NCBI GenBank assembly: GCA_964574535.1
Contig: CAZNOB010000002.1
Span: forward strand, 28,109-92,108
Source: an uncultured Granulosicoccaceae bacterium
Lineage (GTDB): Bacteria; Pseudomonadota; Gammaproteobacteria; Granulosicoccales; Granulosicoccaceae
Length of the DNA: 64,000 bases
Direction: 5' to 3'
Shown: in pieces, positions 1-64,000 of the stretch
Position numbering within the stretch: the stretch's first letter is position 1
How the letters are laid out: every line of letters starts with the position of its first letter
Notes under the pieces: model-generated
Seen by the model: the letters and a program-made list of their open reading frames with translations, nothing else
Databases searched by the model: none
What the model was told of the DNA's origin: nothing
Made by a program: the position numbers and the translations under genes

Positions 1-128
1 GCAATGGCGTCTGTATTAGCCGGGTCGCAGCCCAGACCAAAAACTCCTTCTGTCGGGTAGGCAACGATATTGCCGTTTTTAACGGCAGCAGCTGCTGCCG
101 TTAAACTTGTTCCTGCTTGCTTACTCAG
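1..128 (-). CDS. tsaC: L-threonylcarbamoyladenylate synthase TsaC/YrdC, N-terminal part (gene runs off left edge)
   Basis: The minus-strand frame reads ...[32 protein letters not shown]. This matches the YPTE.VFG.GCDP N-terminal motif of TsaC/YrdC/Sua5. The position downstream of topA fits the dprA-(smg)-topA-tsaC neighbourhood. An in-frame TGA lies at 132-134 and only a CTG (126-128) is available as a start, so the start is unresolved. Confidence 0.55.
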
Positions 129-2652
129 CTTTCACAGGTTCCGATGTTGAGTCATCGCCGGTAGCTTTTACCGAGACTTTCTTTTTTGCCGATGCTTTTT
201 TCTTTGAAGTGGCTTTTTTCTTTGCGGTTTTCTTTTTCGATGTTGCCTTCTTTTTTGCCACTGTCTTTTTAGCTACGACTTTTTTCTTTGCCGCTGCTTT
301 CTTTTTTCCCCGTCCGCGTTTTTCGGGGGCTTCATCAATGAGTTTTTTTGCGGTGGCAAAATCAATTTCAAGTGGCTTTTCTTTTAAGTCTTTGGGTAGC
401 TTGGCGTTCTTTTCACCATTTGTTAAATAAGCTCCCCAGCGACCATTGTGAATTTGTATTTGCGGGTCTTCATCGAAGGCTTTTATAACTTTATTAGCAT
501 CAGCTTCTTTTTTTGCGGCGACAATTTCACAGGCACGTTCAAGAGTTATCGTGTAGGGATCGTCTCCGTCTTCTTCTTTTATAGAGGCATACTTAGTGGT
601 CAGCGCGGTAGCGCCTTCTTCATAGAAATCGTATTTGACATAAGGACCAAAACGGCCGATTGCCACTGTGATGCGGTCGCCGTCTGCATTTTCACCCAGC
701 TTTCGCGGTAGCTTGAAGAGTTCCATTGCTTCTTCAAAGGTGATTTTATGCATTTTCTGGCCAGGTCTCAGGCCCGCAAATCTCGGTTTGTCTTCGTCTT
801 CCTTGGTGCCGATTTGTGCAAATGCGCCAAAGCGTCCCACCCGAACCGAAAGGGGTTTGCCGGACTCAGGGTCAGTGCCCAGTTCACGCGCCTGTTTCGC
901 TTCTTCAATAGATACGTTTTCTTCTTTGTCCTGAACCTGTGCGTCAAAGGGGTCCCAAAAATCACGTATTACAGGTACCCAGTCTTTTTCACCCCGTGAA
1001 ACTGCGTCTAGTTCATCTTCGAGGTTTGCGGTGAAGTCGTAGTCAACGTATTTAGTGAAATGCTTGGATAAAAATCCGTTTACAACGCTGCCAACATCGG
1101 TTGGTGTGAATCGTCTGGCGTCCATTTCAACGTATTCACGGTTTTGCAGAGTTGAAATTATACTTGCGTATGTTGACGGACGTCCGATGCCGAATTCTTC
1201 AAGCGCCTTAACCAGCGTTGCTTCAGTAAACCGTGGCGGTGGCTCAGTAAAATGCTGGTCGAGATCAAAAGCTTTTACATCAAGCTTATCGCCTTTGTTA
1301 AGCTCTGGCAGGCGCTTTTCTTTGTCTTTATCTTCACCGGCTTTTTTATCATCAACATCTTCGAGGTATAATTTCATGAAGCCGGGGAAACGAACTGTTG
1401 ATCCACTGGCACGAAAAGTATTGCCTTCACCGCAACCTAAATCAACACTAACCTGATCCATAGTGGCATGCATCATTTGGCATGCAACGGTGCGTTTCCA
1501 GATTAATGAATATAGTTTGAATTGATCCTCTTTAAGGAATGACTTTATTTTTTCCGGTGTTTTATCTGCCAGGGTAATACGCACGCATTCGTGTGCTTCC
1601 TGTGCATTTTTCGATTTATTTTTGTAAAAATGCGGTGATTCCGGAAGGTAGTCTTTACCATACGCTTTATTGATATGTTGACGGATATCTGCAATGGCAT
1701 CCTGAGATAAAGTGACCGAGTCAGTACGCATATAGGTAATTAAACCGGCAGCGCCTTCACCGGTGTCAATGCCTTCATAGAGTTGTTGTGCGGTTCGCAT
1801 GGTGCGCTGTGCCGAAAACCCCAGTTTACGAACCGCCTCTTGCTGTAAAGTCGATGTGGTAAACGGTGCCACCGGATTGCGTTTACGTTGCTTCTTTTCA
1901 ATATTGTCGACGGTGAGTTGGCCATTAGCGGCTTTCTGGAGCAGTGCTTTTACCTCTGCGGCGCGGTCACCGTTGGTGATGGTGAACTGGCGGAACTTTT
2001 CGCCCTCGAGGGTGAATAGTCGTGCAGTGAAATCCTGACTGGATTTAGTTAATTCAGTGGTACACGTCCAGTATTCTTCAGGAATGAATTTTTCAATTTC
2101 CTGCTCGCGTTCGACGATCAGTCGAAGCGCTGGACTCTGGACTCGACCGGCGGATAAGCCGCGACTTATTTTTTTCCAGAGTAATGGCGATAAATTAAAA
2201 CCTACCAGATAATCAAGGGCACGCCGAGCCTGCTGTGCATTGACCAGATCGTAAGACAATTCTCTGGGATTTGCGACGGCATCCTGTACCGCAGTCTTGG
2301 TGATCTCGTGGAAAACCACGCGCTTGACGGTTTTGTTTTCCAACAATCCCTGTTCACGCAGGTGCTCCACCAAATGCCATGAAATGGCTTCGCCTTCGCG
2401 ATCCGGATCCGTCGCCAGAAGAAGCTGGTCGGCTTTTTTCAGTGCTTTGATAATCGCATCGACGTGTTTTTCGTTGCGTTCAATTAGCTGATACTTCATT
2501 TCGAAGTTGGAGTCAGTGTTTACTGCTCCTTCTTTTGGAACCAGATCACGAACGTGCCCGTAAGAGGCGAGCACATCGTAATCTTTGCCAAGATATTTTT
2601 TTATAGTTTTACCCTTGGCAGGTGATTCGACAATAATTAAGTTTTTACTCAT
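121..2652 (-). CDS. topA: DNA topoisomerase I with lysine-rich C-terminal tail
   Basis: 843-aa ORF. The N-terminus [22 protein letters not shown]...GHVRDL is the TOPRIM/type IA signature, and the protein is full length. The C-terminal ~80 aa are AKKK/TSKKK repeats. Confidence 0.95.
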
Positions 2653-2688
2653 TTCTTCTTTTATTTTGTGTCTTGCGTTGCGAGTGAG

Positions 2689-2982
2689 TTATCTGCTGCA
2701 CATTATTAGTAGCACCGATAAGAGTGGTCTGCGCGTTTTTCTTTTTCCACAGAAACCCGAAATCGGTCGCTGTGTCTTTGATGTCACGAGGGCTTTTAAA
2801 CCATTTTTACCGGGTATGCCAGTGCGATGTTCAAATTTCTTTTCGCGATAAGCTCCCATTTGGCCATGAAAGCTCCTCCGGCAAGAAGAGCTAAGTTTTT
2901 GTTTGTTAAGTAATTCATTGGCTGATTGCGGTGCAGCAGTTGTTAAAAATAAGGCGGTGTAGATAATTTGCCGAATTAGCAC
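2689..2982 (-). CDS. hypothetical small basic protein (doubtful)
   Basis: 97-aa ORF whose GTG start overlaps the dprA stop by 7 nt. It has a hydrophobic N-terminus (IIYTALFLTTAAPQSA) followed by a very basic tail. I recognise no family. It sits where smg (DUF494) is usually found but does not resemble Smg. Confidence 0.25.
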   Translation of the reverse strand: MLIRQIIYTALFLTTAAPQSANELLNKQKLSSSCRRSFHGQMGAYREKKFEHRTGIPGKNGLKALVTSKTQRPISGFCGKRKTRRPLLSVLLIMCSR

Positions 2983-4151
2983 TTTTGGTATCTGCCCCCA
3001 GCTATTGGAACTATGAGTCCGTCCAACTCAAGTTCAAGTGTCAGATTTGTGGCTGCAACTATATCCAGTCCGGTAGCGTCGACAATTTCGTCCAGCGACA
3101 GCGGTTTGAATTCAATCGCGCGCAACAGTTTTTCTGCTGTGGTTTCTGGTTCGGTGCGAGTTTTCGAGGGTTTGGAAGGTTCGCTTGAAGTGTTTTTTTC
3201 AGTCGAGCGACTGACTGGCGGATTTTTCTCTATTTTGGAGTTTACCTTGGGCGAATCTCCGGCAAATTCCAGCGATTTCGGTAGTACCGGTGCCAATTGC
3301 CGAAGAATGTCTTCACTGGATTCAACCAGGGTTGCACCTGCCCGCAGCAGCGCGTGTGAGCCCCGTGCCTGCGGGTTGTCGATGTTACCGGGAATCGCAA
3401 ATACTTCTCTGGATTGCTCGGTCGCATGCCCGGCGGTGGTAAGTGTACCGCTTTTCAGGCCCGCTTCTACCACCAGGGTGCCATAGGATAGCCCGCTGAT
3501 AATCCGGTTTCTTCTCGGAAAATACGCAGGCAGCGGGTTAGTGCCAATTGGGAATTCGGAAATAATAGCACCGGTTTTGGCGATGTCTTGTGCCAAAGTC
3601 TGGTGGGTGGCCGGATACACCCTGTCGAGGCCCGTTGCTGTCACAGCGACTGTTAAACCACCGGCATCCAGTGCAGCGCGATGTGCCAGGGCGTCTACTC
3701 CCAGTGCCAGACCACTGGTAATGGTGATAGAAAACGAGGCAATTTCTCCTGCCAGGCGACGGGCGTTATTTTGTGCACCATAACCAGGTTTACGGCTGCC
3801 TACCACTGCCAGTTGGGGGGTTTGCAGGACGTCGGGATCCCCACGTACATAGAGCACCACGGGCGGATCGGCGATTTCTTTGAGCATCGCCGGGTAGCGC
3901 GGGGACTCGAGCGTTAGAATGTGGCGGTCTTCGCCTTCATCGCACCACTTTAAGTCGGCATCGATCAGATCCTGATCAATGTGCTTCATCGCGTCGACTA
4001 CCTTGCGCGACAGACCAACGTTAATCAACTGGCTATCTGATGCGCTGGCGATCGCATCAATACCGCCGAATCCGACCATCAGTTTTCTGAGCAATCTGGG
4101 GCCGAGTCCGCGAGTATGGACCAGCCGTAGCCAGGTGGTCAGGTCAGCCAT
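2976..4151 (-). CDS. dprA: DNA-processing protein DprA (Smf)
   Basis: 391 aa. Motifs VVGSRKPGYGAQNNARRLA, GLALGVDALAHRAAL and FPRRNRIISGLS are typical of the DprA Rossmann-like domain. Synteny with topA and the LysM gene supports the call. Confidence 0.9.
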   Translation of the reverse strand: MADLTTWLRLVHTRGLGPRLLRKLMVGFGGIDAIASASDSQLINVGLSRKVVDAMKHIDQDLIDADLKWCDEGEDRHILTLESPRYPAMLKEIADPPVVLYVRGDPDVLQTPQLAVVGSRKPGYGAQNNARRLAGEIASFSITITSGLALGVDALAHRAALDAGGLTVAVTATGLDRVYPATHQTLAQDIAKTGAIISEFPIGTNPLPAYFPRRNRIISGLSYGTLVVEAGLKSGTLTTAGHATEQSREVFAIPGNIDNPQARGSHALLRAGATLVESSEDILRQLAPVLPKSLEFAGDSPKVNSKIEKNPPVSRSTEKNTSSEPSKPSKTRTEPETTAEKLLRAIEFKPLSLDEIVDATGLDIVAATNLTLELELDGLIVPIAGGRYQKC

Positions 4152-4275
4152 GGTTGAGAAGCCGGGAGAAAGTCAGGGGCACAGCGTTACTACACTTTAA
4201 TTTCAGAGCGTCGATGGTAACCGGACGCTTGGAAAAGTAAAGCGTGTTAAGCCGCAGTGGCCAGTGCCTTCGGAA

Positions 4276-4303
4276 ATAAAAAAGGCCGCGAAAATCGCGG
4301 CCC
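4276..4303 (-). terminator. Rho-independent terminator downstream of the LysM gene
   Basis: On the minus strand, the stem GGCCGCG / CGCGGCC (4284-4290 / 4296-4302, 5-nt loop) is followed by TTTTTTATTT. It lies about 40 nt after the LysM gene stop. Confidence 0.7.
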
Positions 4304-4343
4304 TGACGAGATATTTACAGCGGGGAGCTAATCCCCGTCGGTA

Positions 4344-5576
4344 TTACAAATTGCCGGTGCCGACCCGATCATACAAATTGATGGTTCTGTTAGAGGTCAT
4401 TATCAGGGCATAGCTCACTTTATCGAATGTTCGGAATACCATCACAACACCTGCTTTTTCGCCCTCTATGGTAACGAAATCGTTCTTCTTGCCTGAGATC
4501 GTATCTCTCACTATTCGGTCATCACTAACCACGGACAACACATCACCGGGTTGTACACCATCATTGGTACCGAGGTTTAAGACCACTATCTGGTTTTGAC
4601 CAGCACGGTACAACGCATCGACCAGCGAGATGATTTTTCCGGTCTTTTGGATACCTGCCACGCGCGGCTGGAAATCCAGCGCCGAAGTATTTGGCGCAGT
4701 CATCACACGATCGCCAACCAGCGTTTCGCGTTTATTGCTGGTGATTACGAGCTTGCTGGGATCGCCGGCCTTGATCAAGCTGGCTCTGGATACATGCACT
4801 GCCTCGTGACCGAGTACTTCATCCGTATCGGGGTCAATCAGAGTGTCACCAGGGCGAAAAATACTGTATCGCGAACCGGTCAGACTACCACGGGCATAGA
4901 TATGGTTGCCAATGGATGCGATCAGCCGATCATCCTCAGTGCCGACCACATAGGGGGCCGCCTGCATCTCTGCCGCGGATACGACATTGGGCTCAATCAG
5001 GAATTCCTTCACCGCTTCCAGTGGAAAATTTGATATGGCTCCGGTTTGCTTGCTGCTGGCGCGAACCAGTTGCAGTCGAGGCTGGCCGTCGACATAAGTC
5101 AGCGATATTCGATCTCCGGGGTAGATCAAATGGGGGTTTTCGATTTGCGGGTTAACCTGCCAGATTTCCGGCCACAACCACGGTCGGCTGAGAAAACGCT
5201 CTGAGATATCCCATAAGGTATCTCCCTTTACCACGGTGTAGTTGCCCGGGTTATCCTGCCTGATGGATCTGGCTGCAAGGGCGCGCAGTGCACGTTTACG
5301 CTGTTGACCGGTGCCCAGTGCCATTAGACCCGGCGTAGCGGTGCCACTGGCTGATGCTGGTTCTACAACCACTGTGTTAACGGCCTGTTGTAAATCCGAA
5401 GTTTGAACCTGTTGCCAGTATTCGTTATCTGCCTGGCTGGCATCGGGCTGTTGGGGCGTGGCACATGCCGTTAGAGTAATGATGGCAATCGCGCCAGCCA
5501 AAGCTCTAGCGATACGCGCTGGAAACTTGCTGCGAACGGGACTGATTTTCTGGTTCAGCGGGGCATGGAATGTCAT
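4344..5576 (-). CDS. LysM peptidoglycan-binding lipoprotein (TsaP-like)
   Basis: LysM motif YTVVKGDTLWDISERFL...PGDRISL. The internal Met at 5576 gives MTFHAP...AIAIITLTAC, a lipobox-like signal, so the 52-codon upstream extension of the ORF is probably not translated. The gene holds the conserved position divergent from def, as for Pseudomonas TsaP. Confidence 0.8.
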   Translation of the reverse strand: MTFHAPLNQKISPVRSKFPARIARALAGAIAIITLTACATPQQPDASQADNEYWQQVQTSDLQQAVNTVVVEPASASGTATPGLMALGTGQQRKRALRALAARSIRQDNPGNYTVVKGDTLWDISERFLSRPWLWPEIWQVNPQIENPHLIYPGDRISLTYVDGQPRLQLVRASSKQTGAISNFPLEAVKEFLIEPNVVSAAEMQAAPYVVGTEDDRLIASIGNHIYARGSLTGSRYSIFRPGDTLIDPDTDEVLGHEAVHVSRASLIKAGDPSKLVITSNKRETLVGDRVMTAPNTSALDFQPRVAGIQKTGKIISLVDALYRAGQNQIVVLNLGTNDGVQPGDVLSVVSDDRIVRDTISGKKNDFVTIEGEKAGVVMVFRTFDKVSYALIMTSNRTINLYDRVGTGNL

Positions 5577-5851
5577 AGTGGTCCGAGGTGCTGTACTGGT
5601 GTTTGAGCGGCTCAACTGCGCGATAAAGTGCCGAAAAGCCGGGTGTAATCCCTGAAAATAGATCACACGCGCCGGAATATGGACGTTTAGGAACCAAAAA
5701 CAGTGCCAAAGCAGAACGAACCGCTGCCTCAATTCAGTATTTTGGCTACAAGATAGCCCGTCGGGCGGTATTGATTGAAGTTAAGCGTTGATATCCGCGT
5801 CTGAGTGCTTAAACTTGTCTGATTATGGTTTTAGATTGAATCAAGTAGATA

Positions 5852-6352
5852 ATGGCAACGCTGGATATACTGGTATACCCCGACAACCGACTGCGCAAAG
5901 TGGCTAAGTCAGTGGAGTTGGTTGATGACAAAGTGCGCGATATCGTCAATGACATGTTTGAGACGATGTATGAAGCACCGGGTATTGGCCTGGCTGCAAC
6001 TCAGGTCAATATTCATCAGCGAATAGTGGTGATCGATGTCTCAGAGGATAAAAGTGAACCACTCACACTGGTTAACCCGGAAATCGTGAATTCCGAAGGC
6101 CTGGCCGAAAACGAGGAAGGCTGTCTGTCATTGCCGGGGGTTTTTGAAATGATCAAACGCCCGGAAAAAATCACCTTTAAAGCACTCAACCGTGATGGTG
6201 AACCTTATGAAATGGCAGCCGACGGTTTACTGGCGGTATGTGTGCAACATGAGATTGATCATTTAGACGGTAAAATGTTCGTTGATTATTTGTCCGGTTT
6301 GAAGCGACGAAGAATCACCAAGAAAATGATTAAGCACGAGAAAGACAAGTAG
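5852..6352 (+). CDS. def: peptide deformylase
   Basis: 166 aa with the three Def motifs [16 protein letters not shown] and HEIDHLDG. Confidence 0.97.
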
Positions 6353-6434
6353 CGCTTAAACGCCGTTGCGGTAAGTTTCACTTTTTGGGCTGTTGCCTTA
6401 AGCGGCGAGGCTCTGGCCGAACCTCATCATATCT

Positions 6435-7379
6435 ATGGATAACAAACCCTTGCGCATAATTTATGCGGGTACGCCGGACTTCGCGGTGCCTGCGCTGGAT
6501 AAAGTTATCGAGCTGGGTCATCAGCTTGTGGCGGTTTATACACAGCCCGACAGGCGTGCCGGACGCGGACGCAAGGTTGCGTTTAGCCCGGTCAAAGCAC
6601 GCGCACTGGAAGGCGAAATACCGGTCCTGCAACCTGAATCTTTGAAAACAATGGCTGCGCAGCAAGAGCTGATTGCGTTGCAAGCCGATGTGATGATTGT
6701 TGCTGCGTACGGATTAATTTTGCCAGCGGCTATATTGCAGGCGCCGCGGTATGGCTGCCTGAATATTCATGCATCTCTTTTGCCCAGGTGGCGGGGTGCT
6801 GCACCAATCCAGAGAGCCATCGCTGCCGGTGACACCAAAAGCGGCGTAACTATTATGCAAATGGATATTGGTCTTGATACGGGTGACATGCTGTTGTGCA
6901 GGGAATGTCCGATAGATGAAAATACCACCGGACAACAATTGCACGATACTCTGGCTAATTTGGGCGCTCTGGCACTTGCTGACACATTACCTTTGATGAG
7001 TGCGGACCAGTTAGCGCCGGTGAAGCAGGACGATAATCAGGTCACCTACGCCGACAAGCTGGATAAGCAAGAGGCCATCATTGACTGGCATGATAAAGCC
7101 ATCAACATACACCGTAGAATCTGTGCGTTTAATGCGTGGCCTGTAGCACAAACTGTTTTACAGGGCGATACTTTGCGGGTATGGGAGTCCACGCTGATTG
7201 GCGCAGTTGACCACTCTTTTGCACCAGGTTGCATAGTGAGCTTAAGCGATGGACTTGATATCGCCACAGGCGAGGGTGTTGTGCGTTTGCAGCGGGTACA
7301 GGCACCAGGCAAGAAGCCAGTGGCAGTTAAGGATTTTCTTAACAGTCGTGATCTGCCGATCGGACTTAAACTTGGTTGA
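6435..7379 (+). CDS. fmt: methionyl-tRNA formyltransferase
   Basis: 314 aa. Contains IIYAGTPDFAV and NIHASLLPRWRGAAPIQRAI (formyltransferase SLLP motif). It lies downstream of def. Confidence 0.95.
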   Translation: MDNKPLRIIYAGTPDFAVPALDKVIELGHQLVAVYTQPDRRAGRGRKVAFSPVKARALEGEIPVLQPESLKTMAAQQELIALQADVMIVAAYGLILPAAILQAPRYGCLNIHASLLPRWRGAAPIQRAIAAGDTKSGVTIMQMDIGLDTGDMLLCRECPIDENTTGQQLHDTLANLGALALADTLPLMSADQLAPVKQDDNQVTYADKLDKQEAIIDWHDKAINIHRRICAFNAWPVAQTVLQGDTLRVWESTLIGAVDHSFAPGCIVSLSDGLDIATGEGVVRLQRVQAPGKKPVAVKDFLNSRDLPIGLKLG

Positions 7380-8685
7380 AGCAACTTCAAACACCCGACT
7401 GACTGCTGTGCGAATATTAACGTCGGTGGTAAAGGACGGGAAATCCCTCAGTGATCTGCTGCGTAAAGCTCAAGAGACACTGGATGCCCGAGATGCAGGC
7501 CTGCTACAGGAACTAACCTTCGGTGTGTGTCGCTGGTCCTTTCGACTAGAGGCACTATTGATCACGCTGCAAAAAAAACCGCTGCGCAATAAAGACACTG
7601 ATGTAAAAATATTATTATGGCTGGCGCTCTATGAAATCCTGTATATGCGCACCCCTGACTATGCGGTGGTTGATTCATACGCAGGCCTCACCGGTAAAAT
7701 TCGCAAGCGCTGGGCCAGGGGGTTTTTAAATGCCACGTTGCGCGAATTTCTAAGGCAACAGGATAAACTGGTGGCAGCAATCGATGCAGATGATGCGTCT
7801 CGCCACAGTTTGCCAGACTGGATTCTGCAATCTATCAAAAACGACTGGCCCGAGCAGGCCGAGCAAGTTTTTACCGCTTCCAATAAGCGTGCTCCGCTGG
7901 TTTTGAGAGTCAATGAATTGCAGGTTGAATGTGCTGCATATCAATTACAATTGCAGGCGCAATCGATCAGTGCTCACCCTGGAAACCTTGGCGACGCATC
8001 GCTGAAATTAGAGTCTGGCAACAGGGTGACGCAACTACCGGGGTTTGACGAAGGGCATTTTTCAGTTCAGGACAGCGCCGCGCAGCTCGCAGCAATGCTG
8101 GTCAATCCGCGCTCTGGAGAAAACATACTCGATGCCTGTGCAGCCCCCGGGGGTAAAACTGCCCATCTGCTTGAGCTACAACCTGAGATCACCCTGACAG
8201 CAATCGACAACGACGAAAAACGCCTGTCGCGCGTCACTGAGAATCTGGCTCGGTTGAAGTTAGATGCCGCTTGTATCTGCGCTGATGCAGCCGACCTTAA
8301 GGTGTGGTGGGATCGCAAACCATTCGACGCTATTCTGCTGGATGCCCCTTGCTCTGCTATGGGTGTAATACGGCGTCATCCGGATATTCGATTGCTGCGA
8401 AGGGAGTCCGATATCAGCGCTCTGGCGATCCAGCAATTTGCGCTGCTGGCAGCACTTTGGCCGACACTGAAGCCCGGCGGACGGCTGGTTTATGCCACCT
8501 GTTCAGTCTTAAAACAGGAAAATGAGCAGATAATCGATAAATTTCAGCAAGTGACAGCAGATGCAACGGAGCGCCTGATCGAGGCTGAATGGGGTGTTGA
8601 GTGTCGGCACGGCCGTCAGATTTTGCCGGGACAGTATGATTCTGATGGATTCTACTATGCGATACTTGTTAAGAATTACGCCTGA
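7372..8685 (+). CDS. rsmB: 16S rRNA (cytosine967-C5)-methyltransferase RsmB
   Basis: N-terminal NusB-like region followed by the SAM motif LDACAAPGGKT and the catalytic motifs DAPCSAMGVIRRHPD and YATCS. The ORF opens at 7249 inside fmt. A TTG at 7372 overlapping the fmt stop gives a normal ~437-aa length. Confidence 0.9.
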   Translation: MVEATSNTRLTAVRILTSVVKDGKSLSDLLRKAQETLDARDAGLLQELTFGVCRWSFRLEALLITLQKKPLRNKDTDVKILLWLALYEILYMRTPDYAVVDSYAGLTGKIRKRWARGFLNATLREFLRQQDKLVAAIDADDASRHSLPDWILQSIKNDWPEQAEQVFTASNKRAPLVLRVNELQVECAAYQLQLQAQSISAHPGNLGDASLKLESGNRVTQLPGFDEGHFSVQDSAAQLAAMLVNPRSGENILDACAAPGGKTAHLLELQPEITLTAIDNDEKRLSRVTENLARLKLDAACICADAADLKVWWDRKPFDAILLDAPCSAMGVIRRHPDIRLLRRESDISALAIQQFALLAALWPTLKPGGRLVYATCSVLKQENEQIIDKFQQVTADATERLIEAEWGVECRHGRQILPGQYDSDGFYYAILVKNYA

Positions 8686-8702
8686 ATCTTTGCGATAAAC
8701 CC

Positions 8703-9299
8703 ATGGCATCTTCGTCATCAAAACGACGCCACCCTGCCACAGTGCCGATGGTAAAACCTGCTGCGCTGGTGAGTCTGCTTGCATTTTTGCTAGTCACCAC
8801 GCTGGCGCACGGGGCATCGATCAGGTTTGAAAGTGCCGGCACTTATTTGAAAGACGGCACTTACTTTCTTGATTCGTTTGCCCGAGTGGAGCTTGGCTCG
8901 GATATGCAACGGGCCTTGTCAAATGGAGTAAGTCTGCACTTCATGGTGGAGGTAGGTGTGCACCGGACACGCAAATGGTGGATAGATACGCCAGTGCTGG
9001 AGCGTCGCCTGCGCTACAAGCTTTATTACTATGATCTAACCCGTCACTATCGAGTCGAGGATTCGCAAACCGGTGAAAGTAACAATTTTCGAAGTCTGGC
9101 GGCCGCTCTGCGGCGACTCGGCAGCTTGACTCGGTTCGCTTTGATACCGGCTGACCAGCTGGCGAACAGTCGTCGCTATACGGCCAGCATCAAGCTTGAG
9201 CTGGATAGTACTCGTCTGCCAGGTCCGCTGCAGGCACATGCACTGGTATCGGATGACTGGCAACTGGAAAGCGAGGTATTCAGATGGTTTCTGAATTAA
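8703..9299 (+). CDS. DUF4390 domain protein (secreted or periplasmic)
   Basis: 198 aa with a signal-like N-terminus (ALVSLLAFLLVTTLAHG). Its position between rsmB and an NtrY-like kinase is typical of DUF4390 proteins. The family call is from memory of the gene neighbourhood and general sequence character. Confidence 0.55.
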   Translation: MASSSSKRRHPATVPMVKPAALVSLLAFLLVTTLAHGASIRFESAGTYLKDGTYFLDSFARVELGSDMQRALSNGVSLHFMVEVGVHRTRKWWIDTPVLERRLRYKLYYYDLTRHYRVEDSQTGESNNFRSLAAALRRLGSLTRFALIPADQLANSRRYTASIKLELDSTRLPGPLQAHALVSDDWQLESEVFRWFLN

Positions 9300-11560
9300 T
9301 TCGAAAGCTTGCCAACAGCCTGTTGCTGATGGGGGCGTTGTTTGCATTTTTAATTGCGGCGCTGTATTTCGTTGCAAATACTGGTGAACATCTGGATAGC
9401 TTTGGTCGATCCTATCAGTGGTGGATGTTTGGAACCGCGATTGCACTGACCATTATTGGTGTATTGATTATTGCCAGTGTGTGGCGGCTGTTTCTTGATC
9501 TACGCAATAATGTTTCCGGGTCAAGGCTGAGCCTGAAGCTGGTGGTAATTTTGGTTGTAATGGCATTACTGCCAATGACGCTGGTTTATTCTTTCTCTGT
9601 AAAATTTCTTCGGTCAAATATTGATAGCTGGTTTGATGTTGAGGTTGAACGCGCACTTGATGATGCGTTGGGATTAAGCCGCGACTCATTAGCGGTCTAT
9701 ATGCGCACCAGACAAAAAACTACCGTTGATATTGCAGAGCGACTTAGTGATATTCCTTCGGAACTGGCGGTGGTAGTGCTTAATGATATAGGGATTGATT
9801 CCGAAGCATCTGAGCTCACATTGATTGGTGCGAACAACCGGATTATTGCGACCACAGCGTTTATTGACACTGTCAGCGTATTTCCACAGCGACCAGCCGA
9901 CGATATAATTTCACGTGCCAGAAACGGCAGTGAGTACCTGAGTATCGACCCTGGTCAGGATGGTGATCTGCAGGTTAGATCTGTTGTGCCCGTATTTTCC
10001 AGTGACCCGATAAGAGGAATATCGGTACTCTATGCAACCTATCCGGTATCGCGAAATTCATCTAAGCTGGCGGCAAACGTACAGGAAAGTTTTCGTAATT
10101 ATCGGCAGTTGGCTTATCTGCGAACACCACTGAAACAAAGCTCTATAGCGACGTTAACGCTGGCCGTATTCCTGAGTCTGATGATGGCGGTCTGGGTAGC
10201 TTTTTATGCTGCCCGACGATTAATGGTGCCTGTGCATGATCTAGTAGAAGGCACAAGACTGGTTGCCACAGGCGATTACACCACGCGGTTGGTGAGTAGT
10301 GGCCGTGATGAGTTAGGCTATTTGGTGAATTCGTTTAACGACATGACAGATAAAATTGAAGCGGCACGTGCCAGTGCTGCAAGTAGTCAATTGCAGGCAG
10401 AAAACCAGCGGGCCTATCTGGAGTTAGTATTAAGCCGAATTTCAACCGGTGTGGTTACCCTTGATGAAAATAATCGCGTGGTGACTTGTAATTCCAGCGC
10501 CGAAAATATACTGCGTACCAGTGTGGAAGAATTACAAATGAGGGACGGCGATAAACTGGATGGTAACCCCTTTGTGCATCAGTTCTTTGAAGGCGTTGCT
10601 CCCATGTTGCAAGGCGGGCCTCCAGACTGGAGCCTTGAGCTTGAGTTGGTTTCAGAGCAGGGTCGAAAGCCAGTGATGTGTCGTGGTGCAACCATGCAAG
10701 CAACTGGTGAAGATCATGCGGGTCATGTGGTGGTGTTTGATGATATCAGTGATGTCGTTGAGGCTCAGCGCAATGCGGCATGGAGCGAGGTGGCACGGCG
10801 TTTGGCGCATGAAATAAAGAACCCGCTTACTCCTATTCAATTGTCAGCGGAAAGACTACAACACAAGTATGCAGCCAAATTACATGGCGATGATGCAAGT
10901 ACACTGAAAAAGTTGACAAACACCATCGTGCAGCAAGTGGAATCAATGAAATCAATGGTTAAAGCGTTTGCAGATTACGCAACCACACCTCAGGTTGATT
11001 TTACACAGACCAAACTCAATGATCTGATTTCAGAAACCAGCTGGCTGTATCGGGACGGGGATGATCGCGATGCGATCGCGTTAGAGCTTGATCAAACATT
11101 GCCCGAGATCTCCGGCGATCCGACTCGTATTCGGCAAGTTTTGCACAATGTGATTAAAAACGCCTTTGAGTCAGCTGATGGAAAGCATGATCGTAAATTA
11201 TTGATCAGTACATCGGTTAAAGATGCGGGCAACAACTCATTTGTTGAACTGGTGTTCGAGGACAATGGCCCCGGGTTTCCCGCCGGTTTGCTGGATCGAC
11301 TATTTGAACCCTATGTCACGACCAAGAAAAAAGGAACTGGATTGGGACTGGCTATTGTTAAAAAGATTGTGGAAGAGCATGGCGGTACGGTCCGCGCCGG
11401 AAACGGCGACAGCGAAACCGAATACAGCGGCGGCAGAATATCTATGTTATTTCCTATTGCGATACATCATGGTGCCACGCAAAGTGCCGCTGACGACACA
11501 ATCAACAAACCGCTACCTACTATTGAAAATCGCCAGGACATTCACGGAGATGCTGCATGA
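9284..11560 (+). CDS. NtrY-like sensor histidine kinase (TM-HAMP-PAS-HisKA-HATPase)
   Basis: 758 aa with N-terminal TM helices. The H-box is HEIKNPLTPIQLSAERL. The N-, G1- and G2-like boxes are VLHNVIKNAFES, EDNGPGF and GTGLGLAIVKKIVEEHGG. Confidence 0.9.
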   Translation: MVSELIRKLANSLLLMGALFAFLIAALYFVANTGEHLDSFGRSYQWWMFGTAIALTIIGVLIIASVWRLFLDLRNNVSGSRLSLKLVVILVVMALLPMTLVYSFSVKFLRSNIDSWFDVEVERALDDALGLSRDSLAVYMRTRQKTTVDIAERLSDIPSELAVVVLNDIGIDSEASELTLIGANNRIIATTAFIDTVSVFPQRPADDIISRARNGSEYLSIDPGQDGDLQVRSVVPVFSSDPIRGISVLYATYPVSRNSSKLAANVQESFRNYRQLAYLRTPLKQSSIATLTLAVFLSLMMAVWVAFYAARRLMVPVHDLVEGTRLVATGDYTTRLVSSGRDELGYLVNSFNDMTDKIEAARASAASSQLQAENQRAYLELVLSRISTGVVTLDENNRVVTCNSSAENILRTSVEELQMRDGDKLDGNPFVHQFFEGVAPMLQGGPPDWSLELELVSEQGRKPVMCRGATMQATGEDHAGHVVVFDDISDVVEAQRNAAWSEVARRLAHEIKNPLTPIQLSAERLQHKYAAKLHGDDASTLKKLTNTIVQQVESMKSMVKAFADYATTPQVDFTQTKLNDLISETSWLYRDGDDRDAIALELDQTLPEISGDPTRIRQVLHNVIKNAFESADGKHDRKLLISTSVKDAGNNSFVELVFEDNGPGFPAGLLDRLFEPYVTTKKKGTGLGLAIVKKIVEEHGGTVRAGNGDSETEYSGGRISMLFPIAIHHGATQSAADDTINKPLPTIENRQDIHGDAA

Positions 11561-12918
11561 GTCAGTCACTTATACTGGTTGTCGATGATGAGCCCGATAT
11601 CCGGGATTTAGTCAAAGAAATTCTGGAAGATGAGGGTTATGCAGTCGTTGTTGCCGAGGATGTCAAAACCGCACGAGAATCGGTGGCAGAACAACTTCCC
11701 GATCTTGTTTTACTGGATATCTGGATGCCCGATCAGGATGGTGTCAGCTTGCTTAAAGAGTGGCGTGATGCCGGGCAATTGAAATTTCCTGTCGTGATGA
11801 TATCTGGCCATGGCACGGTGGAGACTGCAGTAGAGGCGACTCGGTTGGGTGCTGTCGACTTTATTGAAAAACCACTATCACTGGCAAGGTTATTACTCAC
11901 CGTTGAAAAAGCCCTGAGCAGTTTTCCTGTTGACAACGGTATCGGGGCAGCCGCCAGGACGAAGCCTTTAACACCCATAATTGGCAGTAGTGACTATAGC
12001 CGTGAGTTGATTGCAACTATAGAAAAAACGGCGTCAAAAAGTGACGGCGGGATAGTGATCGAGGGTGAACGCGCTACGGGTAAAAAATTAATTGCACGCC
12101 ATATTCACCAGGCCAGTTCACGGTCGTCACATCCGTTTGTGTCGCTTCGTTGTGACAGCCTCTCCGATGCGAACTCTGCACGTGAGCTGCTTGGCAATAA
12201 CAATAGTGCCGGATATTTTGAATCTGCGGGTGCGGGCACGCTATGTCTGATTGATCTTGAAGAATTGCCGGCGAGCGCGCAGACACTCTTGTTTGAAGCA
12301 TTGGATCGGGGTTCAGCAATTCGATCTGATGGCGCGATGGTACCGTTTAAAGCCAGAATTATTGCTTGCACAACTTCCGATATGCAGATGGCCCTGTCAC
12401 AGGGGGAATTCAATGAAGTACTCTACTACCGTCTGGCAGAACTTTCGATAAAAACGCAGCCTCTGCGGGACCATCCCGAAGATGTACCTGCTTTATTATC
12501 GTTCTATGTTGATCAACTGGTCGAAGAGGAAGGCCTGCCTTATCGTCATTTTAGTGTGGCGGCTCAAAACAGACTACGCAATATGGAATGGCCGGGAAAT
12601 ATCCTGGAGCTGATTAATTTTGTACAGCGACTGCTTATTGTTGGCAGTGCGGTAGAGATCGAGCCCTCGGAAGTAGAATTGCTGGAAGGTTCGGATCGAG
12701 CCAGAAATGATCAGGTCCCCGGAGACACCATGCGATTACCATTGGATATGCCATTGCGTGAAGCGCGCACAGAGTTTGAACGGCTTTATTTGCAACGTCA
12801 GCTCGACAGTGTGGATGGCAATATAGTTGAGCTGGCCAGAGTGGTTGGTATGGAGCGTACGCATTTGTATCGGAAATTACGTAGTGTGGGTATTCAGGCG
12901 GGCCGCAAACGTGGTTAG
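11557..12918 (+). CDS. NtrX-like response regulator (REC, degenerate AAA+ domain, Fis-type HTH)
   Basis: 453 aa. The start overlaps the kinase stop (ATGA). The REC domain reads ILVVDDEPDIR...DLVLLDIWMPD. The AAA+ core reads GERATGKK / GTLCLIDLEEL and the GAFTGA loop is absent. The C-terminus has ELARVVGMERTHLYRKL. Confidence 0.85.
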   Translation: MSQSLILVVDDEPDIRDLVKEILEDEGYAVVVAEDVKTARESVAEQLPDLVLLDIWMPDQDGVSLLKEWRDAGQLKFPVVMISGHGTVETAVEATRLGAVDFIEKPLSLARLLLTVEKALSSFPVDNGIGAAARTKPLTPIIGSSDYSRELIATIEKTASKSDGGIVIEGERATGKKLIARHIHQASSRSSHPFVSLRCDSLSDANSARELLGNNNSAGYFESAGAGTLCLIDLEELPASAQTLLFEALDRGSAIRSDGAMVPFKARIIACTTSDMQMALSQGEFNEVLYYRLAELSIKTQPLRDHPEDVPALLSFYVDQLVEEEGLPYRHFSVAAQNRLRNMEWPGNILELINFVQRLLIVGSAVEIEPSEVELLEGSDRARNDQVPGDTMRLPLDMPLREARTEFERLYLQRQLDSVDGNIVELARVVGMERTHLYRKLRSVGIQAGRKRG

Positions 12919-12999
12919 TCCGTTCGTCGTTACCATTGACTGGCGCCTGGCAGTGGGCGTGTGTTGGCAGTCCGCTTTTTATTGCTACAGGAAGAACTG

Positions 13000-14373
13000 T
13001 TGAAAATTATTGTGTTGGGTGCGGGGCAGGTGGGTTCAACGGTTGCACAAAACCTGGCCAGTGAAAACAACGATGTGACTGTTGTTGATTTGAATATGAA
13101 TACTTTGCAGGAACTGCAAAACCGTCTTGATTTGAGTACGGTTTATGGGCATGCCGCCTATCCGGAAGTGTTGCGACAGGCTGGTGCTGAAGACGCAGAT
13201 ATGATTATCGCGGCAACTAACAGCGATGAGACAAATATGATCGCTTGTCAGATAGCCTACACGCTGTTCCAAACGACCAGCCGTATAGCGCGTGTACGTT
13301 CTCAGGGTTACCTGGTTGAGAAAGATGCGTTGTTTAAGAAAAAGCATATCCCGATTGATGTATTAATCAGCCCGGAACGTTTGGTCACGGATCATATTGA
13401 ACGCATCATTGAACACCCTGGTGCTTTGCAAGTGGTCGATTTTGCCGATGGCCGGGTGCGGCTTGTTGGTGTGTTTGCGGAAGAAGCTGCACCAATGACA
13501 GGGCACGGACCTGATCACTTACAAACATTGCTTCCTGAAATCGAAGCGTGCTTCGCAACGGTCTATCGGGATAACGATCCCATTGTACTGAGTGAACTGG
13601 ACACTATTCAGAAAGGTGATATCGTTTTTTATATAGCAGCGGCTCAACATACGGTCACCATCATGGAGCAATTTCACGCACCGGAAAAGCGCTCTAAACA
13701 TGTCATGATTGCCGGTGGTGGAAATATCGGCATGGCTTTGGCTCAGCGGCTGGAGTCACGTTATAGCGTCAAAGTGATTGAAAAAAATCGCCAGCGTGCA
13801 GAAGTACTTGCTGAAACTTTGAATAGCTCGACAGTGCTATGTGGTGATGTTGCAGATCAGGAATTATTACTGGAAGAAAACATCAGTTCGATGGGACTTT
13901 TTTGTGCACTAACAAATGACGATGAAGCGAATATTCTGTCTGCAATGGTGGCGCGTAAAATGGGTGCCCGTAAGGTTATGTCACTGATTAACCGTCCCGC
14001 TTATGTCGATTTGGTCGAACGCGGATTTATTGATGTGGCGATTTCACCGCACAATGTCACCATTGGGGCACTGCTTCGCCATGTAAGGCGCGGGGATGTG
14101 GTTGCTGTGCATTCATTGAGACGGGGCTTGGCAGAAGCGCTGGAAGCAATAGCCCATGGCGATGAATCAACGTCAGAGGTGGTTGGAAAATCGATATCTG
14201 ATCTGGCACTGGACGATCAAACTATAATTGGTGCGATTGTTCGCAATGGCGAGGTGTTGATTGCTCGAGATGATCTGGTTATCGAGGCAGAGGATCATGT
14301 CATTATTCTGGTATTGGATAAAAAACGTATTAATGAGGTAGAAAATCTGTTCCAGGTGGGAGTCACTTACTAG
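13000..14373 (+). CDS. trkA: Trk potassium uptake system NAD-binding protein TrkA
   Basis: A TTG at 13000 preceded by AGGAAG gives (M)KIIVLGAGQVG, the Rossmann motif. A second Rossmann motif, VMIAGGGNIGMALA, follows. Length from the TTG is about 457 aa. The upstream 13 codons of the ORF are probably not translated. Confidence 0.92.
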   Translation: MKIIVLGAGQVGSTVAQNLASENNDVTVVDLNMNTLQELQNRLDLSTVYGHAAYPEVLRQAGAEDADMIIAATNSDETNMIACQIAYTLFQTTSRIARVRSQGYLVEKDALFKKKHIPIDVLISPERLVTDHIERIIEHPGALQVVDFADGRVRLVGVFAEEAAPMTGHGPDHLQTLLPEIEACFATVYRDNDPIVLSELDTIQKGDIVFYIAAAQHTVTIMEQFHAPEKRSKHVMIAGGGNIGMALAQRLESRYSVKVIEKNRQRAEVLAETLNSSTVLCGDVADQELLLEENISSMGLFCALTNDDEANILSAMVARKMGARKVMSLINRPAYVDLVERGFIDVAISPHNVTIGALLRHVRRGDVVAVHSLRRGLAEALEAIAHGDESTSEVVGKSISDLALDDQTIIGAIVRNGEVLIARDDLVIEAEDHVIILVLDKKRINEVENLFQVGVTY

Positions 14374-14641
14374 GTGGCTGTCCGAAAATGAATGATCTAC
14401 TGCAGAAGCGATATTTTGGCCAGCTCTTTGGATCAATTTCGTATTACGAAGAACAACTATTTTCCTCAATTGATCAAAATCTCTTTCCCTCGCTATGATT
14501 TCCATTATCGGTCAACCAGCTGATGTACCGGAACAAAAAAACTGCACACATGAGTCGATTGATCAAAGTGTCTGATTTCTCTATAAACGAATCTCTCCCG
14601 GGAATCGCTTTGTTGCATACTAAAAACAGGGATGTCAGCTG

Positions 14642-16090
14642 ATGCAGTTCCTGGTGGTTGTGCGCGTGCTGGGATTATTGGTGGCTATTTTCAGCACAAC
14701 CATGTTAATCCCCGGCCTGGTATCACTCGCGTATGGGGATGGATCACACTGGTCCTTTTTCATTGGCTTTGTGGTCACACTATTGTTAGGTGCTTTGGCC
14801 TACCTGCCGCTGCGCGATTATAATCGGCCACTAAAACTTCGCGATGGTTTTGTCATCGTGGTGATGTTCTGGACAGTATTGGGGTTGTTTGGTGCTATCC
14901 CGCTATACATAGATGAAAAGCTGAATCTGACCATCGCGCAAAGTGTTTTTGAGTCGTTATCCGGATTTACGACAACGGGTGCAACCGTCATTGTTGGTCT
15001 GGATGCTCTACCACAGGGGATTTTACTTTATAGGCAGCTGGTTCAATGGCTGGGGGGTATGGGTATTATTGTTCTGGCAGTGGCCATATTACCGTTGCTT
15101 GGTATTGGCGGGGGGATGCAGTTGTTTCGTGCTGAAACACCCGGCCCGCAAAAGGAAAAAATGACCCCGCGTGTTGCCGATACAGCCAAGCGCCTGTGGT
15201 ACATCTATCTGGGATTAACCGTTGCTTGTGGTCTGGCTTACTGGGCTGCCGGTATGCCTTTATTTGATGCGATCGGACATAGTTTTTCAACGGTAGCCAT
15301 TGGCGGGTTTTCGACCCACGATGCCAGTATCGGTTACTACCAAAGTACCGCAATAGAGATGATCGCAGTGGTGTTTATGTTGATCTCTGGAATCAACTTC
15401 GCGCTTCACTATCTGGCTTTTCGGTCGAAATCCCTCCGCAGTTACGGTGAAGATTCAGAGTTTAAGTGTTATGTCTCGCTGCTGATATTACTTAGTATCA
15501 TCACTGTAGGTTATCTGTACTTAACACAGACAGTCGGCTTCAATAAATCGTTTTTTGACGGTATTTTTCAGGTGGTCTCCATTGCCACAACCACCGGCTT
15601 CACCACCGCCGAGTATTTTAACTGGCCTGGCTTTTTACCGGTGTTGTTGTTGTTTGCAAGTTTTGTTGGAGGCTGTGCCGGTTCCACCGGTGGTGGCATG
15701 AAAGTCATTCGGGTGTTGTTATTGTTAAAACAGGGTCTGCGGGAACTGGCCAGAATGGTACACCCACATGCAGTGTTGCCTGTTAAGGTAGGTCAAAAAA
15801 CCATACCGCCCAGGGTGATTGATGCCGTATGGGGTTTTTTCGCTACCTATGTACTAGTATTAGCACTGATGTTGCTGGCTTTAATGGCAACCGGTCTTGA
15901 TCAGGAAACCGCTTTCTCTGCTGTAGTGGCCTGTTTAAATAATCTGGGACCGGGGCTTGGCGAAGTTGGCGCAAACTACAGTTCACTAAATGGGGTTCAG
16001 CTAAGCATTTTATGTGTCGCAATGCTGCTGGGGCGTCTCGAGCTATTTACCCTTCTGGTATTGCTAACTCCCGGGTTTTGGCGAAAATAA
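14642..16090 (+). CDS. trkH: Trk system potassium transporter TrkH
   Basis: 482 aa, polytopic membrane protein. Contains repeated selectivity-filter-like motifs TTTGAT, GGFSTHD, TTTGFT and GGCAGSTGGGMK. Confidence 0.92.
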   Translation: MQFLVVVRVLGLLVAIFSTTMLIPGLVSLAYGDGSHWSFFIGFVVTLLLGALAYLPLRDYNRPLKLRDGFVIVVMFWTVLGLFGAIPLYIDEKLNLTIAQSVFESLSGFTTTGATVIVGLDALPQGILLYRQLVQWLGGMGIIVLAVAILPLLGIGGGMQLFRAETPGPQKEKMTPRVADTAKRLWYIYLGLTVACGLAYWAAGMPLFDAIGHSFSTVAIGGFSTHDASIGYYQSTAIEMIAVVFMLISGINFALHYLAFRSKSLRSYGEDSEFKCYVSLLILLSIITVGYLYLTQTVGFNKSFFDGIFQVVSIATTTGFTTAEYFNWPGFLPVLLLFASFVGGCAGSTGGGMKVIRVLLLLKQGLRELARMVHPHAVLPVKVGQKTIPPRVIDAVWGFFATYVLVLALMLLALMATGLDQETAFSAVVACLNNLGPGLGEVGANYSSLNGVQLSILCVAMLLGRLELFTLLVLLTPGFWRK

Positions 16091-16093
16091 AGT

Positions 16094-16699
16094 ATGGATA
16101 ATTCAGACCAGTCACAACGCGAAAAATGGGATCGCATCTATCGCGGTTCGTCTGTTGACTTTCCTCGACCCAGCAAAGTGCTTGACGACTATGGCTATTT
16201 GTTACCGACATCAGGCAATGCGCTTGATATAGCCTGTGGTCTTGGGGGTAATGCCTTGTTACTCGCCGCAGTGGGTCTAAACACCACTGCAATAGATATT
16301 TCTGAAGTTGCAATAGACAAGCTTCTGGGCTATGCAGAGCGAGCAAACCTTGATGTGCATGGTGTGGTAGCGTCTGCCAGTGATTACTATTTTGCTTCGG
16401 TCGAATCTTATCAGGGTAACTTTGATGTGATTACTGTGGCCAATTATCTTGATAGAAACCTGTTCGGCGCTATTGCTGATTTGCTGGCACCGGGCGGATT
16501 GTTGTTTTACCAGACCTTTGTGCGGGATAAGTCTGACCTTGATTCCGGCCCGCAAAATCCGCAGTACCTACTGAATACCAACGAGCTATTGTCGCTGACA
16601 GCGCCACTGGTTTGCCGGGTATTTCTTGATTTAGGCAGTGTCGGGGAGACTGATTCCGGTTTACGAAACCAGTCGTGCATTGTTGTTCAAAAGGTGTAG
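16094..16699 (+). CDS. class I SAM-dependent methyltransferase
   Basis: 201 aa. Motif I is ALDIACGLGGNALLLA. The downstream acidic motif is AIDIS, and LAPGGLLFY follows. Confidence 0.75.
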   Translation: MDNSDQSQREKWDRIYRGSSVDFPRPSKVLDDYGYLLPTSGNALDIACGLGGNALLLAAVGLNTTAIDISEVAIDKLLGYAERANLDVHGVVASASDYYFASVESYQGNFDVITVANYLDRNLFGAIADLLAPGGLLFYQTFVRDKSDLDSGPQNPQYLLNTNELLSLTAPLVCRVFLDLGSVGETDSGLRNQSCIVVQKV

Positions 16700-16705
16700 T
16701 TGTTT

Positions 16706-17023
16706 ATGTCTAAAATTGACACCTTCAAAGCGATGCTTGAAAAAGGCCAGGATAACGCTTTACTTCGCTACTCACTTGGCAGTGCATATTTTGCAGAGCA
16801 GCAATTTCAACTGGCGGCAGTGCACCTGGACGCTGCGGTTCAGCAGGATGAAGGCTTTAGTGCGGCCTGGAAACTACTGGGTAGAAGCTATTCTGAAGAC
16901 GGCGATTATCCGAGAGCGATTGCCGCTCTTGAGCGCGGCATCGAGGTTGCGCTGGAGAAGGGCGATAAACAGGCAGAGAAAGAAATGACAGTTTTTCTGC
17001 GGCGTGCAAAGAAGAACGCCTGA
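16706..17023 (+). CDS. small tetratricopeptide-repeat protein
   Basis: About 105 aa (MSKIDTFKAMLEKGQDNALLRYSLGSAYF...AWKLLGRSY) with a TPR-like A/G/Y spacing pattern. The ATG at 16706 is preferred over the TTG at 16700. Confidence 0.6.
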   Translation: MSKIDTFKAMLEKGQDNALLRYSLGSAYFAEQQFQLAAVHLDAAVQQDEGFSAAWKLLGRSYSEDGDYPRAIAALERGIEVALEKGDKQAEKEMTVFLRRAKKNA

Positions 17024-17042
17024 TTTTACTAATGTTACCTGG

Positions 17043-18086
17043 TCAGTTGTTTGGAAATGCCACCAAATGATCAATACGCAGCCGCACCCCAATCTTTTCT
17101 CCCAGTTTGTGGTCATGATGGCTTGGAGCCAAACACATCACATTGGTGCCACCCGGCATTCGTAAAGTGTAAAGGTGGTCTGCACCGCGAAAACTTTTCT
17201 TCAGGACTGTACCGCGATACGTGCTGTAGTCGTCGTGGAGAATATCGTCCGGACGCACCAGCAGATCAACTTCTACACCGCCGGGCAGATCTGTGGCTAA
17301 CTCGCCTTTGACATCGCCCAGTTCCGTTTGAACGGTATTATCGTCGATGATCTTTCCACAAATAAAAACACCTTCTCCAACAAAATCTGCAACGAAGCGA
17401 TCGATGGGTGTGTGATACAGATTATAGGCTGAATCCCATTGGGCCAGGCGGCCGTCGTTAAGCACACCGATGATATCGGCAATCGCGAATGCTTCGTTTT
17501 GATCATGTGTCACCATTAATGCGGTGACATTGTCTTCCTTTAAAATATCGCGGACCTCCTGGACCAGCTGCACCCGAAGTTCCGTGTCCTGGCTGCTGAA
17601 TGGCTCGTCCAGCAGTATCAAATCCGGGCGCGGTGCCATCGCTCGCATCAAGGCGACTCTTTGCTGCTGTCCGCCCGAGAGTTCATGAGGATACTGCCCT
17701 TTCAATGAACGCATGTTCACAATGCTGAGCAATTCGTCGATGCGCTTGTTTTTATCGCGCCGATTGAGTCTCCGGAGCCCGAATGCAATATTATCGGCCA
17801 CGCTTAAATGCGGAAATAAGGCCAGATCCTGAAACATCATACCGATGTGGCGGTTTTCCGCAGCCACCGCGTGAGAGCAGTCGTCGACGGTTTCGCCACG
17901 CATTGTGATACGACCCTGGCAAATGGGCTGAAACCCGGCTATTGCGCGCAGCAGCGTCGTTTTGCCAGAGCCGCTTGGACCCAGTAGACAACCGATCTGA
18001 CCGTTTTCAAGCGTGAAGCTGACATCGTGGACAATGGGTGTCCGTTCAATATTGATGCTGACCTGATTGAGTTCAAATTGATTCAA
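17043..18086 (-). CDS. ABC transporter ATP-binding protein (FbpC/PotA-type importer ATPase), orphan
   Basis: 347 aa. Walker A is GPSGSGKTTLLR, the signature is LSGGQQQRVALMRA and Walker B is LILLDEPFS. There is a C-terminal TOBE-like domain. The start is TTG, and no permease or binding-protein gene is adjacent. Confidence 0.85.
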   Translation of the reverse strand: MNQFELNQVSINIERTPIVHDVSFTLENGQIGCLLGPSGSGKTTLLRAIAGFQPICQGRITMRGETVDDCSHAVAAENRHIGMMFQDLALFPHLSVADNIAFGLRRLNRRDKNKRIDELLSIVNMRSLKGQYPHELSGGQQQRVALMRAMAPRPDLILLDEPFSSQDTELRVQLVQEVRDILKEDNVTALMVTHDQNEAFAIADIIGVLNDGRLAQWDSAYNLYHTPIDRFVADFVGEGVFICGKIIDDNTVQTELGDVKGELATDLPGGVEVDLLVRPDDILHDDYSTYRGTVLKKSFRGADHLYTLRMPGGTNVMCLAPSHHDHKLGEKIGVRLRIDHLVAFPNN

Positions 18087-18588
18087 GGATATGTCCGTCT
18101 GGCTGGTTTCAAGCGGTTTGTATTCTTGTTGTTTGGGAATGTGCTTAAACTCGCGGAACGGTATTGTAACTATAAAATCAAGGAAGAATCAGCTTTGCGT
18201 GTCTAATGTCGACAACTGTCAGATAAAACTGAAAATCACGTCTGGTCATTGCCACTATCGCTGCTACCGCCAGGCAGAGTGCATGCTGAACCAGCCAGTG
18301 AGGCGGCTTCCAGATTGGTACTAGAAGCGCTGATCGGGTGGTATCGCTAATATTAAGTTTATGGTTCAATACCTCGTCCCGCTGTGTTGCAGCGAAAACC
18401 GGATTTACCTGAGCTCGGCGGTGATAAACATGCCCTGTAGCGCTGGACAAATCGGTTTTCTGTCAACTCCGGGTGCACAAACACTCACTGGTGGCTATCT
18501 TTATCTTCAGGGTTGGGTGGGTCGGACAATTATATTCAACTGATGACAGACCTGCAGGTTTGCACTACAAGTTTCCAGGAACAACTTT

Positions 18589-19512
18589 ATGTCAATGTCA
18601 GATAGAGATGGTGTGATTTGGCTCGATGGAGAATTAGTCCCGTGGCGAGAAGCCAAGGTCCACGTGCTGACGCATACCCTGCACTATGGCATGGGTGTGT
18701 TTGAGGGCGTTCGCGCCTATGAAACAGAACGAGGGCCAGCGATCTTCAAGCTGCAGGAACACACGCGTCGATTGTTTAACTCGGCCAAGATCCTGCGTAT
18801 GAATATTCCCTGGGACCACGACACTTTGTGTGATGTTCAAAAAACGGTGGTCAGCGAAAATGGTCTGGACTCTGCTTACCTGCGGCCGATGTGTTTCTAT
18901 GGCAGCGAAGGAATGGGTCTGCGAGCGGATAACTTATCTGTTCATTGTATGGTCGCAGCCTGGGAGTGGGGTGCCTATTTGGGCAAAGAAAACATGGAAC
19001 GCGGTATTCGCATCAAGACCTCGTCGTTCACTCGTCATCATGTGAATATTTCCATGTGCAAGGCCAAAGCCAACGGTCAGTATATGAATTCTATGCTGGC
19101 TTTGCAGGAAGCACTTCAGGATGGTTATGACGAAGCGCTGTTGCTTGATACGGAAGGTTATGTGGCAGAAGGCTCTGGTGAGAATTTTTTTATTGTTCGT
19201 GATGGTAAAATCTATACACCCGATCTTACCTCGGCGCTGGATGGTATTACCCGGCAGACGGTGCTTTCTCTGGCCGAAGAAATTGACGTGCCTATTATAG
19301 AAAAGCGAATTACCCGTGATGAGGTTTATATTTCCGACGAAGCGTTTTTTAGTGGCACCGCCGCTGAGATAACCCCGATTAGAGAAGTTGATAACCGTGA
19401 TGTGGGTGACGGGAAGCGCGGACCAATTACAGAAAAACTACAGTCAATGTTTTTTGATGCGGTGCAGGGCAAGTCACCTGAACATGAAAAATGGCTGACC
19501 TACTTAAAGTAA
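18589..19512 (+). CDS. ilvE: branched-chain amino acid aminotransferase
   Basis: 307 aa, fold-type IV aminotransferase (VHVLTHTLHYGMGVFEGVRAY, EGSGENFF, GITR). The length matches IlvE. Confidence 0.9.
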   Translation: MSMSDRDGVIWLDGELVPWREAKVHVLTHTLHYGMGVFEGVRAYETERGPAIFKLQEHTRRLFNSAKILRMNIPWDHDTLCDVQKTVVSENGLDSAYLRPMCFYGSEGMGLRADNLSVHCMVAAWEWGAYLGKENMERGIRIKTSSFTRHHVNISMCKAKANGQYMNSMLALQEALQDGYDEALLLDTEGYVAEGSGENFFIVRDGKIYTPDLTSALDGITRQTVLSLAEEIDVPIIEKRITRDEVYISDEAFFSGTAAEITPIREVDNRDVGDGKRGPITEKLQSMFFDAVQGKSPEHEKWLTYLK

Positions 19513-19533
19513 AAATAGCGAGTGTAAATTCAG

Positions 19534-19731
19534 ATGAACGATAATACTAACGCAAAGTCACCGGATAAAAACCAGGTGATCAAAGTCGGCAGAAACGAGT
19601 TGCCTGTCTATTGTCCCACTGAAGCAATGGGGCTATGGAATTCCCATCCGCGTGTATTTATCCCATTGGAGGAGAGCCCGGAGGCGAGCTGTCCATATTG
19701 CGGTAACCGATTTGAACTGAGTGATGATTAA
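19534..19731 (+). CDS. zinc-finger (CHCC-type) domain protein
   Basis: 65 aa with VYCPTE...ASCPYCGNRF, a Cys pair spacing typical of zf-CHCC small proteins. Confidence 0.6.
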   Translation: MNDNTNAKSPDKNQVIKVGRNELPVYCPTEAMGLWNSHPRVFIPLEESPEASCPYCGNRFELSDD

Positions 19732-19762
19732 CGCATCGACTGAGCGTAAAATCGGTGGTCAT

Positions 19763-19800
19763 AAAAAAGGCCGGATCACTGAGTGATCCGGCCTTTTTTG
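19763..19800. terminator. bidirectional Rho-independent terminator between the zf gene and tolC
   Basis: AAAAAA + GGCCGGATCAC / GTGATCCGGCC (19769-19779 / 19783-19793) + TTTTTT. It is a perfect 11-bp stem flanked by an A-run and a T-run, placed between convergent genes. Confidence 0.85.
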
Positions 19801-19852
19801 CGTTTGTGAAGGGTAAGCTTACAGGCAACCCGTTTTGAAATTCGTAACCGCG

Positions 19853-21160
19853 TTATTGTGGTGCCAATGATCGATTGATCGCGGTGATGTGCTTTTCTGC
19901 CAGAATGCCTGCAGCCAGTCTGAGTTGCAGACTCTGCACAACGTATTGATGCCTTGCTGCTGCATGGTCAGCTCTTGCGTTAAACGTTTCCTGTAGAGAG
20001 ACTAATACTTCCACTGCTGTTCTGGTGCCGGCATCGAAACCTGCCTGTGTGGCTTCTTTTGCAACCTCTGTGGATGATAATGCCTGGCTCAGTGCATTGG
20101 CTTGACTGACGTCGGCGATCACACTCAGATAAGCATCCCGGGTTTCCTGCTCAACGGCGCGTCGAACTGTTTCCCGATTGAATGCCGCTTGTCTTGCGCG
20201 CGCCCTGGCCTGTCGCAGGGAAGCGCTTACGCGGCCACCAGTATACAAGGGATAGTTAAGCTGCAGCCTGAGCTGACCGGACTCAACATCGCGCCCGGTG
20301 ACGGATTCAGTAGTGGAGTTGGTATAAGCGCCATTGAGTGCCACGATGGGTTTTCGTCCGGCGTGTTCGATTTTAATATCCTTTTCCGCCAGCGCCTGTT
20401 CGAAATCGGCAATTCTTAAGCGAGGGCTGTTTTGCTCAGCTATGGCGATCCATTCCTGTATTGAAGTCGGGTTTGGATGGGTCAGTTCTGCGTCGGCTTT
20501 CAATTCGCTCAATTCTGGAACATCTTGATTGATAATCACTCGCAGGGCATCTTTGGCTAATGCCAGCTGATTTTCGGCAACAACTTCCCGGGCCACTGCC
20601 AGGTCGAGTTGTGCCTGTGCTTCTTTGACATCAGTCACCGCAGTCAGGCCAACTTCGAAGCGGCGCTCTGCCTGTTCGGTTTGCCGTGCAATTGCTTCGC
20701 GTGATGAACTTGCGGCTCGAAAGGCCTCTTGTGCGGTAAGAATATTAAAATAGGCCTGGGCGGTACGAAACATCAGATTTTGCTGAGCTTCAAGCAGCGT
20801 TGCTTCGGCCTGTGACACCGTCAGCTTCGCTTTCTTGGCCGTCTGCCATGCAGCAGAGTTGTAGAGATTCTGCGTAATTGAAGCACCGTAGGAATCACTG
20901 TCGAAAATGCCGGTGCCGTCATTATTTGTCTCATTGATAGCTGCATCTGCAATAAGCGCTACACTAGGACGTAATGCGGATCGTGCCAGCGGCAGGGCTT
21001 CAATTGCTGCATCGAATTGCGCTTGTGTTGCCTGAATCACCGAGTCGCTTGCCACTGCTATTTGGTAGATCTCTGACAAATCGGCAGCATTGGATGCAGA
21101 TGTTGTCAGCAATGGCACAGTCAGGGTCAATGTGAGGGTTAGCGTCTCGCGCAGTTTCAT
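19853..21160 (-). CDS. tolC: TolC-family outer membrane efflux protein
   Basis: 435 aa with a signal peptide (LLTTSASNAADL). It has the duplicated coiled-coil/beta-barrel repeat architecture typical of TolC (LSEIYQIA..., repeated Q/A-rich helices). Confidence 0.85.
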   Translation of the reverse strand: MKLRETLTLTLTLTVPLLTTSASNAADLSEIYQIAVASDSVIQATQAQFDAAIEALPLARSALRPSVALIADAAINETNNDGTGIFDSDSYGASITQNLYNSAAWQTAKKAKLTVSQAEATLLEAQQNLMFRTAQAYFNILTAQEAFRAASSSREAIARQTEQAERRFEVGLTAVTDVKEAQAQLDLAVAREVVAENQLALAKDALRVIINQDVPELSELKADAELTHPNPTSIQEWIAIAEQNSPRLRIADFEQALAEKDIKIEHAGRKPIVALNGAYTNSTTESVTGRDVESGQLRLQLNYPLYTGGRVSASLRQARARARQAAFNRETVRRAVEQETRDAYLSVIADVSQANALSQALSSTEVAKEATQAGFDAGTRTAVEVLVSLQETFNARADHAAARHQYVVQSLQLRLAAGILAEKHITAINRSLAPQ

Positions 21161-21442
21161 AGGGGTAGATTCTCTATACCGACGTTGGATCTCACCATGC
21201 CGAGAGTTTTTATAGCTCGTGGCAGAGGTCGTTTAATTATTTAATATAAAGAATGTAGAACGTATTTGGAGTTTTTGGGATGACTATTTGGTGTGGTAGC
21301 AACCGTTTTGTATTGTTGTGGACTGTTACCGCGGGCTAACTGGCCGGCGGGGCAGGCGAATTTGGAGCCTGACTCTATTCTTAACAATTGTTCTGCGCGA
21401 CGCGGGCCTGCGCTGACGATCAGGCCTGCTGAAATTGGCGGA

Positions 21443-22111
21443 TCAGAATACGAAAGTGTCGTCGTTATTCGCTACTGCTGATTTTATTAACGCTGGAATA
21501 TGTGTGTCGAAAATACTCTGTTCCAGCCAGTCCGCTTCGCCTATTCGTCGAATAACAAAAGTTTCCATGATGGGTGCTGATTCGCTACCGATGGTGACAA
21601 TCAATCTACCCATGTTTGTGAGACGGGTTTTTAACCGGTCGGGTACATGTTCAAGCGATCCGTTGACGATGATCGCATCGTAGGTGGTTTTATCAGGAAG
21701 ATCACCGATGAGATCGCCGGTAATGAATTTGATATTATCGATGCCGCAATTGCCGGCGCTCTCCTGAGCCGTTGAGTTCATTTCTTCAGAAGTATCGATA
21801 GATTCTACGTGCTTGCACATCTTCGCGGCGCAGGCGGCTATATAACCGCTGCCACTACCGATGATCAGAGCGCGATCATCGTTCTCCAGAACTGCCGCCT
21901 GCAGCAGTCGTGCTTCTATATTGGGATTCAGAGATACGCGGTTGTTGTTCAGTGGGATTCTGGTATCCGAATACGCCAATCCGTCATGTTCTGAAGGCAG
22001 GAAGTGCTCACGCGGTACGGCTGCCAGTGCGTCCAGTACACGTTGATCCAGCACATCCCAGGGGCGGATTTGCTGTTCTATCATATTGGTTCTGGCTTGT
22101 TCGAAATTCAC
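21443..22111 (-). CDS. protein-L-isoaspartate O-methyltransferase family protein
   Basis: 222 aa. N-terminal MIEQQIRPWDV...VPREHFLP, then SAM motif ALIIGSGSGYIAA. The family call is from motif resemblance to Pcm. Confidence 0.7.
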   Translation of the reverse strand: MNFEQARTNMIEQQIRPWDVLDQRVLDALAAVPREHFLPSEHDGLAYSDTRIPLNNNRVSLNPNIEARLLQAAVLENDDRALIIGSGSGYIAACAAKMCKHVESIDTSEEMNSTAQESAGNCGIDNIKFITGDLIGDLPDKTTYDAIIVNGSLEHVPDRLKTRLTNMGRLIVTIGSESAPIMETFVIRRIGEADWLEQSIFDTHIPALIKSAVANNDDTFVF

Positions 22112-22484
22112 TCGAATCGCTCCGAAACTGTTTCTGACTATGGTCAGATAGTGTCAATGTTTATGGTTTAAATGATAACGTGATTAGCAGCAAATCTGAT
22201 TATTCAATGCTGCTAATTTCGTGCCCTGTCCGGAGCAACGTTAATGTAATTCACTGGTCAATTGGCTGGCGCATGGGTAATGGCGGCTCCTGGTGGTTGT
22301 CCGAGAGCCGGAATCAACTCCGGGCGCGGCACCATGCCCGCTATTTTGATTGATCGTGTCAGAGGGAAGAGCACCTAATCGACTGGATTGACAATAAATC
22401 CGGCTGAAAATTTCATGCCCTCGTGATGATCGTGAGTCCAGTATAACCGAGCTGGTGATTATAGCGTAGCCTGGCAGACGGACT

Positions 22485-23792
22485 TTAGTCGCTTTTGGCG
22501 TTTACCGGCTTACGATTTCCAGAGCGGCGATTGGAGGGCTTGCCAGAACGTCTGTTATTGCTGCGGCCGCCGCCTTTTTTGGGTGGTTTGTTGCGCGCAA
22601 TTTTAGCCGGTGGGGCAGGCACAGGAAGTAAGTCATCGGTCACCTGACTTGCAGGAATCTCCTGGCCAAGTAGCTCTTCGATTTCAGGTAGTGAGAAAAC
22701 AAATTCTTCACAGGCAAAAGAAATTGCCTCACCGGAGGCACCCGCGCGAGCGGTTCGACCTATGCGGTGAACATAGTCTTCTGCGTTCTGTGGCAAGTCG
22801 AAGTTGAACACATGAGTTACCCCGTCAATGTGCAGTCCCCGAGCTGCCACATCGGTGGCGATCAGGGTATTCAACGTGCCACCAGCCAGATCTTTTATGA
22901 GTCGCTGACGTTTGTTCTGGCGAACATCGCCGGACAAGACTTCAGCGTTGACATCATTGCCCAGAAGGCTTGCGTGAACTCTTTCGGCAACTCGTTTTGT
23001 ATTGACGAAAACAATACTCCGCTGGGGCTGTAGCTTTTGCATTAGTCCAATTAATAGCGGGATTTTTTCATCGGATGCCGGGTGATAAACGCTTTGCGTT
23101 ACTTTCTCTGCCGCGATCTGATCTGATTTGGTTTTCAAATCAATCGGGTTATTCATGTGTTCGTAGGCAAGTTCCATTACCCGATGCGACAGCGTTGCCG
23201 AGAACAACAGGTTCAGTCGATTTTCAGGTGGTGGCATACGACGCAGTAAAAACCTTATATCAGTGATAAAACCCAAGTCAAACATGCGATCCGCCTCATC
23301 CAGGACCACAACTTGTGATCTTTTTAAGGAGAACACTCGCTGCTTTAAATAATCGATGATACGACCGGGCGTTCCGATAAGAATATCGGCACCTGCCTGA
23401 ATAGTGCGGCGTTGTTTTTCATAATCTGTGCCGCCGTAGGCCAGCGCAATTTTGAAATCAGTGTTCGCGCCCAGTTGTTCGGCATCCTTGTGGATTTGTA
23501 TCGCTAGTTCTCTGGTTGGAGCCAGTATAAGGGCTCGCAACTCGGTTGGAGCGCGATCTTCCGGGTCGGGGTTATTCAGCAGATATTGATACATGCCCAG
23601 CAGGAACGCAGCCGTTTTTCCGGTGCCGGTTTGGGATTGTGCCGCGATATCTTTACCTTCCAGCATGAGTGGCAGTGCCAATTGCTGAATTTCGGTACAT
23701 TGGGTGAAACCTGCGGTTTGCAGGGCAGTGCTCAAAATCGGATTTAGGTCGAATTCTGAGAAACTGACGGACGTCAGATAGTTAGATTTCAT
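22485..23792 (-). CDS. rhlB: ATP-dependent RNA helicase RhlB
   Basis: 435 aa, DEAD-box. Motifs are AQSQTGTGKT, PTRELA, VLDEADRM, SAT and HRIGRTARAG, with an Arg/Lys-rich tail. It is divergent from trxA-rho as in E. coli. Confidence 0.88.
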   Translation of the reverse strand: MKSNYLTSVSFSEFDLNPILSTALQTAGFTQCTEIQQLALPLMLEGKDIAAQSQTGTGKTAAFLLGMYQYLLNNPDPEDRAPTELRALILAPTRELAIQIHKDAEQLGANTDFKIALAYGGTDYEKQRRTIQAGADILIGTPGRIIDYLKQRVFSLKRSQVVVLDEADRMFDLGFITDIRFLLRRMPPPENRLNLLFSATLSHRVMELAYEHMNNPIDLKTKSDQIAAEKVTQSVYHPASDEKIPLLIGLMQKLQPQRSIVFVNTKRVAERVHASLLGNDVNAEVLSGDVRQNKRQRLIKDLAGGTLNTLIATDVAARGLHIDGVTHVFNFDLPQNAEDYVHRIGRTARAGASGEAISFACEEFVFSLPEIEELLGQEIPASQVTDDLLPVPAPPAKIARNKPPKKGGGRSNNRRSGKPSNRRSGNRKPVNAKSD

Positions 23793-24109
23793 GGCAAGAG
23801 GATAGCTTATTTCGCGAAACCACGTTGAGGCAGCTAATTTACAGGTTTTTCAGGCAGTAACAGCAAACACCGAAAACCTGTCTTTTTTCAGTTAGCCAAT
23901 TGAATTGTGATTTAAGTCAATGGCTTAGTTGTATTTTTCCGAGTTTGGCGTTATCGGTGTGTTGTACGCCAAAAGATCGAATGGATAGCAGGTTCTGCAC
24001 GGAGGGTGAACGTCTCATGTTCCCTTGTGTCACAACAGCAGTCTTGAAATAGTCCTTTATTACAACAATAATTTTGCGATAATAGTGGTTTACCTGAGGA
24101 GAAGAACCA

Positions 24110-24436
24110 GTGCACGAGAATATAGTAGAAGTGAATGACGCGAACTTTGATGCCGAAGTGCTGCAAGCAGAAGTGCCTGTGCTCGTGGACTATTGGGCAG
24201 AGTGGTGCGGACCCTGCAAAATGATTGCTCCGATTCTCGACGAAATCGCCGAGGAGTACGGAGATAAGGTCAAGATCGCCAAGCTGAATATCGACGATAA
24301 TCAAGCCACCCCGCCCAAGTACGGAATTCGGGGCATTCCCACGCTGATGTTGTTCAAAAATGGTTCGGTCGAAGGGACTAAGGTTGGCGCACTATCTAAA
24401 ACACAGCTGTCGGCTTTTATCGACTCAAACGCCTGA
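24110..24436 (+). CDS. trxA: thioredoxin
   Basis: 108 aa with active site WAEWCGPCK and the conserved GIRGIPTL. Confidence 0.97.
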
Positions 24437-24768
24437 TTAAACTGGCTGGACTGTGGTGTCAGCAAGATCTGGCACCACAAAACCTGAAATATCTACTATA
24501 CTTATCAGTTATTAGCTGCAAGCGCGGTGTACACCGGCAGCAATCCCTTTTTATCAATATGCCACGCTAGACGTGCGCTATTGCGCGTGATATGTTTCGC
24601 GAATCCTGCTATTAACTTGCGCTTGTGCCACTCAGGCATCGCACGACTTTTCACTTAAATAGATTACACGTTAATCTAGAAATTCTTTATCAACCAGCCA
24701 TTCGAATAAACGAATGCAGGGTGTGTTTTCGCACGCCTTCCCAATAGCAAATCTTGCATTGTCCCAAT
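24437..24768 (+). promoter_or_regulatory. long rho 5' leader and promoter region
   Basis: A 330-nt non-coding gap lies between trxA and rho. A stem TGTGGTGTCAG/CTGGCACCACA sits directly after the trxA stop. E. coli rho is known to have a long leader subject to Rho-dependent autoregulation. I did not map any element here. Confidence 0.35.
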
Positions 24769-26025
24769 ATGAATTTAACCGATCTTAAAAAGAAATCCGC
24801 AACCGAACTCGTTGAGTTAGCTCAGTCAGAAGGGCTCGACAGTGTTGCGCGATCACGCAAGCAGGATATTATTTTCTCGCTGCTAAAGGCGCACTCCAGA
24901 AAAGGCGAAGATATTTTTGGCGGTGGTGTACTGGAAATATTGCAGGATGGCTTTGGCTTTTTACGATCAGCTGACAGCTCATACCTTGCCGGGCCTGACG
25001 ATATTTATGTTTCGCCAAGCCAGATCAGACGTTTTAGTCTGCGCACCGGGGATTCTATCTCGGGCAAGATACGCCCGCCTAAAGATGGTGAGCGGTACTT
25101 CGCGCTACTGAAAGTTGATGAAATAAATTTTGGACCACCGGAAGAAGCACGTAATAAAGTTCTTTTTGAGAACCTGACACCACTGCATGCTACCGATAGA
25201 CTGACGCTTGAACTGGGCAATGGCAGTACCGAAGATATCACTGCGCGAACCATCGATTTTGTGGCACCTATTGGCAAAGGGCAGCGCGCGTTAATTGTGT
25301 CACCGCCGAAAGCCGGTAAAACCATGATTCTGCAAAACATCGCGCAGAGCATCGCCCACAATGATCCGGACTGCGTACTGATTGTTCTGCTAATCGATGA
25401 AAGACCGGAAGAAGTCACAGAGATGGAGCGAATGGTTCAGGGGGAAGTGGTCTCAAGCACCTTTGATGAACCTGCCAGCCGTCATGTGCAGGTCGCCGAG
25501 ATGGTGATTGAAAAAGCCAAGCGCCTGGTTGAACACAAAAAAGATGTAGTTATTCTGCTTGATTCAATAACGCGTCTTGCTCGTGCTTATAACACAGTGA
25601 TTCCTTCTTCAGGTAAAGTGTTGACGGGTGGTGTTGATGCCCATGCCTTGCATCGGCCAAAAAGATTTTTCGGTGCGGCAAGAAATATAGAAGAAGGTGG
25701 CAGCCTGACAATAGTAGCGACTACCCTGGTTGATACCGGTTCAAAAATGGACGAGGTTATTTACGAGGAATTCAAGGGCACAGGTAATATGGAGCTTCAT
25801 CTGGACCGACGTATTGCCGAAAAACGCACCTTCCCTGCAATCAGTGTTAATCGATCTGGTACACGCCGTGAGGAATTAATGATCAGCCCGGAAGAGCTGC
25901 AGAAAATCTGGATACTGCGTAAATTCCTGCATCCGATGGATGAAATCGAAGCGATGGAATTTTTAATGGGACGGCTGCAGCAAACTAAAACCAACGATGA
26001 GTTCTTTGATGCAATGAAGCGTTAG
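24769..26025 (+). CDS. rho: transcription termination factor Rho
   Basis: [10 protein letters not shown]...ELA (N-terminal Rho helix bundle), an RNA-binding OB region, Walker A PPKAGKT, and LIDERPEEV. The ATG at 24769 gives about 418 aa. The ORF extension from 24754 is unlikely. Confidence 0.97.
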
Positions 26026-26110
26026 TTGCTAATAGTTCTTTATGATTCAACTTTCGGAGTCAAAAGCTCACTCCAGCCTTCCCCAGATTTAAAAAGCAGA
26101 CTCGAATTAA

Positions 26111-27382
26111 CTAACGCAGTGCGCGGTGACCAATATCGCGTCGATAGAATGCACCTTCCCAGCTGATTTTTTCAACCGCTTCATATGCATTTTTACGTGC
26201 TTCTACAATGTCGCGGCCGAGTGCCGTCACACATAATACCCGACCCCCACTGGTGACCAGATTGCCATCGACGATCGCGCTGCCGGCGTGAAAAATCTCG
26301 ACCTCTGTAGCGGTGTTTTCGATTCCGGTAATTTTGGCTCCTGACTGGTAGCTTTCCGGATACCCGCCGGCTGCCATTACCACGCCAATTGCAGTCTGAT
26401 CAGACCATTGGACTGATTGTTGGTCCAGAGTGCCATCGACAGCCGCGTTACATAATGCGATCAGGTCAGAATCAAGCCGCATAAGAATAGGTTGTGTTTC
26501 AGGATCACCAAATCGAACGTTGTATTCAATCACCCTGGCTTTACGCGTTGAATCTATCATCAGGCCCGCATATAAAAAACCGGTAAAGCGATTGCCGTCC
26601 TGCTGCATACCGCGAACAGTGGGTTCGATGATGTCATTTATTATATGTTGCTGTAATTTTTCATCGATACTTGCAGCAGGTGAATAGGCACCCATCCCAC
26701 CAGTGTTGGGGCCCTGATCGCCCTCGTCTCTGGCTTTATGATCCTGCGAGGTTGCCAGGGGTAATATGTTGTCACCGTCAACAATGCAAATAAAACTCAG
26801 TTCATGCCCTTCCAGAAATTCTTCGATGACAACTTTGCTTCCAGCGCTGCCAAATTTGTTGGCGGCCAGCATGTCTTCAACTGCTGCAATTGCCTGATCT
26901 TCATTGAATGCGATGATCACACCTTTGCCCGCTGCTAAACCGTCTGCCTTTATTGCCAGAGGTGTACCCTGTCTTTTTATATAGTTGCGAGCTTCTTCAA
27001 CATCGGTAAAGACCTGGTAGTCCGCCGTGGGAATTTTATATTTTTCAAGGAAGGCCTTGCAGAAAGACTTACTTCCTTCCAGTTGTGCGGCGTTTTTACC
27101 GGGACCGAATATTCGTTGACCGGCTGCCTGAAACTGGTCAACAATTCCCGCCACCAGCGGCACTTCGGGTCCGACGATGGTGAGATAGATATTATTTTGC
27201 TGCGCAAAATCCAGTAGTCTGTCAATGTCGGTTGCTGCTATATCGATATTGGTTATGCCGCTGCTAAGTTCAGTGCCTGCGTTCCCGGGGGCAACAAAGA
27301 CAGCGCTGACATCGTTGCATTGTTGCGCTTTCCAGGCTAATGCATGTTCGCGACCGCCATTGCCGACAATCAAAATATTCAC
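26111..27382 (-). CDS. purD: phosphoribosylamine-glycine ligase
   Basis: A GTG at 27382 gives (M)NILIVGNGGREHALAWK, the canonical PurD N-terminus. An ATP-grasp core follows. About 423 aa. The 27 upstream codons of the ORF are probably not translated. Confidence 0.93.
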   Translation of the reverse strand: MNILIVGNGGREHALAWKAQQCNDVSAVFVAPGNAGTELSSGITNIDIAATDIDRLLDFAQQNNIYLTIVGPEVPLVAGIVDQFQAAGQRIFGPGKNAAQLEGSKSFCKAFLEKYKIPTADYQVFTDVEEARNYIKRQGTPLAIKADGLAAGKGVIIAFNEDQAIAAVEDMLAANKFGSAGSKVVIEEFLEGHELSFICIVDGDNILPLATSQDHKARDEGDQGPNTGGMGAYSPAASIDEKLQQHIINDIIEPTVRGMQQDGNRFTGFLYAGLMIDSTRKARVIEYNVRFGDPETQPILMRLDSDLIALCNAAVDGTLDQQSVQWSDQTAIGVVMAAGGYPESYQSGAKITGIENTATEVEIFHAGSAIVDGNLVTSGGRVLCVTALGRDIVEARKNAYEAVEKISWEGAFYRRDIGHRALR

Positions 27383-27576
27383 TAAAGTGTTTCCTTGGTA
27401 TTCACGAAAATTCCGAAAGTGATTTTCGGGCGGGTGGTAGGTGGGGGTTCGCAGTGAATGCACTACTCAGGTTCAGTAATGATACCGTTTACCGGTGATG
27501 CAATAAACCTGCACTAAGACTTCCGCACTGCGTAGCGTATAATTTTCTGCACAGGACGGCGACTGGCGAGAATCGA

Positions 27577-28470
27577 TTGGCAACTGCAATTCCGTTTAAT
27601 GAGAAACCTGACTTTACACCCGGTACTCCGGATCGGTTATCACCTCTGGTCCGTCGAGTTATCGCCAGGAATCCAGGGCCTTTTACCTACACCGGTACCG
27701 GTACCTATATTGTCGGCAATGGCGAGGTTGCGATCATTGATCCCGGCCCCGCAGACAATACCCACATCAATGCCTTGCTGCAGGCAATCGAAGGAGAACA
27801 AGTCAGCCATATTCTGGTAACACACACCCATGTGGATCACTCGCCGGGCTGTGCCTTATTACAGCAATCATGTGGAGCGAAAACTTATGGTTTTGGGCGG
27901 CATGGTCTCGGGAGACCAGAGCGGCTTGATGAATTTGGCGCAGACTATAACTTCACACCGGATGTATTACTGGCTAGTGATGAGACAGTGAACGCTAGTG
28001 GCTGGACACTACAGGCTCTGCACACGCCCGGGCATGCCGCGAATCATTTGAGTTTCTACCTGTCGCAGGAAAACGCGTTGTTTTGTGGGGATGCAGTGAT
28101 GGGGTGGTCTACAACAGTAATAGCGCCACCCGATGGCAGTATGAGGGAGTATATGGCAACTCTCGAATTACTGATGCAACGTCAGGATGAGATTTACTAT
28201 CCCACTCATGGGTCACCCGTAGTCAACCCGCAGGCGTATTTGGCGGCTTTGTATCAGCACCGGGTTGACAGGGAGCAACAAGTGCTCAAATATGTTGAAC
28301 GGGGTGTTAATACGATTGACAGGATGGTGCCCGAAATTTACACGGAACTAGACCCGGTGTTGTATCCTGCGGCAGCAATGAGTCTGTTTGCGACTGTTGA
28401 ATGTTTAGCGCAACAGGGTCGGCTGACGAGTATTTCCATCACTCGGGAAGCAGAGTACTTTCTGAGCTGA
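27577..28470 (+). CDS. MBL-fold metallo-hydrolase
   Basis: 297 aa with HILVTHTHVDHSPG (HxHxDH motif) and a downstream HTPGHA. Confidence 0.85.
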   Translation: MATAIPFNEKPDFTPGTPDRLSPLVRRVIARNPGPFTYTGTGTYIVGNGEVAIIDPGPADNTHINALLQAIEGEQVSHILVTHTHVDHSPGCALLQQSCGAKTYGFGRHGLGRPERLDEFGADYNFTPDVLLASDETVNASGWTLQALHTPGHAANHLSFYLSQENALFCGDAVMGWSTTVIAPPDGSMREYMATLELLMQRQDEIYYPTHGSPVVNPQAYLAALYQHRVDREQQVLKYVERGVNTIDRMVPEIYTELDPVLYPAAAMSLFATVECLAQQGRLTSISITREAEYFLS

Positions 28471-28620
28471 TTTTGTATTAATTTATTGACACTGTGTAAC
28501 GACAATTTGATCCCGATAACCCGTATATTTTAATTGGGCGCTGTAAAGCCCGACCAGTCAACTGCAAAACAGGTCCTCTAGCCACACTTCGCTGGTGAGG
28601 CGTTAAGGGATCAAGGAAAA

Positions 28621-28764
28621 ATGATGCGTCTACCCAAGTCATTGGTGTATGCCGGCTTAGTCGTGGCCTATGTTATCGGAAAGTTTCTTATCTGGAATGA
28701 TCGCCGCGTGGAAAAATCGTCGAAACCCGTTGAAAAGCCCCTTGGCGGTGAGAAGCTCGCGTAG
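28621..28764 (+). CDS. possible small single-pass membrane protein
   Basis: 47-codon ORF, too short for the ORF track. Sequence is MMRLPKSLVYAGLVVAYVIGKFLIWNDRRVEKSSKPVEKPLGGEKLA. An AAGGA lies about 6 nt upstream. There is one hydrophobic helix followed by a charged tail. No family recognised. Confidence 0.3.
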   Translation: MMRLPKSLVYAGLVVAYVIGKFLIWNDRRVEKSSKPVEKPLGGEKLA

Positions 28765-28906
28765 CACATTGAGGCGGGCTCATACACACAAGCAGCCCTT
28801 TGCCACGCAGGTCCTGGCAGCTTTTAACTGATGCTCGCTGTGTGTTTCAGCGTAGCGCGCGATTGCGCTAAACGTACCTGATCTTCCTGGAAGGCATTTA
28901 CCGGTT

Positions 28907-29485
28907 GTGGATATCAGTTCGGAGGATTGGCTGTCACTAATCAGAGATGCAAATCCACTGGTGTTTATGATTCCCGTCATATGGCTGGTGTTCCTGTTGT
29001 CGTTGATTGTGCCGCTAAAAAGATTCGGTCTCGTGCCTAGAACCGGTTCCGGCCTGGCAGGGGTGGTGGGCATGCCGTTTCTGCACGAAGATTTTAAGCA
29101 CCTGATGTCTAACACTGTGCCCCTGGGTCTGCTGCTGCTTTTGCTCTACAAAACGGCTGCGGGCGCACTGACTGTGGTTTTGTGTATTCAGCTGCTGGGT
29201 GGGTTGACACTGTGGCTGTTTGGTCGGCGTGCAATCCATATCGGTGCCAGTCTGCTGGTATTTGGCTTAACCGGCTTTCATATATCCAACGGCCTGTTGC
29301 ACAGCACAATGTGGTCTGTAGGTATCGCCCTGGTGGTCGCCGCGCTGTATGGTTCTACCTTTCTCACCAGCATTAATCCATGGCGAAAAGGCTCTTCATG
29401 GGACGGCCACTTGTTTGGTTTTTTAAGTGGTGTGGCGGTTGCGGTACTATTTTCCCGAAACGAAATTTTAAAGTCATTTTGGTGA
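28907..29485 (+). CDS. rhomboid-family intramembrane serine protease
   Basis: 192 aa, polytopic. HIGASLLVFGL is a GxSx catalytic Ser context and GHLFGFLSGVAVA a catalytic His context. Confidence 0.7.
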   Translation: MDISSEDWLSLIRDANPLVFMIPVIWLVFLLSLIVPLKRFGLVPRTGSGLAGVVGMPFLHEDFKHLMSNTVPLGLLLLLLYKTAAGALTVVLCIQLLGGLTLWLFGRRAIHIGASLLVFGLTGFHISNGLLHSTMWSVGIALVVAALYGSTFLTSINPWRKGSSWDGHLFGFLSGVAVAVLFSRNEILKSFW

Positions 29486-29575
29486 ACCAAGTGATTGGCT
29501 GTGCCACTAACCTGGAATGTTATTTCTCCCTTTGAACTTTTTACACTATGTGTTTTTACCAGTGGAATCCCTTTT

Positions 29576-31768
29576 ATGATTGAACGGGATTTGGTTTTTA
29601 TTGGCGGTGGGCATACTCATGCACTAGCGCTTCGAACGTTGGCCATGAGGCCAATAAAAAATACTAGAATCACACTGATCTCTGAGCAGTCACTTACTCC
29701 GTACTCCGGTATGTTGCCAGGCTATGTAGCCGGCCATTACAGCATGCTGGAAACTCATATTGATCTGAATCGTTTATGTCAGTGGGCCGGTGTGCGCTGG
29801 ATAAACGGCACGGTCACCGGGCTTAAACCGGATCAAAAAATCATTGATGTTGTCGTTGGCAAAGAGTCCGATGAGCAGGGAAGTCTGCAGATCAGCTATG
29901 ACACACTAAGCATAGATACCGGGTCTACTCCCGATCTTTCTGTGCCCGGGGCAGAGCAATTTGCAGTCGGGGTTAAGCCTGTCAGTCATTTTAATTATGC
30001 ATGGCAGTCTTTATTAAATGCCTCAGTGGTAGAACAAGAGCAACAATGGGGAGTGATTGGTGCAGGTGCGGGTGGTGTGGAGCTGGTGCTGGGGATGGCT
30101 CATCGCCTTCGAGAAAAGAAAAATCTGCGTTTTCATCTGGCATTTTCGAGTGAGCGCGTGTTACCCGGCTACCCGGAAAAGTTGGTGGTTACTGTTGAGC
30201 GGCGGTTGGCTGAATTTAATATTCAAACCCATTCTGGATTTAGGGTGGCGCGGGTAACTGCTGATGGATTGCACTCAGAAACGGGTGTTCATCTGGCTCT
30301 GGATAAAAGTATCTGGTGCACGGGGGCCAGTGCGGCTGCCTGGCCTGCAGACTGTGGGCTTGCAGTGAGTGAGCGTGGGTTTATCGCCGTAAACGAATTG
30401 CTGCAAAGCACCAGTCATCACGATATCTATGCAGTGGGTGACTGCTCAGACATGATTGATGATCCGCGACCTAAAGCAGGCGTCTATGCAGTGAGGCAAG
30501 CCCCTTTTTTGGTTGATAATTTACGTGCTGCTCTGACTGGCTCAAAGACTAAGCCGTTGCGACTCCAAAGCGATTTTCTATCCCTGTTATCGTTGGGTGA
30601 CAGATCTGCCGTGGGTTGTCGAAGTGGATGGGTAGCGAGTGGCGCATGGGTATGGAAACTAAAAGACGATATCGATACCAGATTTATGCGCAAGCTTAAT
30701 GATCCTGGACCCAAGCTTGCGATGGCGGTTGAAGCTGCTGAAGATTCACCCATGCATTGCGCTGGCTGTGGCAGTAAATTGGGGCCTGATTTATTGCAGG
30801 GTAATTTGGCAAAGCTGAGCAGCTATACTCGAGACGAAATCACACCGGCGCTGGGGAATGCAGAAGACGCCAGTTTATGGCGGGTGACACCGGGTGCCTC
30901 AGCCGTACAAAGTATCGACGGATTTCGAAGCTTCACAGATGATCTATGGCGCTTTGGAAAAATATGCGTTAACCACTCGTTGAGTGATCTCTACGCCATG
31001 GGTGCCACACCTATCAGTGCTCAAGTGTGGGTTAATCTTTCGTTTTCACATCCGCGCTTACAAAAACGTGATCACCTTTTGTTAATGTCTGGCGTAGCAG
31101 ACGCTCTGGCAGAGCAAGAGGCCACACTGGCTGGTGGGCACAGTACTGAAGGGGCAGAGACTCATGTGGCCATTGTAGCCAATGGAGAAATACACGACGA
31201 TAAAGTATGGCGAAAAAACACCCCCGCCGAAGGTGATGTTCTGGTACTGACTAAAGCGCTGGGTACAGGCGTGATACTGGCTGCGGATATGCAGGCTAAT
31301 GCACCAGCCAAAGCCGTGGAAGCAGCATTTAAGATGATGCTGCAGTCCAGTCGCGAAATAGCCCGGACTCTGCGAGAACTGAGCCCTTCGGCTGTTACCG
31401 ATGTCACAGGATTCGGCTTATTGGGTCATTTGCTTGAAATGATGTCAGCACCACCGGCTGATAGCTCGGTCAAACTGGGCGCTCTGATTGAATGCGGTGC
31501 GGTACCGATGCTCGATGGTGCGATCGAACTTGCCGAAGCCGGCATTCAGTCAACACTCTATCCGCACTTGCAGCCATACACGATGAAGTGTGATATCCAT
31601 TCCGCAGTTGATTCCCGACAACTGGACTTGCTGCTGGATCCGCAAACCAGCGGCGGGTTGCTCATAGCTATCGATAGTTCGGGCGCAGAAACTCTCGTGA
31701 GTCGTCATGGGGCAAGTGTTATCGGTAAAGTTGTGGCTTCAGAGCGGGAGGTAACAATTACTGCGTAA
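29576..31768 (+). CDS. selD: pyridine nucleotide-disulfide oxidoreductase fused to selenide, water dikinase (SelD)
   Basis: The N-terminal half has VFIGGGHTHALAL, VIGAGAGGVELV and YAVGDCS (FAD/NAD(P) motifs). The C-terminal half has HCAGCGSKLGP (SelD Cys-Lys loop), SDLYAMGATP and TDVTGFGLLGH. The ATG at 29576 (MIERDLVFIGGG) is preferred to the ORF start at 29495. Confidence 0.85.
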   Translation: MIERDLVFIGGGHTHALALRTLAMRPIKNTRITLISEQSLTPYSGMLPGYVAGHYSMLETHIDLNRLCQWAGVRWINGTVTGLKPDQKIIDVVVGKESDEQGSLQISYDTLSIDTGSTPDLSVPGAEQFAVGVKPVSHFNYAWQSLLNASVVEQEQQWGVIGAGAGGVELVLGMAHRLREKKNLRFHLAFSSERVLPGYPEKLVVTVERRLAEFNIQTHSGFRVARVTADGLHSETGVHLALDKSIWCTGASAAAWPADCGLAVSERGFIAVNELLQSTSHHDIYAVGDCSDMIDDPRPKAGVYAVRQAPFLVDNLRAALTGSKTKPLRLQSDFLSLLSLGDRSAVGCRSGWVASGAWVWKLKDDIDTRFMRKLNDPGPKLAMAVEAAEDSPMHCAGCGSKLGPDLLQGNLAKLSSYTRDEITPALGNAEDASLWRVTPGASAVQSIDGFRSFTDDLWRFGKICVNHSLSDLYAMGATPISAQVWVNLSFSHPRLQKRDHLLLMSGVADALAEQEATLAGGHSTEGAETHVAIVANGEIHDDKVWRKNTPAEGDVLVLTKALGTGVILAADMQANAPAKAVEAAFKMMLQSSREIARTLRELSPSAVTDVTGFGLLGHLLEMMSAPPADSSVKLGALIECGAVPMLDGAIELAEAGIQSTLYPHLQPYTMKCDIHSAVDSRQLDLLLDPQTSGGLLIAIDSSGAETLVSRHGASVIGKVVASEREVTITA

Positions 31769-31996
31769 GCGGGTAATAGAGAGGAAACACTCAGGCTTCA
31801 GGTAGTTGTTGTGGCGCCACTCAAAGTGATAGCGGAGTTTTCCGTATCAGCCAGATGGTTGAGCAGATGTCACCATGACTATCCGGTGTTGCTATGCATC
31901 ATGTGATATTGGTAGTTAGGCCCTGTGTCAATGCAAGACTTGAGTCGATATGTTTTCTATTTTCCCTGGAAGTCCGTCTAGATAACGTACGATCTT

Positions 31997-32785
31997 ATGA
32001 AATCTCGATCTCAAATCTCTGAATACTGTTTTCTGGCCGGTACCGGACGTAGCGGGACGACCGTGTTGCGAAATTCTTTTGGCTTGCACCAGGAGATCTA
32101 CTATAACGGAAAAGAAAATAATGTCGTGCAGGATGTCATTGACGTGGCGAGGCACAATTTCGTTTCGCCTTCCCGACAGTTTGCTTTAGTCGTTGATAAG
32201 GACACATACTGCACCGCGTTTCGAGATCTTTTGATCAGAATACTTTGGCCCAATCCCGAATTCGGATCGCGCCCGGTCAGGATGGCGGCGATCAATCCGT
32301 CCGGCGAAACCATGGAGTTTCTGCTGGAGATTTTTCCAAATGCTAAAGTGATTGGGCTGGTACGGGATGGTATTGATGTTGTACTTTCCCGCCAGAGGCA
32401 CCGTTCTTTCAAGCGTTTCACCTTCGAGTCGCATTGTCAGACATGGGTTCGGACTCAAGGGGTGGTCGAATGGGGTGAATTGAATCCTAATAATTTTCGA
32501 TTGTTCAGGTACGATTCGTTGTCTGACCGCAAGACACTTTCGACTACCTTTGCCGAATTGTTTGGATGGATGGGGCTTTCGCAGAACGATGCAGCGGTCG
32601 AACATGTGTTCGAAAAGCGGTATCACCCCACTGAGCTGGAAAAATCTCAAGCTGATTCTAACGACTCATCAACAGCTGAATCCAAACGCGCTCTATGGCA
32701 ACTTTGGAGCGAAGAGGAAAGAGAGCTTTTCCGTTCGATCTGCGGACCGTTCATGAAGCAAATGGGATTCGAAATGCCCTTTTAA
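31997..32785 (+). CDS. sulfotransferase (PAPS-dependent; Sulfotransfer_3-like)
   Basis: 262 aa. The 5'-PSB loop is LAGTGRSGTTVL. The 3'-PB-like motif is GLVRDGIDVVLS. Confidence 0.75.
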   Translation: MKSRSQISEYCFLAGTGRSGTTVLRNSFGLHQEIYYNGKENNVVQDVIDVARHNFVSPSRQFALVVDKDTYCTAFRDLLIRILWPNPEFGSRPVRMAAINPSGETMEFLLEIFPNAKVIGLVRDGIDVVLSRQRHRSFKRFTFESHCQTWVRTQGVVEWGELNPNNFRLFRYDSLSDRKTLSTTFAELFGWMGLSQNDAAVEHVFEKRYHPTELEKSQADSNDSSTAESKRALWQLWSEEERELFRSICGPFMKQMGFEMPF

Positions 32786-32918
32786 TTTCGAAGAGGCTGT
32801 GTTTGCGTTTGCAGTTGACTACCCGGCAGTGCGAGCTCAACATTTCTGACGAATTTTGCGTAGACATCAACCAGATCGGATTCCCTTCCCTGCCTCCTGC
32901 AAGCTAACTTTCGGTATT

Positions 32919-35456
32919 TTAAATCGCGGTGTGAATTTCGATTGCTACCCCTGCGCACGAAATTGATTCTGCTGTTGGTGAGCAAATTGCCATGAACACA
33001 ATGGAATCAGCGTTTTCCAGTGTGCTTGCATCGAGCCAATGATTAAATTTTTCCCGGGGTTTCAAAGTGAATCTCCGAGTACGGAGTGACTTCCCACAAG
33101 CATCGTACAGATCGATTACGATCACAACCCCATTGTTTAGTTTTGAAGGGTTCCCTGCAATTGCGGACCAGATAATTCCTCGAGTATGTACATTTGCTCG
33201 CAAATCAATGTGCCACTTTGGCTGATCTGTCGGGGCAATGGTTGTTGGATGCAAGTTGCACGCAATGTGGCCATCTCGATCCACTTCTCTACACCATTTG
33301 TTTGCCTGCAGGATTTTTCTGCTTGCAAAAAAAACTGAAGTATCCACCTTGTTCGATGTTTGCCCGTCACTTGTTAAGCGAGGGGGATCGGGTTGTGACT
33401 GTGCCAGCTGGCTAAAGAGCAATGAGAGATGGCGGCCATGCATTAGTGGAGATTCACTTGCCCGATAAGCAGTCGAGCAGTAACCGGCAATTCTAATACA
33501 ACTCCCAACTTCATCAAGTATGTATGATTGAAAACTATTCGGCTTGCCGAAGGTTTCCTGCCAGTCAACCTTAACCACTCTTTCCGCAGTATTGATCCCA
33601 TTGAGCCACGCCAGTTTAGCCGTTTCGAAATCCCCAACAGACCATGAAATGACGCCTCTGCGAAAGTCAGCTTCTATGCTCTTCGTAGCAATTGTTGGGT
33701 GGAACAGGAGCGGGTCAATTTTACTACAGCGCAGATAGTAGTCACGCGCAGTGTCGAGTTGTCCAATTCTTTGTTCCATTCGCCCAAGCAGGAATAAAAG
33801 AGAAATTGCCCAACGTATCTCGTGCGGTTCATCACCGTATTCTGATAGCCAGGAAGTAACGGATTTCTTAAAACTTCTGGTTTCTGCGGCTGCGACATCC
33901 TTTTCTAAAAATTGATAACCAAGAACGCATAAGGCTGCCCCGACATCCACAGAGTGCGCATTCAATGAAATAATTTGTTCACACGCTCGGGAAACATCAG
34001 AGGGGTTATTCGGTCGAGCGTATTTGTACACCAGGTTTTGAGCAATCCAGGGATTGCTATAGGATTTTTCAAAGTCAGTAGCGATGCTATTGCTGTTTGG
34101 GAACCGCCGATCAATGTAGCCTTGTCCGTCGTGAGCAAGCGGGTCTTTAATTGCTGTAGCGAGTAACCATTCACTTATCGGTGCTTGTTCCTGCTCGGCG
34201 TCAAAAGGCACCAATCTACGCTGGTCTTTCTGCCACTTACCCTCATTTTTTGAGCGTGTAGCAGTCTGTGCAAACGTTCGGTCAATGGCGTACCTGACCA
34301 GAAGTTGTTCCTTTAGGCTCCTCCAATCATAAACATGAAAATGATGAGGGTTAGGATCAATGCCTGTGTCGTCACTCCAGTCGTGTGGAACGCTTACTAT
34401 TATGCGTCCACCTGGTAAAAGAATGTCCCAACATGCCTGCAGAAAGGCGAGGGGATCTGCAATGTGTTCCAGCGTCTCGAAACATACTATCGCATTCACT
34501 CCAAGCTTTTTTATGTTGGACAGGCCTTCTGGTAATTCGGTTTCTACAAATGTCAGATCGGGAGAGACAAACGCTGCTTTGCAATAGTCAATAGCTCGCT
34601 TGCTCTGATCCAGTCCGACGATTGTTCTGGCGTCAGTGCATGATTTCAACAGCCAACTACCGTAACCAAGTCCGCACGCCGCATCGACAACGACATCACC
34701 GCTCTTAATAAACTGTCGCGCCCAGTGATAACGTATCAGATGCGCGTCAGATCTTGCGCCGGTCTCGCGTCCCATATCCATGTGCAAGCCACGGTTTTCC
34801 AGCAACCAATCTGATGAGTAGCTCTGCATGACATTCTCTGAAATTTTCTGTCCCAGAAAAACAATGTCTTGCGTTGGCTCTCCCATCTTTTGGTATTGAT
34901 TGTGATCGAAATAGCGAGGGTGTCGTCGGAAACCATTGTCGATTATTTGTTCTTCCCACCATTCACGGTTTTTAACCGTCAGGTGCCATTTGGCATCGCG
35001 ATCAACACGAGTTGCAATTCTCAGGTACAGGTTGTTACGTGTCACACGCCAAAGCTCGGCAATACACTGACACACATCTTCCTCTGCCAGATGTTCCAGA
35101 CAATCTGTTGATATAACCGTATCGAAGGAGTTGTCGCCGAAGGGTAACTGGCGTGCATCTCCAATGTGAAACTTGCCAGGGATTTTTAAGTTACAGGAAT
35201 CAACGGCAACTTTCGAGACATCAGCCCCGTGAGCATCTACGCCGAGTTCCAAAAGGGCGCGGACCATACTCCCCATTCCGGCGCCAACATCCAAATAGCG
35301 CCCAAATCCACACGACTTAACAATCTCTCGGGCCAGCTTATCGGGCTCGTCAATACTTGAAGCGCCCGCACGATCGGGCAAAAGCCAATAGCCGTCATAA
35401 AGCTCGGCATAGTTAACTTCATTTGTACTAAAGGGAGGCCTGGGAGAGGTATTCAA
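32919..35456 (-). CDS. multidomain protein: two class I SAM-methyltransferase domains, a TPR-like helical region and a C-terminal beta-rich region
   Basis: 845 aa. MT domain 1 has YLDVGAGMGSMVRAL / FDTVISTDCLEHL. MT domain 2 has VVDAACGLGYGSWLL / IVCFETLEHI / LLPGGRIIVSVP. The helical segment reads LGRMEQRIGQLDTARDYYLRCSKIDP. The last ~200 aa are unassigned. Confidence 0.75.
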   Translation of the reverse strand: MNTSPRPPFSTNEVNYAELYDGYWLLPDRAGASSIDEPDKLAREIVKSCGFGRYLDVGAGMGSMVRALLELGVDAHGADVSKVAVDSCNLKIPGKFHIGDARQLPFGDNSFDTVISTDCLEHLAEEDVCQCIAELWRVTRNNLYLRIATRVDRDAKWHLTVKNREWWEEQIIDNGFRRHPRYFDHNQYQKMGEPTQDIVFLGQKISENVMQSYSSDWLLENRGLHMDMGRETGARSDAHLIRYHWARQFIKSGDVVVDAACGLGYGSWLLKSCTDARTIVGLDQSKRAIDYCKAAFVSPDLTFVETELPEGLSNIKKLGVNAIVCFETLEHIADPLAFLQACWDILLPGGRIIVSVPHDWSDDTGIDPNPHHFHVYDWRSLKEQLLVRYAIDRTFAQTATRSKNEGKWQKDQRRLVPFDAEQEQAPISEWLLATAIKDPLAHDGQGYIDRRFPNSNSIATDFEKSYSNPWIAQNLVYKYARPNNPSDVSRACEQIISLNAHSVDVGAALCVLGYQFLEKDVAAAETRSFKKSVTSWLSEYGDEPHEIRWAISLLFLLGRMEQRIGQLDTARDYYLRCSKIDPLLFHPTIATKSIEADFRRGVISWSVGDFETAKLAWLNGINTAERVVKVDWQETFGKPNSFQSYILDEVGSCIRIAGYCSTAYRASESPLMHGRHLSLLFSQLAQSQPDPPRLTSDGQTSNKVDTSVFFASRKILQANKWCREVDRDGHIACNLHPTTIAPTDQPKWHIDLRANVHTRGIIWSAIAGNPSKLNNGVVIVIDLYDACGKSLRTRRFTLKPREKFNHWLDASTLENADSIVFMAICSPTAESISCAGVAIEIHTAI

Positions 35457-35458
35457 AA

Positions 35459-36463
35459 CTAAAGGCCCTCCCGAAATGCAAAATATTCATGGAGTGTGGA
35501 AATCCAGTCTGCATTGCGCGCATAGCCCTGGCTCTTAATTTCATCACCCGCCAAATCCTGCAAAACCTGACCGTCTTTACGTGTCAGATATCGTGTCCAA
35601 TCGCCTGCTACACCTTTTCGGATATGAGCGTTCGGTATGGAATCGCCCGGAGATCGCCCCCCGGACATAATTTCAAAGCGAGTGTTTTCAATGCACTGTA
35701 GAATATTTTCTTTACTGATTGGTATGCCTAGAAAATCGATCAACCTTGCCAGTTCGGGTTCTGGAGTTAACAGTAAATTCTCATACCTGATTGTGCAGTC
35801 CGAAAACTGTCTTTCAAGTTGGGACATTGCTACCCATGCATTGACCCAGCTTTCCAGTTCCCCCGTCCTGAACGCTGTATCCAAAGATGATGTTGTCCTT
35901 TTCTCTGATATTGTTCGCAAGCGGCTGATCTCGAAATCACTTGGGCCTTGCTCGGATGTTATGCGTTCGTGCCAGTGATACATCCCGCTTACCGCGACAT
36001 CACGACAGTCTCTCATCAGGAAAAATATTTTTGCCTGAGGAAATGAACGTCTATAGGCATTGTACGTATCCTTTTCTGATCCCATATAAGGGGTTACCTT
36101 GTCGACGATCACTTTGGCATTCGTTCGCGATTTGACAAAGTTCAGCAGCATCATGACAAGTTCCTGTGTCAGTTCAACCCGCAATGCTTCCTGATCAGTC
36201 AATCCCCGGGGTTTGGACATGTGTTGTGCGAGCTTGTATGCATACCTGTCGGCAGTTAACCGAAAGTCACTTCGACCATGCTGATCGAATGCTGCCATTT
36301 CGCTGTTACCAAACAACCGTAGTTCGGTACAGTCAACATCCGGCAGTGCATTCAGCATCGCCTTCATCCATGTTGTTCCAGACCGAGGAGTAGAAAACAG
36401 GGCTACGTGCACGATGTCACCCTGGCATGCGTATCCGGTTGTGGTACTCGTTGTTCTCATCAT
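35459..36463 (-). CDS. sulfotransferase (Sulfotransfer_1-like)
   Basis: 334 aa. The 5'-PSB loop is FSTPRSGTTWM and the 3'-PB motif is FFLMRDCRDVAVS. The C-terminal RKGVAGDWTRYLT resembles the RKGxxGDW motif of cytosolic-type sulfotransferases. Confidence 0.85.
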   Translation of the reverse strand: MMRTTSTTTGYACQGDIVHVALFSTPRSGTTWMKAMLNALPDVDCTELRLFGNSEMAAFDQHGRSDFRLTADRYAYKLAQHMSKPRGLTDQEALRVELTQELVMMLLNFVKSRTNAKVIVDKVTPYMGSEKDTYNAYRRSFPQAKIFFLMRDCRDVAVSGMYHWHERITSEQGPSDFEISRLRTISEKRTTSSLDTAFRTGELESWVNAWVAMSQLERQFSDCTIRYENLLLTPEPELARLIDFLGIPISKENILQCIENTRFEIMSGGRSPGDSIPNAHIRKGVAGDWTRYLTRKDGQVLQDLAGDEIKSQGYARNADWISTLHEYFAFREGL

Positions 36464-36688
36464 TCTATTTGTTATGTAGATTTTGGATCAGAGACTGCTG
36501 GGTCAATATCTTCATGTATGCGGGCTGCGAATTATGGTGCTATTGGTATCAGTGCAGGAAGTACAGTTTTCCCAACACTGTTTTTTTGGCCGAATTTGAA
36601 ACCAGCGTTTGCGTCTAACGATGTGCAATTCATATAATTCATATGTCAAGAGCATTCCAGTTTGATTGGTTTATTTATGCTTTACAGT

Positions 36689-37771
36689 TCATTTGTTGTT
36701 TATCGCTTCTTCGTCACACAGAACATTTAATAATGCATCTATCGATTCAGTTCGCTCCTGAATCACCCCTCCTTCTATAAGTTCTGTCTCTGGTTGGTTT
36801 CTGGCATCGCTATTGCCAAAATGTTTTATGAACAAATGCATCACATGGCGAACGCCCATATCTGTCACACTTCTGCAATCCGGGGCGAAATACTGACCAC
36901 GACTAAAAGGGCTTGTGATAATTTCAAAGGATGGGAAGTAGACACATTGATCGATGTGTTGTGTGGCTTCTTCGGCCGCTACCCGTAAAACCGCTTTTGA
37001 CCAGGTTGATGACACAAAGACATGACGATCTTCTTTTGTGGCGTTGAGCGGGACCGGGGACACGGTCAAAACAAATTTAACGTCAGGGTTTTTTTCACGG
37101 ATAAAATTTAGCGCAAACAGCAAATCCTCTACTGTTTCTTGCTGATTAAAATTATAAAACTCAACGGTTTCAGGATCATAAATCCCACCAGCTATTCCTG
37201 GAGCGACCGGGTAAACAGCGCCACTGTGCTTATCGATCCAACACTCTGTTAGCCCAAGCGTAAAAACAAATACTTTCATTTGCTCGATTGCTTTTCTGAT
37301 TGACGCGAAATGGTAGGTCTGATCGGCTTGTAATTCCGCCTCTGAAACAAAGCCACCTGGTTGAATCTGCGGCCGGAATGGATCTACAACCGATTTTCCA
37401 TCTTTGCCCGCCCAGGAAATTGTTATTGGCTCAAAATTCTCGTATGCCCTTTGTAACAGTTGTTTCAGCTGTCTGGCTGTATAGATGTTTCCGTAGCGGG
37501 CTGCAAACATACCGTAGTTAAAGAGGGTTTGCGTGCTTTTGGGGAACATCGGGTGGGCTGTTTCGGTGATGAAATGGTTGAACCCCGATTGGCTGAGGTG
37601 GTGTGCCACATGCTGAGCAAAACAGGAACCGGCTGTTACCACCGCATCCTCCGGGCATATTTTGAATGGAGGCTCTGCGACCGGGTCAAACGTCTCCGGC
37701 CGGTTGATAGCCGCTTCTTTTTTCCAAAACTGATAGTCGGGTAAACCGCTATAGGGGCTTCGTATGCTCAT
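36689..37771 (-). CDS. GSCFA-family protein
   Basis: 360 aa containing the eponymous motif in VVTAGSCFAQHVAHHL. The start overlaps the stop of the upstream gene (ATGA). Confidence 0.8.
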   Translation of the reverse strand: MSIRSPYSGLPDYQFWKKEAAINRPETFDPVAEPPFKICPEDAVVTAGSCFAQHVAHHLSQSGFNHFITETAHPMFPKSTQTLFNYGMFAARYGNIYTARQLKQLLQRAYENFEPITISWAGKDGKSVVDPFRPQIQPGGFVSEAELQADQTYHFASIRKAIEQMKVFVFTLGLTECWIDKHSGAVYPVAPGIAGGIYDPETVEFYNFNQQETVEDLLFALNFIREKNPDVKFVLTVSPVPLNATKEDRHVFVSSTWSKAVLRVAAEEATQHIDQCVYFPSFEIITSPFSRGQYFAPDCRSVTDMGVRHVMHLFIKHFGNSDARNQPETELIEGGVIQERTESIDALLNVLCDEEAINNK

Positions 37772-38517
37772 AATAGCGTTTTGATTTGATTTAACACCAA
37801 GTGACCATAATCCTGGTTGGCATGTAGAGGGTCACCCAACCAAAATGATGGTTTTAGACAGCGATCGTCATCTATTGACTCAAACGGGGTGGGAAGAAAC
37901 GGTAAGCCGATCGAATCACAGAACGTTTCAATGATTTCGATGTGAATATCGTAGCATGCTAAACGTATTTCTTTCGGAGCTATTGTGCTCGTCGGTTGAT
38001 TGGCATAAAGATGCAGGCTATTTTTTAGTTGATTCACATCGGCAATGGGTGGAGGCGGGCTAAGGAAAAAGCAATTATTTTCTTTAAATTGATTGTGTAA
38101 CGATTCAATGAGTGTAAAGGTGTTTCTCGTTTCAAATACATCCTGCATTTGATATTTCAACATTGATCTTGGAACAAAATGTCTGGCCGATCGATTCGGG
38201 GTCAAGCCAAGTTCTTTGTCTCCCACTGAGTATGGAATAAGATATTCGGTATATGAAAAAATGTTGAACTCATTTCCAAAGAGTGACAGGCACACAGCAT
38301 CGATCTCTTCCGAATCCATCTTAAAAGGCACACTGAAATGAGTATACTTTTCTTTGTCTTTTTGCAAAAAATCTGTAGTTTTAAAATGGACACTTTCGAC
38401 ATTCCAATCGTCTGGCTTCTCCTCTGCTGCTTGTGTAACAGTATGTGAGTGAGACATTCCGATAACGAGCAGATTTTTCTGTTGGCCGTTTCTCTGTGCA
38501 TTTAGTTCGATTTGCAT
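37768..38517 (-). CDS. hypothetical protein, possibly SGNH/GDSL-like fold
   Basis: About 249 aa from the ATG at 38517 (MQIELNAQ...). LLVIGMSHSH is block-I-like, SLFGNEFN is block-III-like, and C-terminal GDPLHANQDYGHLV is DxxH block-V-like. The resemblance is by eye only. The ORF opens at 38631. Confidence 0.4.
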   Translation of the reverse strand: MQIELNAQRNGQQKNLLVIGMSHSHTVTQAAEEKPDDWNVESVHFKTTDFLQKDKEKYTHFSVPFKMDSEEIDAVCLSLFGNEFNIFSYTEYLIPYSVGDKELGLTPNRSARHFVPRSMLKYQMQDVFETRNTFTLIESLHNQFKENNCFFLSPPPPIADVNQLKNSLHLYANQPTSTIAPKEIRLACYDIHIEIIETFCDSIGLPFLPTPFESIDDDRCLKPSFWLGDPLHANQDYGHLVLNQIKTLL

Positions 38518-38813
38518 ATGCAGCCGTGCTTTTAGTTGTGTTGCCCAATGAAAGAATCGTACGCTAATCGATCGGAAGGGCGTTGGCACTTTCCCATTAT
38601 ATTCTGCCGTTTTTGCCAAATGTTCTGGCACATTGTGGAACGCCAGGGCACGTGCTTAGATAGCCCGGTAACTATGTACAACTCTAGTGAAGCTATCGGT
38701 ATTGTTTCCAGGCTCTATCCAGATATCGTCCGTTAGATTTACGTCATGTTGCCATGGGGCGAGCCCATCGATTAACTGCCGTAATTCGGATTCCTTATCT
38801 GTAGTCAATGGCT

Positions 38814-39866
38814 CTACCTTTTTTGTAAAACAATAACTGTTTGTCGCGCGTGACCGAGCGGGATTACTTCTTCAATTTCCATGAACCGGCCCCAGACATT
38901 TTCAATGTGGCTTATGGAATGGAACGCCATTCCTCGGTAAGGCCCAACCTGGGTGTGTCGAAAACCGGTATGTCCCTCTGGCATGGGGTTTTCAAGCAAT
39001 TCGTAAAGATTTGGTATCGCTTTCTCAAAGCGTAAAAGCGAATCTGGATCTTCTGTTGTGGCTTGTTGCATCGCTGCCCAAGTGGATTCGGTATGAGCCG
39101 TGAGCAAAGCAATTCCACCTGGCTTCAAAACGCGCCTGATTTCTGCAAGCCAGCCGGTTTCAAATATATCGCAATGGGTAAATACAGAATAAGCTAAGAC
39201 AGCATCGAAATAATTGTCTTCCATTGGCAAGCTGGCGAGTGCTGGAAGGCTAATGGGCAATACTTGTTTTGGCATAAATTCGGATAGCCATCTGATGTGG
39301 CGATGGTTTAGCTCGGTTGCCCAGACTTCTGTCGCATCACTCTGACAAGCAAAATGCCTTAATACTCGTCCACTCGCTGCGCCCAGCTCAAGAGTTTTTT
39401 GCAACTCCACCCCATACTTTTCAGCCAGGACAGTTGCGACATAATAGTCTCGATATCCGGAGAGCCAGTAATATTCGTTGTGTTCGTCGGTACCATAACC
39501 CTCGCGGTCACGACTGCACGGTATTGGTATTGAATCTTTGGATATTGCGTGCTTGAGGCGCTCTATTTCCAGATGCGAAATTTCTGATGGTATGCGCCCG
39601 GAGTTGATCAGTCTAAAGTCTGCAGGGTCCCATTGACTTAGAGGAATGGCATTGACGAATGGCTCTCTATCAAGAGCATTTATAGAAAGATCGTCTTCCC
39701 ACCGTAATGGCCGGGTTGGCGCACTTTTAGAGTTACCCGGTTGCGTTTCCTTGATGTTTAGCACTTGATTTTGATGCCTCAAAGTCATTTTATATGGCCT
39801 CAATTTTTGTCCATAGGCATAAGTATAGTCAGGATAATCGGGATTTTTTCTGAGGCTTCTTTGCAC
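38814..39866 (-). CDS. class I SAM-dependent methyltransferase with unassigned ~150-aa N-terminal region
   Basis: 350 aa. Motif I is TLELGAASGRVLRHFA, followed by FDAVLAYSVFTH and LKPGGIALLTAH. Confidence 0.75.
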   Translation of the reverse strand: MQRSLRKNPDYPDYTYAYGQKLRPYKMTLRHQNQVLNIKETQPGNSKSAPTRPLRWEDDLSINALDREPFVNAIPLSQWDPADFRLINSGRIPSEISHLEIERLKHAISKDSIPIPCSRDREGYGTDEHNEYYWLSGYRDYYVATVLAEKYGVELQKTLELGAASGRVLRHFACQSDATEVWATELNHRHIRWLSEFMPKQVLPISLPALASLPMEDNYFDAVLAYSVFTHCDIFETGWLAEIRRVLKPGGIALLTAHTESTWAAMQQATTEDPDSLLRFEKAIPNLYELLENPMPEGHTGFRHTQVGPYRGMAFHSISHIENVWGRFMEIEEVIPLGHARQTVIVLQKR

Positions 39867-39894
39867 TCTTGAATGATATTGAGAGATCGAGCGA

Positions 39895-40605
39895 TTATCT
39901 TTTAAGAGGCAAGCTCAGGCCTCTGTGAGCAAGAATCCCATTGTAGATGATGTATTCGTCAGCCAGGATTTCACGTAACTGAGGTTCATATCTTTCGAGG
40001 GCCTCCTGCATGGCTTGTCGGTTCCTGTTTACATTGTTACGAAGCGCCGGTTGGCTTTTCCCTCCAAGTGCTTGTAATACAATTTGAAAGTCTTCATCGA
40101 AATTTTCTGTAATCCCTACAAAGTCAAATTTCTCAATAGCGTTGTACAGGGCTTCCTCAGATGTTGCGGAGTCAAAGGGTTTTAGATACTCCAGCGTTTT
40201 ATTCATATCGCCGGGGGATTGCATGTAGTCCTCGAACGTCGGAAATTGATTCTTAAATCCTTCCGGGTCCGTGTGCGCTTCGGAAATGCAGTAGAAATAG
40301 TCAGAAAGCGTCCGCTGGACAGGGTCCCTGAGAAACGTGATGAGTGCTACTCGTTCGCGGACCGGAGAGATAACATCAGCGATATCACGATACCGGTAGT
40401 GTCCCGAGATCATCCTCTCTTCACGGTCGAATAGTTGCGGTAAAAGTTTGATAAAACCGTCTCTGAGGTCAGCATACCCACCTTCATAGGGACCAAAGAC
40501 AAATGACGGTTTATGAGGGATCTGGTTGAAAATCTCGCCGAGTGTGTCACGCAGAGTAGTGCCAGCGGTTTTGGGTATGTGGATATTAATCAAGTGTTGT
40601 TTCAT
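39895..40605 (-). CDS. sulfotransferase (Sulfotransfer_2-like)
   Basis: From the ATG at 40605 the sequence is MKQHLINIHIPKTAGTTLRDTL. HIPKTAGT resembles the 5'-PSB loop of family-2 sulfotransferases. About 236 aa. The longer ORF to 40698 is unlikely. Confidence 0.65.
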   Translation of the reverse strand: MKQHLINIHIPKTAGTTLRDTLGEIFNQIPHKPSFVFGPYEGGYADLRDGFIKLLPQLFDREERMISGHYRYRDIADVISPVRERVALITFLRDPVQRTLSDYFYCISEAHTDPEGFKNQFPTFEDYMQSPGDMNKTLEYLKPFDSATSEEALYNAIEKFDFVGITENFDEDFQIVLQALGGKSQPALRNNVNRNRQAMQEALERYEPQLREILADEYIIYNGILAHRGLSLPLKR

Positions 40606-40844
40606 GAAGATCCCGTTGCTTACCTGAATATTTATCTTTGTCAATTCCCAAAAAAAACCTGTCTGAACTATAGTTAATAGTAGCGGTAATTTTGACAAAG
40701 TTTCGATCCACTTTGCTTTTCACTTATATTGGCAATATAAGTTGGGCTATTCACCAGATGTTAGTTCAGTGAACTGCAACGTTGTTTAGCCTCTCAAAGT
40801 TTCTTTAGCCGTTAGTATATTAAGTTGTTTTATACAAAGGGAAT

Positions 40845-41870
40845 ATGAATAAAATACTTGTTCTCGGTGGTGCGGGTTACATTGGCAGCCACACTTGCAA
40901 ACGTCTTCGTGCTTCGGGATTCGACCCTGTCACTTATGACAATCTATCTGAAGGCTACGCAGAATTCGTTAAATGGGGCGAGTTGATTGCCGGGGACATT
41001 CGTTGCAGAAGTGAACTAGATGCTGCACTTGCGCGCGTACGTCCCGCTGCCGTCATTCACTTTGCCGCCTATGCCTATGTGGGAGAGTCTGTCACCAACC
41101 CTGGTAAGTATTATGAAAACAATACGCTGGGTTCTCTCAATGTGGCTCAGGCACTTCGCGATGCAGGCAATATACCGCTAATATTTTCATCGACTTGTGC
41201 AACCTACGGCATCCCTGACGACGGGCTCATTAGCGAAGATAACGCGGTCCAGCCGATCAATCCGTATGGTAGAAGCAAGCTGATGGTAGAGCAGATTCTG
41301 CAGGATTTTTCGTCCGCCCATGGATTAAGAAGTGCGTGCCTGAGATATTTCAACGCAGCTGGAGCAGACCCTGATAGAGAGATTGGTGAAGCACATCGTG
41401 AAGAAACCCACGTGATACCACGAGCAATACTGGCGGGTCTTGGTCGTATCGATAACTTTGCGGTATTTGGAGACGATTACAGTACGAAAGATGGGTCCGC
41501 TGTACGCGACTATGTCCATGTAAATGATCTCGCAGATGCGCACGTCGCCGCTTGTCGGTATTTGGTGGATAAAAATGGCCAAAGCGACGTATTTAATGTT
41601 GGCGTTGGGCGAGGGTATTCGGTGCTGGAAATAATTAAAGCGGTAGAAGAGGAAATCGGAAACCGGGTCCCTTACACAGTGAAATCTCGTCGGCCCGGAG
41701 ATCCTCCGGAGCTGGTGGCCGCCACCGATAAGACACAAAAAATACTTGGTTTCCAGGCGCAGTATTCGGACCTGCCTGGTATTGTTCAAACTGCAGCCGC
41801 CTGGCATCGCATGAATTGGATGCCAGCCAAAGTGAGCCGCACCGGAAATCGAGTACCCAGTTTTGCTTAA
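40845..41870 (+). CDS. galE: UDP-glucose 4-epimerase
   Basis: 341 aa. Contains ILVLGGAGYIGSH (Rossmann motif), STCATYG and YGRSK (SDR catalytic YxxxK). An AAGGGA RBS precedes the ATG. Confidence 0.9.
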   Translation: MNKILVLGGAGYIGSHTCKRLRASGFDPVTYDNLSEGYAEFVKWGELIAGDIRCRSELDAALARVRPAAVIHFAAYAYVGESVTNPGKYYENNTLGSLNVAQALRDAGNIPLIFSSTCATYGIPDDGLISEDNAVQPINPYGRSKLMVEQILQDFSSAHGLRSACLRYFNAAGADPDREIGEAHREETHVIPRAILAGLGRIDNFAVFGDDYSTKDGSAVRDYVHVNDLADAHVAACRYLVDKNGQSDVFNVGVGRGYSVLEIIKAVEEEIGNRVPYTVKSRRPGDPPELVAATDKTQKILGFQAQYSDLPGIVQTAAAWHRMNWMPAKVSRTGNRVPSFA

Positions 41871-44643
41871 GCTCTCTGAAGTTTATGACTGGTTTTTTAA
41901 TCTGGATTTTGTCCGAAGTCAATATCCGATGCTTAAAGAAAAGTCTGACACAGCGATAATCAGGGATATACTCGATCCGGATAATACCTCCCCGTACGAT
42001 CCTAACCTCCTTTTTGACGGTAGTTTCTATAAGCGTAATCTCGGAAGCGGGACTTCGCTAAGAAATCCGGTTCTTCACTTTTTGACAGAAGGTGCGAATC
42101 AGGGACTCTCATCAAATCTCTGCTTTGATCCCCTGTATTATCTGACACAAGTACCCGGCCCGCCGATGTCGGTCATGGCCGCTTTGAAAGATGCGTTGTC
42201 CAGGTTGGACGGGAAGGGCACGTTGCCAGCGTTCCACCCCTTCATTAATGAGGAATACATTCGGCTTCAGCACAATCCCGGTGAGCCATCAGATTTTTAC
42301 TTACGGCTTTTTCGAGGTAACTACTTCATCAGCAAATCTGCACCTCTGGTGGACATCGCCTATTTTGGCCACAGCGTGCAGAAAGAGTTTGATAGTTTTG
42401 CAGAAGCATTCGGCCATTATTGGCAGGCTGAAGAGGATCTATCAACCCATGTTCTTTTTGAGCTGGATTACTACCGAAGCCAGCTTCCGGACGAAGAACG
42501 GGTTCGCCGCGCGGTTTACCATTACCTGGTCAGTGATCACCCTCTATCGCCACAACCATTGTTTGATCCGGGCTTTTACCTGGCTTCAACCCGGAAATTG
42601 TTGGGTGAAAGCCCAAGGCGTCCGTTTGAACATTTTCTCACCAAAGGACAAGCCGCGGGTTTGACTCCCTCGCCACTATTCGACGTCGATTTTTATCGAC
42701 GGCAAACGCATTGCGGACCCGATGCGTTACAGCACTATCTGGAAGGTGGCCACCGTAGTACCGAGGCACACCCGATGGTCAGGTTCGCTGAGGCAAGATT
42801 GCTATCAAACGCCGCACTAGACCCGAATCGTTCAACCTTGTCTCGGTTGGCGGAATCGTCTCCCGAGTTGCCGCTAAGTGTGACACCGGAATTTGACCCG
42901 TCTTACTGGAAGCCGAAGTCTGGAAAGGCACTTCCTGCGGATGCTTCTGAAATCGAGCTAAGGGACCACTATCTGAAACAGGGTTACCCGGCCGGGCTTT
43001 GTCCCAATTGGCTTCTATCAGCAAGCTACATTGCAAAACAGGCTGAGCTTGAAGATAAAAAAAACGTTAACTCCATTCAGCACTATTTTAGTCAGGGGTG
43101 GCATCGGCGCGTAGGTGTAATGATCGCGTTGCATTCTTTTCAGGACACACCGGGAAATCGGACCTGGCTGGAAATTTTGCGGGGACAAGTTGATGTCACT
43201 GACCTCGAAGTGATCGTTGTTGCACAAAGTCCCGGACCTTTATCTAAAGAGTTTCGTGATTGTGCTCATGTCTGGCAAGTGCCTAAGCCAACGGAAAATA
43301 AGTCTCATAGCGAACAACTGGAAATCTCGATCACTCGACTGAATGAAACGCTGCAAGCCAATCCCCCTGCTGTGGTGTTTGTTGAAGGCGAGTCAGATTG
43401 GCTACTTGCTATGAATCTCAAAGTGTTCGACGCACCTAAAGTTCTGTTTGGCGGCCCAAAGCTTCTGCAAGCTGAACACGAAGATGTGGAGCAAATAAAC
43501 ACCGCGGCGAACCTTGTCTGGAGTCTAGCCGGACCTGTGAGCGATCACCTCAAGCGCTTATTCGATACCAGTAACATTCAGGTACGAGAAGGCTATTACC
43601 CTGGAGCGAATGCACGGGCGATAACACGAAGCCGATTGGGAGTCGGGTCAGATGCCATTCTGGTCGTCGGTAGTGGCCCGCTGGATATCGCGAACGGTGT
43701 TGATCTGTTCGGCGCTATTGCAGCCAGGTACTACACAGCATCGGGAACGAAGCCGGATTTGTGCTTTGCCTGGCAGGGTTCGGGTCCTACACACCCAAAC
43801 ACCCCGGCGTTCTATGCCAGGTATGCCGTGGACATAGCGGCAGGCCCCGGTAAATTGCACATTCTGACAGACATTGATACGCGAAGCGTGCTGGCGGCTG
43901 CAGATATTTTTCTGCAAACCAGACGGCACCACTCCGATTTTGATGCAAGCGATGACGCCAGGGCCATGGGTGTGCCGGTATTGCGTATGAGTGACACGCT
44001 TGACAGCGACACGCAGACATTTGCACCTTATGATCTTGATGACGCTGTCTCAGCGCTGGCATTCCTGGTCGAGAATCTGAAGCCGCCGAGTATCTTTCGC
44101 ACGGGAGCACTGGCGGATACTTCAAACAATTCAGATCTCTCAAAATTTGTGCGAAGTTTTAATGAATGCACGCAGTCCCTGGGTGTGGATGTAAAGTTTG
44201 TCGAGCCAGCATCTACTACGCAATGTCAAAACCTGCTTGTTCTCACAAGTGAGAAGCGTTTAATCAAAATTAGAGAGTTCGAGCCGACGAAGCGATATTT
44301 TGGTCTGCCTGATAGTGTACGTATTTCACAAGCACAGCTGGAGCATATGGATCTGCCTGACGGGTTCAAAAACCTGTTAGTACAAGAGAGCGAAAGCGAC
44401 CTTGTCTTTTGCGCGGTCGAGACCGCAGACCTCTCTGGTCTGGCGGATAGGTTCAATCGGTTGATCGGGTTGCTGGAGGCAGGCGATTTGGATCTCGATG
44501 TGGCTGGCAAGATGAGCGCAGTCTGCGACCGAATAGCGGTGGACAGTCCGGAACTGAGTACAGCGATGGAGGCAATTAATCCTCGTAAAGCTGCAGCATT
44601 GACTTATACCAACGGAGATATCCCGTGCTCAGAAGCCTGTTAA
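41863..44643 (+). CDS. large repeat protein with degenerate GT4-like C-terminal half
   Basis: 926 aa. Residues ~12-416 are ~10 divergent tandem repeats (FD..FY...HY/HF....G....P). Residues ~417-730 are paralogous to the next gene's GT4 domain, but the EX7E region is replaced (DFDASDDARAMGVPVL). A TTG start overlaps the galE stop by 8 nt. An alternative ATG lies at 41929. Confidence 0.6.
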   Translation: MLKLSEVYDWFFNLDFVRSQYPMLKEKSDTAIIRDILDPDNTSPYDPNLLFDGSFYKRNLGSGTSLRNPVLHFLTEGANQGLSSNLCFDPLYYLTQVPGPPMSVMAALKDALSRLDGKGTLPAFHPFINEEYIRLQHNPGEPSDFYLRLFRGNYFISKSAPLVDIAYFGHSVQKEFDSFAEAFGHYWQAEEDLSTHVLFELDYYRSQLPDEERVRRAVYHYLVSDHPLSPQPLFDPGFYLASTRKLLGESPRRPFEHFLTKGQAAGLTPSPLFDVDFYRRQTHCGPDALQHYLEGGHRSTEAHPMVRFAEARLLSNAALDPNRSTLSRLAESSPELPLSVTPEFDPSYWKPKSGKALPADASEIELRDHYLKQGYPAGLCPNWLLSASYIAKQAELEDKKNVNSIQHYFSQGWHRRVGVMIALHSFQDTPGNRTWLEILRGQVDVTDLEVIVVAQSPGPLSKEFRDCAHVWQVPKPTENKSHSEQLEISITRLNETLQANPPAVVFVEGESDWLLAMNLKVFDAPKVLFGGPKLLQAEHEDVEQINTAANLVWSLAGPVSDHLKRLFDTSNIQVREGYYPGANARAITRSRLGVGSDAILVVGSGPLDIANGVDLFGAIAARYYTASGTKPDLCFAWQGSGPTHPNTPAFYARYAVDIAAGPGKLHILTDIDTRSVLAAADIFLQTRRHHSDFDASDDARAMGVPVLRMSDTLDSDTQTFAPYDLDDAVSALAFLVENLKPPSIFRTGALADTSNNSDLSKFVRSFNECTQSLGVDVKFVEPASTTQCQNLLVLTSEKRLIKIREFEPTKRYFGLPDSVRISQAQLEHMDLPDGFKNLLVQESESDLVFCAVETADLSGLADRFNRLIGLLEAGDLDLDVAGKMSAVCDRIAVDSPELSTAMEAINPRKAAALTYTNGDIPCSEAC

Positions 44644-46580
44644 GTCAGCCTCAGCCCTCGCACATGCAAGAAATCGACAGTGATGAAGTCATAACCGAGA
44701 CACTTGCTGTTTCCAATGCAGTCGATAGGCCGTACTACCTTTCAAATAATTCAGATGTAGCACTGGCGAAGATTGATCCCTTATTGCATTTTTATCTCCA
44801 TGGGGCCGCCGAAGGACGCCTGCCCAACCCCTGGTTTACAGAAGGCTATATTCGAAGCAGCCTGCATCAGACATCATTCTACGAACAGTCCATTCCGAAC
44901 GCCTACGTTGACTCCGGCTTGTATGACAAGCCGAGATTGATTTTTGTCAGTCACGATGCCTCCCGTACCGGTGCACCGGCTATTATTCTGCAGTTGCTTG
45001 AGCTGTTCAGTCAGGGTGGTGCTTTTGAATGTTTTTCGATTCTGGATGATGGCGGTGAGCGTTTGTCCGAGTTTCAGGCTTTGTCCCATACCCATGTTAT
45101 GTCCCGGCATCGATATGACACAACTTTTTCAGAAGAGGAAGCTACACTGGAGTTAGCGGCTCTGTTCGATCCCAACGGATTGTTTAAAGATAATGCCCCA
45201 GTTTGCGCATTGGTGAATTCTGCTGAGTCCATTCGTATCGCGCGAATTCTGGCGAAGACCGGCGTTCCCATAATCTCTTTGATACATGAAATTGCCGCTT
45301 ATTATCCATCCAGAATTTTCACAGAGTTCGGCAACCTGTCGGAGAAAGTTGTATTTCCGTCCGAGTTCGTCAAGGACGCCGCAGAGTGTTTTTCAGACAT
45401 TCAGAGCGACAAAATCCACGTACGAGGACAGGGCCTTCTGACCGACGGTTTCGGTTCAGCGGAGCGCGATAACTGCCGCAAGCTGCTTCGAGAAGAGTTG
45501 GGAATCGAGCAGGACGCCGTTATTGTTCTGAATGTGGGTACTATGGATCTTCGAAAAGGTGGTGATTTGTTTGTCGAGACAGCAAAAATCTGCCTGCAGC
45601 GGCTCCCTGAAGGGTCACCGTTGTACTTTGTGTGGTATGGAAAATCAGATGTAAACTTGAACTATCCCCATGAGATCGTTCAGCAGTACGGGCTCGAGGA
45701 GCATATCCGATTTATGCCGGCTACGCCGGAGATAGAGCAGGTGTTTATGGGGGGGGATATTTTCCTGTTGACTGCCCGGGCGGATCCGTTTCCCTGTGTC
45801 ATTCACGAAGCAATGGCTTGCGGACTTCCAGTTGTGGCTTTCCGAAATGGTGGTGGTGCACCGGAACTCATTGGTGATGATTGCGGGCAGGTAGTAGAGA
45901 TGATGAACCTGAAGGCCATGTCTGACGCTATCTTCATTTATATGAATGATCCGGAGATTCGCCGAACTCACGCCAGAAACGCCATCGCAAAAATTGCCCG
46001 TAGCTGGGATTATCGAAGCTATCAGAATGATCTCTACACACTAATGCAAAGCTGTGTTTCTGCGCCGAAATCAGGCTGGCCAGAACTGCTGCAACCGTGG
46101 TCACCGGAGAAACTGATCATCATGCATGGGTCGCAGAGCGATTTGCAGACCTTTGAAAAACTGATTGACGGGAGTGCAGGTTCACTGGATATTGCATTGA
46201 TAAATGGTCGTTTTGACGTTGATACAGAATCTATTGCTGCTCGTCTCCGACAACTTGAGCATCGTACCCGCCACTTCCAGCCGGAAGAGGATACACCTGA
46301 GGATCGGGCGGCGGTCGTGGTAAAATTGTTGAAACAGCCGAATATTCGGGAAGCTGTACTGGTTGATGTGATTCAGTACATCCTTCCTTCTCAGCTTAAA
46401 ACCCTTGATTATCCGGTCCACGTTGTGCAAACGGAAATGTCTCCTAACGACGCAAATCTGCATCTCGTCCTGCCTTATATCGCAAGCTTGACACTGAAAG
46501 ATGGAAAAAAGATCAACCTGACGTTTGAAGAGAAAAACCAAAAAACCAAATTATCACCGAAGATTCATACTATTGCTTAA
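44625..46580 (+). CDS. glycosyltransferase family 4 (GT-B, group 1) with N-terminal repeat unit
   Basis: 651 aa. Contains RLIFVSHDASRTGAP, VLNVGTMDLRKGGDLF and GDIFLLTARADPFPCVIHEAMACGLPVVAFRNGGGAPELI (EX7E-type motif). The N-terminus carries one copy of the repeat seen in the previous gene (DRPYYLSNNSDVALAKIDPLLHFYLHGAAEGRLPNPWF). An alternative ATG lies at 44664. Confidence 0.85.
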   Translation: MLRSLLSQPQPSHMQEIDSDEVITETLAVSNAVDRPYYLSNNSDVALAKIDPLLHFYLHGAAEGRLPNPWFTEGYIRSSLHQTSFYEQSIPNAYVDSGLYDKPRLIFVSHDASRTGAPAIILQLLELFSQGGAFECFSILDDGGERLSEFQALSHTHVMSRHRYDTTFSEEEATLELAALFDPNGLFKDNAPVCALVNSAESIRIARILAKTGVPIISLIHEIAAYYPSRIFTEFGNLSEKVVFPSEFVKDAAECFSDIQSDKIHVRGQGLLTDGFGSAERDNCRKLLREELGIEQDAVIVLNVGTMDLRKGGDLFVETAKICLQRLPEGSPLYFVWYGKSDVNLNYPHEIVQQYGLEEHIRFMPATPEIEQVFMGGDIFLLTARADPFPCVIHEAMACGLPVVAFRNGGGAPELIGDDCGQVVEMMNLKAMSDAIFIYMNDPEIRRTHARNAIAKIARSWDYRSYQNDLYTLMQSCVSAPKSGWPELLQPWSPEKLIIMHGSQSDLQTFEKLIDGSAGSLDIALINGRFDVDTESIAARLRQLEHRTRHFQPEEDTPEDRAAVVVKLLKQPNIREAVLVDVIQYILPSQLKTLDYPVHVVQTEMSPNDANLHLVLPYIASLTLKDGKKINLTFEEKNQKTKLSPKIHTIA

Positions 46581-46755
46581 GAAGGTTTTCGTGTGTCCCC
46601 AGGGTTCAGGCAAATCACCTTTGGCAATTGTCCTCTGAATTCTCTGGTCGGTGTTGTAGCGTACACCGCTTGAACTCAAGCATTGTCGTTCGGGGATGAG
46701 CTTATCGATGAGTACGATCCCACCAAGTACTTATCGAACCTCTGTCTAAGTTGAT

Positions 46756-46933
46756 CTGGTGGGCTGTGTGGAAAGTCAGTAACACGGCTCGAAGCCACAG
46801 CGCCATAGCGGCGTTGCTATCATTGATAAAGCCTGATTCGACACAGTCCCTGCTATACCTGCATGTTTTCGCCTTGCTCTGACGACTGTGGGTGTGAAAA
46901 GTTAGTTACTGAACTTCCCACACAGCCCACCAG
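46756..46933. repeat. MITE-like element bounded by 28/29-bp imperfect inverted repeats
   Basis: The left arm is CTGGTGGGCTGTGTGGAAAGTCAGTAAC (46756-46783). The reverse complement of the right arm (46905-46933) is CTGGTGGGCTGTGTGGGAAGTTCAGTAAC. The first 16 nt are identical, followed by one substitution and one indel. A third, direct copy of the inner motif (GTGTGAAAAGTTAGTTAC) lies at ~46892-46909. There is no ORF inside and no clear target-site duplication. Confidence 0.6.
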
Positions 46934-47125
46934 TGTGAATTATTCATGAGGATTCGGCGTTCAGAGGAAATCTGACTAAACAGTCGGCCAGTCGTATGAG
47001 AAACGAGGCTAGCCAGGGTGCCGGGGAGGATGGGCCGAGATGTGACGCCGGATTTTCTTCCGGCGTCGAATAGACACACCTAATAGCGATAACTTACCAG
47101 ATAGCCTGTGGGCAAAGTGAATTGG

Positions 47126-47536
47126 TTATGCGCTAGCCTTATAGTGGTATTCGCTGTGGTGTCCGCGAGTTTTTTCAAGCACAAAGTTCAGGTGTTGATG
47201 CAGCAGGTCATCCGCCGTTTTATCTACATCGATAAACTTCACCCTTGATGTGAATTTTTTATTCCCGGCATGGCGAGTTGCTTCTTCGGATGAGATTACC
47301 TCTGCGCGTATAGATACAGTTCTCTGTTCAGAACCAAGCCGCATGGTTATTAAAAGCAGCTCACCCTTTGGTAGCTTTGATTCGTGTAAAAAGCATAGGC
47401 CGCCGCAGCTAAAGTTGACGACATGGGTTAGCTGTTCGTCGAGTGGGGTGTAGCCTATCGCAGTTTGCGCGTTTTCTACTCGCAGGGCCATTGCGTCTGA
47501 TACGCGTCGGTGTTTTCTTTTTTCCAGGAATTTCAT
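47126..47536 (-). CDS. PilZ domain protein (c-di-GMP binding)
   Basis: 136 aa. The RxxxR motif is in EKRKHRRVSD and the (D/N)xSxxG motif is in NFSCGGLCF. Confidence 0.75.
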   Translation of the reverse strand: MKFLEKRKHRRVSDAMALRVENAQTAIGYTPLDEQLTHVVNFSCGGLCFLHESKLPKGELLLITMRLGSEQRTVSIRAEVISSEEATRHAGNKKFTSRVKFIDVDKTADDLLHQHLNFVLEKTRGHHSEYHYKASA

Positions 47537-47623
47537 GTTGCCGTTTCTGTCTGCAATTTATAAGGCCCTTTCGTTGCAGCGAGTAGTGGTGCTATTACAA
47601 AAGAATTAGTATGTTAGAAGTAG

Positions 47624-47660
47624 AAAAAAGCTACTGTGAGGCTAATCACAATAGCTTTTC
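47624..47660 (-). terminator. Rho-independent terminator downstream of uppP
   Basis: Stem AGCTACTGTGA / TCACAATAGCT (47629-47639 / 47646-47656, one mismatch). An A-run lies on the plus side, which gives a T-run after the stem on the minus strand. Confidence 0.65.
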
Positions 47661-47735
47661 TTCTGCGAGCAATGCTAACTCTTTAATGCTGTTTAAGTCA
47701 TGACAATTTATATTAAAAATTGTGACTTAGTATGT

Positions 47736-48572
47736 TCAGGCCAGCGAAAAACCAGGCACCCATTCATAGATGAGCGCAAAGAGAACCGCCGCCAGTGCCA
47801 GTCTGTAAACCATAAAGATCCAGAAACCCACACGTTTTACCAGTGCCATTAAAATACTGATAGCAACAAAGGCAGCGAAGAACGTCAGTACTGCCGCCCA
47901 GATTGCATGCGCTGGTATTCCTGTACCCAATTGAACCGCTTCAATAGCCGTGAATCCACCTGCCGCTGCAATGGCAGGGATACCCAGAAGAAACGAAAAT
48001 CGTGCCGCTTCAGTGCGTTCGAATCCAAGAAAACGGGCAGCGGTCATTGTTGCGCCGGAACGGCTGGTTCCGGGAACCAGTGCCAGTGCCTGACAGATGC
48101 CAATAATTATTGCAGGTGAAAGTGTCATGTCTTCCATTTTTTTCACGCGTTTACCAACCACATCGGCAACGAAAAGCAGAATCCCGTAGATGACAGCGGT
48201 CCAGGCGATAATTTTGGCCAGCCCCACAGTGTCCTCACGAATTGCATCCAGTGTGCCTGTCAGTTTTAGTAATGCTCCGAAAACCAGTGCAGGAATAGTT
48301 GCCAGGGCGATGTAGCCCGCCATCCGTGCGTTGTCGTTGTTGCGAAATCGAATGAGATCCCAGGTGCCGGATAACAGATTCAGTACGTCACGCCAGAAAT
48401 AGGCAATAACCGCGAACAGTGATCCCACATGCACCATGACGTCGGTAATGACCCCCTGGTCAGGCCAGTCTGTCATTACCGGTAGCAATGCTAAATGCCC
48501 GGACGAAGATACCGGGAGAAATTCGGTTAAACCCTGAATCAGGGCGATCACGATTATCTGTTCTATGGTCAT
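47736..48572 (-). CDS. uppP: undecaprenyl-diphosphate phosphatase
   Basis: 278 aa, polytopic. Contains LTEFLPVSSSGHL and PGTSRSGATM, the two BacA/UppP signature motifs. Confidence 0.93.
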   Translation of the reverse strand: MTIEQIIVIALIQGLTEFLPVSSSGHLALLPVMTDWPDQGVITDVMVHVGSLFAVIAYFWRDVLNLLSGTWDLIRFRNNDNARMAGYIALATIPALVFGALLKLTGTLDAIREDTVGLAKIIAWTAVIYGILLFVADVVGKRVKKMEDMTLSPAIIIGICQALALVPGTSRSGATMTAARFLGFERTEAARFSFLLGIPAIAAAGGFTAIEAVQLGTGIPAHAIWAAVLTFFAAFVAISILMALVKRVGFWIFMVYRLALAAVLFALIYEWVPGFSLA

Positions 48573-48771
48573 ATTTTCTTATCAAAGATCAGGAGAAAGG
48601 GGCGGCAATATTGCTATAAAAGCGGCGATGGTGAGATGGAAAATCAGAAACAAATTCAGGCTCGGAAGCGGCAATCGGGTCCGGGACTACAACCCGAAAA
48701 AAATAATTCGGGCTCTCTACCTGAGTTTAGACCTAATGGCCGTTTTAACCAGCGTCGCAGGGAAGTGTTGA

Positions 48772-50115
48772 TTAAATTTCTGTGAAAAATGGCGCTTCGG
48801 TGGCCTTCTTTACCTGCTCCAGACTAACACCAGGCATCAATTTCTTTAGGTGCATTCCTACGGAGTCGATACGAAAAACGGCCAAGTCGGTGATCAGAAT
48901 GTCTACTACATTGCGCGCAGTGAGAGGCAGGGTGCAATCAGACACCACTTTGCTGGTGCCGTCGTTGCTGCGGTGAGTCATGGTGACGATCACTCTGCCA
49001 GCGCCTGTTGCGAGATCCATGGCTCCGCCCACGCCCAGCAGTGGTTTGCCGGGTACGGCCCAGTTGGCCAGATTTCCATGGCTGTCAACCTGTAGTGCAC
49101 CCAGTACCGCGGCATCCAGATGTTTGCCTCTGATCATGGCGAAAGATTCTGCACTGTCAAAGTAGCTGGCACCCGGTAGTGCGGTTACCGGTATTTTGCT
49201 GGCATTTACCGGAAAATCCATCGCTCCGCCGGACTCCGGGGCGGGTCCAACTCCAAGCATGCCGTTTTCGGAGTGCAGTACAATCCCGTGTTCAGGCGTA
49301 ATAAGGTCGGCAACCAGCGTCGGGATGCCAACCCCCAGATTGACGATCTCACCGGCCTTCAGTTCATCAAGCGCGGCTTGAGCCATGGCCAAACGATGTT
49401 TATCGATTTTTTTTGCACCCCCCGAAACTGATGCGGAAGTGCCAAGGTCTTTTTCGGTGGTGGTAGCGTGTACCAGATAATCGATATAGCAGCCGGCGGT
49501 ATGTACGGCACCGGGATCAATCTGACCGACCGGTACTATCTCCTGAGCTTCTACGATCACCAGGTCTGCAGCGGTTGCCGCTGCATGATTGAAGTTGTTT
49601 TCTGTAAGCCGGTACTGCAGATTGCCAGCAGTGTCTGCCCGCCATGCCCGTATAAATGCGACATCAGCTTTTAATGGTTCAACGAAAATCATTTCAACCC
49701 CGTTGATTGACCGTGTTTCCTTGCCTTCTGCCAGCGGGGTGCCTGCGGCGGTGGGGGTAAAAAATCCACCAATGCCTGCGCCGCCTGCGCGCAATGCTTC
49801 GCTGAGCGTTCCCTGCGGCAGTAACTCGCATGCCAGTTCACCCGCTAAGTGTGCGTCCACTGCTTCCCTGTTCGAAGTGAAAAATGATCCAATCGTGCGA
49901 TCAATTTGCTTGTTGCGAATAAGCCGACCACCACCCAATCCGGGTTCTCCGACATTGTTTCCGATGTAGGTTAGATTTTTTACCCTTGTTTCAGCGAGTG
50001 CGTTTGCTAAATGCACCGGGTAGCCTGTCATACCAAAACCACCGCACACCAGTGTATCCCCTGTTTTTACCAGCGCTGCTGCAGCTTCAGCGGTTATCTG
50101 TGGAACTGTTTTCAT
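48772..50115 (-). CDS. fused family I CoA-transferase (3-oxoacid CoA-transferase A+B subunits)
   Basis: The A-subunit-like N-terminus reads [15 protein letters not shown]. The B-subunit motif [11 protein letters not shown] carries the catalytic Glu in SENG. The ATG at 50115 (MKTVPQ...) is preferred to 50157. Confidence 0.8.
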
Positions 50116-50177
50116 TGCGTTATCTGTTGGTGGTGTGAAAACCTGCGATGCAGGCATATTACGCTAAAACATCGCGC

Positions 50178-51491
50178 TTATACTGACTCCAGGTGATCAC
50201 GCAATGCCATCCACTTGATTGTCATTGATACCCCTGCGGTATGGAATTTATGCATCGCAAATTTTTTGGGGTTCGTGAGTGGAAATGCTGTCGTCTGTTG
50301 TGGTTGTAGAATATGTTTCGCGAGTGTTTTACCCATCATGGTACCCATGCCCACACCGCGACCGTTGTAACCCATCCCTGCGGTAAGACCAGGGGCAATC
50401 CGATGCATAAATGGCAGCGAGTCTTTAGTAATTGCTACGCGACCGCCCCAGTGATAGTCCCACCGCGTATCCGAAAGTAGTGGAAAGACATCGTTCACGC
50501 GTCGTTTAACGGCATCGAAATCTGCTTTGCAGAACGCATCGCGCATAGGGCCGTGGTCGCCAACGCAAAGCCTGCCATCCCGGTCGTAGCGGAAGTAAAG
50601 TATTAAGCGTCGCTTATCAACAAAGGTCACCTGGTTGGGTAAAACAGTTGCTCGCAAGTTATCTGACAGTGGCTCCGATGCCATTAGCAGGCTGCGTACA
50701 GGCACTACCTTTTGTCGTAGCCCTTTAATGAGATTGTCGGTATAACCATTGGTGCAAATTAATACCTGTTCGCTGGTGACTTGTCCGTGACTGGTACTAA
50801 GTGTCCAGCCGGTGGCGGGATTATCTGACTGTCGGATTCCGGTGACCGGAGATTCAGAGAAAATTCTGGCGCCGGCGGCTATTGATGCGGATGCCAGTTC
50901 TCTGGTGTATGACAATGGATGAAGGCTGCCAGCCATCGGGCAATGTAATCCCCCCAGATATCGTGTTGTGCCGGCTCTGTTCTCCAGCGTGGCTTTATCG
51001 AGTAACTCAAGCGTGCAACCAAACTCTGCGTAGTCGTTCAGGAGTTGCTGTTGAGTGTATAGATGGGATTGCGTTTTTGCGCCTTGTATCCAGCCGTTTT
51101 GCACGGGATCACAGTTCAGCCGGTTTTCACGAATTGATTTAAAAACTTCGTCGGGTGTATTAATTACCAAGTCAATCAGTCGCTCGCCCTGTGCAGTACC
51201 AAATTTTTGCAGTAGTGCCTTCGGGCCGAGATTAAGCCCCAGATTGACCTGTCCTCCGCTACGCCCGGATGCGCCGAAACCGATGCTCTTTGCCTCGAGC
51301 ACACACACAGAAGCTCCGTTTCTGGCGAGCAGCAGCGCTGCGTTTAACCCGGTGAAGCCACCGCCGACAATCGTCACATCGCTGCTTATGTGCTCGTTGA
51401 GCGACTGAGTGGCTGGCGTTTTTACCGCCGTAGCCATCCATAACGCATCTCGAGAGCCATCAATGGGATAGGTTTCGCTCATGGTGGGCAT
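50178..51491 (-). CDS. FAD-dependent oxidoreductase (DAO family; PuuB/amine oxidoreductase-like)
   Basis: 437 aa with dinucleotide motif DVTIVGGGFTGLNAALLLARNG. Overall length and C-terminal GYNGRGVGMG are typical of the DAO family. Confidence 0.8.
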   Translation of the reverse strand: MPTMSETYPIDGSRDALWMATAVKTPATQSLNEHISSDVTIVGGGFTGLNAALLLARNGASVCVLEAKSIGFGASGRSGGQVNLGLNLGPKALLQKFGTAQGERLIDLVINTPDEVFKSIRENRLNCDPVQNGWIQGAKTQSHLYTQQQLLNDYAEFGCTLELLDKATLENRAGTTRYLGGLHCPMAGSLHPLSYTRELASASIAAGARIFSESPVTGIRQSDNPATGWTLSTSHGQVTSEQVLICTNGYTDNLIKGLRQKVVPVRSLLMASEPLSDNLRATVLPNQVTFVDKRRLILYFRYDRDGRLCVGDHGPMRDAFCKADFDAVKRRVNDVFPLLSDTRWDYHWGGRVAITKDSLPFMHRIAPGLTAGMGYNGRGVGMGTMMGKTLAKHILQPQQTTAFPLTNPKKFAMHKFHTAGVSMTIKWMALRDHLESV

Positions 51492-51798
51492 CTTGGGTTA
51501 CGGAAAGTGTGCGCTGCTCTACATTGCAGTTCAGTTGCGAGTCAGCGAGAGTTAGTAAGAGTAATACCTGTCCCGTCGGATCCGTGCAACGGATGTTTTT
51601 AACTCGCTGATCGGGTCGATTATCTACTCGCGACTCGAAGTGCCGTTGAAATGACGATTTACGATTGAATGTCGCGGATTTGAATATGTTGCTTTGAAAA
51701 GAAAGGCCAACACGCGATAATGGGGTACTTTGCCTCAGCGGGGCAAGTCAGTGCGATGAATCCTCGATGCGCTGCGAAACACTTAACGGAGTTTAACA

Positions 51799-52767
51799 AT
51801 GCGAACTATTTTAAAAACACTTTCAGCGGCAGCTGTTGCTGTTGCATTCACAGCACCTGTCCAGGCTGCAGACGAAGTCAACGTAGCTTTCTTTCTCGAG
51901 TGGGCAACTCCCAACATGATCGCCAAGGCCGAAGGCGCTTACGATGATGCTATGGGTGTAAAAGTGAACTGGACCAACTTTGATGCAGGTACCCAGATGA
52001 CGGAGGCGATGCTCGCTGGCGATATCGATATTTCTTACAGTCAGGGTTTGGCGCCTTTCATTACTGCAGTTAATGCCAATGCGCCAATTAAAACCATCGC
52101 TGTTGCGGTGACATATCCTTCAAATCCATGCATCGTCGCCGGCAGTGCTGGCATCACCGCTGAAAATGCATCAGAGCTGGAAGGCAAATCGGTTGCTGTG
52201 CCTCTGGCCACCATGGCTGACTATAGCTTCCGTATGCAAATGCGTATGCTTGATGTTGATATCAGTGAAATGACTATCGTTGATCAGGTGCCAGCAGACG
52301 CAGTGGTTTCACTGGCTGATGGCAGCGTCGATATGGCATGCATTTTCGGTGGTGACAGTATCAAGAAGGCAATGGAAAACGGTGAGCAGCTCATGTCTAA
52401 CGACGCGATGGCTGAAGCCGGTATTGTTGCATTTGACGTGGTTTCTGTGACCGAAAAATTTGCTCAGGAAAATCCTGAGTTGGTACAGGGTTTCATGGAT
52501 GTCACTGATGAAATCAACAAATCTTTCGCCAAAGATCAATCTAAAATGGAACTGATCGAGAAAGAATCTGGTATGGATAAAGAAACCACCATGAACCAGA
52601 TGGCTGACATGGTCTTCCCGACTAAAGAATCACAGATGAGTGACTTCTTTAACGATGGTGGCCTTGCAGCTACTGCGTTCGGTATTGTTGGTGGTGCTTT
52701 TGCAACTGATGATAATCCAGCACGTGAAGACTACAGCGCAGTGATCGACACTTCATTCCTGAAGTAA
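51799..52767 (+). CDS. ABC transporter substrate-binding protein (NMT1/TauA/SsuA-like), orphan
   Basis: 322 aa with signal peptide MRTILKTLSAAAVAVAFTAPVQA. The periplasmic binding-protein character is NitT/TauT-type. No permease or ATPase gene is adjacent. Confidence 0.7.
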   Translation: MRTILKTLSAAAVAVAFTAPVQAADEVNVAFFLEWATPNMIAKAEGAYDDAMGVKVNWTNFDAGTQMTEAMLAGDIDISYSQGLAPFITAVNANAPIKTIAVAVTYPSNPCIVAGSAGITAENASELEGKSVAVPLATMADYSFRMQMRMLDVDISEMTIVDQVPADAVVSLADGSVDMACIFGGDSIKKAMENGEQLMSNDAMAEAGIVAFDVVSVTEKFAQENPELVQGFMDVTDEINKSFAKDQSKMELIEKESGMDKETTMNQMADMVFPTKESQMSDFFNDGGLAATAFGIVGGAFATDDNPAREDYSAVIDTSFLK

Positions 52768-52799
52768 GCGTTTAGTTAGTCATAATGTTGTGAGAAGAA

Positions 52800-52824
52800 G
52801 GCGGGGTATACCCCGCCTTTTTTT
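52800..52824 (+). terminator. Rho-independent terminator after the binding-protein gene
   Basis: GGCGGGG-TATA-CCCCGCC followed by TTTTTTT. On the opposite strand the same stem is followed by TTCTTCTC, so it may also stop 6S RNA read-through. Confidence 0.85.
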
Positions 52825-52854
52825 GTCTGCAAATTGGATTGCAGGTAGTGGTAG

Positions 52855-53050
52855 GCGGACGCCCTCCACCTGTGCCGTCGCAAACCGTGTACCTTGAACC
52901 AGTCGGTTCAGGTGGGAGGGATTATTGCCGAATCAGGCTTCCCGCCGTAGCGGACATGCACAACAACGACAGATAACCTGGCTCCCGGGGTAACGAATTA
53001 GGCTCAAGGGATATAACGGGCCTGCAAACGAACACTGCAGAGAACGTCCA
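52855..53050 (-). ncRNA. ssrS: 6S RNA
   Basis: It lies immediately downstream of zapA on the same strand, the conserved zapA-ssrS arrangement. The minus-strand sequence ...GUGUUCGUUUGCAGGCCCGUUAUAUCCCUUGAGCCUAAUUCG...GGGAAGCCUGAUUCGG...CCACCUGAACCGACUGGUUCAAGGUAC... resembles the conserved 6S segments as I recall them from E. coli. The ends GGACG.../...CGUCC can pair to close the long helix. The ends are approximate to +/-10 nt. Confidence 0.75.
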
Positions 53051-53056
53051 AACTGG

Positions 53057-53085
53057 AATGTAGTTTATCTTGGGATATATCTCAA
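53057..53085 (-). promoter_or_regulatory. candidate sigma70 promoter of ssrS
   Basis: Minus strand: TTGAGA (53085-53080), a 17-nt spacer, then TACATT (53062-53057), about 7 nt upstream of the proposed 6S 5' end. The -35 element lies in one copy of a 14-15-bp tandem duplication. Confidence 0.4.
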
Positions 53086-53121
53086 AGGATATATCTCAAA
53101 GTTAAGGGTTGGAATATTTGC

Positions 53122-53457
53122 TTATAGTCTTGCAATGACCGAGGATTCGGTCTGATCTTTCATTGAAGATGTGTCATCAAGTACGCGATCTATCCGAGAA
53201 TTCATATCGATGATACTACTGGATACTGAATCCAGAATATTATGGGTTTCGGCAGCATCCTGCAATTCATTGGCAAGGTTGAGCGCGGTTAACACGGCCG
53301 CTTTCTCGGTGCTGATAGTGCCTGTTTTTGCCTGACGCATTCGGTTGTCAACATCCCCGGCAGCCTGTATCAAGCGCTGCTTTTCATCAGGGCCACACTG
53401 AATAAGGTATTCCTTATTCATAATGTACACTTTGACCGAAACTTTATCTTGCGTCAT
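53122..53457 (-). CDS. zapA: cell division protein ZapA
   Basis: 111 aa. VKVYIMNKEYLIQCGPDEKQRLIQAAGDVDNRM matches the ZapA N-terminal domain pattern, and a coiled-coil C-terminus follows. Synteny with ygfB-pepP-ubiH supports the call. Confidence 0.85.
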   Translation of the reverse strand: MTQDKVSVKVYIMNKEYLIQCGPDEKQRLIQAAGDVDNRMRQAKTGTISTEKAAVLTALNLANELQDAAETHNILDSVSSSIIDMNSRIDRVLDDTSSMKDQTESSVIARL

Positions 53458-53681
53458 CAGGCGGTTTCCAACGATTTCAAACGGGTTATGATAGCCTCGA
53501 CTCTGGTTTTGGCCAGATCATTTTTTTCAATCAGTCTGGAACGTTCCTCTACAAGGCTGCTTTGCTGCGCTCGCAGGGATTCGTTCTCAACTTTCAAACG
53601 GTCTGCCATATCGATTAACTCGGTGAGTTTATGCTCAAAGGCAGTCAATTGCTCTTTTAGGAATTTTGGGTCGTCATCCAT
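53457..53681 (-). CDS. small coiled-coil protein upstream of zapA (TIGR02449/ZapB-like)
   Basis: From the ATG at 53681: MDDDPKFLKEQLTAFEHKLTELIDMADRLKVENESLRAQQSSLVEERSRL... The sequence is heptad-rich and about 74 aa. Its stop overlaps the zapA start. The longer ORF to 53750 is unlikely. Confidence 0.6.
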   Translation of the reverse strand: MDDDPKFLKEQLTAFEHKLTELIDMADRLKVENESLRAQQSSLVEERSRLIEKNDLAKTRVEAIITRLKSLETA

Positions 53682-54002
53682 CGGCTTAGTTTTTTTTGAG
53701 TGCACCGTGGCGTCAATGGTAATGCAGAGCCGACACAGTAACATGAACAATAGTTAACCTGGACCGGAAATTTCATCCGGGTAGCGATATTATCGCGCAG
53801 GAGTTTGATTTCTCGAAGGGATATTCTGGCGCGGCAGCGCACGTTGGCGCTCGGTACCGGACAATTCCATCTGAAATAAAATACTGACTGAATATCGTGA
53901 TCCTGATGAATTATCCGGGCTATTTATATTGATAACGGTAAACTGCCCGAAAGACTGAGGCAGAGTGGCGTAAAAGCCCATTATTTAGCGTGAGAACAAT
54001 CT

Positions 54003-54563
54003 ATGGCACTACCCGAATTTTCCGAAGTTGATGACGCGCTGTCTTCCGGCGGGTCGCTGGTGCGGGCGGCTGAATGTCATGGTGTGCTGTGCGGAATTTT
54101 ATGTGCCTCGGGCTCCGCTGATATGCAGGGCTGGATTCGCCATCTCTTTGAATCCAGAGATGAAAAACTTGATATTACGGCCAACGCGCTGAGAGTGTTA
54201 CACGATGTACACCAGGGCACTCTGGCTGAAATTAATCACGAGACTTTTGAGTTTTCGCTGCTATTACCGTCCGTTGACACTGCAATCGAGGAGCGTATCA
54301 ACGCGGTATCCGAGTGGTGCAGCGGGCTTAGCCTGGGCCTTTCTATGGGGGGCCTGCAGGACAAAATGCTGTCGAATGATGATGTACAGGAATTCATCCA
54401 GGATGTGCAATATATCGCCGAAGCCTGTTTTCGCCCTGACACTGAAGAAGAGGACCATACCGAGGAGTCGCTGGCCGAGATCGAGGAATATTTGCGTGTC
54501 GGCGTGCTGCTATTAAATGAAGAGCTGCAGCCCACTGCGGCGGTTTCACCCACTATTCATTAG
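54003..54563 (+). CDS. ygfB: UPF0149 family protein YgfB
   Basis: 186 aa. It lies divergent from zapA and directly upstream of pepP, as in E. coli. HGVLCGILCA and the acidic C-terminus are typical of YgfB. Confidence 0.75.
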   Translation: MALPEFSEVDDALSSGGSLVRAAECHGVLCGILCASGSADMQGWIRHLFESRDEKLDITANALRVLHDVHQGTLAEINHETFEFSLLLPSVDTAIEERINAVSEWCSGLSLGLSMGGLQDKMLSNDDVQEFIQDVQYIAEACFRPDTEEEDHTEESLAEIEEYLRVGVLLLNEELQPTAAVSPTIH

Positions 54564-54584
54564 CCAAAGGACCGGACGACCAGA

Positions 54585-55904
54585 ATGCAGGATTCCAGAA
54601 CTATTCGCCGGGAGCGCGCGCGTCGCCGTAAGAATCTGATGCGCGCAATCGGCAAGGATTCCATTGCGATTATCCCATCTGCCCCGGAGAAAAAGCGCTC
54701 CAGAGATACGGACTATCGCTACCGGCAGGACAGCGACTTTTACTATCTGACTGGTTTCGAAGAACCCGAATCGGTAGCCGTGCTCATTTCGGGGCGTCGC
54801 GCCGCTGAATATATTGTATTTTGTCGTGAACGCGATGAATTGATGGAAACCTGGAATGGCAGGCGACTGGGGGTGGACAATGCTCCGGCCGTGTTGGATA
54901 CCGATGATGCGTTTCCAATTGATGATATCGACGATATCCTGCCCGGATTACTGGAAGGGCGAGAACGTGTGTTTTATTCCATGGGCCGGGAGACTTTGTT
55001 CGACAATCGTATTATTGGCTGGATCAATCAATTAAAGGCCAAGTCAGGTTCTGGTGCCAGTGTGCCAAGCGAATTTGTTTCACTGGATTTTCATCTGCAT
55101 GACATGCGTCTTTATAAAAGTCGTGCAGAGCTTAGTCTGCTGCGCAAAGCAGCTAAAATAAGTGCGGCCGGTCATGTGGCTGCTATGAAGCACTGTGCGC
55201 CAGAGCGGATGGAATACGAGCTGGAGGCTGAATTAATTTCAACGTATCGCCGTGAAGGAGCCGAGCATTCCTTCTTACCTATTGTCGGAGGCGGTGAAAA
55301 TGGTTGTATTTTGCACTACACCGAAAACAATATGGTGTTAAACGACGGTGACCTGGTGCTGGTAGATTCAGGCGCTGAGTGGAAATGTTACGCCGGGGAT
55401 ATCACCAGAACCTATCCGGTGAACGGGCGCTTTAGTGAAGCGCAGCGCGATGTGTACGAAATTGTACTTGAGGCAAATCTCGCGGCCATCGATAAGGTGG
55501 TGGCAGGTAATCACTGGAATGATCCGCACAACGCTGCTGTCAGAGTGATTACTCGTGGTTTGATGAACCTGGGCATATTAAAAGGCGAGTTAAAAACACT
55601 GATTAAGGAAGAGGCCTTTAAACCCTATTTTATGCATCGCACCGGCCATTGGCTGGGGCTGGATGTGCATGATGTTGGTGACTATAAAGTTGATGACAAA
55701 TGGCGTTTGCTGGAACCGGGTATGGTACTTACCATAGAGCCGGGCATCTATTTACCTGCGTCCAGCGGGGTGTTGAAACGCTATCGAGGTATCGGTATTC
55801 GCGTGGAAGACGATGTGATTGTCACCGACGACGTGCCAGAGGTTATTACTGCCGGAGTGCCAAAAACGATCGATGAAATAGAATCGATAATGCAGTCTGA
55901 ATAG
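54585..55904 (+). CDS. pepP: Xaa-Pro aminopeptidase
   Basis: 439 aa. Metal ligands of the M24B fold are present in DLVLVDSGAEW..YAGDITRT, HRTGHWLGLDVHD, TIEPGIY and IRVEDD. Confidence 0.93.
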   Translation: MQDSRTIRRERARRRKNLMRAIGKDSIAIIPSAPEKKRSRDTDYRYRQDSDFYYLTGFEEPESVAVLISGRRAAEYIVFCRERDELMETWNGRRLGVDNAPAVLDTDDAFPIDDIDDILPGLLEGRERVFYSMGRETLFDNRIIGWINQLKAKSGSGASVPSEFVSLDFHLHDMRLYKSRAELSLLRKAAKISAAGHVAAMKHCAPERMEYELEAELISTYRREGAEHSFLPIVGGGENGCILHYTENNMVLNDGDLVLVDSGAEWKCYAGDITRTYPVNGRFSEAQRDVYEIVLEANLAAIDKVVAGNHWNDPHNAAVRVITRGLMNLGILKGELKTLIKEEAFKPYFMHRTGHWLGLDVHDVGDYKVDDKWRLLEPGMVLTIEPGIYLPASSGVLKRYRGIGIRVEDDVIVTDDVPEVITAGVPKTIDEIESIMQSE

Positions 55905-55923
55905 ATATTTTTAAGTTTTTATT

Positions 55924-57135
55924 GTGAATGACAATAAACAAAAAATTGTTGTTGCGGGTGCCGGAATTGTGGGTACTGTTCAGGCGTTATTGCTGGCGCA
56001 AGTGGGATACCGGGTAACCCTGGTTGATGCAGCCAGCCTGCCTGCACCGAGTAGCGGTCTCGACGTTCGCAGTGTGGCATTGTCTTATCGATCCTGTCAG
56101 TTGCTTGCGGGCTGTGGCCTGTGGCCCGTAGGTGGCGGATGCGCAATCAATGAAGTGCATGTCACAGAGCGCGGTAAATTTGGCGCGGTTCGGTTACTGG
56201 CGCGTGATTTAGAAGTCCCGCAACTGGGCGCTGTGATTCAAAATGCGGTGCTGGAGCAATATTTGACGGCACTGGTGAGTGACTGTCCCGATATCGAATT
56301 GCACCAACCTGCCACTGCGAAGGTGGTCAGTAACACTTCACAGGGGGTATCTGTACAAATCCAGAATTCGCACGAAAAATACCAGATGGATGCCGCACTG
56401 TTGATCGCGGCTGACGGCACGTTTTCAAAAATACGCGACGAAATTAATATAAAAACGCGGACTTTTGATTATCAACAGCATGCGATCGTTGCCAACCTTC
56501 AGTGCCAGCGCGATCATCAAAATATCGCCTATGAACGTTTTACCTCGAGTGGCCCGCTGGCCCTGTTGCCGTTGGATAAGCGCCAAATGGCAATGGTGTA
56601 CACGGTAAATTCTGCTGACATCAACACCTTTAAAGCGTGTAGCGACGCAGAATTACTCGCACTCCTGCAGCGGAGCTTTGGTGGCAAACTCGGGCGCTTT
56701 GAAGCGCTGGGAAAACGCGGTGTATTTCCGCTTGAACGCGTTGAGAGCCAACAGCAAACCAATCAGCAGGTGATTTTGATTGGAAATGCGGCACGCACCT
56801 TACATCCGGTGGCGGGTCAGGGGCTGAATCTTGCGCTGCGCGACGTGGTCGAGCTCAGTGCTTTGCTGGGCAAGACAGATGACCTGACAACAGTGCCAGC
56901 TGAGTTCGTTCGGACCCGCGCAAGTGACCAGCAAAGTGTGGTTCGTATGACTGATTTGCTGGCGCGGGTTTTCAGGCAACAGCCCTGGCCAATTGCGATT
57001 CCAGTGTCGATGGCTCGGTCGACTGCGCTGGCGGTGCTTGATCTGGTTCCCCCGTTGCGAAAAAGGTTTGGTGCTGCCAGCAGCGGGATAGGTAAGCCGT
57101 TGTCAAATTGCAGCAAATCACAGACTATTATTTAA
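55924..57135 (+). CDS. ubiH: 2-octaprenyl-6-methoxyphenol hydroxylase (UbiH-type FAD monooxygenase)
   Basis: 403 aa. Contains IVVAGAGIVGT (GxGxxG), LIAADG and LIGNAARTLHPVAGQGLNLALRD. It lies downstream of pepP. The UbiH versus UbiI/UbiF assignment rests on synteny. Confidence 0.8.
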   Translation: MNDNKQKIVVAGAGIVGTVQALLLAQVGYRVTLVDAASLPAPSSGLDVRSVALSYRSCQLLAGCGLWPVGGGCAINEVHVTERGKFGAVRLLARDLEVPQLGAVIQNAVLEQYLTALVSDCPDIELHQPATAKVVSNTSQGVSVQIQNSHEKYQMDAALLIAADGTFSKIRDEINIKTRTFDYQQHAIVANLQCQRDHQNIAYERFTSSGPLALLPLDKRQMAMVYTVNSADINTFKACSDAELLALLQRSFGGKLGRFEALGKRGVFPLERVESQQQTNQQVILIGNAARTLHPVAGQGLNLALRDVVELSALLGKTDDLTTVPAEFVRTRASDQQSVVRMTDLLARVFRQQPWPIAIPVSMARSTALAVLDLVPPLRKRFGAASSGIGKPLSNCSKSQTII

Positions 57136-57341
57136 ATCAGTAGTTTAGAATGAGGTGAATTCGCCAAAATGCCAGTGCGGTCGCGGAAATGCTAACCTGG
57201 ATGTCGGATAGTCGCTGATATGCGGATTAGGAAGTGGTAACCGACCTTGAATTTTGGTTGTTTGACCTGACGATAAAAGTCAGTATGGGGAGTTAACCTG
57301 CCCCTGATCGCTCCGCAGTTTCAAACAGGAAGTTATACATT

Positions 57342-58055
57342 ATGAGAGACGCAGCAAGCTCCTCCCAATGGAGCGAAATGGAATTCCTGCCTGCTCGGCA
57401 AACGACTGAAGCGGCGCCTGATATTTCATCTTTATTCCCTGACGGCGTACTAACGCTGGTGGAGCATCGTGATAACTGGTCAAAGGCATTGGCTCCAGCG
57501 GAACGTGCACAGCTGGGTGATGTGTGCGAAAAACGCAAGGCGGAATACTCCGCCGGCCGAAACCAGTCCAGACGGCTAATTGCTGCACTTACCGGAACAG
57601 TAGAACCGCTGCTCGCTGGCAACTATCGCCAACCCCTTTGGCCGGCGGGAATTACCGGCAGTATTAGCCATAGCGATGATTTTTGTGCGGTTGCAGTAGC
57701 TCGTGATACTACCATCCAGGATCTCGGTATTGATGTCGAAACCTTTGAAAGCCTGGATCCCGCGGTCGAAGAATTAGTACTGACGCCTGCTGAATACGGC
57801 ATCACCAGAGACCTGCCTGGCTGGGCTAGCAAGTTAATTTTTTCAATCAAAGAAAGTAATTACAAGTGTTGCTATCACCGAGTGCGGGCCTTTATTGATT
57901 TCAAGCAATGCGAAGTTGCGCTGGATATCAATACCCAAACCTACACCTCACGTATTAAATGCAATGATGCTGACGGCGAACCATTATTCTTGCTGGTAAG
58001 AGGGGGTTGGTTGATCGAATCCGGTCACATCTTTACTTCAGCCGTGATGGTTTGA
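57342..58055 (+). CDS. 4'-phosphopantetheinyl transferase (EntD/Sfp type)
   Basis: 237 aa. Contains KRKAEYSAGR, PLWPAGITGSISHSDDFCAVAVA, GIDVE and FSIKESNYKC, the three PPTase group II motifs. Confidence 0.8.
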   Translation: MRDAASSSQWSEMEFLPARQTTEAAPDISSLFPDGVLTLVEHRDNWSKALAPAERAQLGDVCEKRKAEYSAGRNQSRRLIAALTGTVEPLLAGNYRQPLWPAGITGSISHSDDFCAVAVARDTTIQDLGIDVETFESLDPAVEELVLTPAEYGITRDLPGWASKLIFSIKESNYKCCYHRVRAFIDFKQCEVALDINTQTYTSRIKCNDADGEPLFLLVRGGWLIESGHIFTSAVMV

Positions 58056-58204
58056 TCAATCCCGGTGATTGGTACCACCTGCTTTTGCCTTGTTTTAAAT
58101 CAAGACTATACAACGCTAAATTGCCACCCAATCGTGCAACCACACAATATAACAGCGCATTCATAAAGTTCGCGTAAAGCGCGCCGCACACTATTTATGT
58201 CGCG

Positions 58205-60385
58205 GTGTTTTCCTGTGTGTTGATATCGGCGTCGCTTAACCTAAGCCCAAACGCGTGTCGTGTAACGTTGTCTATCTATACGGGGTCTACAGCCACAGCC
58301 TGTTCTGCAGATATTCGCAATCTGCTGCGGGCTTATAATCTTCTGGTTGCTACCAGAGATGATGAGCGCGCGCTTATCGGTGTAGTTTCGCGCGAGTGGC
58401 TGAAAAGTGAAAGTGAGAGCTGGGTAAACCTTGCGGATGTGCCAGAGCCTGTTTTTAGTACTGTTCGCGGGCGCCAGATACTTTGTGATGCGCTGCTGCC
58501 GGATTTCGATGCGAATACGGAATCTATCGATGTCAATCCCCTGATAGCGCAAATAAAGAACAGTCGCAAGGTCATCAACACTAATAGCTTTGCCAAGCTC
58601 GAACCGTCAATCGCTGCTGAGTTATTGCGTGCCGTGATTTTGCTGGGTGTGCAAAAATACGGCAATCGTCGGCGTGGATCAGATAGGATAGATAATGACC
58701 TGATCATCGCAGCAATGATCAAAAAAACCATTGGTCGTAAAGATCGATACTCTGCGGTCTTGCCCGGCAAATGTAGAACGGTTGATCATCCAGCAATCGA
58801 AAGTCTGTTTGGTCTTAATGTTGTAAAGCATCTGGCACCGTTGTCAGAGGCAGAGAAAAAGTTCGACGCTGCGTTTGCCGAAAAAAATTGCCAGCAATTA
58901 AAACTATTGCGTCCCTATGCCAACGTAATCGCTGCTGGCCAGGCGTCGCAATTGCGATTGATTGCGCGTGCTGCCGGTGATGAAGTACTTGCCAACCTCG
59001 ATCCACTTAAGCAACAGGAAATGACAAGTGCAGGTTTTGATTGCTCTGGTGATTTCCCGGAGCGTCCCTGGCTTGATCTTGCTTATCGAAAAACAGTTGC
59101 TGCGCTCAGTTTGCCCGGTGTTGACTATGGTGCATTGGCCGAACCACTTGAGCAAACTTTGTTAACGGCAGTGGCTGACGTACTGGAAGATTCTGCCAAG
59201 CGTCGCAGGCTTGTGGGTCGCCGAGGTAAAGCAGTTCATGATGTGCACCATAACTTACCGTTGATTGAATCATTCAACGCCGCAGAGAATTATAATTCCC
59301 TGGCTACCATCCATATAGCAGCACTCGAGATGATGCAGTATCTTGAGAAGGGTCGTCGCAAATCGGCTGGCACTATGATCGGACATTGTTTAAGAATAGC
59401 TGCTGTTTGCGAGGCCATATTTGGTGATGCGCTTGAACCATCGGTGGCAACCATAGGTATTTTACATGACGTCGTTGAAGACGGGTCGCGGCCAATTGCT
59501 GGCTATGATCAATCCTTAAACAATATCAAGAACCGTTTTGGCGGACCATTGGCCGCGATGGTTTCTGAGCTGACTGACGCTGAATCCAGTGTTGCGGCGA
59601 TGGAAAAAGCCATGGCAACCCTGCGTTGCGAAACCCTGATTCTGCCGCAACAGCAATATAATTTTGATCGTTTCACGGAAATGCCTCTGCAAGCAACGGC
59701 AACTCACGAGCCGTATACACTGTGTGGAATTATCACCAAGTTGATTGATACCGCGATCAGTGAAGAAGAAGGTATTCATGCCCCTGATATGATGCCGGTA
59801 TGGTGGCGTCACAGCGGTATCAGAATTTACTGGTCGCTGCATATTCGCGGCAGGGTGGTAAGGCCACTGGTACAAAAGCTTGCACAGGAAATCGAAAGCC
59901 ACGAAAGAAATATCACAGAAGGATCGGCAGTTTTATCGCCACAACTGATCGAAGCCCTGCGTCGACTGGTGGCGTTTTCAATCCGGTCTTCTGATCGTTA
60001 TGCTGTACAAAATCTGGCGATCGTTGCCGATGAATATGACCTGGGAGAAACCTGGCGTGAAAAGTTGGTCGATTGCTTTTTTGATGCGCGGATTGATCAA
60101 CAGGTGTTTGCTGATGAGATTTTGCCTGACCTGTGTGATGATGCCCGCCTGCAAACCATGATCGATCGTGGTCTTGTACCCTCGCGGTGTTATGTCACGA
60201 TGTACAGTAAAGAAGCTGGCGAGGGTGCAAAACTCGACCCCGATACCTTCCTTAAATATCGTGAGGCCGCATTGCAGCGACAGGAAATCTCACGTCGGCT
60301 AAATCTTTCCAGCCTGCCTGATGACGGCAGCACGCCCGCGCTACATGATATTATTTCTCTTTACGATTTTCGCAAAGCTGCGTGA
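58205..60385 (+). CDS. large HD-domain protein (RelA/SpoT-type hydrolase motif), function unknown
   Basis: 726-aa ORF with a GTG start and an uncertain N-terminus. The central region reads GHCLRIAAVCEAIFGDALEPSVATIGILHDVVEDGS...IKNRFGGPLAAMVSELTD...ITKLIDTA. This resembles the HD(p)ppGpp-hydrolase signature H...HDVVED...FG...V..vT...KL.D. The flanking ~370-aa N-terminal and ~230-aa C-terminal regions are unassigned. Confidence 0.6.
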   Translation: MFSCVLISASLNLSPNACRVTLSIYTGSTATACSADIRNLLRAYNLLVATRDDERALIGVVSREWLKSESESWVNLADVPEPVFSTVRGRQILCDALLPDFDANTESIDVNPLIAQIKNSRKVINTNSFAKLEPSIAAELLRAVILLGVQKYGNRRRGSDRIDNDLIIAAMIKKTIGRKDRYSAVLPGKCRTVDHPAIESLFGLNVVKHLAPLSEAEKKFDAAFAEKNCQQLKLLRPYANVIAAGQASQLRLIARAAGDEVLANLDPLKQQEMTSAGFDCSGDFPERPWLDLAYRKTVAALSLPGVDYGALAEPLEQTLLTAVADVLEDSAKRRRLVGRRGKAVHDVHHNLPLIESFNAAENYNSLATIHIAALEMMQYLEKGRRKSAGTMIGHCLRIAAVCEAIFGDALEPSVATIGILHDVVEDGSRPIAGYDQSLNNIKNRFGGPLAAMVSELTDAESSVAAMEKAMATLRCETLILPQQQYNFDRFTEMPLQATATHEPYTLCGIITKLIDTAISEEEGIHAPDMMPVWWRHSGIRIYWSLHIRGRVVRPLVQKLAQEIESHERNITEGSAVLSPQLIEALRRLVAFSIRSSDRYAVQNLAIVADEYDLGETWREKLVDCFFDARIDQQVFADEILPDLCDDARLQTMIDRGLVPSRCYVTMYSKEAGEGAKLDPDTFLKYREAALQRQEISRRLNLSSLPDDGSTPALHDIISLYDFRKAA

Positions 60386-60612
60386 GCGAGCCTGCGACAA
60401 GCCAATTTGTCGCCAGTTAAAGATTAATATCGATCTCTGAAAATTTGCTGGCGACTTCTTTTTCAGAAGTCATCATTGAGTTCTGAAGCAGGCTTAGTTT
60501 CGTACACAGAGCGACTATTGCGGTATCATATCGCGGCCCTGTGTAGATGTTCCTATCCACAGCGGCTCACATCTTGATTATATCCGGCAAATAACTCCAG
60601 AATCGGCGCGCT

Positions 60613-63216
60613 ATGCAAGAAGTCTACGACAATCAGGCGGTAGAGAAATCTGCTCAAAGTTTCTGGGACGATAATAAGTCCTTTGAAGTGACAGAAGATC
60701 CGTCGCGCGAAAAATACTACTGCCTGGCGATGTTTCCCTATCCCAGTGGCAAGTTGCATATGGGGCATGTTCGCAACTACAGCATTGGCGATGTTATTTC
60801 ACGCTTCCAGCGCATGCTCGGGAAAAACGTACTGCAACCCATGGGGTGGGATGCGTTTGGGTTGCCTGCAGAAAACGCAGCTATTAAAAACAAGGTGCCT
60901 GCAGCCGCATGGACTTACGAAAATATCTCCTATATGAAGGATCAGCTGCAAAGTCTGGGTTTTGCCTACGACTGGTCGCGGGAGTTGGCTACCTGCAGCC
61001 CGGAATATTATCGATGGGAGCAATGGTTTTTCACCAGGCTTATTGAAAAAGGGCTTGCCTATAAAAAAATGGCAGTGGTTAACTGGGATCCCGAAGAGCA
61101 AACTGTATTAGCCAATGAACAAGTAGTCGACGGGCGTGGCTGGCGTTCCGGCGCATTGGTGGAAAGGCGTGAGATCCCGCAGTGGTTTATCCGTATCACA
61201 GACTATGCAGAAGAGCTGTTAAACGATATCGATAAGCTGGATGGCTGGCCGGATTCTGTACGTACCATGCAGCGAAACTGGATTGGTCGTTCGGAGGGGC
61301 TGGAATTTGAATTTATCGTAGACAACACTGACAGTGAAAAACTGGCAGTCTACACCACACGCCCTGACACAATATTCGGTGTCACTTATGCTGCTGTAGC
61401 GGCAGAGCATCCTCTGGCGAAGCAGGCTGCGCAGGATAATCCGGAACTGGCGGCGTTTCTTGAGGAGTGTAAAGTTACCGACACCTCTGAAGCCAATATG
61501 GAAACTATGGAGAAAAAGGGATTACCTCTGGGTATAAGCCTGATTCATCCGCTGTCTGGTGAAAAGGTACCGGTCTGGGTGGCTAATTTTGTATTGATGG
61601 GTTACGGCACAGGTGCGGTGATGGCAGTGCCTGCACATGATCAGCGCGACTGGGAATTTGCTGAAAAATACGATATTCCAAAGCGGGTTGTCATCTGCGA
61701 CAAAGACGGTGCGCCGGCAGACGTTACTGAAGGTGCTGTGACGGCTCGAGGTGCTTTGTGTCATTCTGATCAATTCGATGGCTTGGACTTTAATGCGGCG
61801 TTTGACGCTATTTGCAATCAAATGGAAAAAACCGGAGCCGGTACACGTAAAGTCAATTACCGGATACGTGACTGGGGTGTCTCGAGGCAGCGTTACTGGG
61901 GTTGTCCCATCCCGGTAGTCTATGACGACGATGGCAATATGCAGCCCGTTGCAGAAGCAGATTTACCTGTGATTTTGCCCGAAAATGTTGAATTTTCCGG
62001 TGTTAACTCACCGATTAAAAGTGATCCGTCTTTCTACGAAACCACGATGCCCGGGTCGGATCAGAAAGCCACACGTGAAACAGACACCTTCGATACCTTT
62101 TTTGAATCGTCGTGGTATTACGCACGTTACTGTTGTGCTGATGCTGACTCCATGCTCGATGAACGTGCTAACTACTGGCTTCCGGTTGATCACTATATCG
62201 GCGGTATTGAGCACGCCGTATTGCACCTGCTCTATGCGCGTTTTTTCCACAAGTTAATGCGCGATACCGGCCTGGTGAGTTCTGATGAGCCTTTTACTCG
62301 TCTATTGACCCAGGGAATGGTGGTTGCAGAAACTTACTTCACTGAAGATGATCGTGGGCGCAAGGAATACGTCACGCCGGCAGAAGTCACTGTTGAAAAA
62401 AACGAAAAAGGTAAAGTGGTTGCCGCCTCTCGAATGACAGATGGCAGCAAAGTTGAAGTCGGTGGTATGGAAAAAATGTCGAAGTCGAAAGGCAACGGTG
62501 TTGATCCGCAGGAAATGATTGAACGCTACGGTGCGGATACCGTGCGTTTTTTCTCAATGTTTGCGTCGCCACCTGATCAGTCACTCGAATGGAATGACGC
62601 CGGGGTTGAAGGCGCGAATCGTTTTATCAAACGGCTTTGGAAAACCACTCATGAATTTATCGCCGCCGGCGTTGTCGAAAATTCTACGCAACAAGACGGC
62701 TGGTCTGATTCTCTCGATGAGGAACAGCGTGCGCTGCGCCGTAAAACACATGAGACCATTAAAAAAGTCACTGATGATATGCAACGGCGCTATACCTTCA
62801 ATACAGCGCTTGCAGCGATTATGGAATTGTTGAACGAGGTCAATCGTTACAAGGGTGCGTCTGCGGATGATCGGCTAATACTTCAAGAGGCGATCGAGTC
62901 AGCGGTACTAATGTTATCGCCGGTGATTCCGCATGTGTGCCACCATCTGTGGCTGGCAATGGGTCATGAGCACGCGGTGGTGCAGGCGGCGTGGCCGGTG
63001 TGTGATGAAAATGCATTGCAACGCAGCGAGCTTGAACTGGTGGTGCAGGTTAATGGTAAGCTGCGCAGTCGTATCACAGTTGCCAGCGGTACTTCCAAAG
63101 AAGACTGCGAGACGGCGGCGCTTGCCGATGAGCATGTGCAGCGCCACACCGATGGTAAAACCATTCGCAAGGTAATAATTGTGCCTGAAAAACTCGTGAA
63201 TATTGTCGCGTCATGA
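60613..63216 (+). CDS. leuS: leucine-tRNA ligase
   Basis: 867 aa with class I signatures [11 protein letters not shown] and KMSKSKGN, and a CP1 editing-domain insert. Confidence 0.97.
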
Positions 63217-63746
63217 TCAATTTCCGTCGCCGGATAGTTTTACTGGTGCTTGCGAGCCTGTTGCTTGGCGGCTGCGGTTTTCATCTGCGCGGTAGTCAAC
63301 AGTTTGGCAGCCAGCTGGTTGGCCGGCTATATCTTGAAGAGATTGGCTCCGTCAGTGTGTTGCAGCCACTGCGCAATGCCTTGAAGGCGCAGCAAGTGCA
63401 GTTTGCGCTTACACGGGAACTGGCTGAGACCATCGTGATTCTCAGCGATGAGGTTTTGTCGCGGCGGGTCGCCTCGGTCAGCGCTTCGGGCAGAGTCAGC
63501 GAATATGAATTGCTGCATTCTGTTGGACTACAGACGATAAGGCCTGAAGGAGGCGTCAATGCAGGACAGCTGGTGCTGGATGCTGGCAATCTGCCAAAGG
63601 TGCAATCCGTTTCAGTCGCGCGCGATTATACCTACGATGAAACCGATGTATTGGCCAAGGACGACGAAGAACGTATTTTACGTTCCGAGATGCAGGAAGA
63701 GCTGGTCAGGCACCTGGTGCTGGTGGTTTTCTCGGGCCTTAGGTAA
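63213..63746 (+). CDS. lptE: LPS-assembly lipoprotein LptE
   Basis: 177 aa. The start overlaps the leuS stop (ATGA). The lipobox is [12 protein letters not shown]. The leuS-lptE synteny is conserved. Confidence 0.85.
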
Positions 63747-63916
63747 CACAACAACTCGCCAGGACAGGCCTGTTAATCTTGCGCTGATCGGTGCTCTGAA
63801 AAAAAACCTAGGAAAAAACAGTTGTCAGGTACGGTCCTTGGATAGTTCCTCTGTCGCTTTTTCTATGCAAATTGTTGATCAAATTGCGGGCGATCCCTGA
63901 AACCGGTTAAACGGCA

Positions 63917-64000
63917 TTATCGTGGCAAACATGTGGCTGCGCGAAAGGTTCCATGAGTAACGTTGGCAATAAAAAACTGACAATAATCTGCGAAATTCTG
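63917..64000 (-). CDS. 3' end of an unidentified gene entering from the right edge
   Basis: An open minus-strand frame from the window edge reads ...QNFADYCQFFIANVTHGTFRAATCLPR* (stop at 63917-63919). It is too short to classify. Confidence 0.2.
   Translation of the reverse strand, partial: QNFADYCQFFIANVTHGTFRAATCLPR

Follow-up and report, generated by a model that had tools for sequence, protein, structure and literature searches.

What does a bacterium make with a locus that is dense in glycan-tailoring enzymes and carries no recognizable genes for polymerizing or exporting a polysaccharide? The locus is a ~14.6 kb island (31997-46580) in a 64 kb stretch of DNA from an uncultured Granulosicoccaceae bacterium; we refer to the whole 64 kb stretch as the window. 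The island consists of ten ORFs, all intact, and is flanked by housekeeping genes. Pfam scans covered every non-shadow ORF of 150 aa or more in the window and three shorter ORFs, and the family assignments within the island are all above curated thresholds. The genes fall into two layers, a five-gene core and a five-gene extension:

31997..32785, plus strand: ST3, Sulfotransfer_3 sulfotransferase, 262 aa (PF13469, 48.7 bits, cut-off 27); extension
32919..35456, minus strand: MT2x, 845 aa, two SAM-methyltransferase domains (Methyltransf_11, 100 bits, two stretches); extension
35459..36463, minus strand: ST1, Sulfotransfer_1/3 sulfotransferase (PF00685, 87.7 bits, cut-off 22); extension
36689..37771, minus strand: GSCFA-family protein (SGNH clan), 360 aa (PF08885, 163.9 bits); extension
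37768..38631, minus strand: 287-aa ORF, no family match; extension
38814..39866, minus strand: MT-B, SAM-methyltransferase (Methyltransf_11, 49.8 bits); core
39895..40605, minus strand: ST2, Sulfotransfer_2 carbohydrate sulfotransferase (PF03567, 36.8 bits, cut-off 22); core
40606..40844, no strand: AT-rich intergenic region separating the divergent ST2 and GalE genes
40845..41870, plus strand: GalE, UDP-glucose (or UDP-GlcNAc) 4-epimerase (TIGR01179, 405 bits, cut-off 262); core
41863..44643, plus strand: X, pseudo-glycosyltransferase, 926 aa, a degenerate GT4 paralogue with no Pfam match; core
44625..46580, plus strand: GT4, retaining glycosyltransferase, 651 aa (Glycos_transf_1, 80.4 bits); core

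The arrangement as a minus-strand operon and a divergent plus-strand operon, proposed in the initial annotation, is borne out at the level of coordinates, through overlaps and short gaps. GalE and X overlap by 8 nt, X and GT4 by 19 nt, and the 287-aa ORF and the GSCFA gene by 4 nt, while 2 nt separate ST1 from the 845-aa gene. ST3 is convergent with the minus-strand genes of the island. GC content is 0.35 for 40699-40844, versus 0.49 for the window. The divergent region (40606..40844) presumably holds bidirectional promoters, a function that we only infer, since promoter-like consensus matches across 31.7-47.2 kb are not above shuffled expectation.

The missing machinery is missing from the entire 64 kb, not just from the island: among the scanned ORFs, Pfam detects no Wzx/Wzy/Wzz, Wza/Wzc, or Wzm/Wzt, and no WbaP/WecA-type transferase, acyl carrier protein, or CysDN/CysC. 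The earlier observations of dense tailoring functions and of absent exporter, polymerase, initiating transferase, acyl carrier and PAPS genes thus both hold. PAPS is an ordinary intermediate of sulfate assimilation in many proteobacteria, so the lack of dedicated PAPS genes is not unusual. Exporters may sit elsewhere, as the window is only the visible part of this genome. An excess of tailoring enzymes over glycosyltransferases also stands; the ratio of about 8 to 2 given for it is corrected to 7-8 tailoring domains against one active and one pseudo-glycosyltransferase.

Three sulfotransferases had been called from the letters of the DNA, with the caveat that the calls might fall below HMM thresholds; run against Pfam, all three pass the gathering scores. 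Each has intact PAPS-binding motifs, comprising a 5′-phosphosulfate loop and an RD...S 3′-phosphate motif: GRSGTTV at residue 17 and RDGIDVVLS at 123 in ST3, PRSGTTW at 26 and RDCRDVAVS at 151 in ST1, and PKTAGTT at 42 and RDPVQRTLS at 124 in ST2. ST2 is 236 aa long from the ATG at 40605 (the ORF extends to 40698) and is divergent from GalE. The ST1 ORF encodes 334 aa, or 299 aa from the start chosen by gene callers at 36358, and has a weak similarity to NoeE (22 bits, cut-off 500). ST3 is seen in same-strain contigs only (L001-L003), of which L001 has a copy interrupted by a frame change.

The methyltransferases are fewer than claimed, with two proteins and three SAM-methyltransferase domains instead of three proteins and four domains. 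MT2x has its two domains at residues 55-142 and 258-352, the first of which has a D-glucose O-methyltransferase (6uv6, E = 8e-7) as its best PDB sequence match. Its C-terminal half (~450 aa) gives sub-threshold TPR matches only (TPR_8, E = 0.01). MT-B has a single domain in an ORF of 350 aa (324 aa from the gene callers' start at 39788). It shares 31-45% identity with the C-terminal domain of double methyltransferases that come after GT4 in Pelagimonas, Shimia, and Hoeflea, and this range also covers the stand-alone methyltransferase of a Granulosicoccaceae MAG. Relatives additionally contain sulfotransferase-methyltransferase and methyltransferase-methyltransferase gene fusions, which indicate that the tailoring enzymes probably share one substrate.

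The GSCFA protein was correctly recognized, with a PF08885 match above the gathering score and a GSCFA motif at residue 48; the family has no characterized member (PMC9487903). Its proposed SGNH-like partner fares less well. This 287-aa ORF (249 aa from the gene callers' start at 38517) stays without a match among Pfam, NCBIfam, and PDB sequences up to E = 10, and the SGNH-like motifs (GMSHS at 58, FGNE at 118, DPLH at 267) are seen by eye only. It also has the lowest GC content in the island (0.41).

The initial annotation was right about GalE and about one intact and one degenerate GT4 protein. The intact protein, which appears to be the sole catalytically competent glycosyltransferase of the island, contains one N-terminal repeat, a GT-B region (104-477), and an extra C-terminal α/β domain (496-631). 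Its orthologues are 41-75% identical across Alpha- and Gammaproteobacteria, and both the R310-K311 pair and the D387/E395 motif are invariant in 53 of them. An AF2 model (pLDDT 88.4, pTM 0.87) has BshA, HepE, MshA, and WaaG as top Foldseek matches (E about 1e-16), with ManT (7qsg) at rank 44 (E = 3.6e-13). Since the fold thereby fits small-molecule (BshA, MshA), LPS-core (WaaG), and polysaccharide (HepE, ManT) enzymes about equally, it does not identify the acceptor.

X starts with ~330 aa of ~40-residue repeats (FDxxFY...HYLxxGxxxGxxP), followed by a full-length, degenerate copy of GT4. Aligning 21 X with 53 GT4 sequences by hhalign pairs X 329-918 with GT4 18-649 (probability 100%, E = 3.6e-56). 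X keeps the structural residues of GT4, while donor-binding and catalytic residues are gone: the GT4-invariant H110, G116, H221, E222, R310, K311, D387, E395, and E414 are not conserved. The degenerate form is kept in at least 21 clusters (50% identity) with conserved residues of its own, and one relative (P0003) encodes a natural X-GT4 fusion of 1556 aa. The AF2 model of X has a pLDDT of 35. At E < 1e-10, 1777 proteins carry the repeat; in the five giant multi-domain examples that we scanned, its companions are WbsX, GT2, GT4, RgpF, Stf0 sulfotransferase, or pyruvyl-transferase domains, a set that points toward the chemistry of glycan polymers.

The core, a divergent Sulfotransfer_2 gene facing GalE, X, and GT4, plus a methyltransferase, recurs as ST2 divergent from (SDR) GalE-X-GT4-MT in 13 genomic contexts, always with unrelated neighbors. 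These contexts lie in Gammaproteobacteria (the window, L007, L010, L012) and Alphaproteobacteria (Pelagimonas L013, Shimia L015, Litoreibacter L096, Hoeflea L097, L098-L100), with cultured Rhodobacteraceae among the hosts. In four alphaproteobacterial contexts the divergent position is held by ST2 orthologues with 38-49% identity, and in most others by weaker ST2 homologs. In 8 of the 13, GalE immediately precedes X; the others have another SDR epimerase in its place, or none. An integrase adjoins the module in L097, and the L099 module contains a gene of the PF06990 galactose-3-O-sulfotransferase family, which fits galactose as the sulfated sugar. A GT2 and LPG_synthase_TM membrane pair lies within a few kb of the core in L098 and in a cousin locus (L019), and could indicate a lipid-linked route. 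The five extension genes are seen in contigs of this strain only. An identical GSCFA protein is present on contigs of six metagenome assemblies, where most of the ten ORFs recur with self-level scores. What had been described as one unit thus separates, on the 13-context comparison, into a conserved mobile core and a lineage-specific extension. Nor is it a fragment of a larger characterized capsule or O-antigen locus, since the 11 Pfam-annotated core contexts have no export, polymerase, or initiating gene within ~10 kb. As the initial annotation suspected, literature searches gave no published description of this cassette.

We tentatively propose (probability about 0.45) that the island is a self-contained cassette whose enzymes act in the cytoplasm and make an α-galactosyl oligo- or polysaccharide with O-sulfate and O-methyl groups. 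No transmembrane segments are predicted in any island protein, and the pathway would consist of soluble proteins only, which would assemble a galactose-based glycan at the cytoplasmic face and O-sulfate and O-methylate it heavily. UDP-Gal would be supplied by GalE, as judged from family assignment only; GalE could also make UDP-GalNAc, or serve housekeeping only. The 651-aa GT4 would be the single catalytic retaining (α-linking) transferase, working in a complex with its catalytically dead paralogue. This complex is suggested by the 19-nt gene overlap, the naturally occurring fusion of X to GT4, and the precedent of GtfA/GtfB (see below). In it, X would be the subunit that holds the acceptor or the growing chain, while its N-terminal repeats would perhaps dock tailoring enzymes. 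ST2 and MT-B would subsequently decorate the sugar with PAPS and SAM from general metabolism. In this lineage, ST1 and ST3, the double methyltransferase with its TPR-like tail, and GSCFA with its possibly SGNH-like partner would add further, different decorations; our guess for the latter two is O-acyl handling. A hexose has four free hydroxyls. With one active glycosyltransferase and 5-8 tailoring domains, a homo-oligomer or polymer of α-Gal is more likely the product than a single residue, an argument that fails if the tailoring enzymes act alternatively or on the acceptor.

Several known systems resemble parts of this cassette. GtfB is an inactive, substrate-binding GT-B subunit in which two basic residues and an essential Glu are missing (bioRxiv 10.1101/219105). 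Together, GtfA/GtfB (the O-GlcNAc transferase of Gram-positive serine-rich-repeat adhesins) share with GT4 and X the pairing of an active GT-B protein with an adjacent inactive paralogue, and X shows the residue-loss pattern of GtfB. In contrast, our cassette resides in Gram-negative marine hosts without serine-rich-repeat adhesin or accessory Sec genes, X has ~330 aa of extra repeats, both proteins have an extra C-terminal α/β domain, and sulfotransferases and methyltransferases accompany the pair. The mycobacterial 3-O-methylmannose polysaccharide (MMP) cluster manT-meT1-meT3-mmpH yields an intracellular methylated α-glycan (PMC9883506). Like the cassette, the MMP and MGLP clusters are compact, combine one polymerizing GT4 transferase with SAM O-methyltransferases, and have no lipid-carrier or export genes; ManT is moreover a structural match to GT4. 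However, they are actinobacterial, polymerize mannose or glucose, and have neither sulfation nor a pseudo-glycosyltransferase partner, MMP includes a dedicated hydrolase (MmpH), and kinship is seen at the level of shared superfamilies only. ABC-transporter-dependent O-antigens of the E. coli O8/O9a WbdA/WbdD type (Klebsiella reportedly being another example) are assembled on the cytoplasmic face by soluble or peripheral GT4 modules, with methyltransferases acting on the chain and non-catalytic scaffolding regions in large multi-domain proteins. The cassette would share these traits, but has no recognizable Wzm/Wzt, WecA-dependent adaptor glycosyltransferases, kinase, or coiled-coil terminator, and a single active glycosyltransferase. 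Sulfated exopolysaccharide loci such as the cyanobacterial synechan xss cluster are said to combine PAPS-dependent sulfotransferases with glycosyltransferases. The same combination is found in the Cobetia marina CPS cluster, which spans ~70 genes, including a kps ABC exporter, kpsSC priming genes, cysNC/cysD/cysQ, and nucleotide-sugar operons (PMC11766843), all absent from our cassette of 5-10 genes.

The initial annotation preferred a different reading, in which the enzymes decorate a backbone made elsewhere. Worked out in more detail, decoration would take place at the cytoplasmic face, and the backbone could be lipid A or LPS core, a repeat unit of O-antigen or EPS linked to undecaprenyl, or a chain of the ABC pathway. 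To it, X-GT4 would add an α-Gal side branch for modification by the sulfotransferases and methyltransferases, and MsbA/Lpt or an unlinked Wzx or Wzm-Wzt would export the product. We consider this unlikely, albeit with real points in its favor. The window and the 11 annotated contexts are without exporters or initiating enzymes, LPS-core assembly requires no locus-specific exporter, the LPS-core enzyme WaaG is among the best structural matches of GT4, and rhizobia have sulfated LPS. In this genome, uppP lies ~1.2 kb past the GT4 stop, but this adjacency is not kept in relatives. Marine Cobetia has sulfated capsules (PMC11766843), yet from a locus with the kps exporter and PAPS genes. A dense, exporter-less tailoring set agrees with decoration; preservation as a unit across two classes, in unrelated neighborhoods, fits a host-specific backbone poorly.

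A universal acceptor would suit horizontal spread. GT4 might place Gal on diacylglycerol or another common metabolite, and a sulfotransferase would convert this into an anionic sulfogalactolipid or sulfated glycoside that needs no exporter, a bacterial analogue of seminolipid/sulfatide or a phosphorus-free stand-in for anionic phospholipids. The island proteins are all soluble or at most peripheral, the top structural matches BshA and MshA act on small-molecule acceptors, the GT4 family includes diacylglycerol glycosyltransferases, and the PF06990 family, represented in L099, includes the animal enzymes making sulfatide and seminolipid. We nevertheless judge this improbable, as 5-8 O-tailoring domains exceed the hydroxyls of one hexose, the X repeat otherwise occurs in giant polysaccharide enzymes (five scanned), and no lipid-related gene is conserved in the module. 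More doubtful still is cytoplasmic protein O-glycosylation, in which X would bind a Ser/Thr-rich protein for GT4 to glycosylate and the tailoring would occur on protein-linked sugars. The GtfA/GtfB likeness invites it, and in two contexts a large secreted or repeat protein is encoded close to the module, namely an RTX protein in L013 and, in L010, a protein of 1233 aa resembling SdrD/SpaA. However, no candidate substrate protein is conserved beside the module across the 13 contexts, no Ser/Thr-rich repeat protein lies near the island in the window, no accessory Sec or other dedicated secretion system was found, and Pfam gives X and GT4 no DUF1975-type domain. The degenerate X, the frame-disrupted ST3 in L001, and the deviant GC of the 287-aa ORF might suggest that a former polysaccharide locus has left the island behind as a decaying or non-functional remnant. 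This is very improbable: every ORF is intact, most of them recur with self-level scores on contigs of six assemblies, the degeneracy of X is itself conserved, and core gene order is kept across classes.

We therefore favor a self-sufficient pathway that acts on a generic primer or acceptor, rather than decoration of host-specific EPS or LPS, because the core carries its own sugar-nucleotide enzyme and two-part glycosyltransferase and crosses Alpha- and Gammaproteobacteria. A class-crossing cassette without carrier-lipid, flippase, or exporter genes must use such a generic primer or acceptor, and its product would either stay intracellular or exit via housekeeping or unlinked machinery. Judged from gene order and sequence comparison, the core is a mobile cassette common to marine Alpha- and Gammaproteobacteria, whose extension in this strain is lineage-specific.

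The island at 31997-46580 is occupied by ten ORFs. At the family level, these can be assigned as a UDP-hexose 4-epimerase, one intact retaining GT4 glycosyltransferase, PAPS-type sulfotransferases and SAM methyltransferases. All of these are soluble, and no hydrophobic stretch fit for a transmembrane helix was found in any island protein.

31997-32785, plus strand: ST3, Sulfotransfer_3 (Pfam 48.7 bits, cut-off 27)
32919-35456, minus strand: 845-aa protein with two SAM-methyltransferase domains (family scan)
35459-36463, minus strand: ST1, Sulfotransfer_1/3 (87.7 bits, above cut-off)
36689-37771, minus strand: GSCFA protein (PF08885, SGNH clan; 163.9 bits, cut-off 25)
37768-38631, minus strand: 287-aa ORF, no family match
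38814-39866, minus strand: MT-B, methyltransferase with one domain (family scan)
39895-40698, minus strand: ST2, Sulfotransfer_2 (36.8 bits, cut-off 22; gene-caller start 40605)
40845-41870, plus strand: GalE (TIGR01179 equivalog, 405.4 bits against a trusted cut-off of 262.3)
41863-44643, plus strand: X, 926 aa, no Pfam match
44625-46580, plus strand: GT4, 651 aa (Glycos_transf_1 PF00534, 80.4 bits, cut-off 26.4; PF13692, 71.4 bits, cut-off 27)

The initial annotation described this gene content largely correctly. The three sulfotransferases that it named all score above their Pfam cut-offs and keep the PAPS-binding motifs, consisting of the 5'-PSB loop (xK/RxGTT) and the 3'-PB motif (RDxxxRxxS, RD...S). 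The methyltransferases were overcounted, as there are two proteins with three domains instead of three proteins with four, and the SGNH-like partner proposed for the GSCFA protein has no profile or PDB match. The GSCFA protein itself carries its block-I motif (GSCFA) at residue 48. For the 287-aa ORF, searches of Pfam, NCBIfam and the PDB returned no match up to E = 10, and BLASTP detected no similarity to the neighbouring GSCFA protein; the motifs GMSHS, FGNE and DPLH were spotted by eye only (SGNH blocks I, II, III and V: Ser, Gly, Asn, Asp-x-x-His). Pfam scans relaxed to E = 10 on the MT-B N-terminus, the GT4 C-terminal domain and the X repeats were likewise without a match. Genes overlap by 8 nt (GalE/X), 19 nt (X/GT4) and 4 nt (287-aa ORF/GSCFA), and the region between ST2 and GalE is AT-rich; promoter and terminator scans did not rise above shuffled background. 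Recent foreign acquisition was rejected on the basis of composition, since the sole deviating gene is the 287-aa ORF (GC 0.41) in an otherwise unremarkable island. The GSCFA protein sequence is identical on contigs from six metagenome assemblies, where the neighbouring island genes are near-identical in product, indicating that the island genes are stably maintained in this uncultured organism. On one contig of the same strain (L001:14990-15792, corresponding to window 31980-32782), ST3 is split over two frames and called as 253 instead of 262 aa. A frameshift or variation between strains may explain this split in the island's outermost gene.

The rest of the window contains ordinary gammaproteobacterial housekeeping genes. 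Flanking genes include topA, dprA, def, fmt, rsmB, a two-component system, trkAH, rho and purD, and further an oxidoreductase-SelD fusion, a PilZ protein, uppP, zapA, 6S RNA, pepP, leuS and lptE. As the initial annotation had stated, surface-polysaccharide machinery is missing: none of the scanned ORFs of the 64-kb window encodes Wzx/Wzy/Wzz, Wza/Wzc, Wzm/Wzt, WbaP/WecA, ACP or CysDN/CysC. The only ABC ATPase in the window (17043-18086) is an importer-type protein that contains a TOBE domain, and it is separated from the island by 14 kb. Directly upstream of the island, a 757-aa pyridine-nucleotide-disulfide oxidoreductase-SelD fusion is encoded (29495-31768, plus strand), which scores 427 bits with TIGR03169 (cut-off 310) and 236 bits with TIGR00476 (cut-off 125), and 431 bits with the 'fusion_not_SelD' model, below its cut-off of 700. 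Directly after GT4 follow a stand-alone PilZ-domain protein (47126-47536, minus strand), a possible c-di-GMP receptor, and the undecaprenyl-diphosphatase gene uppP/BacA (47736-48572, minus strand); this adjacency to GT4 is seen in same-strain contigs and not in other core-bearing genomes. On the minus strand, Rfam RF00013 recognizes a 6S (SsrS) RNA at 52859-53046 (76.1 bits, gathering score 46.4). It lies shortly downstream of zapA (53122-53457, minus strand), with a UPF0149 gene nearby, an order that is usual for the enterobacterial type.

Searches that started from X and GT4 revealed that five of the ten genes form a recurrent core, in which a Sulfotransfer_2 gene is divergent to an operon of GalE, X, GT4 and a methyltransferase, with a further SDR epimerase gene before GalE in some contexts. 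This core is present in 13 contexts, window included, each with different neighbours.

Contexts of the core cassette outside the window
L010: 62%-identical relative, flanked by recR-ybaB-dnaX
L007-L009: lineage with X and GT4 fused as the 1556-aa protein P0003
L012: Granulosicoccaceae MAG
L013, L015, L096, L097: marine Alphaproteobacteria (Pelagimonas phthalicica, Shimia isoporae, Litoreibacter and Hoeflea, respectively)
L016, L017, L098, L099, L100: marine alphaproteobacterial MAGs

In the marine alphaproteobacterial contexts, GT4 retains 41-58% identity over >90% of its length. Among GTDB species representatives, X has a single match, in a Granulosicoccaceae MAG (38-42% identity). The Hoeflea module abuts an integrase. 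The window methyltransferase at 38814-39866 is orthologous to the C-terminal domain (MT-B) of double methyltransferases that follow GT4 in Alphaproteobacteria, where gene fusions join either Sulfotransfer_2 to MT-A or MT-A to MT-B (L015:2831-4315, L096:12128-13705, L097:121-1764, L097:1958-3742 and L013:11992-13752). These fusions imply that sulfation and methylation take place on the same substrate. For the second SDR gene of the alphaproteobacterial modules, all NCBIfam scores fall below cut-off and no specific nucleotide-sugar reaction can be assigned. Within ~10 kb of the module, the 11 Pfam-annotated contexts encode neither an exporter nor a polymerase or an initiating transferase. The sole nearby membrane proteins are those of a GT2 and LPG_synthase_TM pair on the MAG contig L098, at a distance of 3-5 kb. 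A sulfatase gene (PF00884; L096:17637-19172, plus strand) lies ~5.7 kb downstream of the Litoreibacter module, in this context only. The remaining island genes, encoding ST3, the 845-aa double methyltransferase, ST1, GSCFA and the 287-aa ORF, were seen in same-strain contigs only and thus constitute a lineage-specific extension.

The glycosyltransferase of the core is well supported as a GT4 enzyme. Its basic pair (R310-K311) and acidic E/D-x7-E motif (D387...E395) are invariant in 53 orthologues, and the AF2 model (pLDDT 88.4, pTM 0.87) consists of a helical N-terminal repeat (19-97), a GT-B core (104-477) and an extra alpha/beta domain (496-631). Foldseek matches include BshA, HepE, MshA and WaaG (TMt 0.78-0.86, E ~1e-16), with ManT (7qsg) at rank 44; as these are generic GT4 enzymes, they confirm the family and do not discriminate the class of acceptor.

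X turned out to be related to this enzyme. By BLASTP, residues 583-707 of X match the C-terminal Rossmann domain of GT4 (E = 7e-9). An hhalign comparison of 21 X representatives with the 53 GT4 orthologues (probability 100%, E = 3.6e-56) pairs X 329-918 with GT4 18-649, making X a full-length GT4 paralogue behind ~330 aa of extra repeats. The donor-binding and catalytic residues that are invariant in GT4 (H110, G116, H221, E222, G268-Q-G270, R310-K311, D387, E395 and E414) vary at the matching positions of the 21 X sequences, yet the structural invariants G305, D314, F316, F335, W337, G339, D378 and R385 are kept. From its sequence, X is therefore predicted to be homologous to GT4 yet non-catalytic. 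An AF2 model of X was unusable (three homologues in the alignment, pLDDT 35, pTM 0.22). A word-indexed homologue search with a six-sequence X alignment added no members, as repeats filled up its list of candidates; HMMER over 1.84 billion representatives gave ~25 full-length X clusters.

A catalytic GT-B subunit with an adjacent inactive GT-B paralogue is also the arrangement of GtfA/GtfB, in which GtfB is the inactive substrate-binding partner of GtfA and has lost two basic residues and the essential Glu (bioRxiv 10.1101/219105). We infer a hetero-complex of X and GT4 from the GtfB-like residue loss, the 19-nt overlap of their genes and the natural fusion P0003. The likeness is functional and not one of family membership: a PDB sequence search with GT4 gave no GtfA/GtfB chain at E <= 0.001. 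The serine-rich-repeat adhesin and accessory Sec genes of GtfA/GtfB systems are absent from the window and the relatives' flanks, and this lack of conserved substrate or secretion genes argues against GtfA/B-like protein glycosylation.

Both X and GT4 contain a ~40-residue repeat with the consensus FDxxFY...HYLxxGxxxGxxP, for which there is no Pfam model.

X residues 1-400 (window 41863-43060, plus strand): repeat region
GT4 residues 33-76 (window 44721-44852, plus strand): repeat copy

With a profile of the GT4 copy, at least 3 copies are detected in X, and ~6-7 can be recognized by eye. The same HMMER search over 1.84 billion representatives returned 1777 proteins at E < 1e-10, which mainly have the repeats in common. 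Five giant repeat proteins (1300-2500 aa) were scanned and also contain WbsX, GT2, GT4, RgpF, Stf0-sulfotransferase or pyruvyl-transferase domains. More distant GT4 relatives reside in larger clusters, again with many sulfotransferase and methyltransferase genes, as in two metagenomic loci: L019:1-22370 (three sulfotransferases, three methyltransferases and two giant GT4 proteins) and L069:1-14202 (two sulfotransferases, two methyltransferases and an FkbM methyltransferase). Besides repeat-bearing GT4 proteins of 1042-1314 aa, these cousin clusters encode GT2, MBOAT and a membrane protein of the LPG_synthase_TM family, and they hint at a broader class of glycan loci, so far unexplored, in which sulfation and methylation enzymes abound. 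Together with the domain company of the repeat, these clusters indicate that the repeat marks polymer-type glycan chemistry, which is the main reason why we favor an oligo- or polysaccharide as the product of the core.

In the pathway that we propose, GalE would supply UDP-Gal, X-GT4 would attach alpha-Gal repeatedly onto a generic primer, ST2 and MT-B would decorate the chain, and the window-specific enzymes would add further sulfate and methyl, and perhaps acyl, chemistry. Galactose as the sulfated sugar fits with the presence of a PF06990 (galactose-3-O-sulfotransferase family) gene in the module of the MAG contig L099 (7803-8660, minus strand), beside a shortened 398-aa X. The PF06990 family is mostly eukaryotic. 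A hexose has four free hydroxyls, so 5-8 tailoring domains per active glycosyltransferase argue for several residues, and since the cassette spreads between bacterial classes with no genes for a carrier or for export, it is probably self-sufficient or uses a universal acceptor. In its full form, to which we assign a probability of about one in five, our reading is that the core makes a new class of bacterial glycan: a sulfated, polymethylated alpha-galactan or oligogalactoside, produced entirely by soluble enzymes, with neither a lipid carrier nor an exporter of its own. Such a glycan would be the marine Gram-negative counterpart of the mycobacterial intracellular polymethylated polysaccharides, with a new two-subunit synthase in which the repeats of the dead paralogue hold the chain and recruit the tailoring enzymes. 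The closest precedent for such a compact, exporter-less combination is the mycobacterial methylmannose polysaccharide (MMP) cluster, which consists of GT4 and methyltransferase genes without an exporter, and whose product stays cytoplasmic (PMC9883506). MMP and MGLP clusters have the same type of content (a GT4 polymerase and O-methyltransferases, export genes absent), but similarity to the cassette is at the superfamily level only (ManT 7qsg, by Foldseek), and no MmpH-like hydrolase was identified.

The initial annotation instead regarded the island as decorating a pre-existing LPS, O-antigen or EPS made elsewhere. This is a possible reading and one of several live options: an LPS core is assembled without an exporter of its own, and GT4 matches WaaG well in structure. 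It is not the best supported one, as a portable cassette is unlikely to depend on a backbone specific to one host, and the one sulfated capsule locus compared carries exporter and PAPS genes in its cluster (PMC11766843). A sulfogalactolipid or small glycoside would explain both the missing exporter and a universal acceptor; the many tailoring enzymes and the polysaccharide-type repeat fit poorly with such a small product. Intact ORFs and their conservation speak against an island in decay. Loci for Wzx/Wzy- or ABC-dependent surface polysaccharides differ in their initiating transferase, absent from the scanned ORFs of the window and from the 11 Pfam-annotated contexts, and in their flippase/polymerase, Wzm/Wzt and OPX/PCP proteins, absent from the window; a fragment of a classical capsule or O-antigen locus was rejected, as export genes are absent from every annotated context. 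A Nod-factor-like pathway was also rejected, being without a NodC-type synthase and with NoeE similarity at 22 bits against a cut-off of 500.

Literature searches on GSCFA, on marine sulfotransferase/methyltransferase/glycosyltransferase clusters and on Granulosicoccus sulfotransferases yielded no description of the cassette, in agreement with its earlier designation as an undescribed system. No published match could be found for the architecture, the X pseudo-glycosyltransferase family, the unmodelled repeat or the exporter-less logic of sulfation plus methylation. As every catalytic domain belongs to a known superfamily, the cassette is not categorically new. To our knowledge, few sulfated glycans are described from bacteria, and little of their genetics has been worked out. 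In the sea, glycans with sulfate and methyl groups are hard to degrade and affect carbon turnover; such glycans are also sought as heparin- or carrageenan-like materials.

What began as one odd island is now a defined, recurrent five-gene cassette, and the existence of cultured carriers (Pelagimonas phthalicica, Shimia isoporae) makes the question of its product directly testable. The repeat, found in >1700 proteins including giant carbohydrate-active enzymes, is a candidate new domain family. If the product is intracellular or free of a lipid carrier, the concept of the 'polymethylated polysaccharide' would reach beyond actinobacteria. The X-GT4 pair would add a second, independent example of glycosyltransferases in which a dead paralogue serves as the subunit that binds the acceptor.

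Follow-up and report, generated by a model that had tools for sequence, protein, structure and literature searches.

Three dissimilar sulfotransferases in a probably acquired, modular glycan-tailoring island between selD and pilZ-bacA

In Synechocystis sp. PCC 6803, the synechan cluster xss (sll5042-sll5060) combines glycosyltransferases with two sulfotransferases from distinct subfamilies, and the number of sulfates approximates the number of sulfotransferases (PMC8205485). Sulfotransferases are also found in the surface-glycan loci of two marine Pseudomonadota, Vibrio sp. KMM 8419, whose capsule locus encodes three (PMC11641403), and Cobetia marina KMM 1449 (PMC11766843); these loci comprise 70-80 genes, including those for an ABC transporter, their own PAPS supply (cysDNC/cysQ) and a lipid carrier. 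The 2-O-methylfucose in the Nod factor of Rhizobium sp. NGR234 receives a sulfate at C3 from NoeE and an acetyl group at C4 from NolL (PMC5080398), an example of soluble cytoplasmic enzymes adding methyl, sulfate and acyl groups to one sugar of an oligosaccharide, as is proposed below for the locus examined here.

The window analyzed, a 64,000-nucleotide stretch of DNA, comes from a marine bacterium, probably a gammaproteobacterium, and its segment from 31.8 to 47.1 kb is probably a horizontally acquired, modular glycan-tailoring island; the site it occupies, with selD on one side and pilZ-bacA on the other, is variable. The island resembles xss in being a glycan locus with both glycosyltransferases and sulfotransferases, and the Vibrio and Cobetia loci in its setting. 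In contrast to xss, which includes Wzx, Wzy, a PCP, eight glycosyltransferases and dedicated regulators (PMC8205485), it lacks a flippase, polymerase, exporter or membrane protein, adds several methyltransferases, and encodes one clearly intact glycosyltransferase with a degenerate paralogue. No Pfam or NCBIfam match to a flippase, polymerase, co-polymerase or priming transferase was detected in the island, so that a Wzx/Wzy-type sulfated exopolysaccharide cluster was rejected, and no 19-mer of any island protein exceeds a Kyte-Doolittle hydrophobicity of 1.5. An ABC-transporter-type sulfated capsule locus was also rejected, as neither a KpsMT or Wzm/Wzt transporter nor cysDNC/cysQ is encoded in the island or in the DNA flanking it; the lipid-carrier genes of the Vibrio and Cobetia loci likewise have no counterpart in the island.

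The whole block of ∼15 kb is inserted between selD and pilZ-bacA, giving a selD-bacA gap of 16 kb as compared to 0.6-3.5 kb in over 18 congeneric genomes. In five such gaps that were fetched, pilZ was the sole ORF matching the window, and one longer gap in the genus also carries 5-oxoprolinase genes (pxpABC). A search of 24 congeneric genomes revealed no orthologues of the three sulfotransferases (ST-A, ST-B and ST-C) or of the 926-residue protein GT926. Both island borders are bridged by contigs from two samples, at ∼99% identity and with depth equal to that of the flanks, which excludes misassembly. No RNA run was found to contain the locus. The right border holds an unstranded MITE-like dispersed repeat (46756-46933) with a 21-nt inverted repeat (95% complementary), ∼28 further genomic copies and a depth excess of ∼50-fold in metagenome contigs. 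GC content is mosaic across the island (0.41-0.50) and gene content differs between strains, a related strain lacking exactly the GSCFA/SGNH pair described below (joint 36787>38732). This mosaicism, at a spot that elsewhere in the genus is empty or holds pxpABC, would also fit an accidental gathering of unrelated cargo, with the sulfotransferases serving two or three unrelated acceptors, e.g., a protein, a small metabolite or the O-antigen synthesized from another locus. Such a reading appears rather improbable in view of the conserved gene units described below.

ST-B and ST-C share a string of minus-strand genes with methyltransferases, and a plus-strand operon for an epimerase and two glycosyltransferases lies opposite; since promoter and terminator scans of the locus were not above chance, operon structure is based on spacing and overlaps only. 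A sequence-only reading of this DNA had proposed three sulfotransferases that are not recent duplicates. All three ORFs are intact, every motif it quoted is present in the translations, and the Pfam assignment it called for yielded three families, Sulfotransfer_3 (ST-A), Sulfotransfer_1/_3 (ST-B) and Sulfotransfer_2 (ST-C), all above curated cut-offs. The superfamily loop pattern tested, (P/G)(K/R)(S/T)GT(T/S), was found in all three. Between the families of ST-A and ST-B, a relationship is seen at the profile level only (hhalign probability 99.3%, 18% identity; BLASTP E 2e-4 over 85 residues), and ST-C compared with ST-B gives an hhalign probability of 0.2%, in agreement with the absence of recent duplication. 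ST-A, ST-B and ST-C are real, dissimilar enzymes of the sulfotransferase superfamily with PAPS-binding motifs, and are predicted to catalyze PAPS-dependent sulfuryl transfer.

ST-C (39895-40605, minus strand; 236 aa) is the first gene of the minus string and resembles heparan-sulfate 2-O-sulfotransferase (HS2ST). It scores 36.8 bits against Sulfotransfer_2 (E 6e-9; gathering cut-off 22), and homologues of 232-240 aa show the ATG at 40605 to be its correct start. The PKTAGTT loop (HIPKTAGTT in the translation) is (nearly) invariant in the family; K12, H69, R93 and S101 are invariant, the last two forming the 3'-phosphate motif. A profile search of the PDB identified HS2ST (E 3.8e-10), and an AF2 model (pLDDT 93.8) gave 4ndz as the best Foldseek match, with sulfotransferases making up the top 40 PDB matches. 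HS2ST (PDB 3f5f, 4ndz), the best match by both profile and fold, aligns at the PKTxx loop, the His of GH and RDPxxRxxS, although identity is only 16-18% and ST-C is a soluble bacterial protein without a Golgi stem. Structure prediction had been suggested as a means of refutation, in case the HIPKTAGT protein proved to be a different P-loop-like enzyme; instead, the models of both ST-C and ST-A show the sulfotransferase fold. MT350 (38814-39866, minus strand), a 350-aa SAM methyltransferase by Pfam, lies 28 nt downstream of ST-C.

ST-B (35459-36463, minus strand; 334 aa) scores 87.7 bits against Sulfotransfer_1 (E 1e-24; cut-off 22) and 79 bits against Sulfotransfer_3. Its motifs TPRSGTTW, RDCRDVAVS and RKGVAGDW correspond to PRSGTTW, RDxRDVxxS and RKGxxGDW; the PRSGTTW loop is (nearly) invariant in the family alignment and R151/S159 are invariant. 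The 334-aa form is the right one, because a shorter call would lose the PAPS loop. A sulfotransferase fold is suggested by sequence matches to more than 40 SULT and TPST chains in the PDB (cytosolic SULTs and the N terminus of TPST). The sole NCBIfam match was NoeE (NF052394), at 22.3 bits against a cut-off of 500; at this score, assignment as a NoeE orthologue was rejected. The locus also has no nodABC genes. MT845 (32919-35456, minus strand; 845 aa) begins 2 nt past the ST-B stop and contains two SAM methyltransferase domains by Pfam, the first closest to a D-glucose O-methyltransferase (6uv6), along with a weak TPR-like stretch and a C-terminal domain.

Also encoded on the minus strand are a GSCFA-family protein (36689-37771; 360 aa; PF08885, 164 bits) and an SGNH/GDSL-hydrolase-like protein (37768-38631; ORF of 287 aa, probable start 38517), whose ORF overlaps the GSCFA gene start by 4 nt. 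The latter has no Pfam match and was assigned through the Atlas, where it falls in SGNH/GDSL clusters (feature score 0.95; TM 0.55-0.59 to GDSL families). The plus-strand operon opens with a GalE-type UDP-hexose 4-epimerase (40845-41870; Pfam Epimerase; NCBIfam TIGR01179 galE, 405 bits, cut-off 262), followed by GT926 (41863-44643; 926 aa) and GT651 (44625-46580; 651 aa), both on the plus strand. GT651 belongs to the retaining-type glycosyltransferases of family GT4 and is extended at its N terminus (Pfam Glycos_transf_1, 80 bits; closest PDB entries MshA, BshA and WaaG). GT926 is its divergent GT-B paralogue (hhalign probability 99.9%), in which ∼400 N-terminal residues of FD..FY repeats precede a divergent GT-B domain (∼410-780) and a C-terminal extension; of the EX7E motif, the second Glu has been lost in this family. 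No sequence match to GT926 was detected in Pfam, NCBIfam or the PDB, and in the Atlas it falls in GT4 clusters (score 0.98; TM by target 0.59-0.65). Full-length relatives (∼900-975 aa) number only about 20-25 among the 50%-identity cluster representatives of a library of 1.84 billion proteins, and GT926 is present in one of 401 genomes of the class. An intact GT4 beside a degenerate GT-B paralogue is reminiscent, as an analogy of gene arrangement only, of GtfA-GtfB, the two-protein GT-B glycosyltransferases of Gram-positive serine-rich adhesins; unlike that system, no adhesin substrate gene lies near GT651/GT926.

ST-C, a methyltransferase, usually a GalE-like epimerase, the 926-aa degenerate GT-B protein and a ∼640-aa GT4 together form an exporter-free cassette. 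When defined here as an ST-C-type gene, a methyltransferase and a GT926 orthologue directly followed by a ∼640-aa GT4, with no export genes, the cassette was found in the window and in seven other lineages at unrelated chromosomal sites (L010/L011, L012-14, L021, L034, L035, L113 and L114/115). L034 is the cultured Roseicyclus mahoneyensis DSM 16097; L021 is cut at a contig end and its visible part has no methyltransferase. Every cassette found contains an ST-C-type gene and, in all of them, the GT651 orthologue comes after GT926. Homologues of MT350 occur in L012 and L034. In L034, L035 and L012, an ST-C-type domain and a methyltransferase domain form a fusion, which argues for a shared substrate. 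ST-B orthologues (42% identity) lie within the same cassette type in two other lineages, invariably beside MT845 orthologues (787-790 aa in L010 and L012); the pair is thus present in three of eight cassettes and is an optional add-on. Sulfotransferase content differs between cassettes, as it might if unrelated cargo gathered by chance, but retention of ST-C, methyltransferase and GT926/GT651 as a unit in eight lineages and of ST-B with MT845 in three, together with the fusions and the abutting or overlapping genes, argues against an accidental neighborhood. The consistent pairing, even fusion, of sulfotransferase-like and methyltransferase genes would also be compatible with transfer of a non-sulfate group from a 3'-phospho-nucleotide donor and its subsequent methylation, e.g., phosphoramidate in the Campylobacter MeOPN pathway. 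This is highly improbable: Pfam and NCBIfam revealed no donor-synthesis genes in the island, the genome encodes an ordinary APS kinase (within a 660-aa ORF on contig C193, outside the island contig), and ST-C exceeds the Sulfotransfer_2 cut-off, matches HS2ST and has the catalytic His.

ST-A (31997-32785, plus strand; 262 aa) lies at the left island edge, convergent with MT845, and scores 48.7 bits against Sulfotransfer_3 (E 1.4e-12; gathering cut-off 27). Its translation contains GTGRSGTT and VRDGIDVVLS. GRSGTT, E40, R123, S131 and K230 are conserved across the family; GRSGTT is kept in every row covering those columns, which two N-terminally truncated rows drop from the invariant list, and R123/S131, the 3'-phosphate-binding motif, are invariant. 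ST-A had been described as lacking RKGxxGDW, which is correct for the literal motif, but a degenerate counterpart (invariant K230, W234 and W237) aligns with it. TPST1/2 (PDB 5wrj, 3ap1) was the best match by profile (E 9e-12, with the CurM sulfotransferase domain also matched) and by fold (AF2 model, pLDDT 83.8; Foldseek TM 0.67-0.71), and the top 50 PDB matches of the model were sulfotransferases. At 18-19% identity, the GxxRSGTT loop and the GEE Glu align, invariant E40 corresponding to the second GEE Glu of TPST1. This Glu is the catalytic base in TPST, which by alignment suggests a matching role for E40. RaxST of Xanthomonas is a bacterial TPST analogue. No Tyr-rich peptide gene or substrate-like small ORF adjoins ST-A. 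Many bacterial Sulfotransfer_3 enzymes of TPST-like fold act on non-protein acceptors.

Homologues of ST-A (40-70% identity) stand by themselves among housekeeping genes, with no conserved neighbors, so that what ties ST-A to the glycan is adjacency alone, and none was found in any other cassette locus. On these sequence grounds, ST-A is most likely a separate passenger that sulfates a different acceptor. The sequence-only reading had instead assigned all three enzymes to one multiply sulfated product. A glycan sulfated at three positions would suit their common 15-kb insertion, not found in relatives, the three sulfotransferase domains in each of the L010 (ST-C, a short ST-C-like gene and ST-B) and L012 (an ST-C/methyltransferase fusion, ST-B and ST-C) cassettes, and the position of ST-A, which adjoins selD in an island-bearing related strain as well. 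ST-A may, given the shared insertion and this selD-side position, take part in the same pathway as the cassette. However, ST-A is encoded at the edge of the island on the opposite strand, is TPST-like rather than carbohydrate-sulfotransferase-like, and has stand-alone relatives, and sulfotransferase number varies from one to three between lineages, which suggests that tailoring varies and that no constant product with three sulfates is made; triple sulfation is therefore unlikely. The part of the proposal that stands is more than one sulfate on a glycan served by ST-B and ST-C, plausible because their orthologues share a cassette. The supposed rarity of such loci applies to characterized systems only: among 79 loci from named genomes, seeded on Sulfotransfer_2 genes with 10 kb on either side, 36 contain at least three sulfotransferases, 33 of them of at least two types. 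Multi-sulfotransferase loci being common in genomes, this one, although a sound find, is no more than moderately unusual.

Overall, the explanation we favor, with reasonable though incomplete confidence, is an acquired modular island composed of a self-contained soluble cassette, optional modules and ST-A as a passenger. From the enzyme families, folds, motifs, insertion, cassette recurrence and modularity, we infer the donor and order of steps as follows. GalE would supply a UDP-hexose epimer, and GT651, probably partnered by its repeat-bearing paralogue GT926, would build the glycan on an acceptor encoded outside the island. ST-C would then transfer sulfate from PAPS to a sugar hydroxyl in an HS2ST-like manner: Lys12 belongs to the 5'-phosphosulfate loop, His69 would likely serve as base, and the 3'-phosphate site includes Arg93 and Ser101. 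MT350 would O-methylate the glycan. The catalytic His of ST-C and Glu of ST-A are assigned by alignment to HS2ST and TPST and from the enzymology of these two. The optional ST-B and MT845 module may attach one more sulfate and additional methyl groups, and the SGNH-like/GSCFA pair may contribute acyl-ester chemistry, while PAPS would come from the housekeeping APS kinase. ST-A, with its Glu aligned to the TPST base, would most likely lie outside this scheme. On balance, ST-B and ST-C are better expected to share one glycan as substrate, and the cassette product is likely, as judged from its genes, a sulfated, O-methylated glycan. More tentatively, the cassette may represent a so far undescribed system for cytoplasmic glycosylation in marine Pseudomonadota. 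Its GT4/pseudo-glycosyltransferase pair would then not serve a conventional capsule or O-antigen, but would decorate a protein or make a soluble oligosaccharide for subsequent sulfation and methylation.

The three sulfotransferase genes within the island, an approximately 15-kb insert at 31.8–47.1 kb of the window, were all intact, and each motif attributed to them in the sequence-only reading was found in the translations. Pfam placed the proteins in three families, all above the curated cut-off: ST-A (31997–32785, plus strand) matched Sulfotransfer_3, ST-B (35459–36463, minus strand) matched both Sulfotransfer_1 and Sulfotransfer_3, and ST-C (39895–40605, minus strand) matched Sulfotransfer_2. 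The ST-A and ST-B families exhibited homology at the profile level only (hhalign, 99.3% probability, 18% identity), and no relationship of ST-C to ST-B was detected by profile comparison with hhalign, so the earlier claim that these enzymes are not recent duplicates is correct. ST-A had also been described as lacking the RKGxxGDW tail; the literal motif is indeed absent, yet one invariant Lys and a pair of Trp residues line up at that position. Scanning the genome contigs with a pattern built from ST-B alone returned no relatives. The source genome encodes ∼8 sulfotransferase-like genes in total. More distant Sulfotransfer_2-like genes (one to three each, ORFs of ∼320–365 aa) are present in nearly every genome of the genus, and likewise on contigs C102 and C109 of the source genome, and the genus therefore has a core sulfotransferase repertoire apart from the island.

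The possibility that ST-C, carrying the HIPKTAGT loop, might lack a PAPS-binding fold was not borne out, as both profile and model identified a sulfotransferase fold. A profile of 45 ST-C homologues matched the heparan-sulfate 2-O- and 6-O-sulfotransferases (E 3.8e-10), and the AF2 model (pLDDT 93.8) was closest in the PDB to HS2ST, HS6ST, and cytosolic SULTs. Invariant across the ST-C family are the PKT loop, a Gly-His aligned to the HGH motif of HS2ST, and RDPxxRxxS. For ST-A, TPST1/2 (tyrosylprotein sulfotransferases) gave both the nearest profile match (E 9e-12) and the nearest fold to its AF2 model (pLDDT 83.8; TM 0.67–0.71). Invariant residue E40 of ST-A aligns to the catalytic base of the TPSTs, which is the second Glu in their GEE motif. 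ST-B is TPST-like at its N terminus, including the aligned Glu47, and carries SULT-type motifs at its C terminus.

The co-occurrence of dissimilar sulfotransferases had been regarded as rare, which is true among characterized systems only. The two sulfotransferases of the synechan cluster belong to distinct subfamilies (PMC8205485), three such genes lie in a Vibrio capsule locus (PMC11641403), and in Cobetia capsule loci, unlike the island, sulfotransferases are accompanied by dedicated PAPS genes (PMC11766843). However, among 79 loci from named genomes, a sample seeded with the Sulfotransfer_2 loop pattern and biased towards sulfotransferase loci, 36 had three or more sulfotransferase ORFs in the 10 kb on either side, and 33 of these mixed at least two of the three profiles, with a maximum of six per locus, chiefly in Bacteroidota. 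This shows that mixed sulfotransferase arrays are commonplace in genomes. Tandem arrays of four to six genes, with Sulfotransfer_2-type alternating with Sulfotransfer_1/3-type (L036–L112; e.g., L043, L070, and L082), were observed in Saprospiraceae, Bacteroidales, and Flavobacteriaceae, all Bacteroidota.

Along the minus strand, ST-C is followed in order by MT350 (a 350-aa methyltransferase), an SGNH-like protein, GSCFA, ST-B, and MT845 (an 845-aa double methyltransferase), with intergenic gaps of 28, 182, −4, 225, and 2 nt. Divergent from this string is a plus-strand operon of overlapping genes encoding GalE, GT926 (a 926-aa degenerate GT-B glycosyltransferase), and GT651 (a 651-aa GT4). Promoter and terminator scans performed no better than shuffles, and operon calls were made without them. 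The locus was found in none of the RNA runs. No island protein contains a transmembrane-grade segment, and Pfam and NCBIfam identified no flippase, polymerase, exporter, priming transferase, or PAPS genes in the island; an APS kinase is encoded within a 660-aa ORF on a different contig of the source genome. A flagellin-glycosylation context was set aside, as Pfam identified none of the 37 window ORFs scanned as flagellar, a set outside which lie ∼7 ORFs of at least 120 aa, mostly at 5.8–23.8 kb. Host gene order comprises leuS-lptE, UPF0149-pepP-ubiH, and dprA-fmt-rsmB-trkA, an arrangement that places the host probably in the Gammaproteobacteria.

GT926 had no sequence match in Pfam, NCBIfam, or the PDB. 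Its assignment as a GT-B protein is drawn from an Atlas search, which places it among GT4 proteins, and from its paralogy to GT651 (hhalign 99.9%). The second Glu of the EX7E motif is not conserved across the GT926 family and is kept in GT651. Relatives of GT926 are few, with ∼20–25 full-length among cluster representatives of a 1.84-billion-protein library. The N-terminal ∼400 aa (window 41896–43110) consist of FD..FY repeats covered by no Pfam model. In other organisms these repeats recur 5–13 times in giant proteins of 1000–4000 aa (P0232–P0244), where they are fused to GT2, GT4, WbsX, RgpF, GT61, TOD1, or Stf0-type sulfotransferase domains, a pattern that makes them look like an all-purpose accessory module for enzymes that build glycans.

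The island lies between selD and bacA. The distance from the SelD-fusion gene to bacA, on the same contig, is 0.6–3.5 kb in over 18 members of the genus, compared to 16 kb in the source genome. In the five gaps fetched, a PilZ gene was the only ORF matching the window. A longer gap in a relative of the same genus, G014 (L030:158–2850), holds at the selD/pilZ spot three larger ORFs that are 5-oxoprolinase genes (pxpABC-like) and no glycan island; this is one longer gap with ORFs scanned, several other relatives having gaps similar in size. No orthologues of ST-A, ST-B, ST-C, or GT926 were found in 24 genomes of the genus, and GT926 was present in one of 401 genomes of the class. Misassembly as the source of the insert was rejected: contigs of a marine metagenome, drawn from two samples, span both borders at ∼99% identity and with the depth of the flanks, and a more distant related strain, from another study's runs, also carries the island, so the assembly is sound. 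This related strain lacks exactly window 36788–38731, which comprises the genes for GSCFA and the SGNH-like protein. In the same run, a contig of low depth may join 31802 to 46396, which would represent an almost empty site, the shorter side of the joint being only 30 letters. Within the gap at 46581–47125 is a MITE-like element (46756–46933) with 21-nt terminal inverted repeats and ∼28 further copies (71–88% identity) scattered over the genome; its bin exhibits a ∼50-fold excess of contig depth in three metagenome runs. The SelD-fusion gene itself (29495–31768), in which SelD is joined to a pyridine-nucleotide-disulfide oxidoreductase, is conserved in all but one of 24 genus genomes; in several relatives the match is interrupted by one or two in-frame stop codons (TGA, TAA, or TAG).

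Homologues of ST-B and ST-C, the latter with a pattern scan using the ST-C alignment (that of GT926 was too divergent for this purpose), led to a recurrent cassette in other genomes: in a Pseudomonadota MAG (L010/L011), Logan contigs (L012–L014), Roseicyclus mahoneyensis DSM 16097 (L034), another Pseudomonadota MAG (L035), further loci (L113 and L114/115), and L021, in which the two glycosyltransferases are fused and the locus is cut at the contig end with no methyltransferase seen. Constant across cassettes are an ST-C-type gene, a methyltransferase, usually a GalE-like epimerase, a GT926 orthologue, and a ∼640-aa GT4, with one to three sulfotransferases per cassette. The flanks vary at each locus (glmUS, smpB, recR, and amino-acid ABC transporter genes, among others), and no export genes adjoin the cassette at any locus found. 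In three loci, ST-C-type and SAM methyltransferase domains occur in one protein of ∼500–540 aa (L034:10834–12405, L035:9947–11578, and L012:5509–7008), a fusion that ties sulfation to methylation in Rosetta-stone fashion and argues that both activities act on the same substrate. NoeE sulfates methylated fucose, which is also acetylatable (PMC5080398). ST-B orthologues occur in three cassettes, each time adjoining an MT845 orthologue. Together with the recurrence of the cassette and the related strain without GSCFA and SGNH genes, this pairing indicates that the island is a core cassette with two optional tailoring modules, namely ST-B with MT845 and the GSCFA/SGNH pair.

ST-A lies on the opposite strand at the island edge, and no homologue was found in other cassettes. 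Its relatives (40–70% identity) are single genes neighboring purC, a nucleoside hydrolase with mrp genes, an ABC transporter, or 3-keto-disaccharide hydrolase genes. Nothing convincing as a RaxX-like small peptide-substrate gene was found adjoining ST-A. ST-A resides within the same insertion in two strains, and adjacency is the one argument for a possible shared role. The proposal of a single multiply sulfated product thus appears plausible, and somewhat favored, for ST-B and ST-C, but participation of ST-A is doubtful.

Three dissimilar sulfotransferases are not exceptional at the genomic level. More interesting than their count is a compact, uncharacterized, exporter-less cassette with modular variation. 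To our knowledge, few sulfated bacterial glycans have been characterized, and almost no bacterial carbohydrate sulfotransferases have a known acceptor. The locus, a compact set of nine to ten genes, could be expressed heterologously, and as the same core cassette is present in the culturable R. mahoneyensis strain, the cassette product is directly testable. The modular add-ons and strain variation speak to how sulfation and methylation patterns diversify, which bears on marine surface chemistry, recognition by phages and grazers, and enzymatic production of sulfated sugars.

What the first reader, a model, noticed from the sequence alone, without database searches (positions are those of the whole stretch)
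41896..43110. About ten tandem divergent 35-40-aa repeats (FD..FY ... HY/HF...G....P) forming the N-terminal 400 aa of the 926-aa protein, with one copy on the adjacent GT4
I read these successive units: FDGSFYKRNLG...LHFLTEGANQGLSSNLC, then FDPLYYLTQVPG..., VDIAYFGHSVQ...FGHYWQAEEDLSTHVL and FELDYYRSQLPD...VYHYLVSDHPLSPQPL. They continue with FDPGFYLASTRK...FEHFLTKGQAAGLTPSPL, FDVDFYRRQTHCGPDALQHYLEGGHRS, FDPSYWKPKSG...RDHYLKQGYPAGLCPNWL and LSASYIAKQAE...IQHYFSQGWHRR. The next gene begins with one more copy (DRPYYLSNNSDVALAKIDPLLHFYLHGAAEGRLPNPWF) ahead of its GT4 domain. I cannot assign this repeat to a named domain from memory. Similar FDxxFY...HY..G..EGR.P units seem to decorate some glycan-modifying enzymes of marine and alpha-proteobacteria, but I know of no function for them. 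An array of about ten copies suggests a multivalent binding or scaffolding module, for example for a polymeric acceptor or the membrane.
Basis: seen in the sequence. Interest (0 to 1): 0.6.

Follow-up and report, generated by a model that had tools for sequence, protein, structure and literature searches.

The report
Undescribed 38-residue repeat on glycan enzymes
The first 420 residues of a 926-residue sugar-transferase-like protein are ten diverged copies of a very common bacterial 38-residue repeat that no database searched here names; it most likely works as a connector that joins sugar-chain-building enzymes to each other, though that role is inferred, not shown.

Summary
Residues 12-420 of the 926-aa protein (41863-44643, +) contain ten tandem units of 35-41 aa. 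Seven are individually significant against a profile built only from unrelated proteins, and three are degenerate. The array scores 112.6 bits against at most 8.5 for 1000 shuffles. The adjacent GT4 carries one more unit (aa 33-70).

The canonical period is 38 aa: F-D-x-x-[WYF]-Y-L...P-D-V...P-L-x-H-[YF]-L-x-x-G-x-x-E-G-R-x-P-H-P-L. The family is very large: 24,179 clusters at 50% identity, with up to 24 copies per protein. About 7% of sampled Pseudomonadota species carry it. It also occurs in RTX proteins, and giant-virus glycan enzymes give weak structural matches.

No Pfam or NCBIfam model covers it, no PDB sequence matches, and no paper was found. A 6-unit AlphaFold2 model (pLDDT 95) has no Foldseek neighbour in the PDB.

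Partners are almost always cytoplasmic glycan enzymes (GT2, GT4, RgpF, GT61, WbsX, methyl-, pyruvyl- and sulfotransferases).

Best reading (about 0.45): a non-catalytic solenoid that connects or docks enzyme modules, here pairing the degenerate GT-B protein with its active GT4 neighbour. A glycan-binding role is not excluded.

First-stage readers of this scan noted the same repeat on other genomes; none of those notes carries a follow-up check.

The parts
41863..44643 (+). Gene for the 926-aa protein (P0001): repeat array, then a degenerate GT-B domain, then a C-terminal alpha/beta domain
   Evidence: ORF and translation. Colinear orthologues at 30-62% identity. No Pfam or NCBIfam hit.
41896..42012 (+). 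Unit 1 (aa 12-50), degenerate
   Evidence: 3.8 bits against the independent profile. It has the start motif FNLDFV and is conserved in orthologues.
42013..42123 (+). Unit 2 (aa 51-87)
   Evidence: 28.0 bits, E 8e-11.
42124..42243 (+). Unit 3 (aa 88-127); only the first half is canonical
   Evidence: 15.0 bits.
42244..42348 (+). Unit 4 (aa 128-162), degenerate
   Evidence: 2.4 bits. In register with its neighbours.
42349..42456 (+). Unit 5 (aa 163-198), degenerate
   Evidence: 4.2 bits. It keeps the H-Y-W core.
42457..42561 (+). Unit 6 (aa 199-233)
   Evidence: 23.2 bits.
42562..42678 (+). Unit 7 (aa 234-272), the best copy
   Evidence: 44.9 bits, E 4e-16.
42679..42798 (+). Unit 8 (aa 273-312)
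   Evidence: 29.4 bits.
42799..42891 (+). Irregular 31-aa insert (aa 313-343); not a unit
   Evidence: -0.8 bits. Present in all orthologues.
42892..43014 (+). Unit 9 (aa 344-384)
   Evidence: 14.2 bits.
43015..43122 (+). Unit 10 (aa 385-420)
   Evidence: 12.4 bits, scored on aa 385-424.
43111..44082 (+). Degenerate GT-B (GT4-like) domain, roughly aa 417-740
   Evidence: Aa 583-707 align with the GT4 C-terminal Rossmann half of the neighbour (29% identity, E 8e-9). The AF2 model shows beta-alpha-beta topology and matches MshA, HepE, BshA and WaaG by Foldseek (E about 1e-5). It falls below every Pfam threshold.
44200..44640 (+). C-terminal alpha/beta domain (roughly aa 780-926), unassigned
   Evidence: AF2 secondary structure with pLDDT about 70-85. 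No family hit.
44625..46580 (+). Adjacent GT4 gene (P0002, 651 aa); overlaps the end of the upstream gene by 19 nt
   Evidence: Pfam Glycos_transf_1 at E 1.5e-22 over aa 287-453. ORF listing.
44721..44834 (+). Single repeat unit at the N-terminus of the GT4 (aa 33-70)
   Evidence: 30.7 bits, E 1e-11 against the independent profile. Retained in three separate orthologous GT4s and decayed in the natural fusion.
40845..41870 (+). GalE-type UDP-hexose 4-epimerase, first gene of the plus-strand operon
   Evidence: TIGR01179 galE at E 1e-121. The same position is conserved in L008 and L009.

Best explanation
The N-terminal 420 residues are a diverged array of ten copies of a very widespread but undescribed 38-residue repeat. 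In its canonical form each unit is predicted to fold into three short helices plus an extended P-H-P-L-F segment that forms a bridge to the next unit, and the units stack into a solenoid. The module has no catalytic motif. I propose that it is a protein-protein connector for glycan-assembly enzymes. In cis it links or spaces catalytic modules within giant multidomain enzymes. In trans, terminal units on separate polypeptides stack on each other to dock the enzymes. In this locus the ten-unit array of the catalytically doubtful GT-B protein would be the platform, and the active GT4 would dock onto it through its single N-terminal unit, possibly together with the island's sulfo- and methyltransferases. 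Shown: the repeat itself, its distribution, its partner domains, its confident predicted fold, and its absence from Pfam, NCBIfam and the PDB. Inferred: the docking and connector function.
For: (1) In this 6.18-Mb genome only two proteins carry the repeat, and they are adjacent, overlapping genes.
(2) In one relative the two proteins are fused (P0006, 1556 aa).
(3) The GT4's lone unit is kept at 28.6-48 bits in three separate orthologues whose GT4 cores are 58-82% identical to P0002. In the fusion it has decayed to 7.2 bits although the GT4 core is 71% identical. This is as expected if the unit is needed only when the partners are separate.
(4) Three independent plasmid loci show the same split. 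Two units sit at the extreme C-terminus of one protein and one unit at the extreme N-terminus of the next gene's glycosyltransferase: E. coli pPSS-16_1, Enterobacter pCAV1043-97 and Thalassovita pAge77.
(5) In giant enzymes the array lies between modules. All seven scanned proteins with an internal array have GT modules C-terminal to it. Four of them also have a recognised tailoring domain N-terminal to it: methyltransferase, pyruvyl transferase or FkbM methyltransferase.
(6) The most conserved positions are largely hydrophobic, Pro or Gly, as in structural solenoids. The 6-unit AF2 model is very confident (pLDDT 95.1, pTM 0.90).
(7) Unit number and order are conserved across orthologues down to 30% identity.
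Against: There is no direct evidence of any interaction, and complexes could not be modelled. The fusion-decay argument rests on one fusion lineage. In the window pair both sets of units are N-terminal, unlike the C-terminal-to-N-terminal arrangement of the plasmid pairs. The repeat also occurs in RTX-type, presumably secreted, proteins, where docking of cytoplasmic enzymes cannot be its role. Several polar positions are strongly conserved: D2 86%, H23 90%, and D12, N19, E31, R33 and H36 at 57-61%. These could form a repeated ligand site. The AF2 model of this protein's own array is poor (pLDDT 30-65).
Confidence: 0.45

Rival explanations
1. The array is a glycan-binding module. Each unit would offer a site for one repeat of the nascent or finished polysaccharide. 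This would hold the growing chain on the enzyme for processivity, and in RTX proteins it would tether the secreted protein to a surface glycan.
For: The repeat associates almost exclusively with polysaccharide enzymes. It also occurs in RTX proteins that cannot be docking cytoplasmic enzymes. Aromatic and polar positions are conserved in every unit: [WYF]5, Y6, H23, [YF]24, E31, R33 and H36. High copy numbers suit a polymeric ligand. From general knowledge, the aromatic-rich YG repeats of glucansucrases and choline-binding repeats are multivalent polymer binders on or near glycan enzymes.
Against: Partner enzymes make chemically unrelated glycans and include GT2, GT4, GT61, RgpF, WbsX, methyl-, pyruvyl- and sulfotransferases, yet the consensus is nearly the same everywhere. 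Lone terminal units and the '2+1' split across adjacent genes are hard to explain by ligand binding. The arrays are net acidic, which does not suit anionic or sulfated polymers. In this protein most polar consensus residues are lost although the array is conserved among orthologues.
Confidence: 0.25
2. The array is mainly a rigid spacer (a molecular ruler), analogous to the coiled coil of WbdD and WbbB. It would hold a chain-terminating or tailoring domain at a fixed distance from the polymerising glycosyltransferases, so that copy number sets glycan chain length.
For: The architecture tailoring domain - array - GT2/GT4 is seen in P0016, P0017, P0018 and P0150. Copy number ranges from 1 to 24 between systems but is fixed among orthologues. 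E. coli and Enterobacter plasmid examples lie in ABC-transporter-dependent (kpsMTED-like) loci. The coiled-coil ruler principle is established (PMC11231755, PMC3482155).
Against: In 84 of 149 high-copy proteins, and in this one, the array is at the free N-terminus with nothing to space. P0018 has both a coiled coil and an array. This locus has no ABC transporter or terminator-polymerase pair. One to three terminal units are too short to act as a ruler.
Confidence: 0.15
3. The array recruits a protein acceptor, as the TPR superhelix does in O-GlcNAc transferase or FlmG. The locus would then glycosylate, and afterwards sulfate or methylate, a protein.
For: The layout is an N-terminal helical-repeat array followed by a GT-B domain, and OGT, SPY and ApNGT appear among the Foldseek matches of the whole model. 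The cassette has no flippase, polymerase or exporter.
Against: The OGT-type matches come from the GT-B half; the array itself has no structural neighbour in the PDB. No candidate acceptor gene is conserved next to the cassette. Most partner enzymes are classic polysaccharide enzymes.
Confidence: 0.07

Closest known systems
Coiled-coil ruler and polymerase-recruitment region of WbdD and WbbB (ABC-transporter-dependent O-antigen assembly)
   Same: Both are non-catalytic elongated modules in or between terminator/tailoring domains and polymerising glycosyltransferases. The C-terminal end of the methyltransferase-type protein recruits the polymerase (PMC11231755). The same gene order, methyltransferase protein then GT, with repeat units at the junction, is seen in E. 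coli pPSS-16_1.
   Different: This is not a coiled coil. It is a 38-aa three-helix solenoid repeat. It is often a free N-terminal array, and no function has been tested.
TPR superhelix of GT41 O-GlcNAc transferases (and the TPR of FlmG flagellin glycosyltransferases)
   Same: An N-terminal helical tandem-repeat array precedes a GT-B catalytic fold. OGT and SPY appear among the Foldseek hits of the whole-protein model.
   Different: No TPR, ARM or HEAT Pfam model covers the arrays (only 2 of 80 canonical arrays gave a sporadic Arm hit). The array model has no PDB neighbour at all. The unit has three helices plus a bridging strand, not a helix hairpin.
Aromatic-rich polymer-binding repeats (YG/glucan-binding repeats of glucansucrases, choline-binding repeats); comparison from general knowledge
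   Same: Many short aromatic-rich tandem units are attached to enzymes that make or act on polysaccharides.
   Different: Those are beta-hairpin repeats of about 20 aa on extracellular proteins. This repeat is helical, 38 aa long and mostly on cytoplasmic enzymes. No sequence or structure match was found.
Octatricopeptide (OPR, 38-aa) repeats
   Same: Same period of 38 residues and helical (PMC12691811, listed).
   Different: From general knowledge, OPRs are organellar RNA-binding repeats of eukaryotes with a different consensus. No Pfam repeat model matched.

Membership tests
The unnamed 38-aa 'FD..[WYF]YL..PDV...PL.H[YF]L..G..EGR.PHPL' repeat family (defined here) | Significant match to a unit profile built from unrelated proteins | tested here: met
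   The array scores 112.6 bits against at most 8.5 bits for 1000 shuffles. Seven units are individually significant, and the GT4 unit scores 30.7 bits.
The unnamed 38-aa 'FD..[WYF]YL..PDV...PL.H[YF]L..G..EGR.PHPL' repeat family (defined here) | Head-to-tail units with a period of about 38 aa | tested here: met
   Spacings are 39, 37, 40, 35, 36, 35, 39, 71 and 41 aa. Canonical arrays have exactly 38 aa.
The unnamed 38-aa 'FD..[WYF]YL..PDV...PL.H[YF]L..G..EGR.PHPL' repeat family (defined here) | Full consensus, including the polar positions D12, N19, E31, R33 and H36 | tested here: not met
   The units of this protein mostly keep F1, D2, Y6, H23, [YF]24 and G28. They largely lack P-D-V, E-G-R and P-H-P. 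It is a diverged member.
The unnamed 38-aa 'FD..[WYF]YL..PDV...PL.H[YF]L..G..EGR.PHPL' repeat family (defined here) | Three-helix unit stacking into a solenoid | tested here: inconclusive
   The canonical 6-unit model is confident (pLDDT 95.1). The model of this protein's own array is poor (pLDDT 30-65, two helices per unit). Model coordinates could not be inspected.
Named helical repeats (TPR, ARM, HEAT, Sel1, PPR/OPR) | Match to the family's Pfam model, or a structural neighbour of that class | tested here: not met
GT4 retaining glycosyltransferases (C-terminal half of the 926-aa protein) | Pfam Glycos_transf_1 / Glyco_trans_1_4 match above threshold | tested here: not met
   No Pfam or NCBIfam hit at E <= 1. 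No PDB sequence hit with the family profile.
GT4 retaining glycosyltransferases (C-terminal half of the 926-aa protein) | GT-B two-Rossmann fold | tested here: met
   Beta-alpha-beta topology with pLDDT 70-85. Foldseek matches MshA, HepE, BshA and WaaG at E about 1e-5. BLASTP to the neighbouring GT4 gives E 8e-9.
GT4 retaining glycosyltransferases (C-terminal half of the 926-aa protein) | Donor-binding residues: the Lys/Arg of the R-K-G loop and the glutamates of the E-x7-E motif | tested here: inconclusive
   In the pairwise alignment, R-K-G of the GT4 corresponds to A-N-G here, and no orthologue has Lys there. The second Glu is Asp here and Glu in two orthologues. This suggests loss of activity but does not prove it.
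Coiled-coil molecular rulers (WbdD/WbbB type) | Extended coiled coil separating a terminator from a polymerase in an ABC-transporter-dependent locus | tested here: not met
   The array consists of short helices in 38-aa units, not a coiled coil. There is no N-terminal terminator domain and no ABC transporter in the island.

The most novel reading that the evidence does not exclude
The 38-residue unit defines a new protein fold class: an alpha/bridge solenoid with no relative among solved structures. It would act as a universal 'docking code' of bacterial, and possibly giant-virus, glycan assembly lines. Terminal units on separate enzymes would stack in trans, typically two C-terminal units plus one N-terminal unit, to order the enzymes, much as docking domains order PKS and NRPS modules. 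Array length would additionally set the spacing between active sites.
Probability: 0.25. Interest if true: 0.85.

Novelty: new variant of a known kind. Interest (0 to 1): 0.62.

Why it matters
A repeat found in about 24,000 protein clusters, and in roughly one in fourteen sampled Pseudomonadota species, has no entry in Pfam or NCBIfam, no match in the PDB and no description in the searchable literature. Its hosts include E. coli and Enterobacter capsule plasmids and plant-associated alphaproteobacteria. It sits on the large multidomain enzymes that build O-antigens, capsules and exopolysaccharides. How the catalytic modules of those enzymes are ordered and held together is only understood for a few coiled-coil systems. 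If the units are docking or spacing elements, they would give a sequence-readable rule for which enzymes work together. They would also offer a handle for engineering glycan assembly lines and a new solenoid fold for structural study. The window's gene pair, one ten-unit array plus one lone unit with a natural fusion as control, is a compact test case.

Tried and rejected
1. Named-domain assignment failed. Pfam and NCBIfam gave nothing on the protein, its relatives and 80 canonical arrays. Sporadic hits (DUF7669 in 5 of 80, Arm in 2 of 80, ADD_DNMT3 in 12 of 80) are treated as repeat-inflated noise.
2. The PDB sequence search found nothing with either the unit profile or the family profile.
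4. The full-length AF2 model with a 5-sequence alignment modelled the array poorly. It was used only for the GT-B half.
5. Literature searches with motif strings, 'x' motif notation, '38-residue repeat', DUF7669 and solenoid/glycosyltransferase terms found no description.
6. A DNA-level tandem repeat (recent expansion) was rejected: Tandem Repeats Finder finds none.
7. A membrane-anchor role was rejected. The highest 19-residue Kyte-Doolittle mean is 1.33-1.42, and the arrays are net acidic.
8. The ESM Atlas gave only unnamed clusters.
Surface mapping of the conserved residues could therefore not be done.
Full report
**What is there.** The plus-strand ORF 41863-44643 (TTG start, 926 aa, P0001) follows a GalE-type epimerase gene (40845-41870). 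It overlaps by 19 nt a 651-aa GT4 glycosyltransferase gene (44625-46580, P0002). P0001 has no Pfam or NCBIfam hit even at E <= 1. The stated coordinates 41896-43110 equal aa 12-416.

**Is the repeat real?** A loose regex for the unit start hits at aa 12, 51, 88, 128, 163, 199, 234, 273, 344 and 385, and once in the remaining 500 residues. To avoid circularity I built a profile only from units of distant proteins (P0009-P0014) and scored P0001 with it.
- Aa 1-430 score 112.6 bits.
- The best of 1000 shuffles scores 8.5 bits.
- The C-terminal half scores -0.8 bits.

Scored unit by unit, seven units reach 12-45 bits. Three (aa 12-50, 128-162 and 163-198) are degenerate at 2-4 bits. Aa 313-343 is an insert, not a unit.

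The copy on the neighbouring GT4 (aa 35-69) scores 30.7 bits. No DNA-level tandem repeat exists. Five orthologues at 30-62% identity are colinear unit by unit. The array is therefore old and its layout is under constraint.

**The repeat family.** Relatives found with the N-terminal region carry the same unit in front of GT61, RgpF and GT4 domains. Canonical units are exactly 38 aa long. The consensus from 1183 units is as follows.

| Position | Residue | Frequency |
|---|---|---|
| 1 | F | 100% |
| 2 | D | 86% |
| 5 | W/Y/F | 92% combined |
| 6 | Y | 99% |
| 7 | L | 64% |
| 11-13 | P-D-V | 59-69% |
| 20-21 | P-L | 82-83% |
| 23 | H | 90% |
| 24 | Y/F | 93% combined |
| 25 | L | 57% |
| 28 | G | 90% |
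| 31-33 | E-G-R | 58-66% |
| 35-38 | P-H-P-L | 60-89% |

A unit profile (A1) searched against 1.84 billion representative proteins gave these counts.

| E-value threshold | Clusters matched |
|---|---|
| <= 1e-3 | 24,179 |
| <= 1e-10 | 15,339 |
| <= 1e-30 | 4,044 |

Arrays reach up to 24 units. Among 149 high-copy proteins the array is N-terminal in 84, internal in 54, C-terminal in 7 and spans the whole protein in 4.

Further points on distribution:
- In an even sample of 200 Pseudomonadota species, 14 carry an array.
- 106 plasmid records carry it, from Azospirillum, Bradyrhizobium, Escherichia, Ralstonia, Rhizobium and others.
- A variant sits at the N-terminus of RTX-type proteins. One example is a 462-aa Rhodospirillum rubrum plasmid protein with four units followed by GGxGxD nonapeptides.
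- Foldseek against viral models gives weak matches to giant-virus proteins, with two at E <= 1e-3 (a Fadolivirus and a Hyperionvirus glycosyltransferase). Weaker rows include an FkbM methyltransferase.

**Is it a named or solved domain?** It is not in anything I could search.
- No Pfam model covers it in P0009, which has 17 units.
- No Pfam or NCBIfam model covers the 80 canonical 6-unit arrays.
- ESM Atlas clusters made of these arrays carry no common Pfam 38.1 family.
- The unit profile hits no PDB sequence.
- Seven literature searches found no description (one search retrieved only the analogue).

First-stage notes of this scan record the same repeat on other genomes, always as uncharacterised. 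Those notes are unchecked leads, not support.

**Predicted structure.** A full-length AF2 model of P0001 from a 5-sequence alignment is poor over the array (pLDDT 30-65). It is acceptable over the C-terminal half. I then aligned 80 six-unit windows of exact 38-aa period (A4). The resulting model of P0040 aa 33-260 is very confident (pLDDT 95.1, pTM 0.90).

Each unit in that model has three short helices, of about 7, 5 and 9 residues.

**The rest of the protein and the locus.** Aa 583-707 of P0001 align with the C-terminal Rossmann half of the neighbouring GT4 (29% identity, E 8e-9). The model's C-terminal half matches GT-B enzymes (MshA, HepE, BshA, WaaG) at E about 1e-5. The R-K-G loop of the GT4 corresponds to A-N-G here, and no orthologue has a Lys at that position. 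Catalytic competence is therefore doubtful. Neither protein has a hydrophobic segment.

The surrounding island carries three sulfotransferases, methyltransferases and a GSCFA protein, but no exporter. It lies between housekeeping genes.

A core cassette recurs in three other genomic contexts: methyltransferase, Sulfotransfer_2, GalE-like epimerase, repeat protein and GT4. Its carriers include a Rhodobacteraceae MAG.

The host is a gammaproteobacterium. Its LeuRS is 81% identical to that of 'Chromatiales bacterium (ex Bugula neritina AB1)'.

**Function: evidence.** Partner domains in 49 high-copy proteins were tallied.

| Partner domain | Proteins |
|---|---|
| GT2 | 14 |
| GT4 | 13 |
| RgpF | 4 |
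| GT61 | 3 |
| WbsX, WsaF, Methyltransf_24, pyruvyl transferase, Sulfotransfer_3 | 1 each |

Nine of the largest high-copy proteins were scanned with Pfam. In the seven with an internal array, GT modules lie C-terminal to the array. Four of these also have a recognised tailoring domain N-terminal to it: P0016 (methyltransferase), P0017 (pyruvyl transferase), P0018 (methyltransferase plus coiled coil) and P0150 (FkbM methyltransferase plus a further GT4).

Four observations point to a protein-protein connector role.
1. In this genome only P0001 and P0002 carry the repeat, and their genes are adjacent.
2. A natural fusion of the two exists (P0006, seen on three contigs).
3. The lone GT4 unit is retained where the genes are separate and decayed where they are fused.

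| GT4 orthologue | Unit score (bits) | GT4 core identity to P0002 |
|---|---|---|
| L009 (separate gene) | 48.2 | 82% |
| L008 (separate gene) | 30.6 | 58% |
| L001 (separate gene) | 28.6 | 58% |
| P0006 (fused) | 7.2 | 71% |

4. Three unrelated plasmid loci show the same split. Two units lie at the extreme C-terminus of one protein and one unit at the extreme N-terminus of the next gene's glycosyltransferase.

| Plasmid | Upstream protein, with unit positions | Downstream GT, with unit position |
|---|---|---|
| E. coli pPSS-16_1 | 912-aa methyltransferase, 833-906 | GT2, 14-50 |
| Enterobacter pCAV1043-97 | 291-aa protein, 219-290 | GT, 4-39 |
| Thalassovita pAge77 | 184-aa protein, 111-182 | GT, 14-51 |

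The two enterobacterial loci are kpsMTED-like ABC-transporter loci. In that pathway the C-terminal end of the methyltransferase-type terminator WbdD is known to recruit the polymerase, and a coiled coil acts as a ruler (PMC11231755, PMC3482155).

I infer that a single unit is unlikely to be stable alone and stacks on a partner's units. In the window the only available partner is the P0001 array.

**Limits and rivals.** None of this is direct evidence.
- The fusion-decay argument rests on one lineage.
- The window pair has both sets of units at N-termini.
- RTX proteins carry the repeat outside the cytoplasm.
- Several polar positions are strongly conserved, which could indicate a repeated ligand site.

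I therefore give the connector/docking reading 0.45, glycan binding 0.25, a pure ruler 0.15 and protein-acceptor recruitment (OGT-like) 0.07. The remainder is unassigned. Membrane binding is rejected.

**Comparison with known systems.** Functionally the nearest analogues are three.
- The coiled-coil and recruitment region of WbdD and WbbB.
- The TPR array of GT41 enzymes.
- Aromatic-rich polymer-binding repeats.

It is a member of none of them. No family model matches, and there is no coiled coil and no structural neighbour.

This instance is a diverged member of the unnamed family. It keeps F1, D2, Y6, H23, [YF]24 and G28 but has lost most of P-D-V, E-G-R and P-H-P.

**Verdict.** This is a real and statistically solid feature. 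It belongs to a very large repeat family that is absent from Pfam, NCBIfam and the PDB and undescribed in the papers searched. The canonical array has a confident predicted fold that appears novel. Function is inferred only. Tandem-repeat accessory modules on enzymes are a known kind, but this family and fold are not described, so I rate novelty as 'new variant of a known kind'. Interest is 0.62.

Noticed in passing
L006:2492-7162 and L007:936-5606 (protein P0006, 1556 aa): A natural fusion of the 926-aa repeat protein and the GT4 into one polypeptide, flanked by Sulfotransfer_2 genes. The GT4's N-terminal repeat unit has decayed (7.2 bits) although the GT4 core is 71% identical to the window's.
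   Followed up: yes
window 31997-46580; L008:5395-14787; L009:7165-14679: A compact cassette recurs in different chromosomal contexts in alpha- and gammaproteobacteria: methyltransferase, Sulfotransfer_2, GalE-like epimerase, repeat protein and GT4. It has no exporter, flippase or initiating transferase. Its product and acceptor are unknown.
   Followed up: partly
L010:6586-11747 (E. coli plasmid pPSS-16_1); L012:6365-9469 (Enterobacter asburiae pCAV1043-97): Plasmid-borne kpsMTED-like ABC-transporter polysaccharide loci in Enterobacteriaceae. The upstream protein ends in two repeat units and the next glycosyltransferase begins with one.
   Followed up: yes
L011:5983-7371 (Rhodospirillum rubrum ATCC 11170 plasmid): A 462-aa RTX-type protein (GGxGxD nonapeptides) with four N-terminal copies of a roughly 42-aa variant of the same repeat. 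It lies next to a methyltransferase-regulatory-domain gene and near an ABC transporter pair. The repeat is therefore not confined to cytoplasmic enzymes.
   Followed up: partly
BFVD matches to model m3f6fe3d47fd7: Weak Foldseek matches of the array model to giant-virus (Fadolivirus, Hyperionvirus, Harvfovirus, Indivirus) proteins, at 23-36% identity in the aligned parts. Only two glycosyltransferases reach E <= 1e-3. An FkbM methyltransferase and a dTDP-sugar reductase match at E about 0.1.
   Followed up: no
window 43111-44082 (aa 417-740 of the 926-aa protein): A GT-B/GT4-like domain below all Pfam thresholds. The R-K-G loop of the neighbouring GT4 corresponds to A-N-G here, with no Lys in any orthologue. 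The second Glu of the E-x7-E region is Asp here but Glu in two orthologues. It is possibly a pseudo-enzyme partner of the adjacent GT4.
   Followed up: partly
window 44200-44640 and 46095-46577: Both the repeat protein and the GT4 end in an extra domain of about 150 aa with no family assignment. In the repeat protein the model shows it to be alpha/beta. BLASTP finds no similarity between the two domains.
   Followed up: no
window 58205-60385 (+): A 726-aa ORF between ubiH-like and leuS genes has no Pfam family at E <= 1e-5.
   Followed up: no
window 60613-63216 (+) and the whole genome G000: The host is an uncultured-type gammaproteobacterium (6.18 Mb, 430 contigs). Its LeuRS is 81% identical to that of 'Chromatiales bacterium (ex Bugula neritina AB1)' and 68% to Granulosicoccaceae. 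The closest named orthologue of the repeat protein is in a Rhodobacteraceae MAG, which suggests horizontal spread of the cassette.
   Followed up: partly
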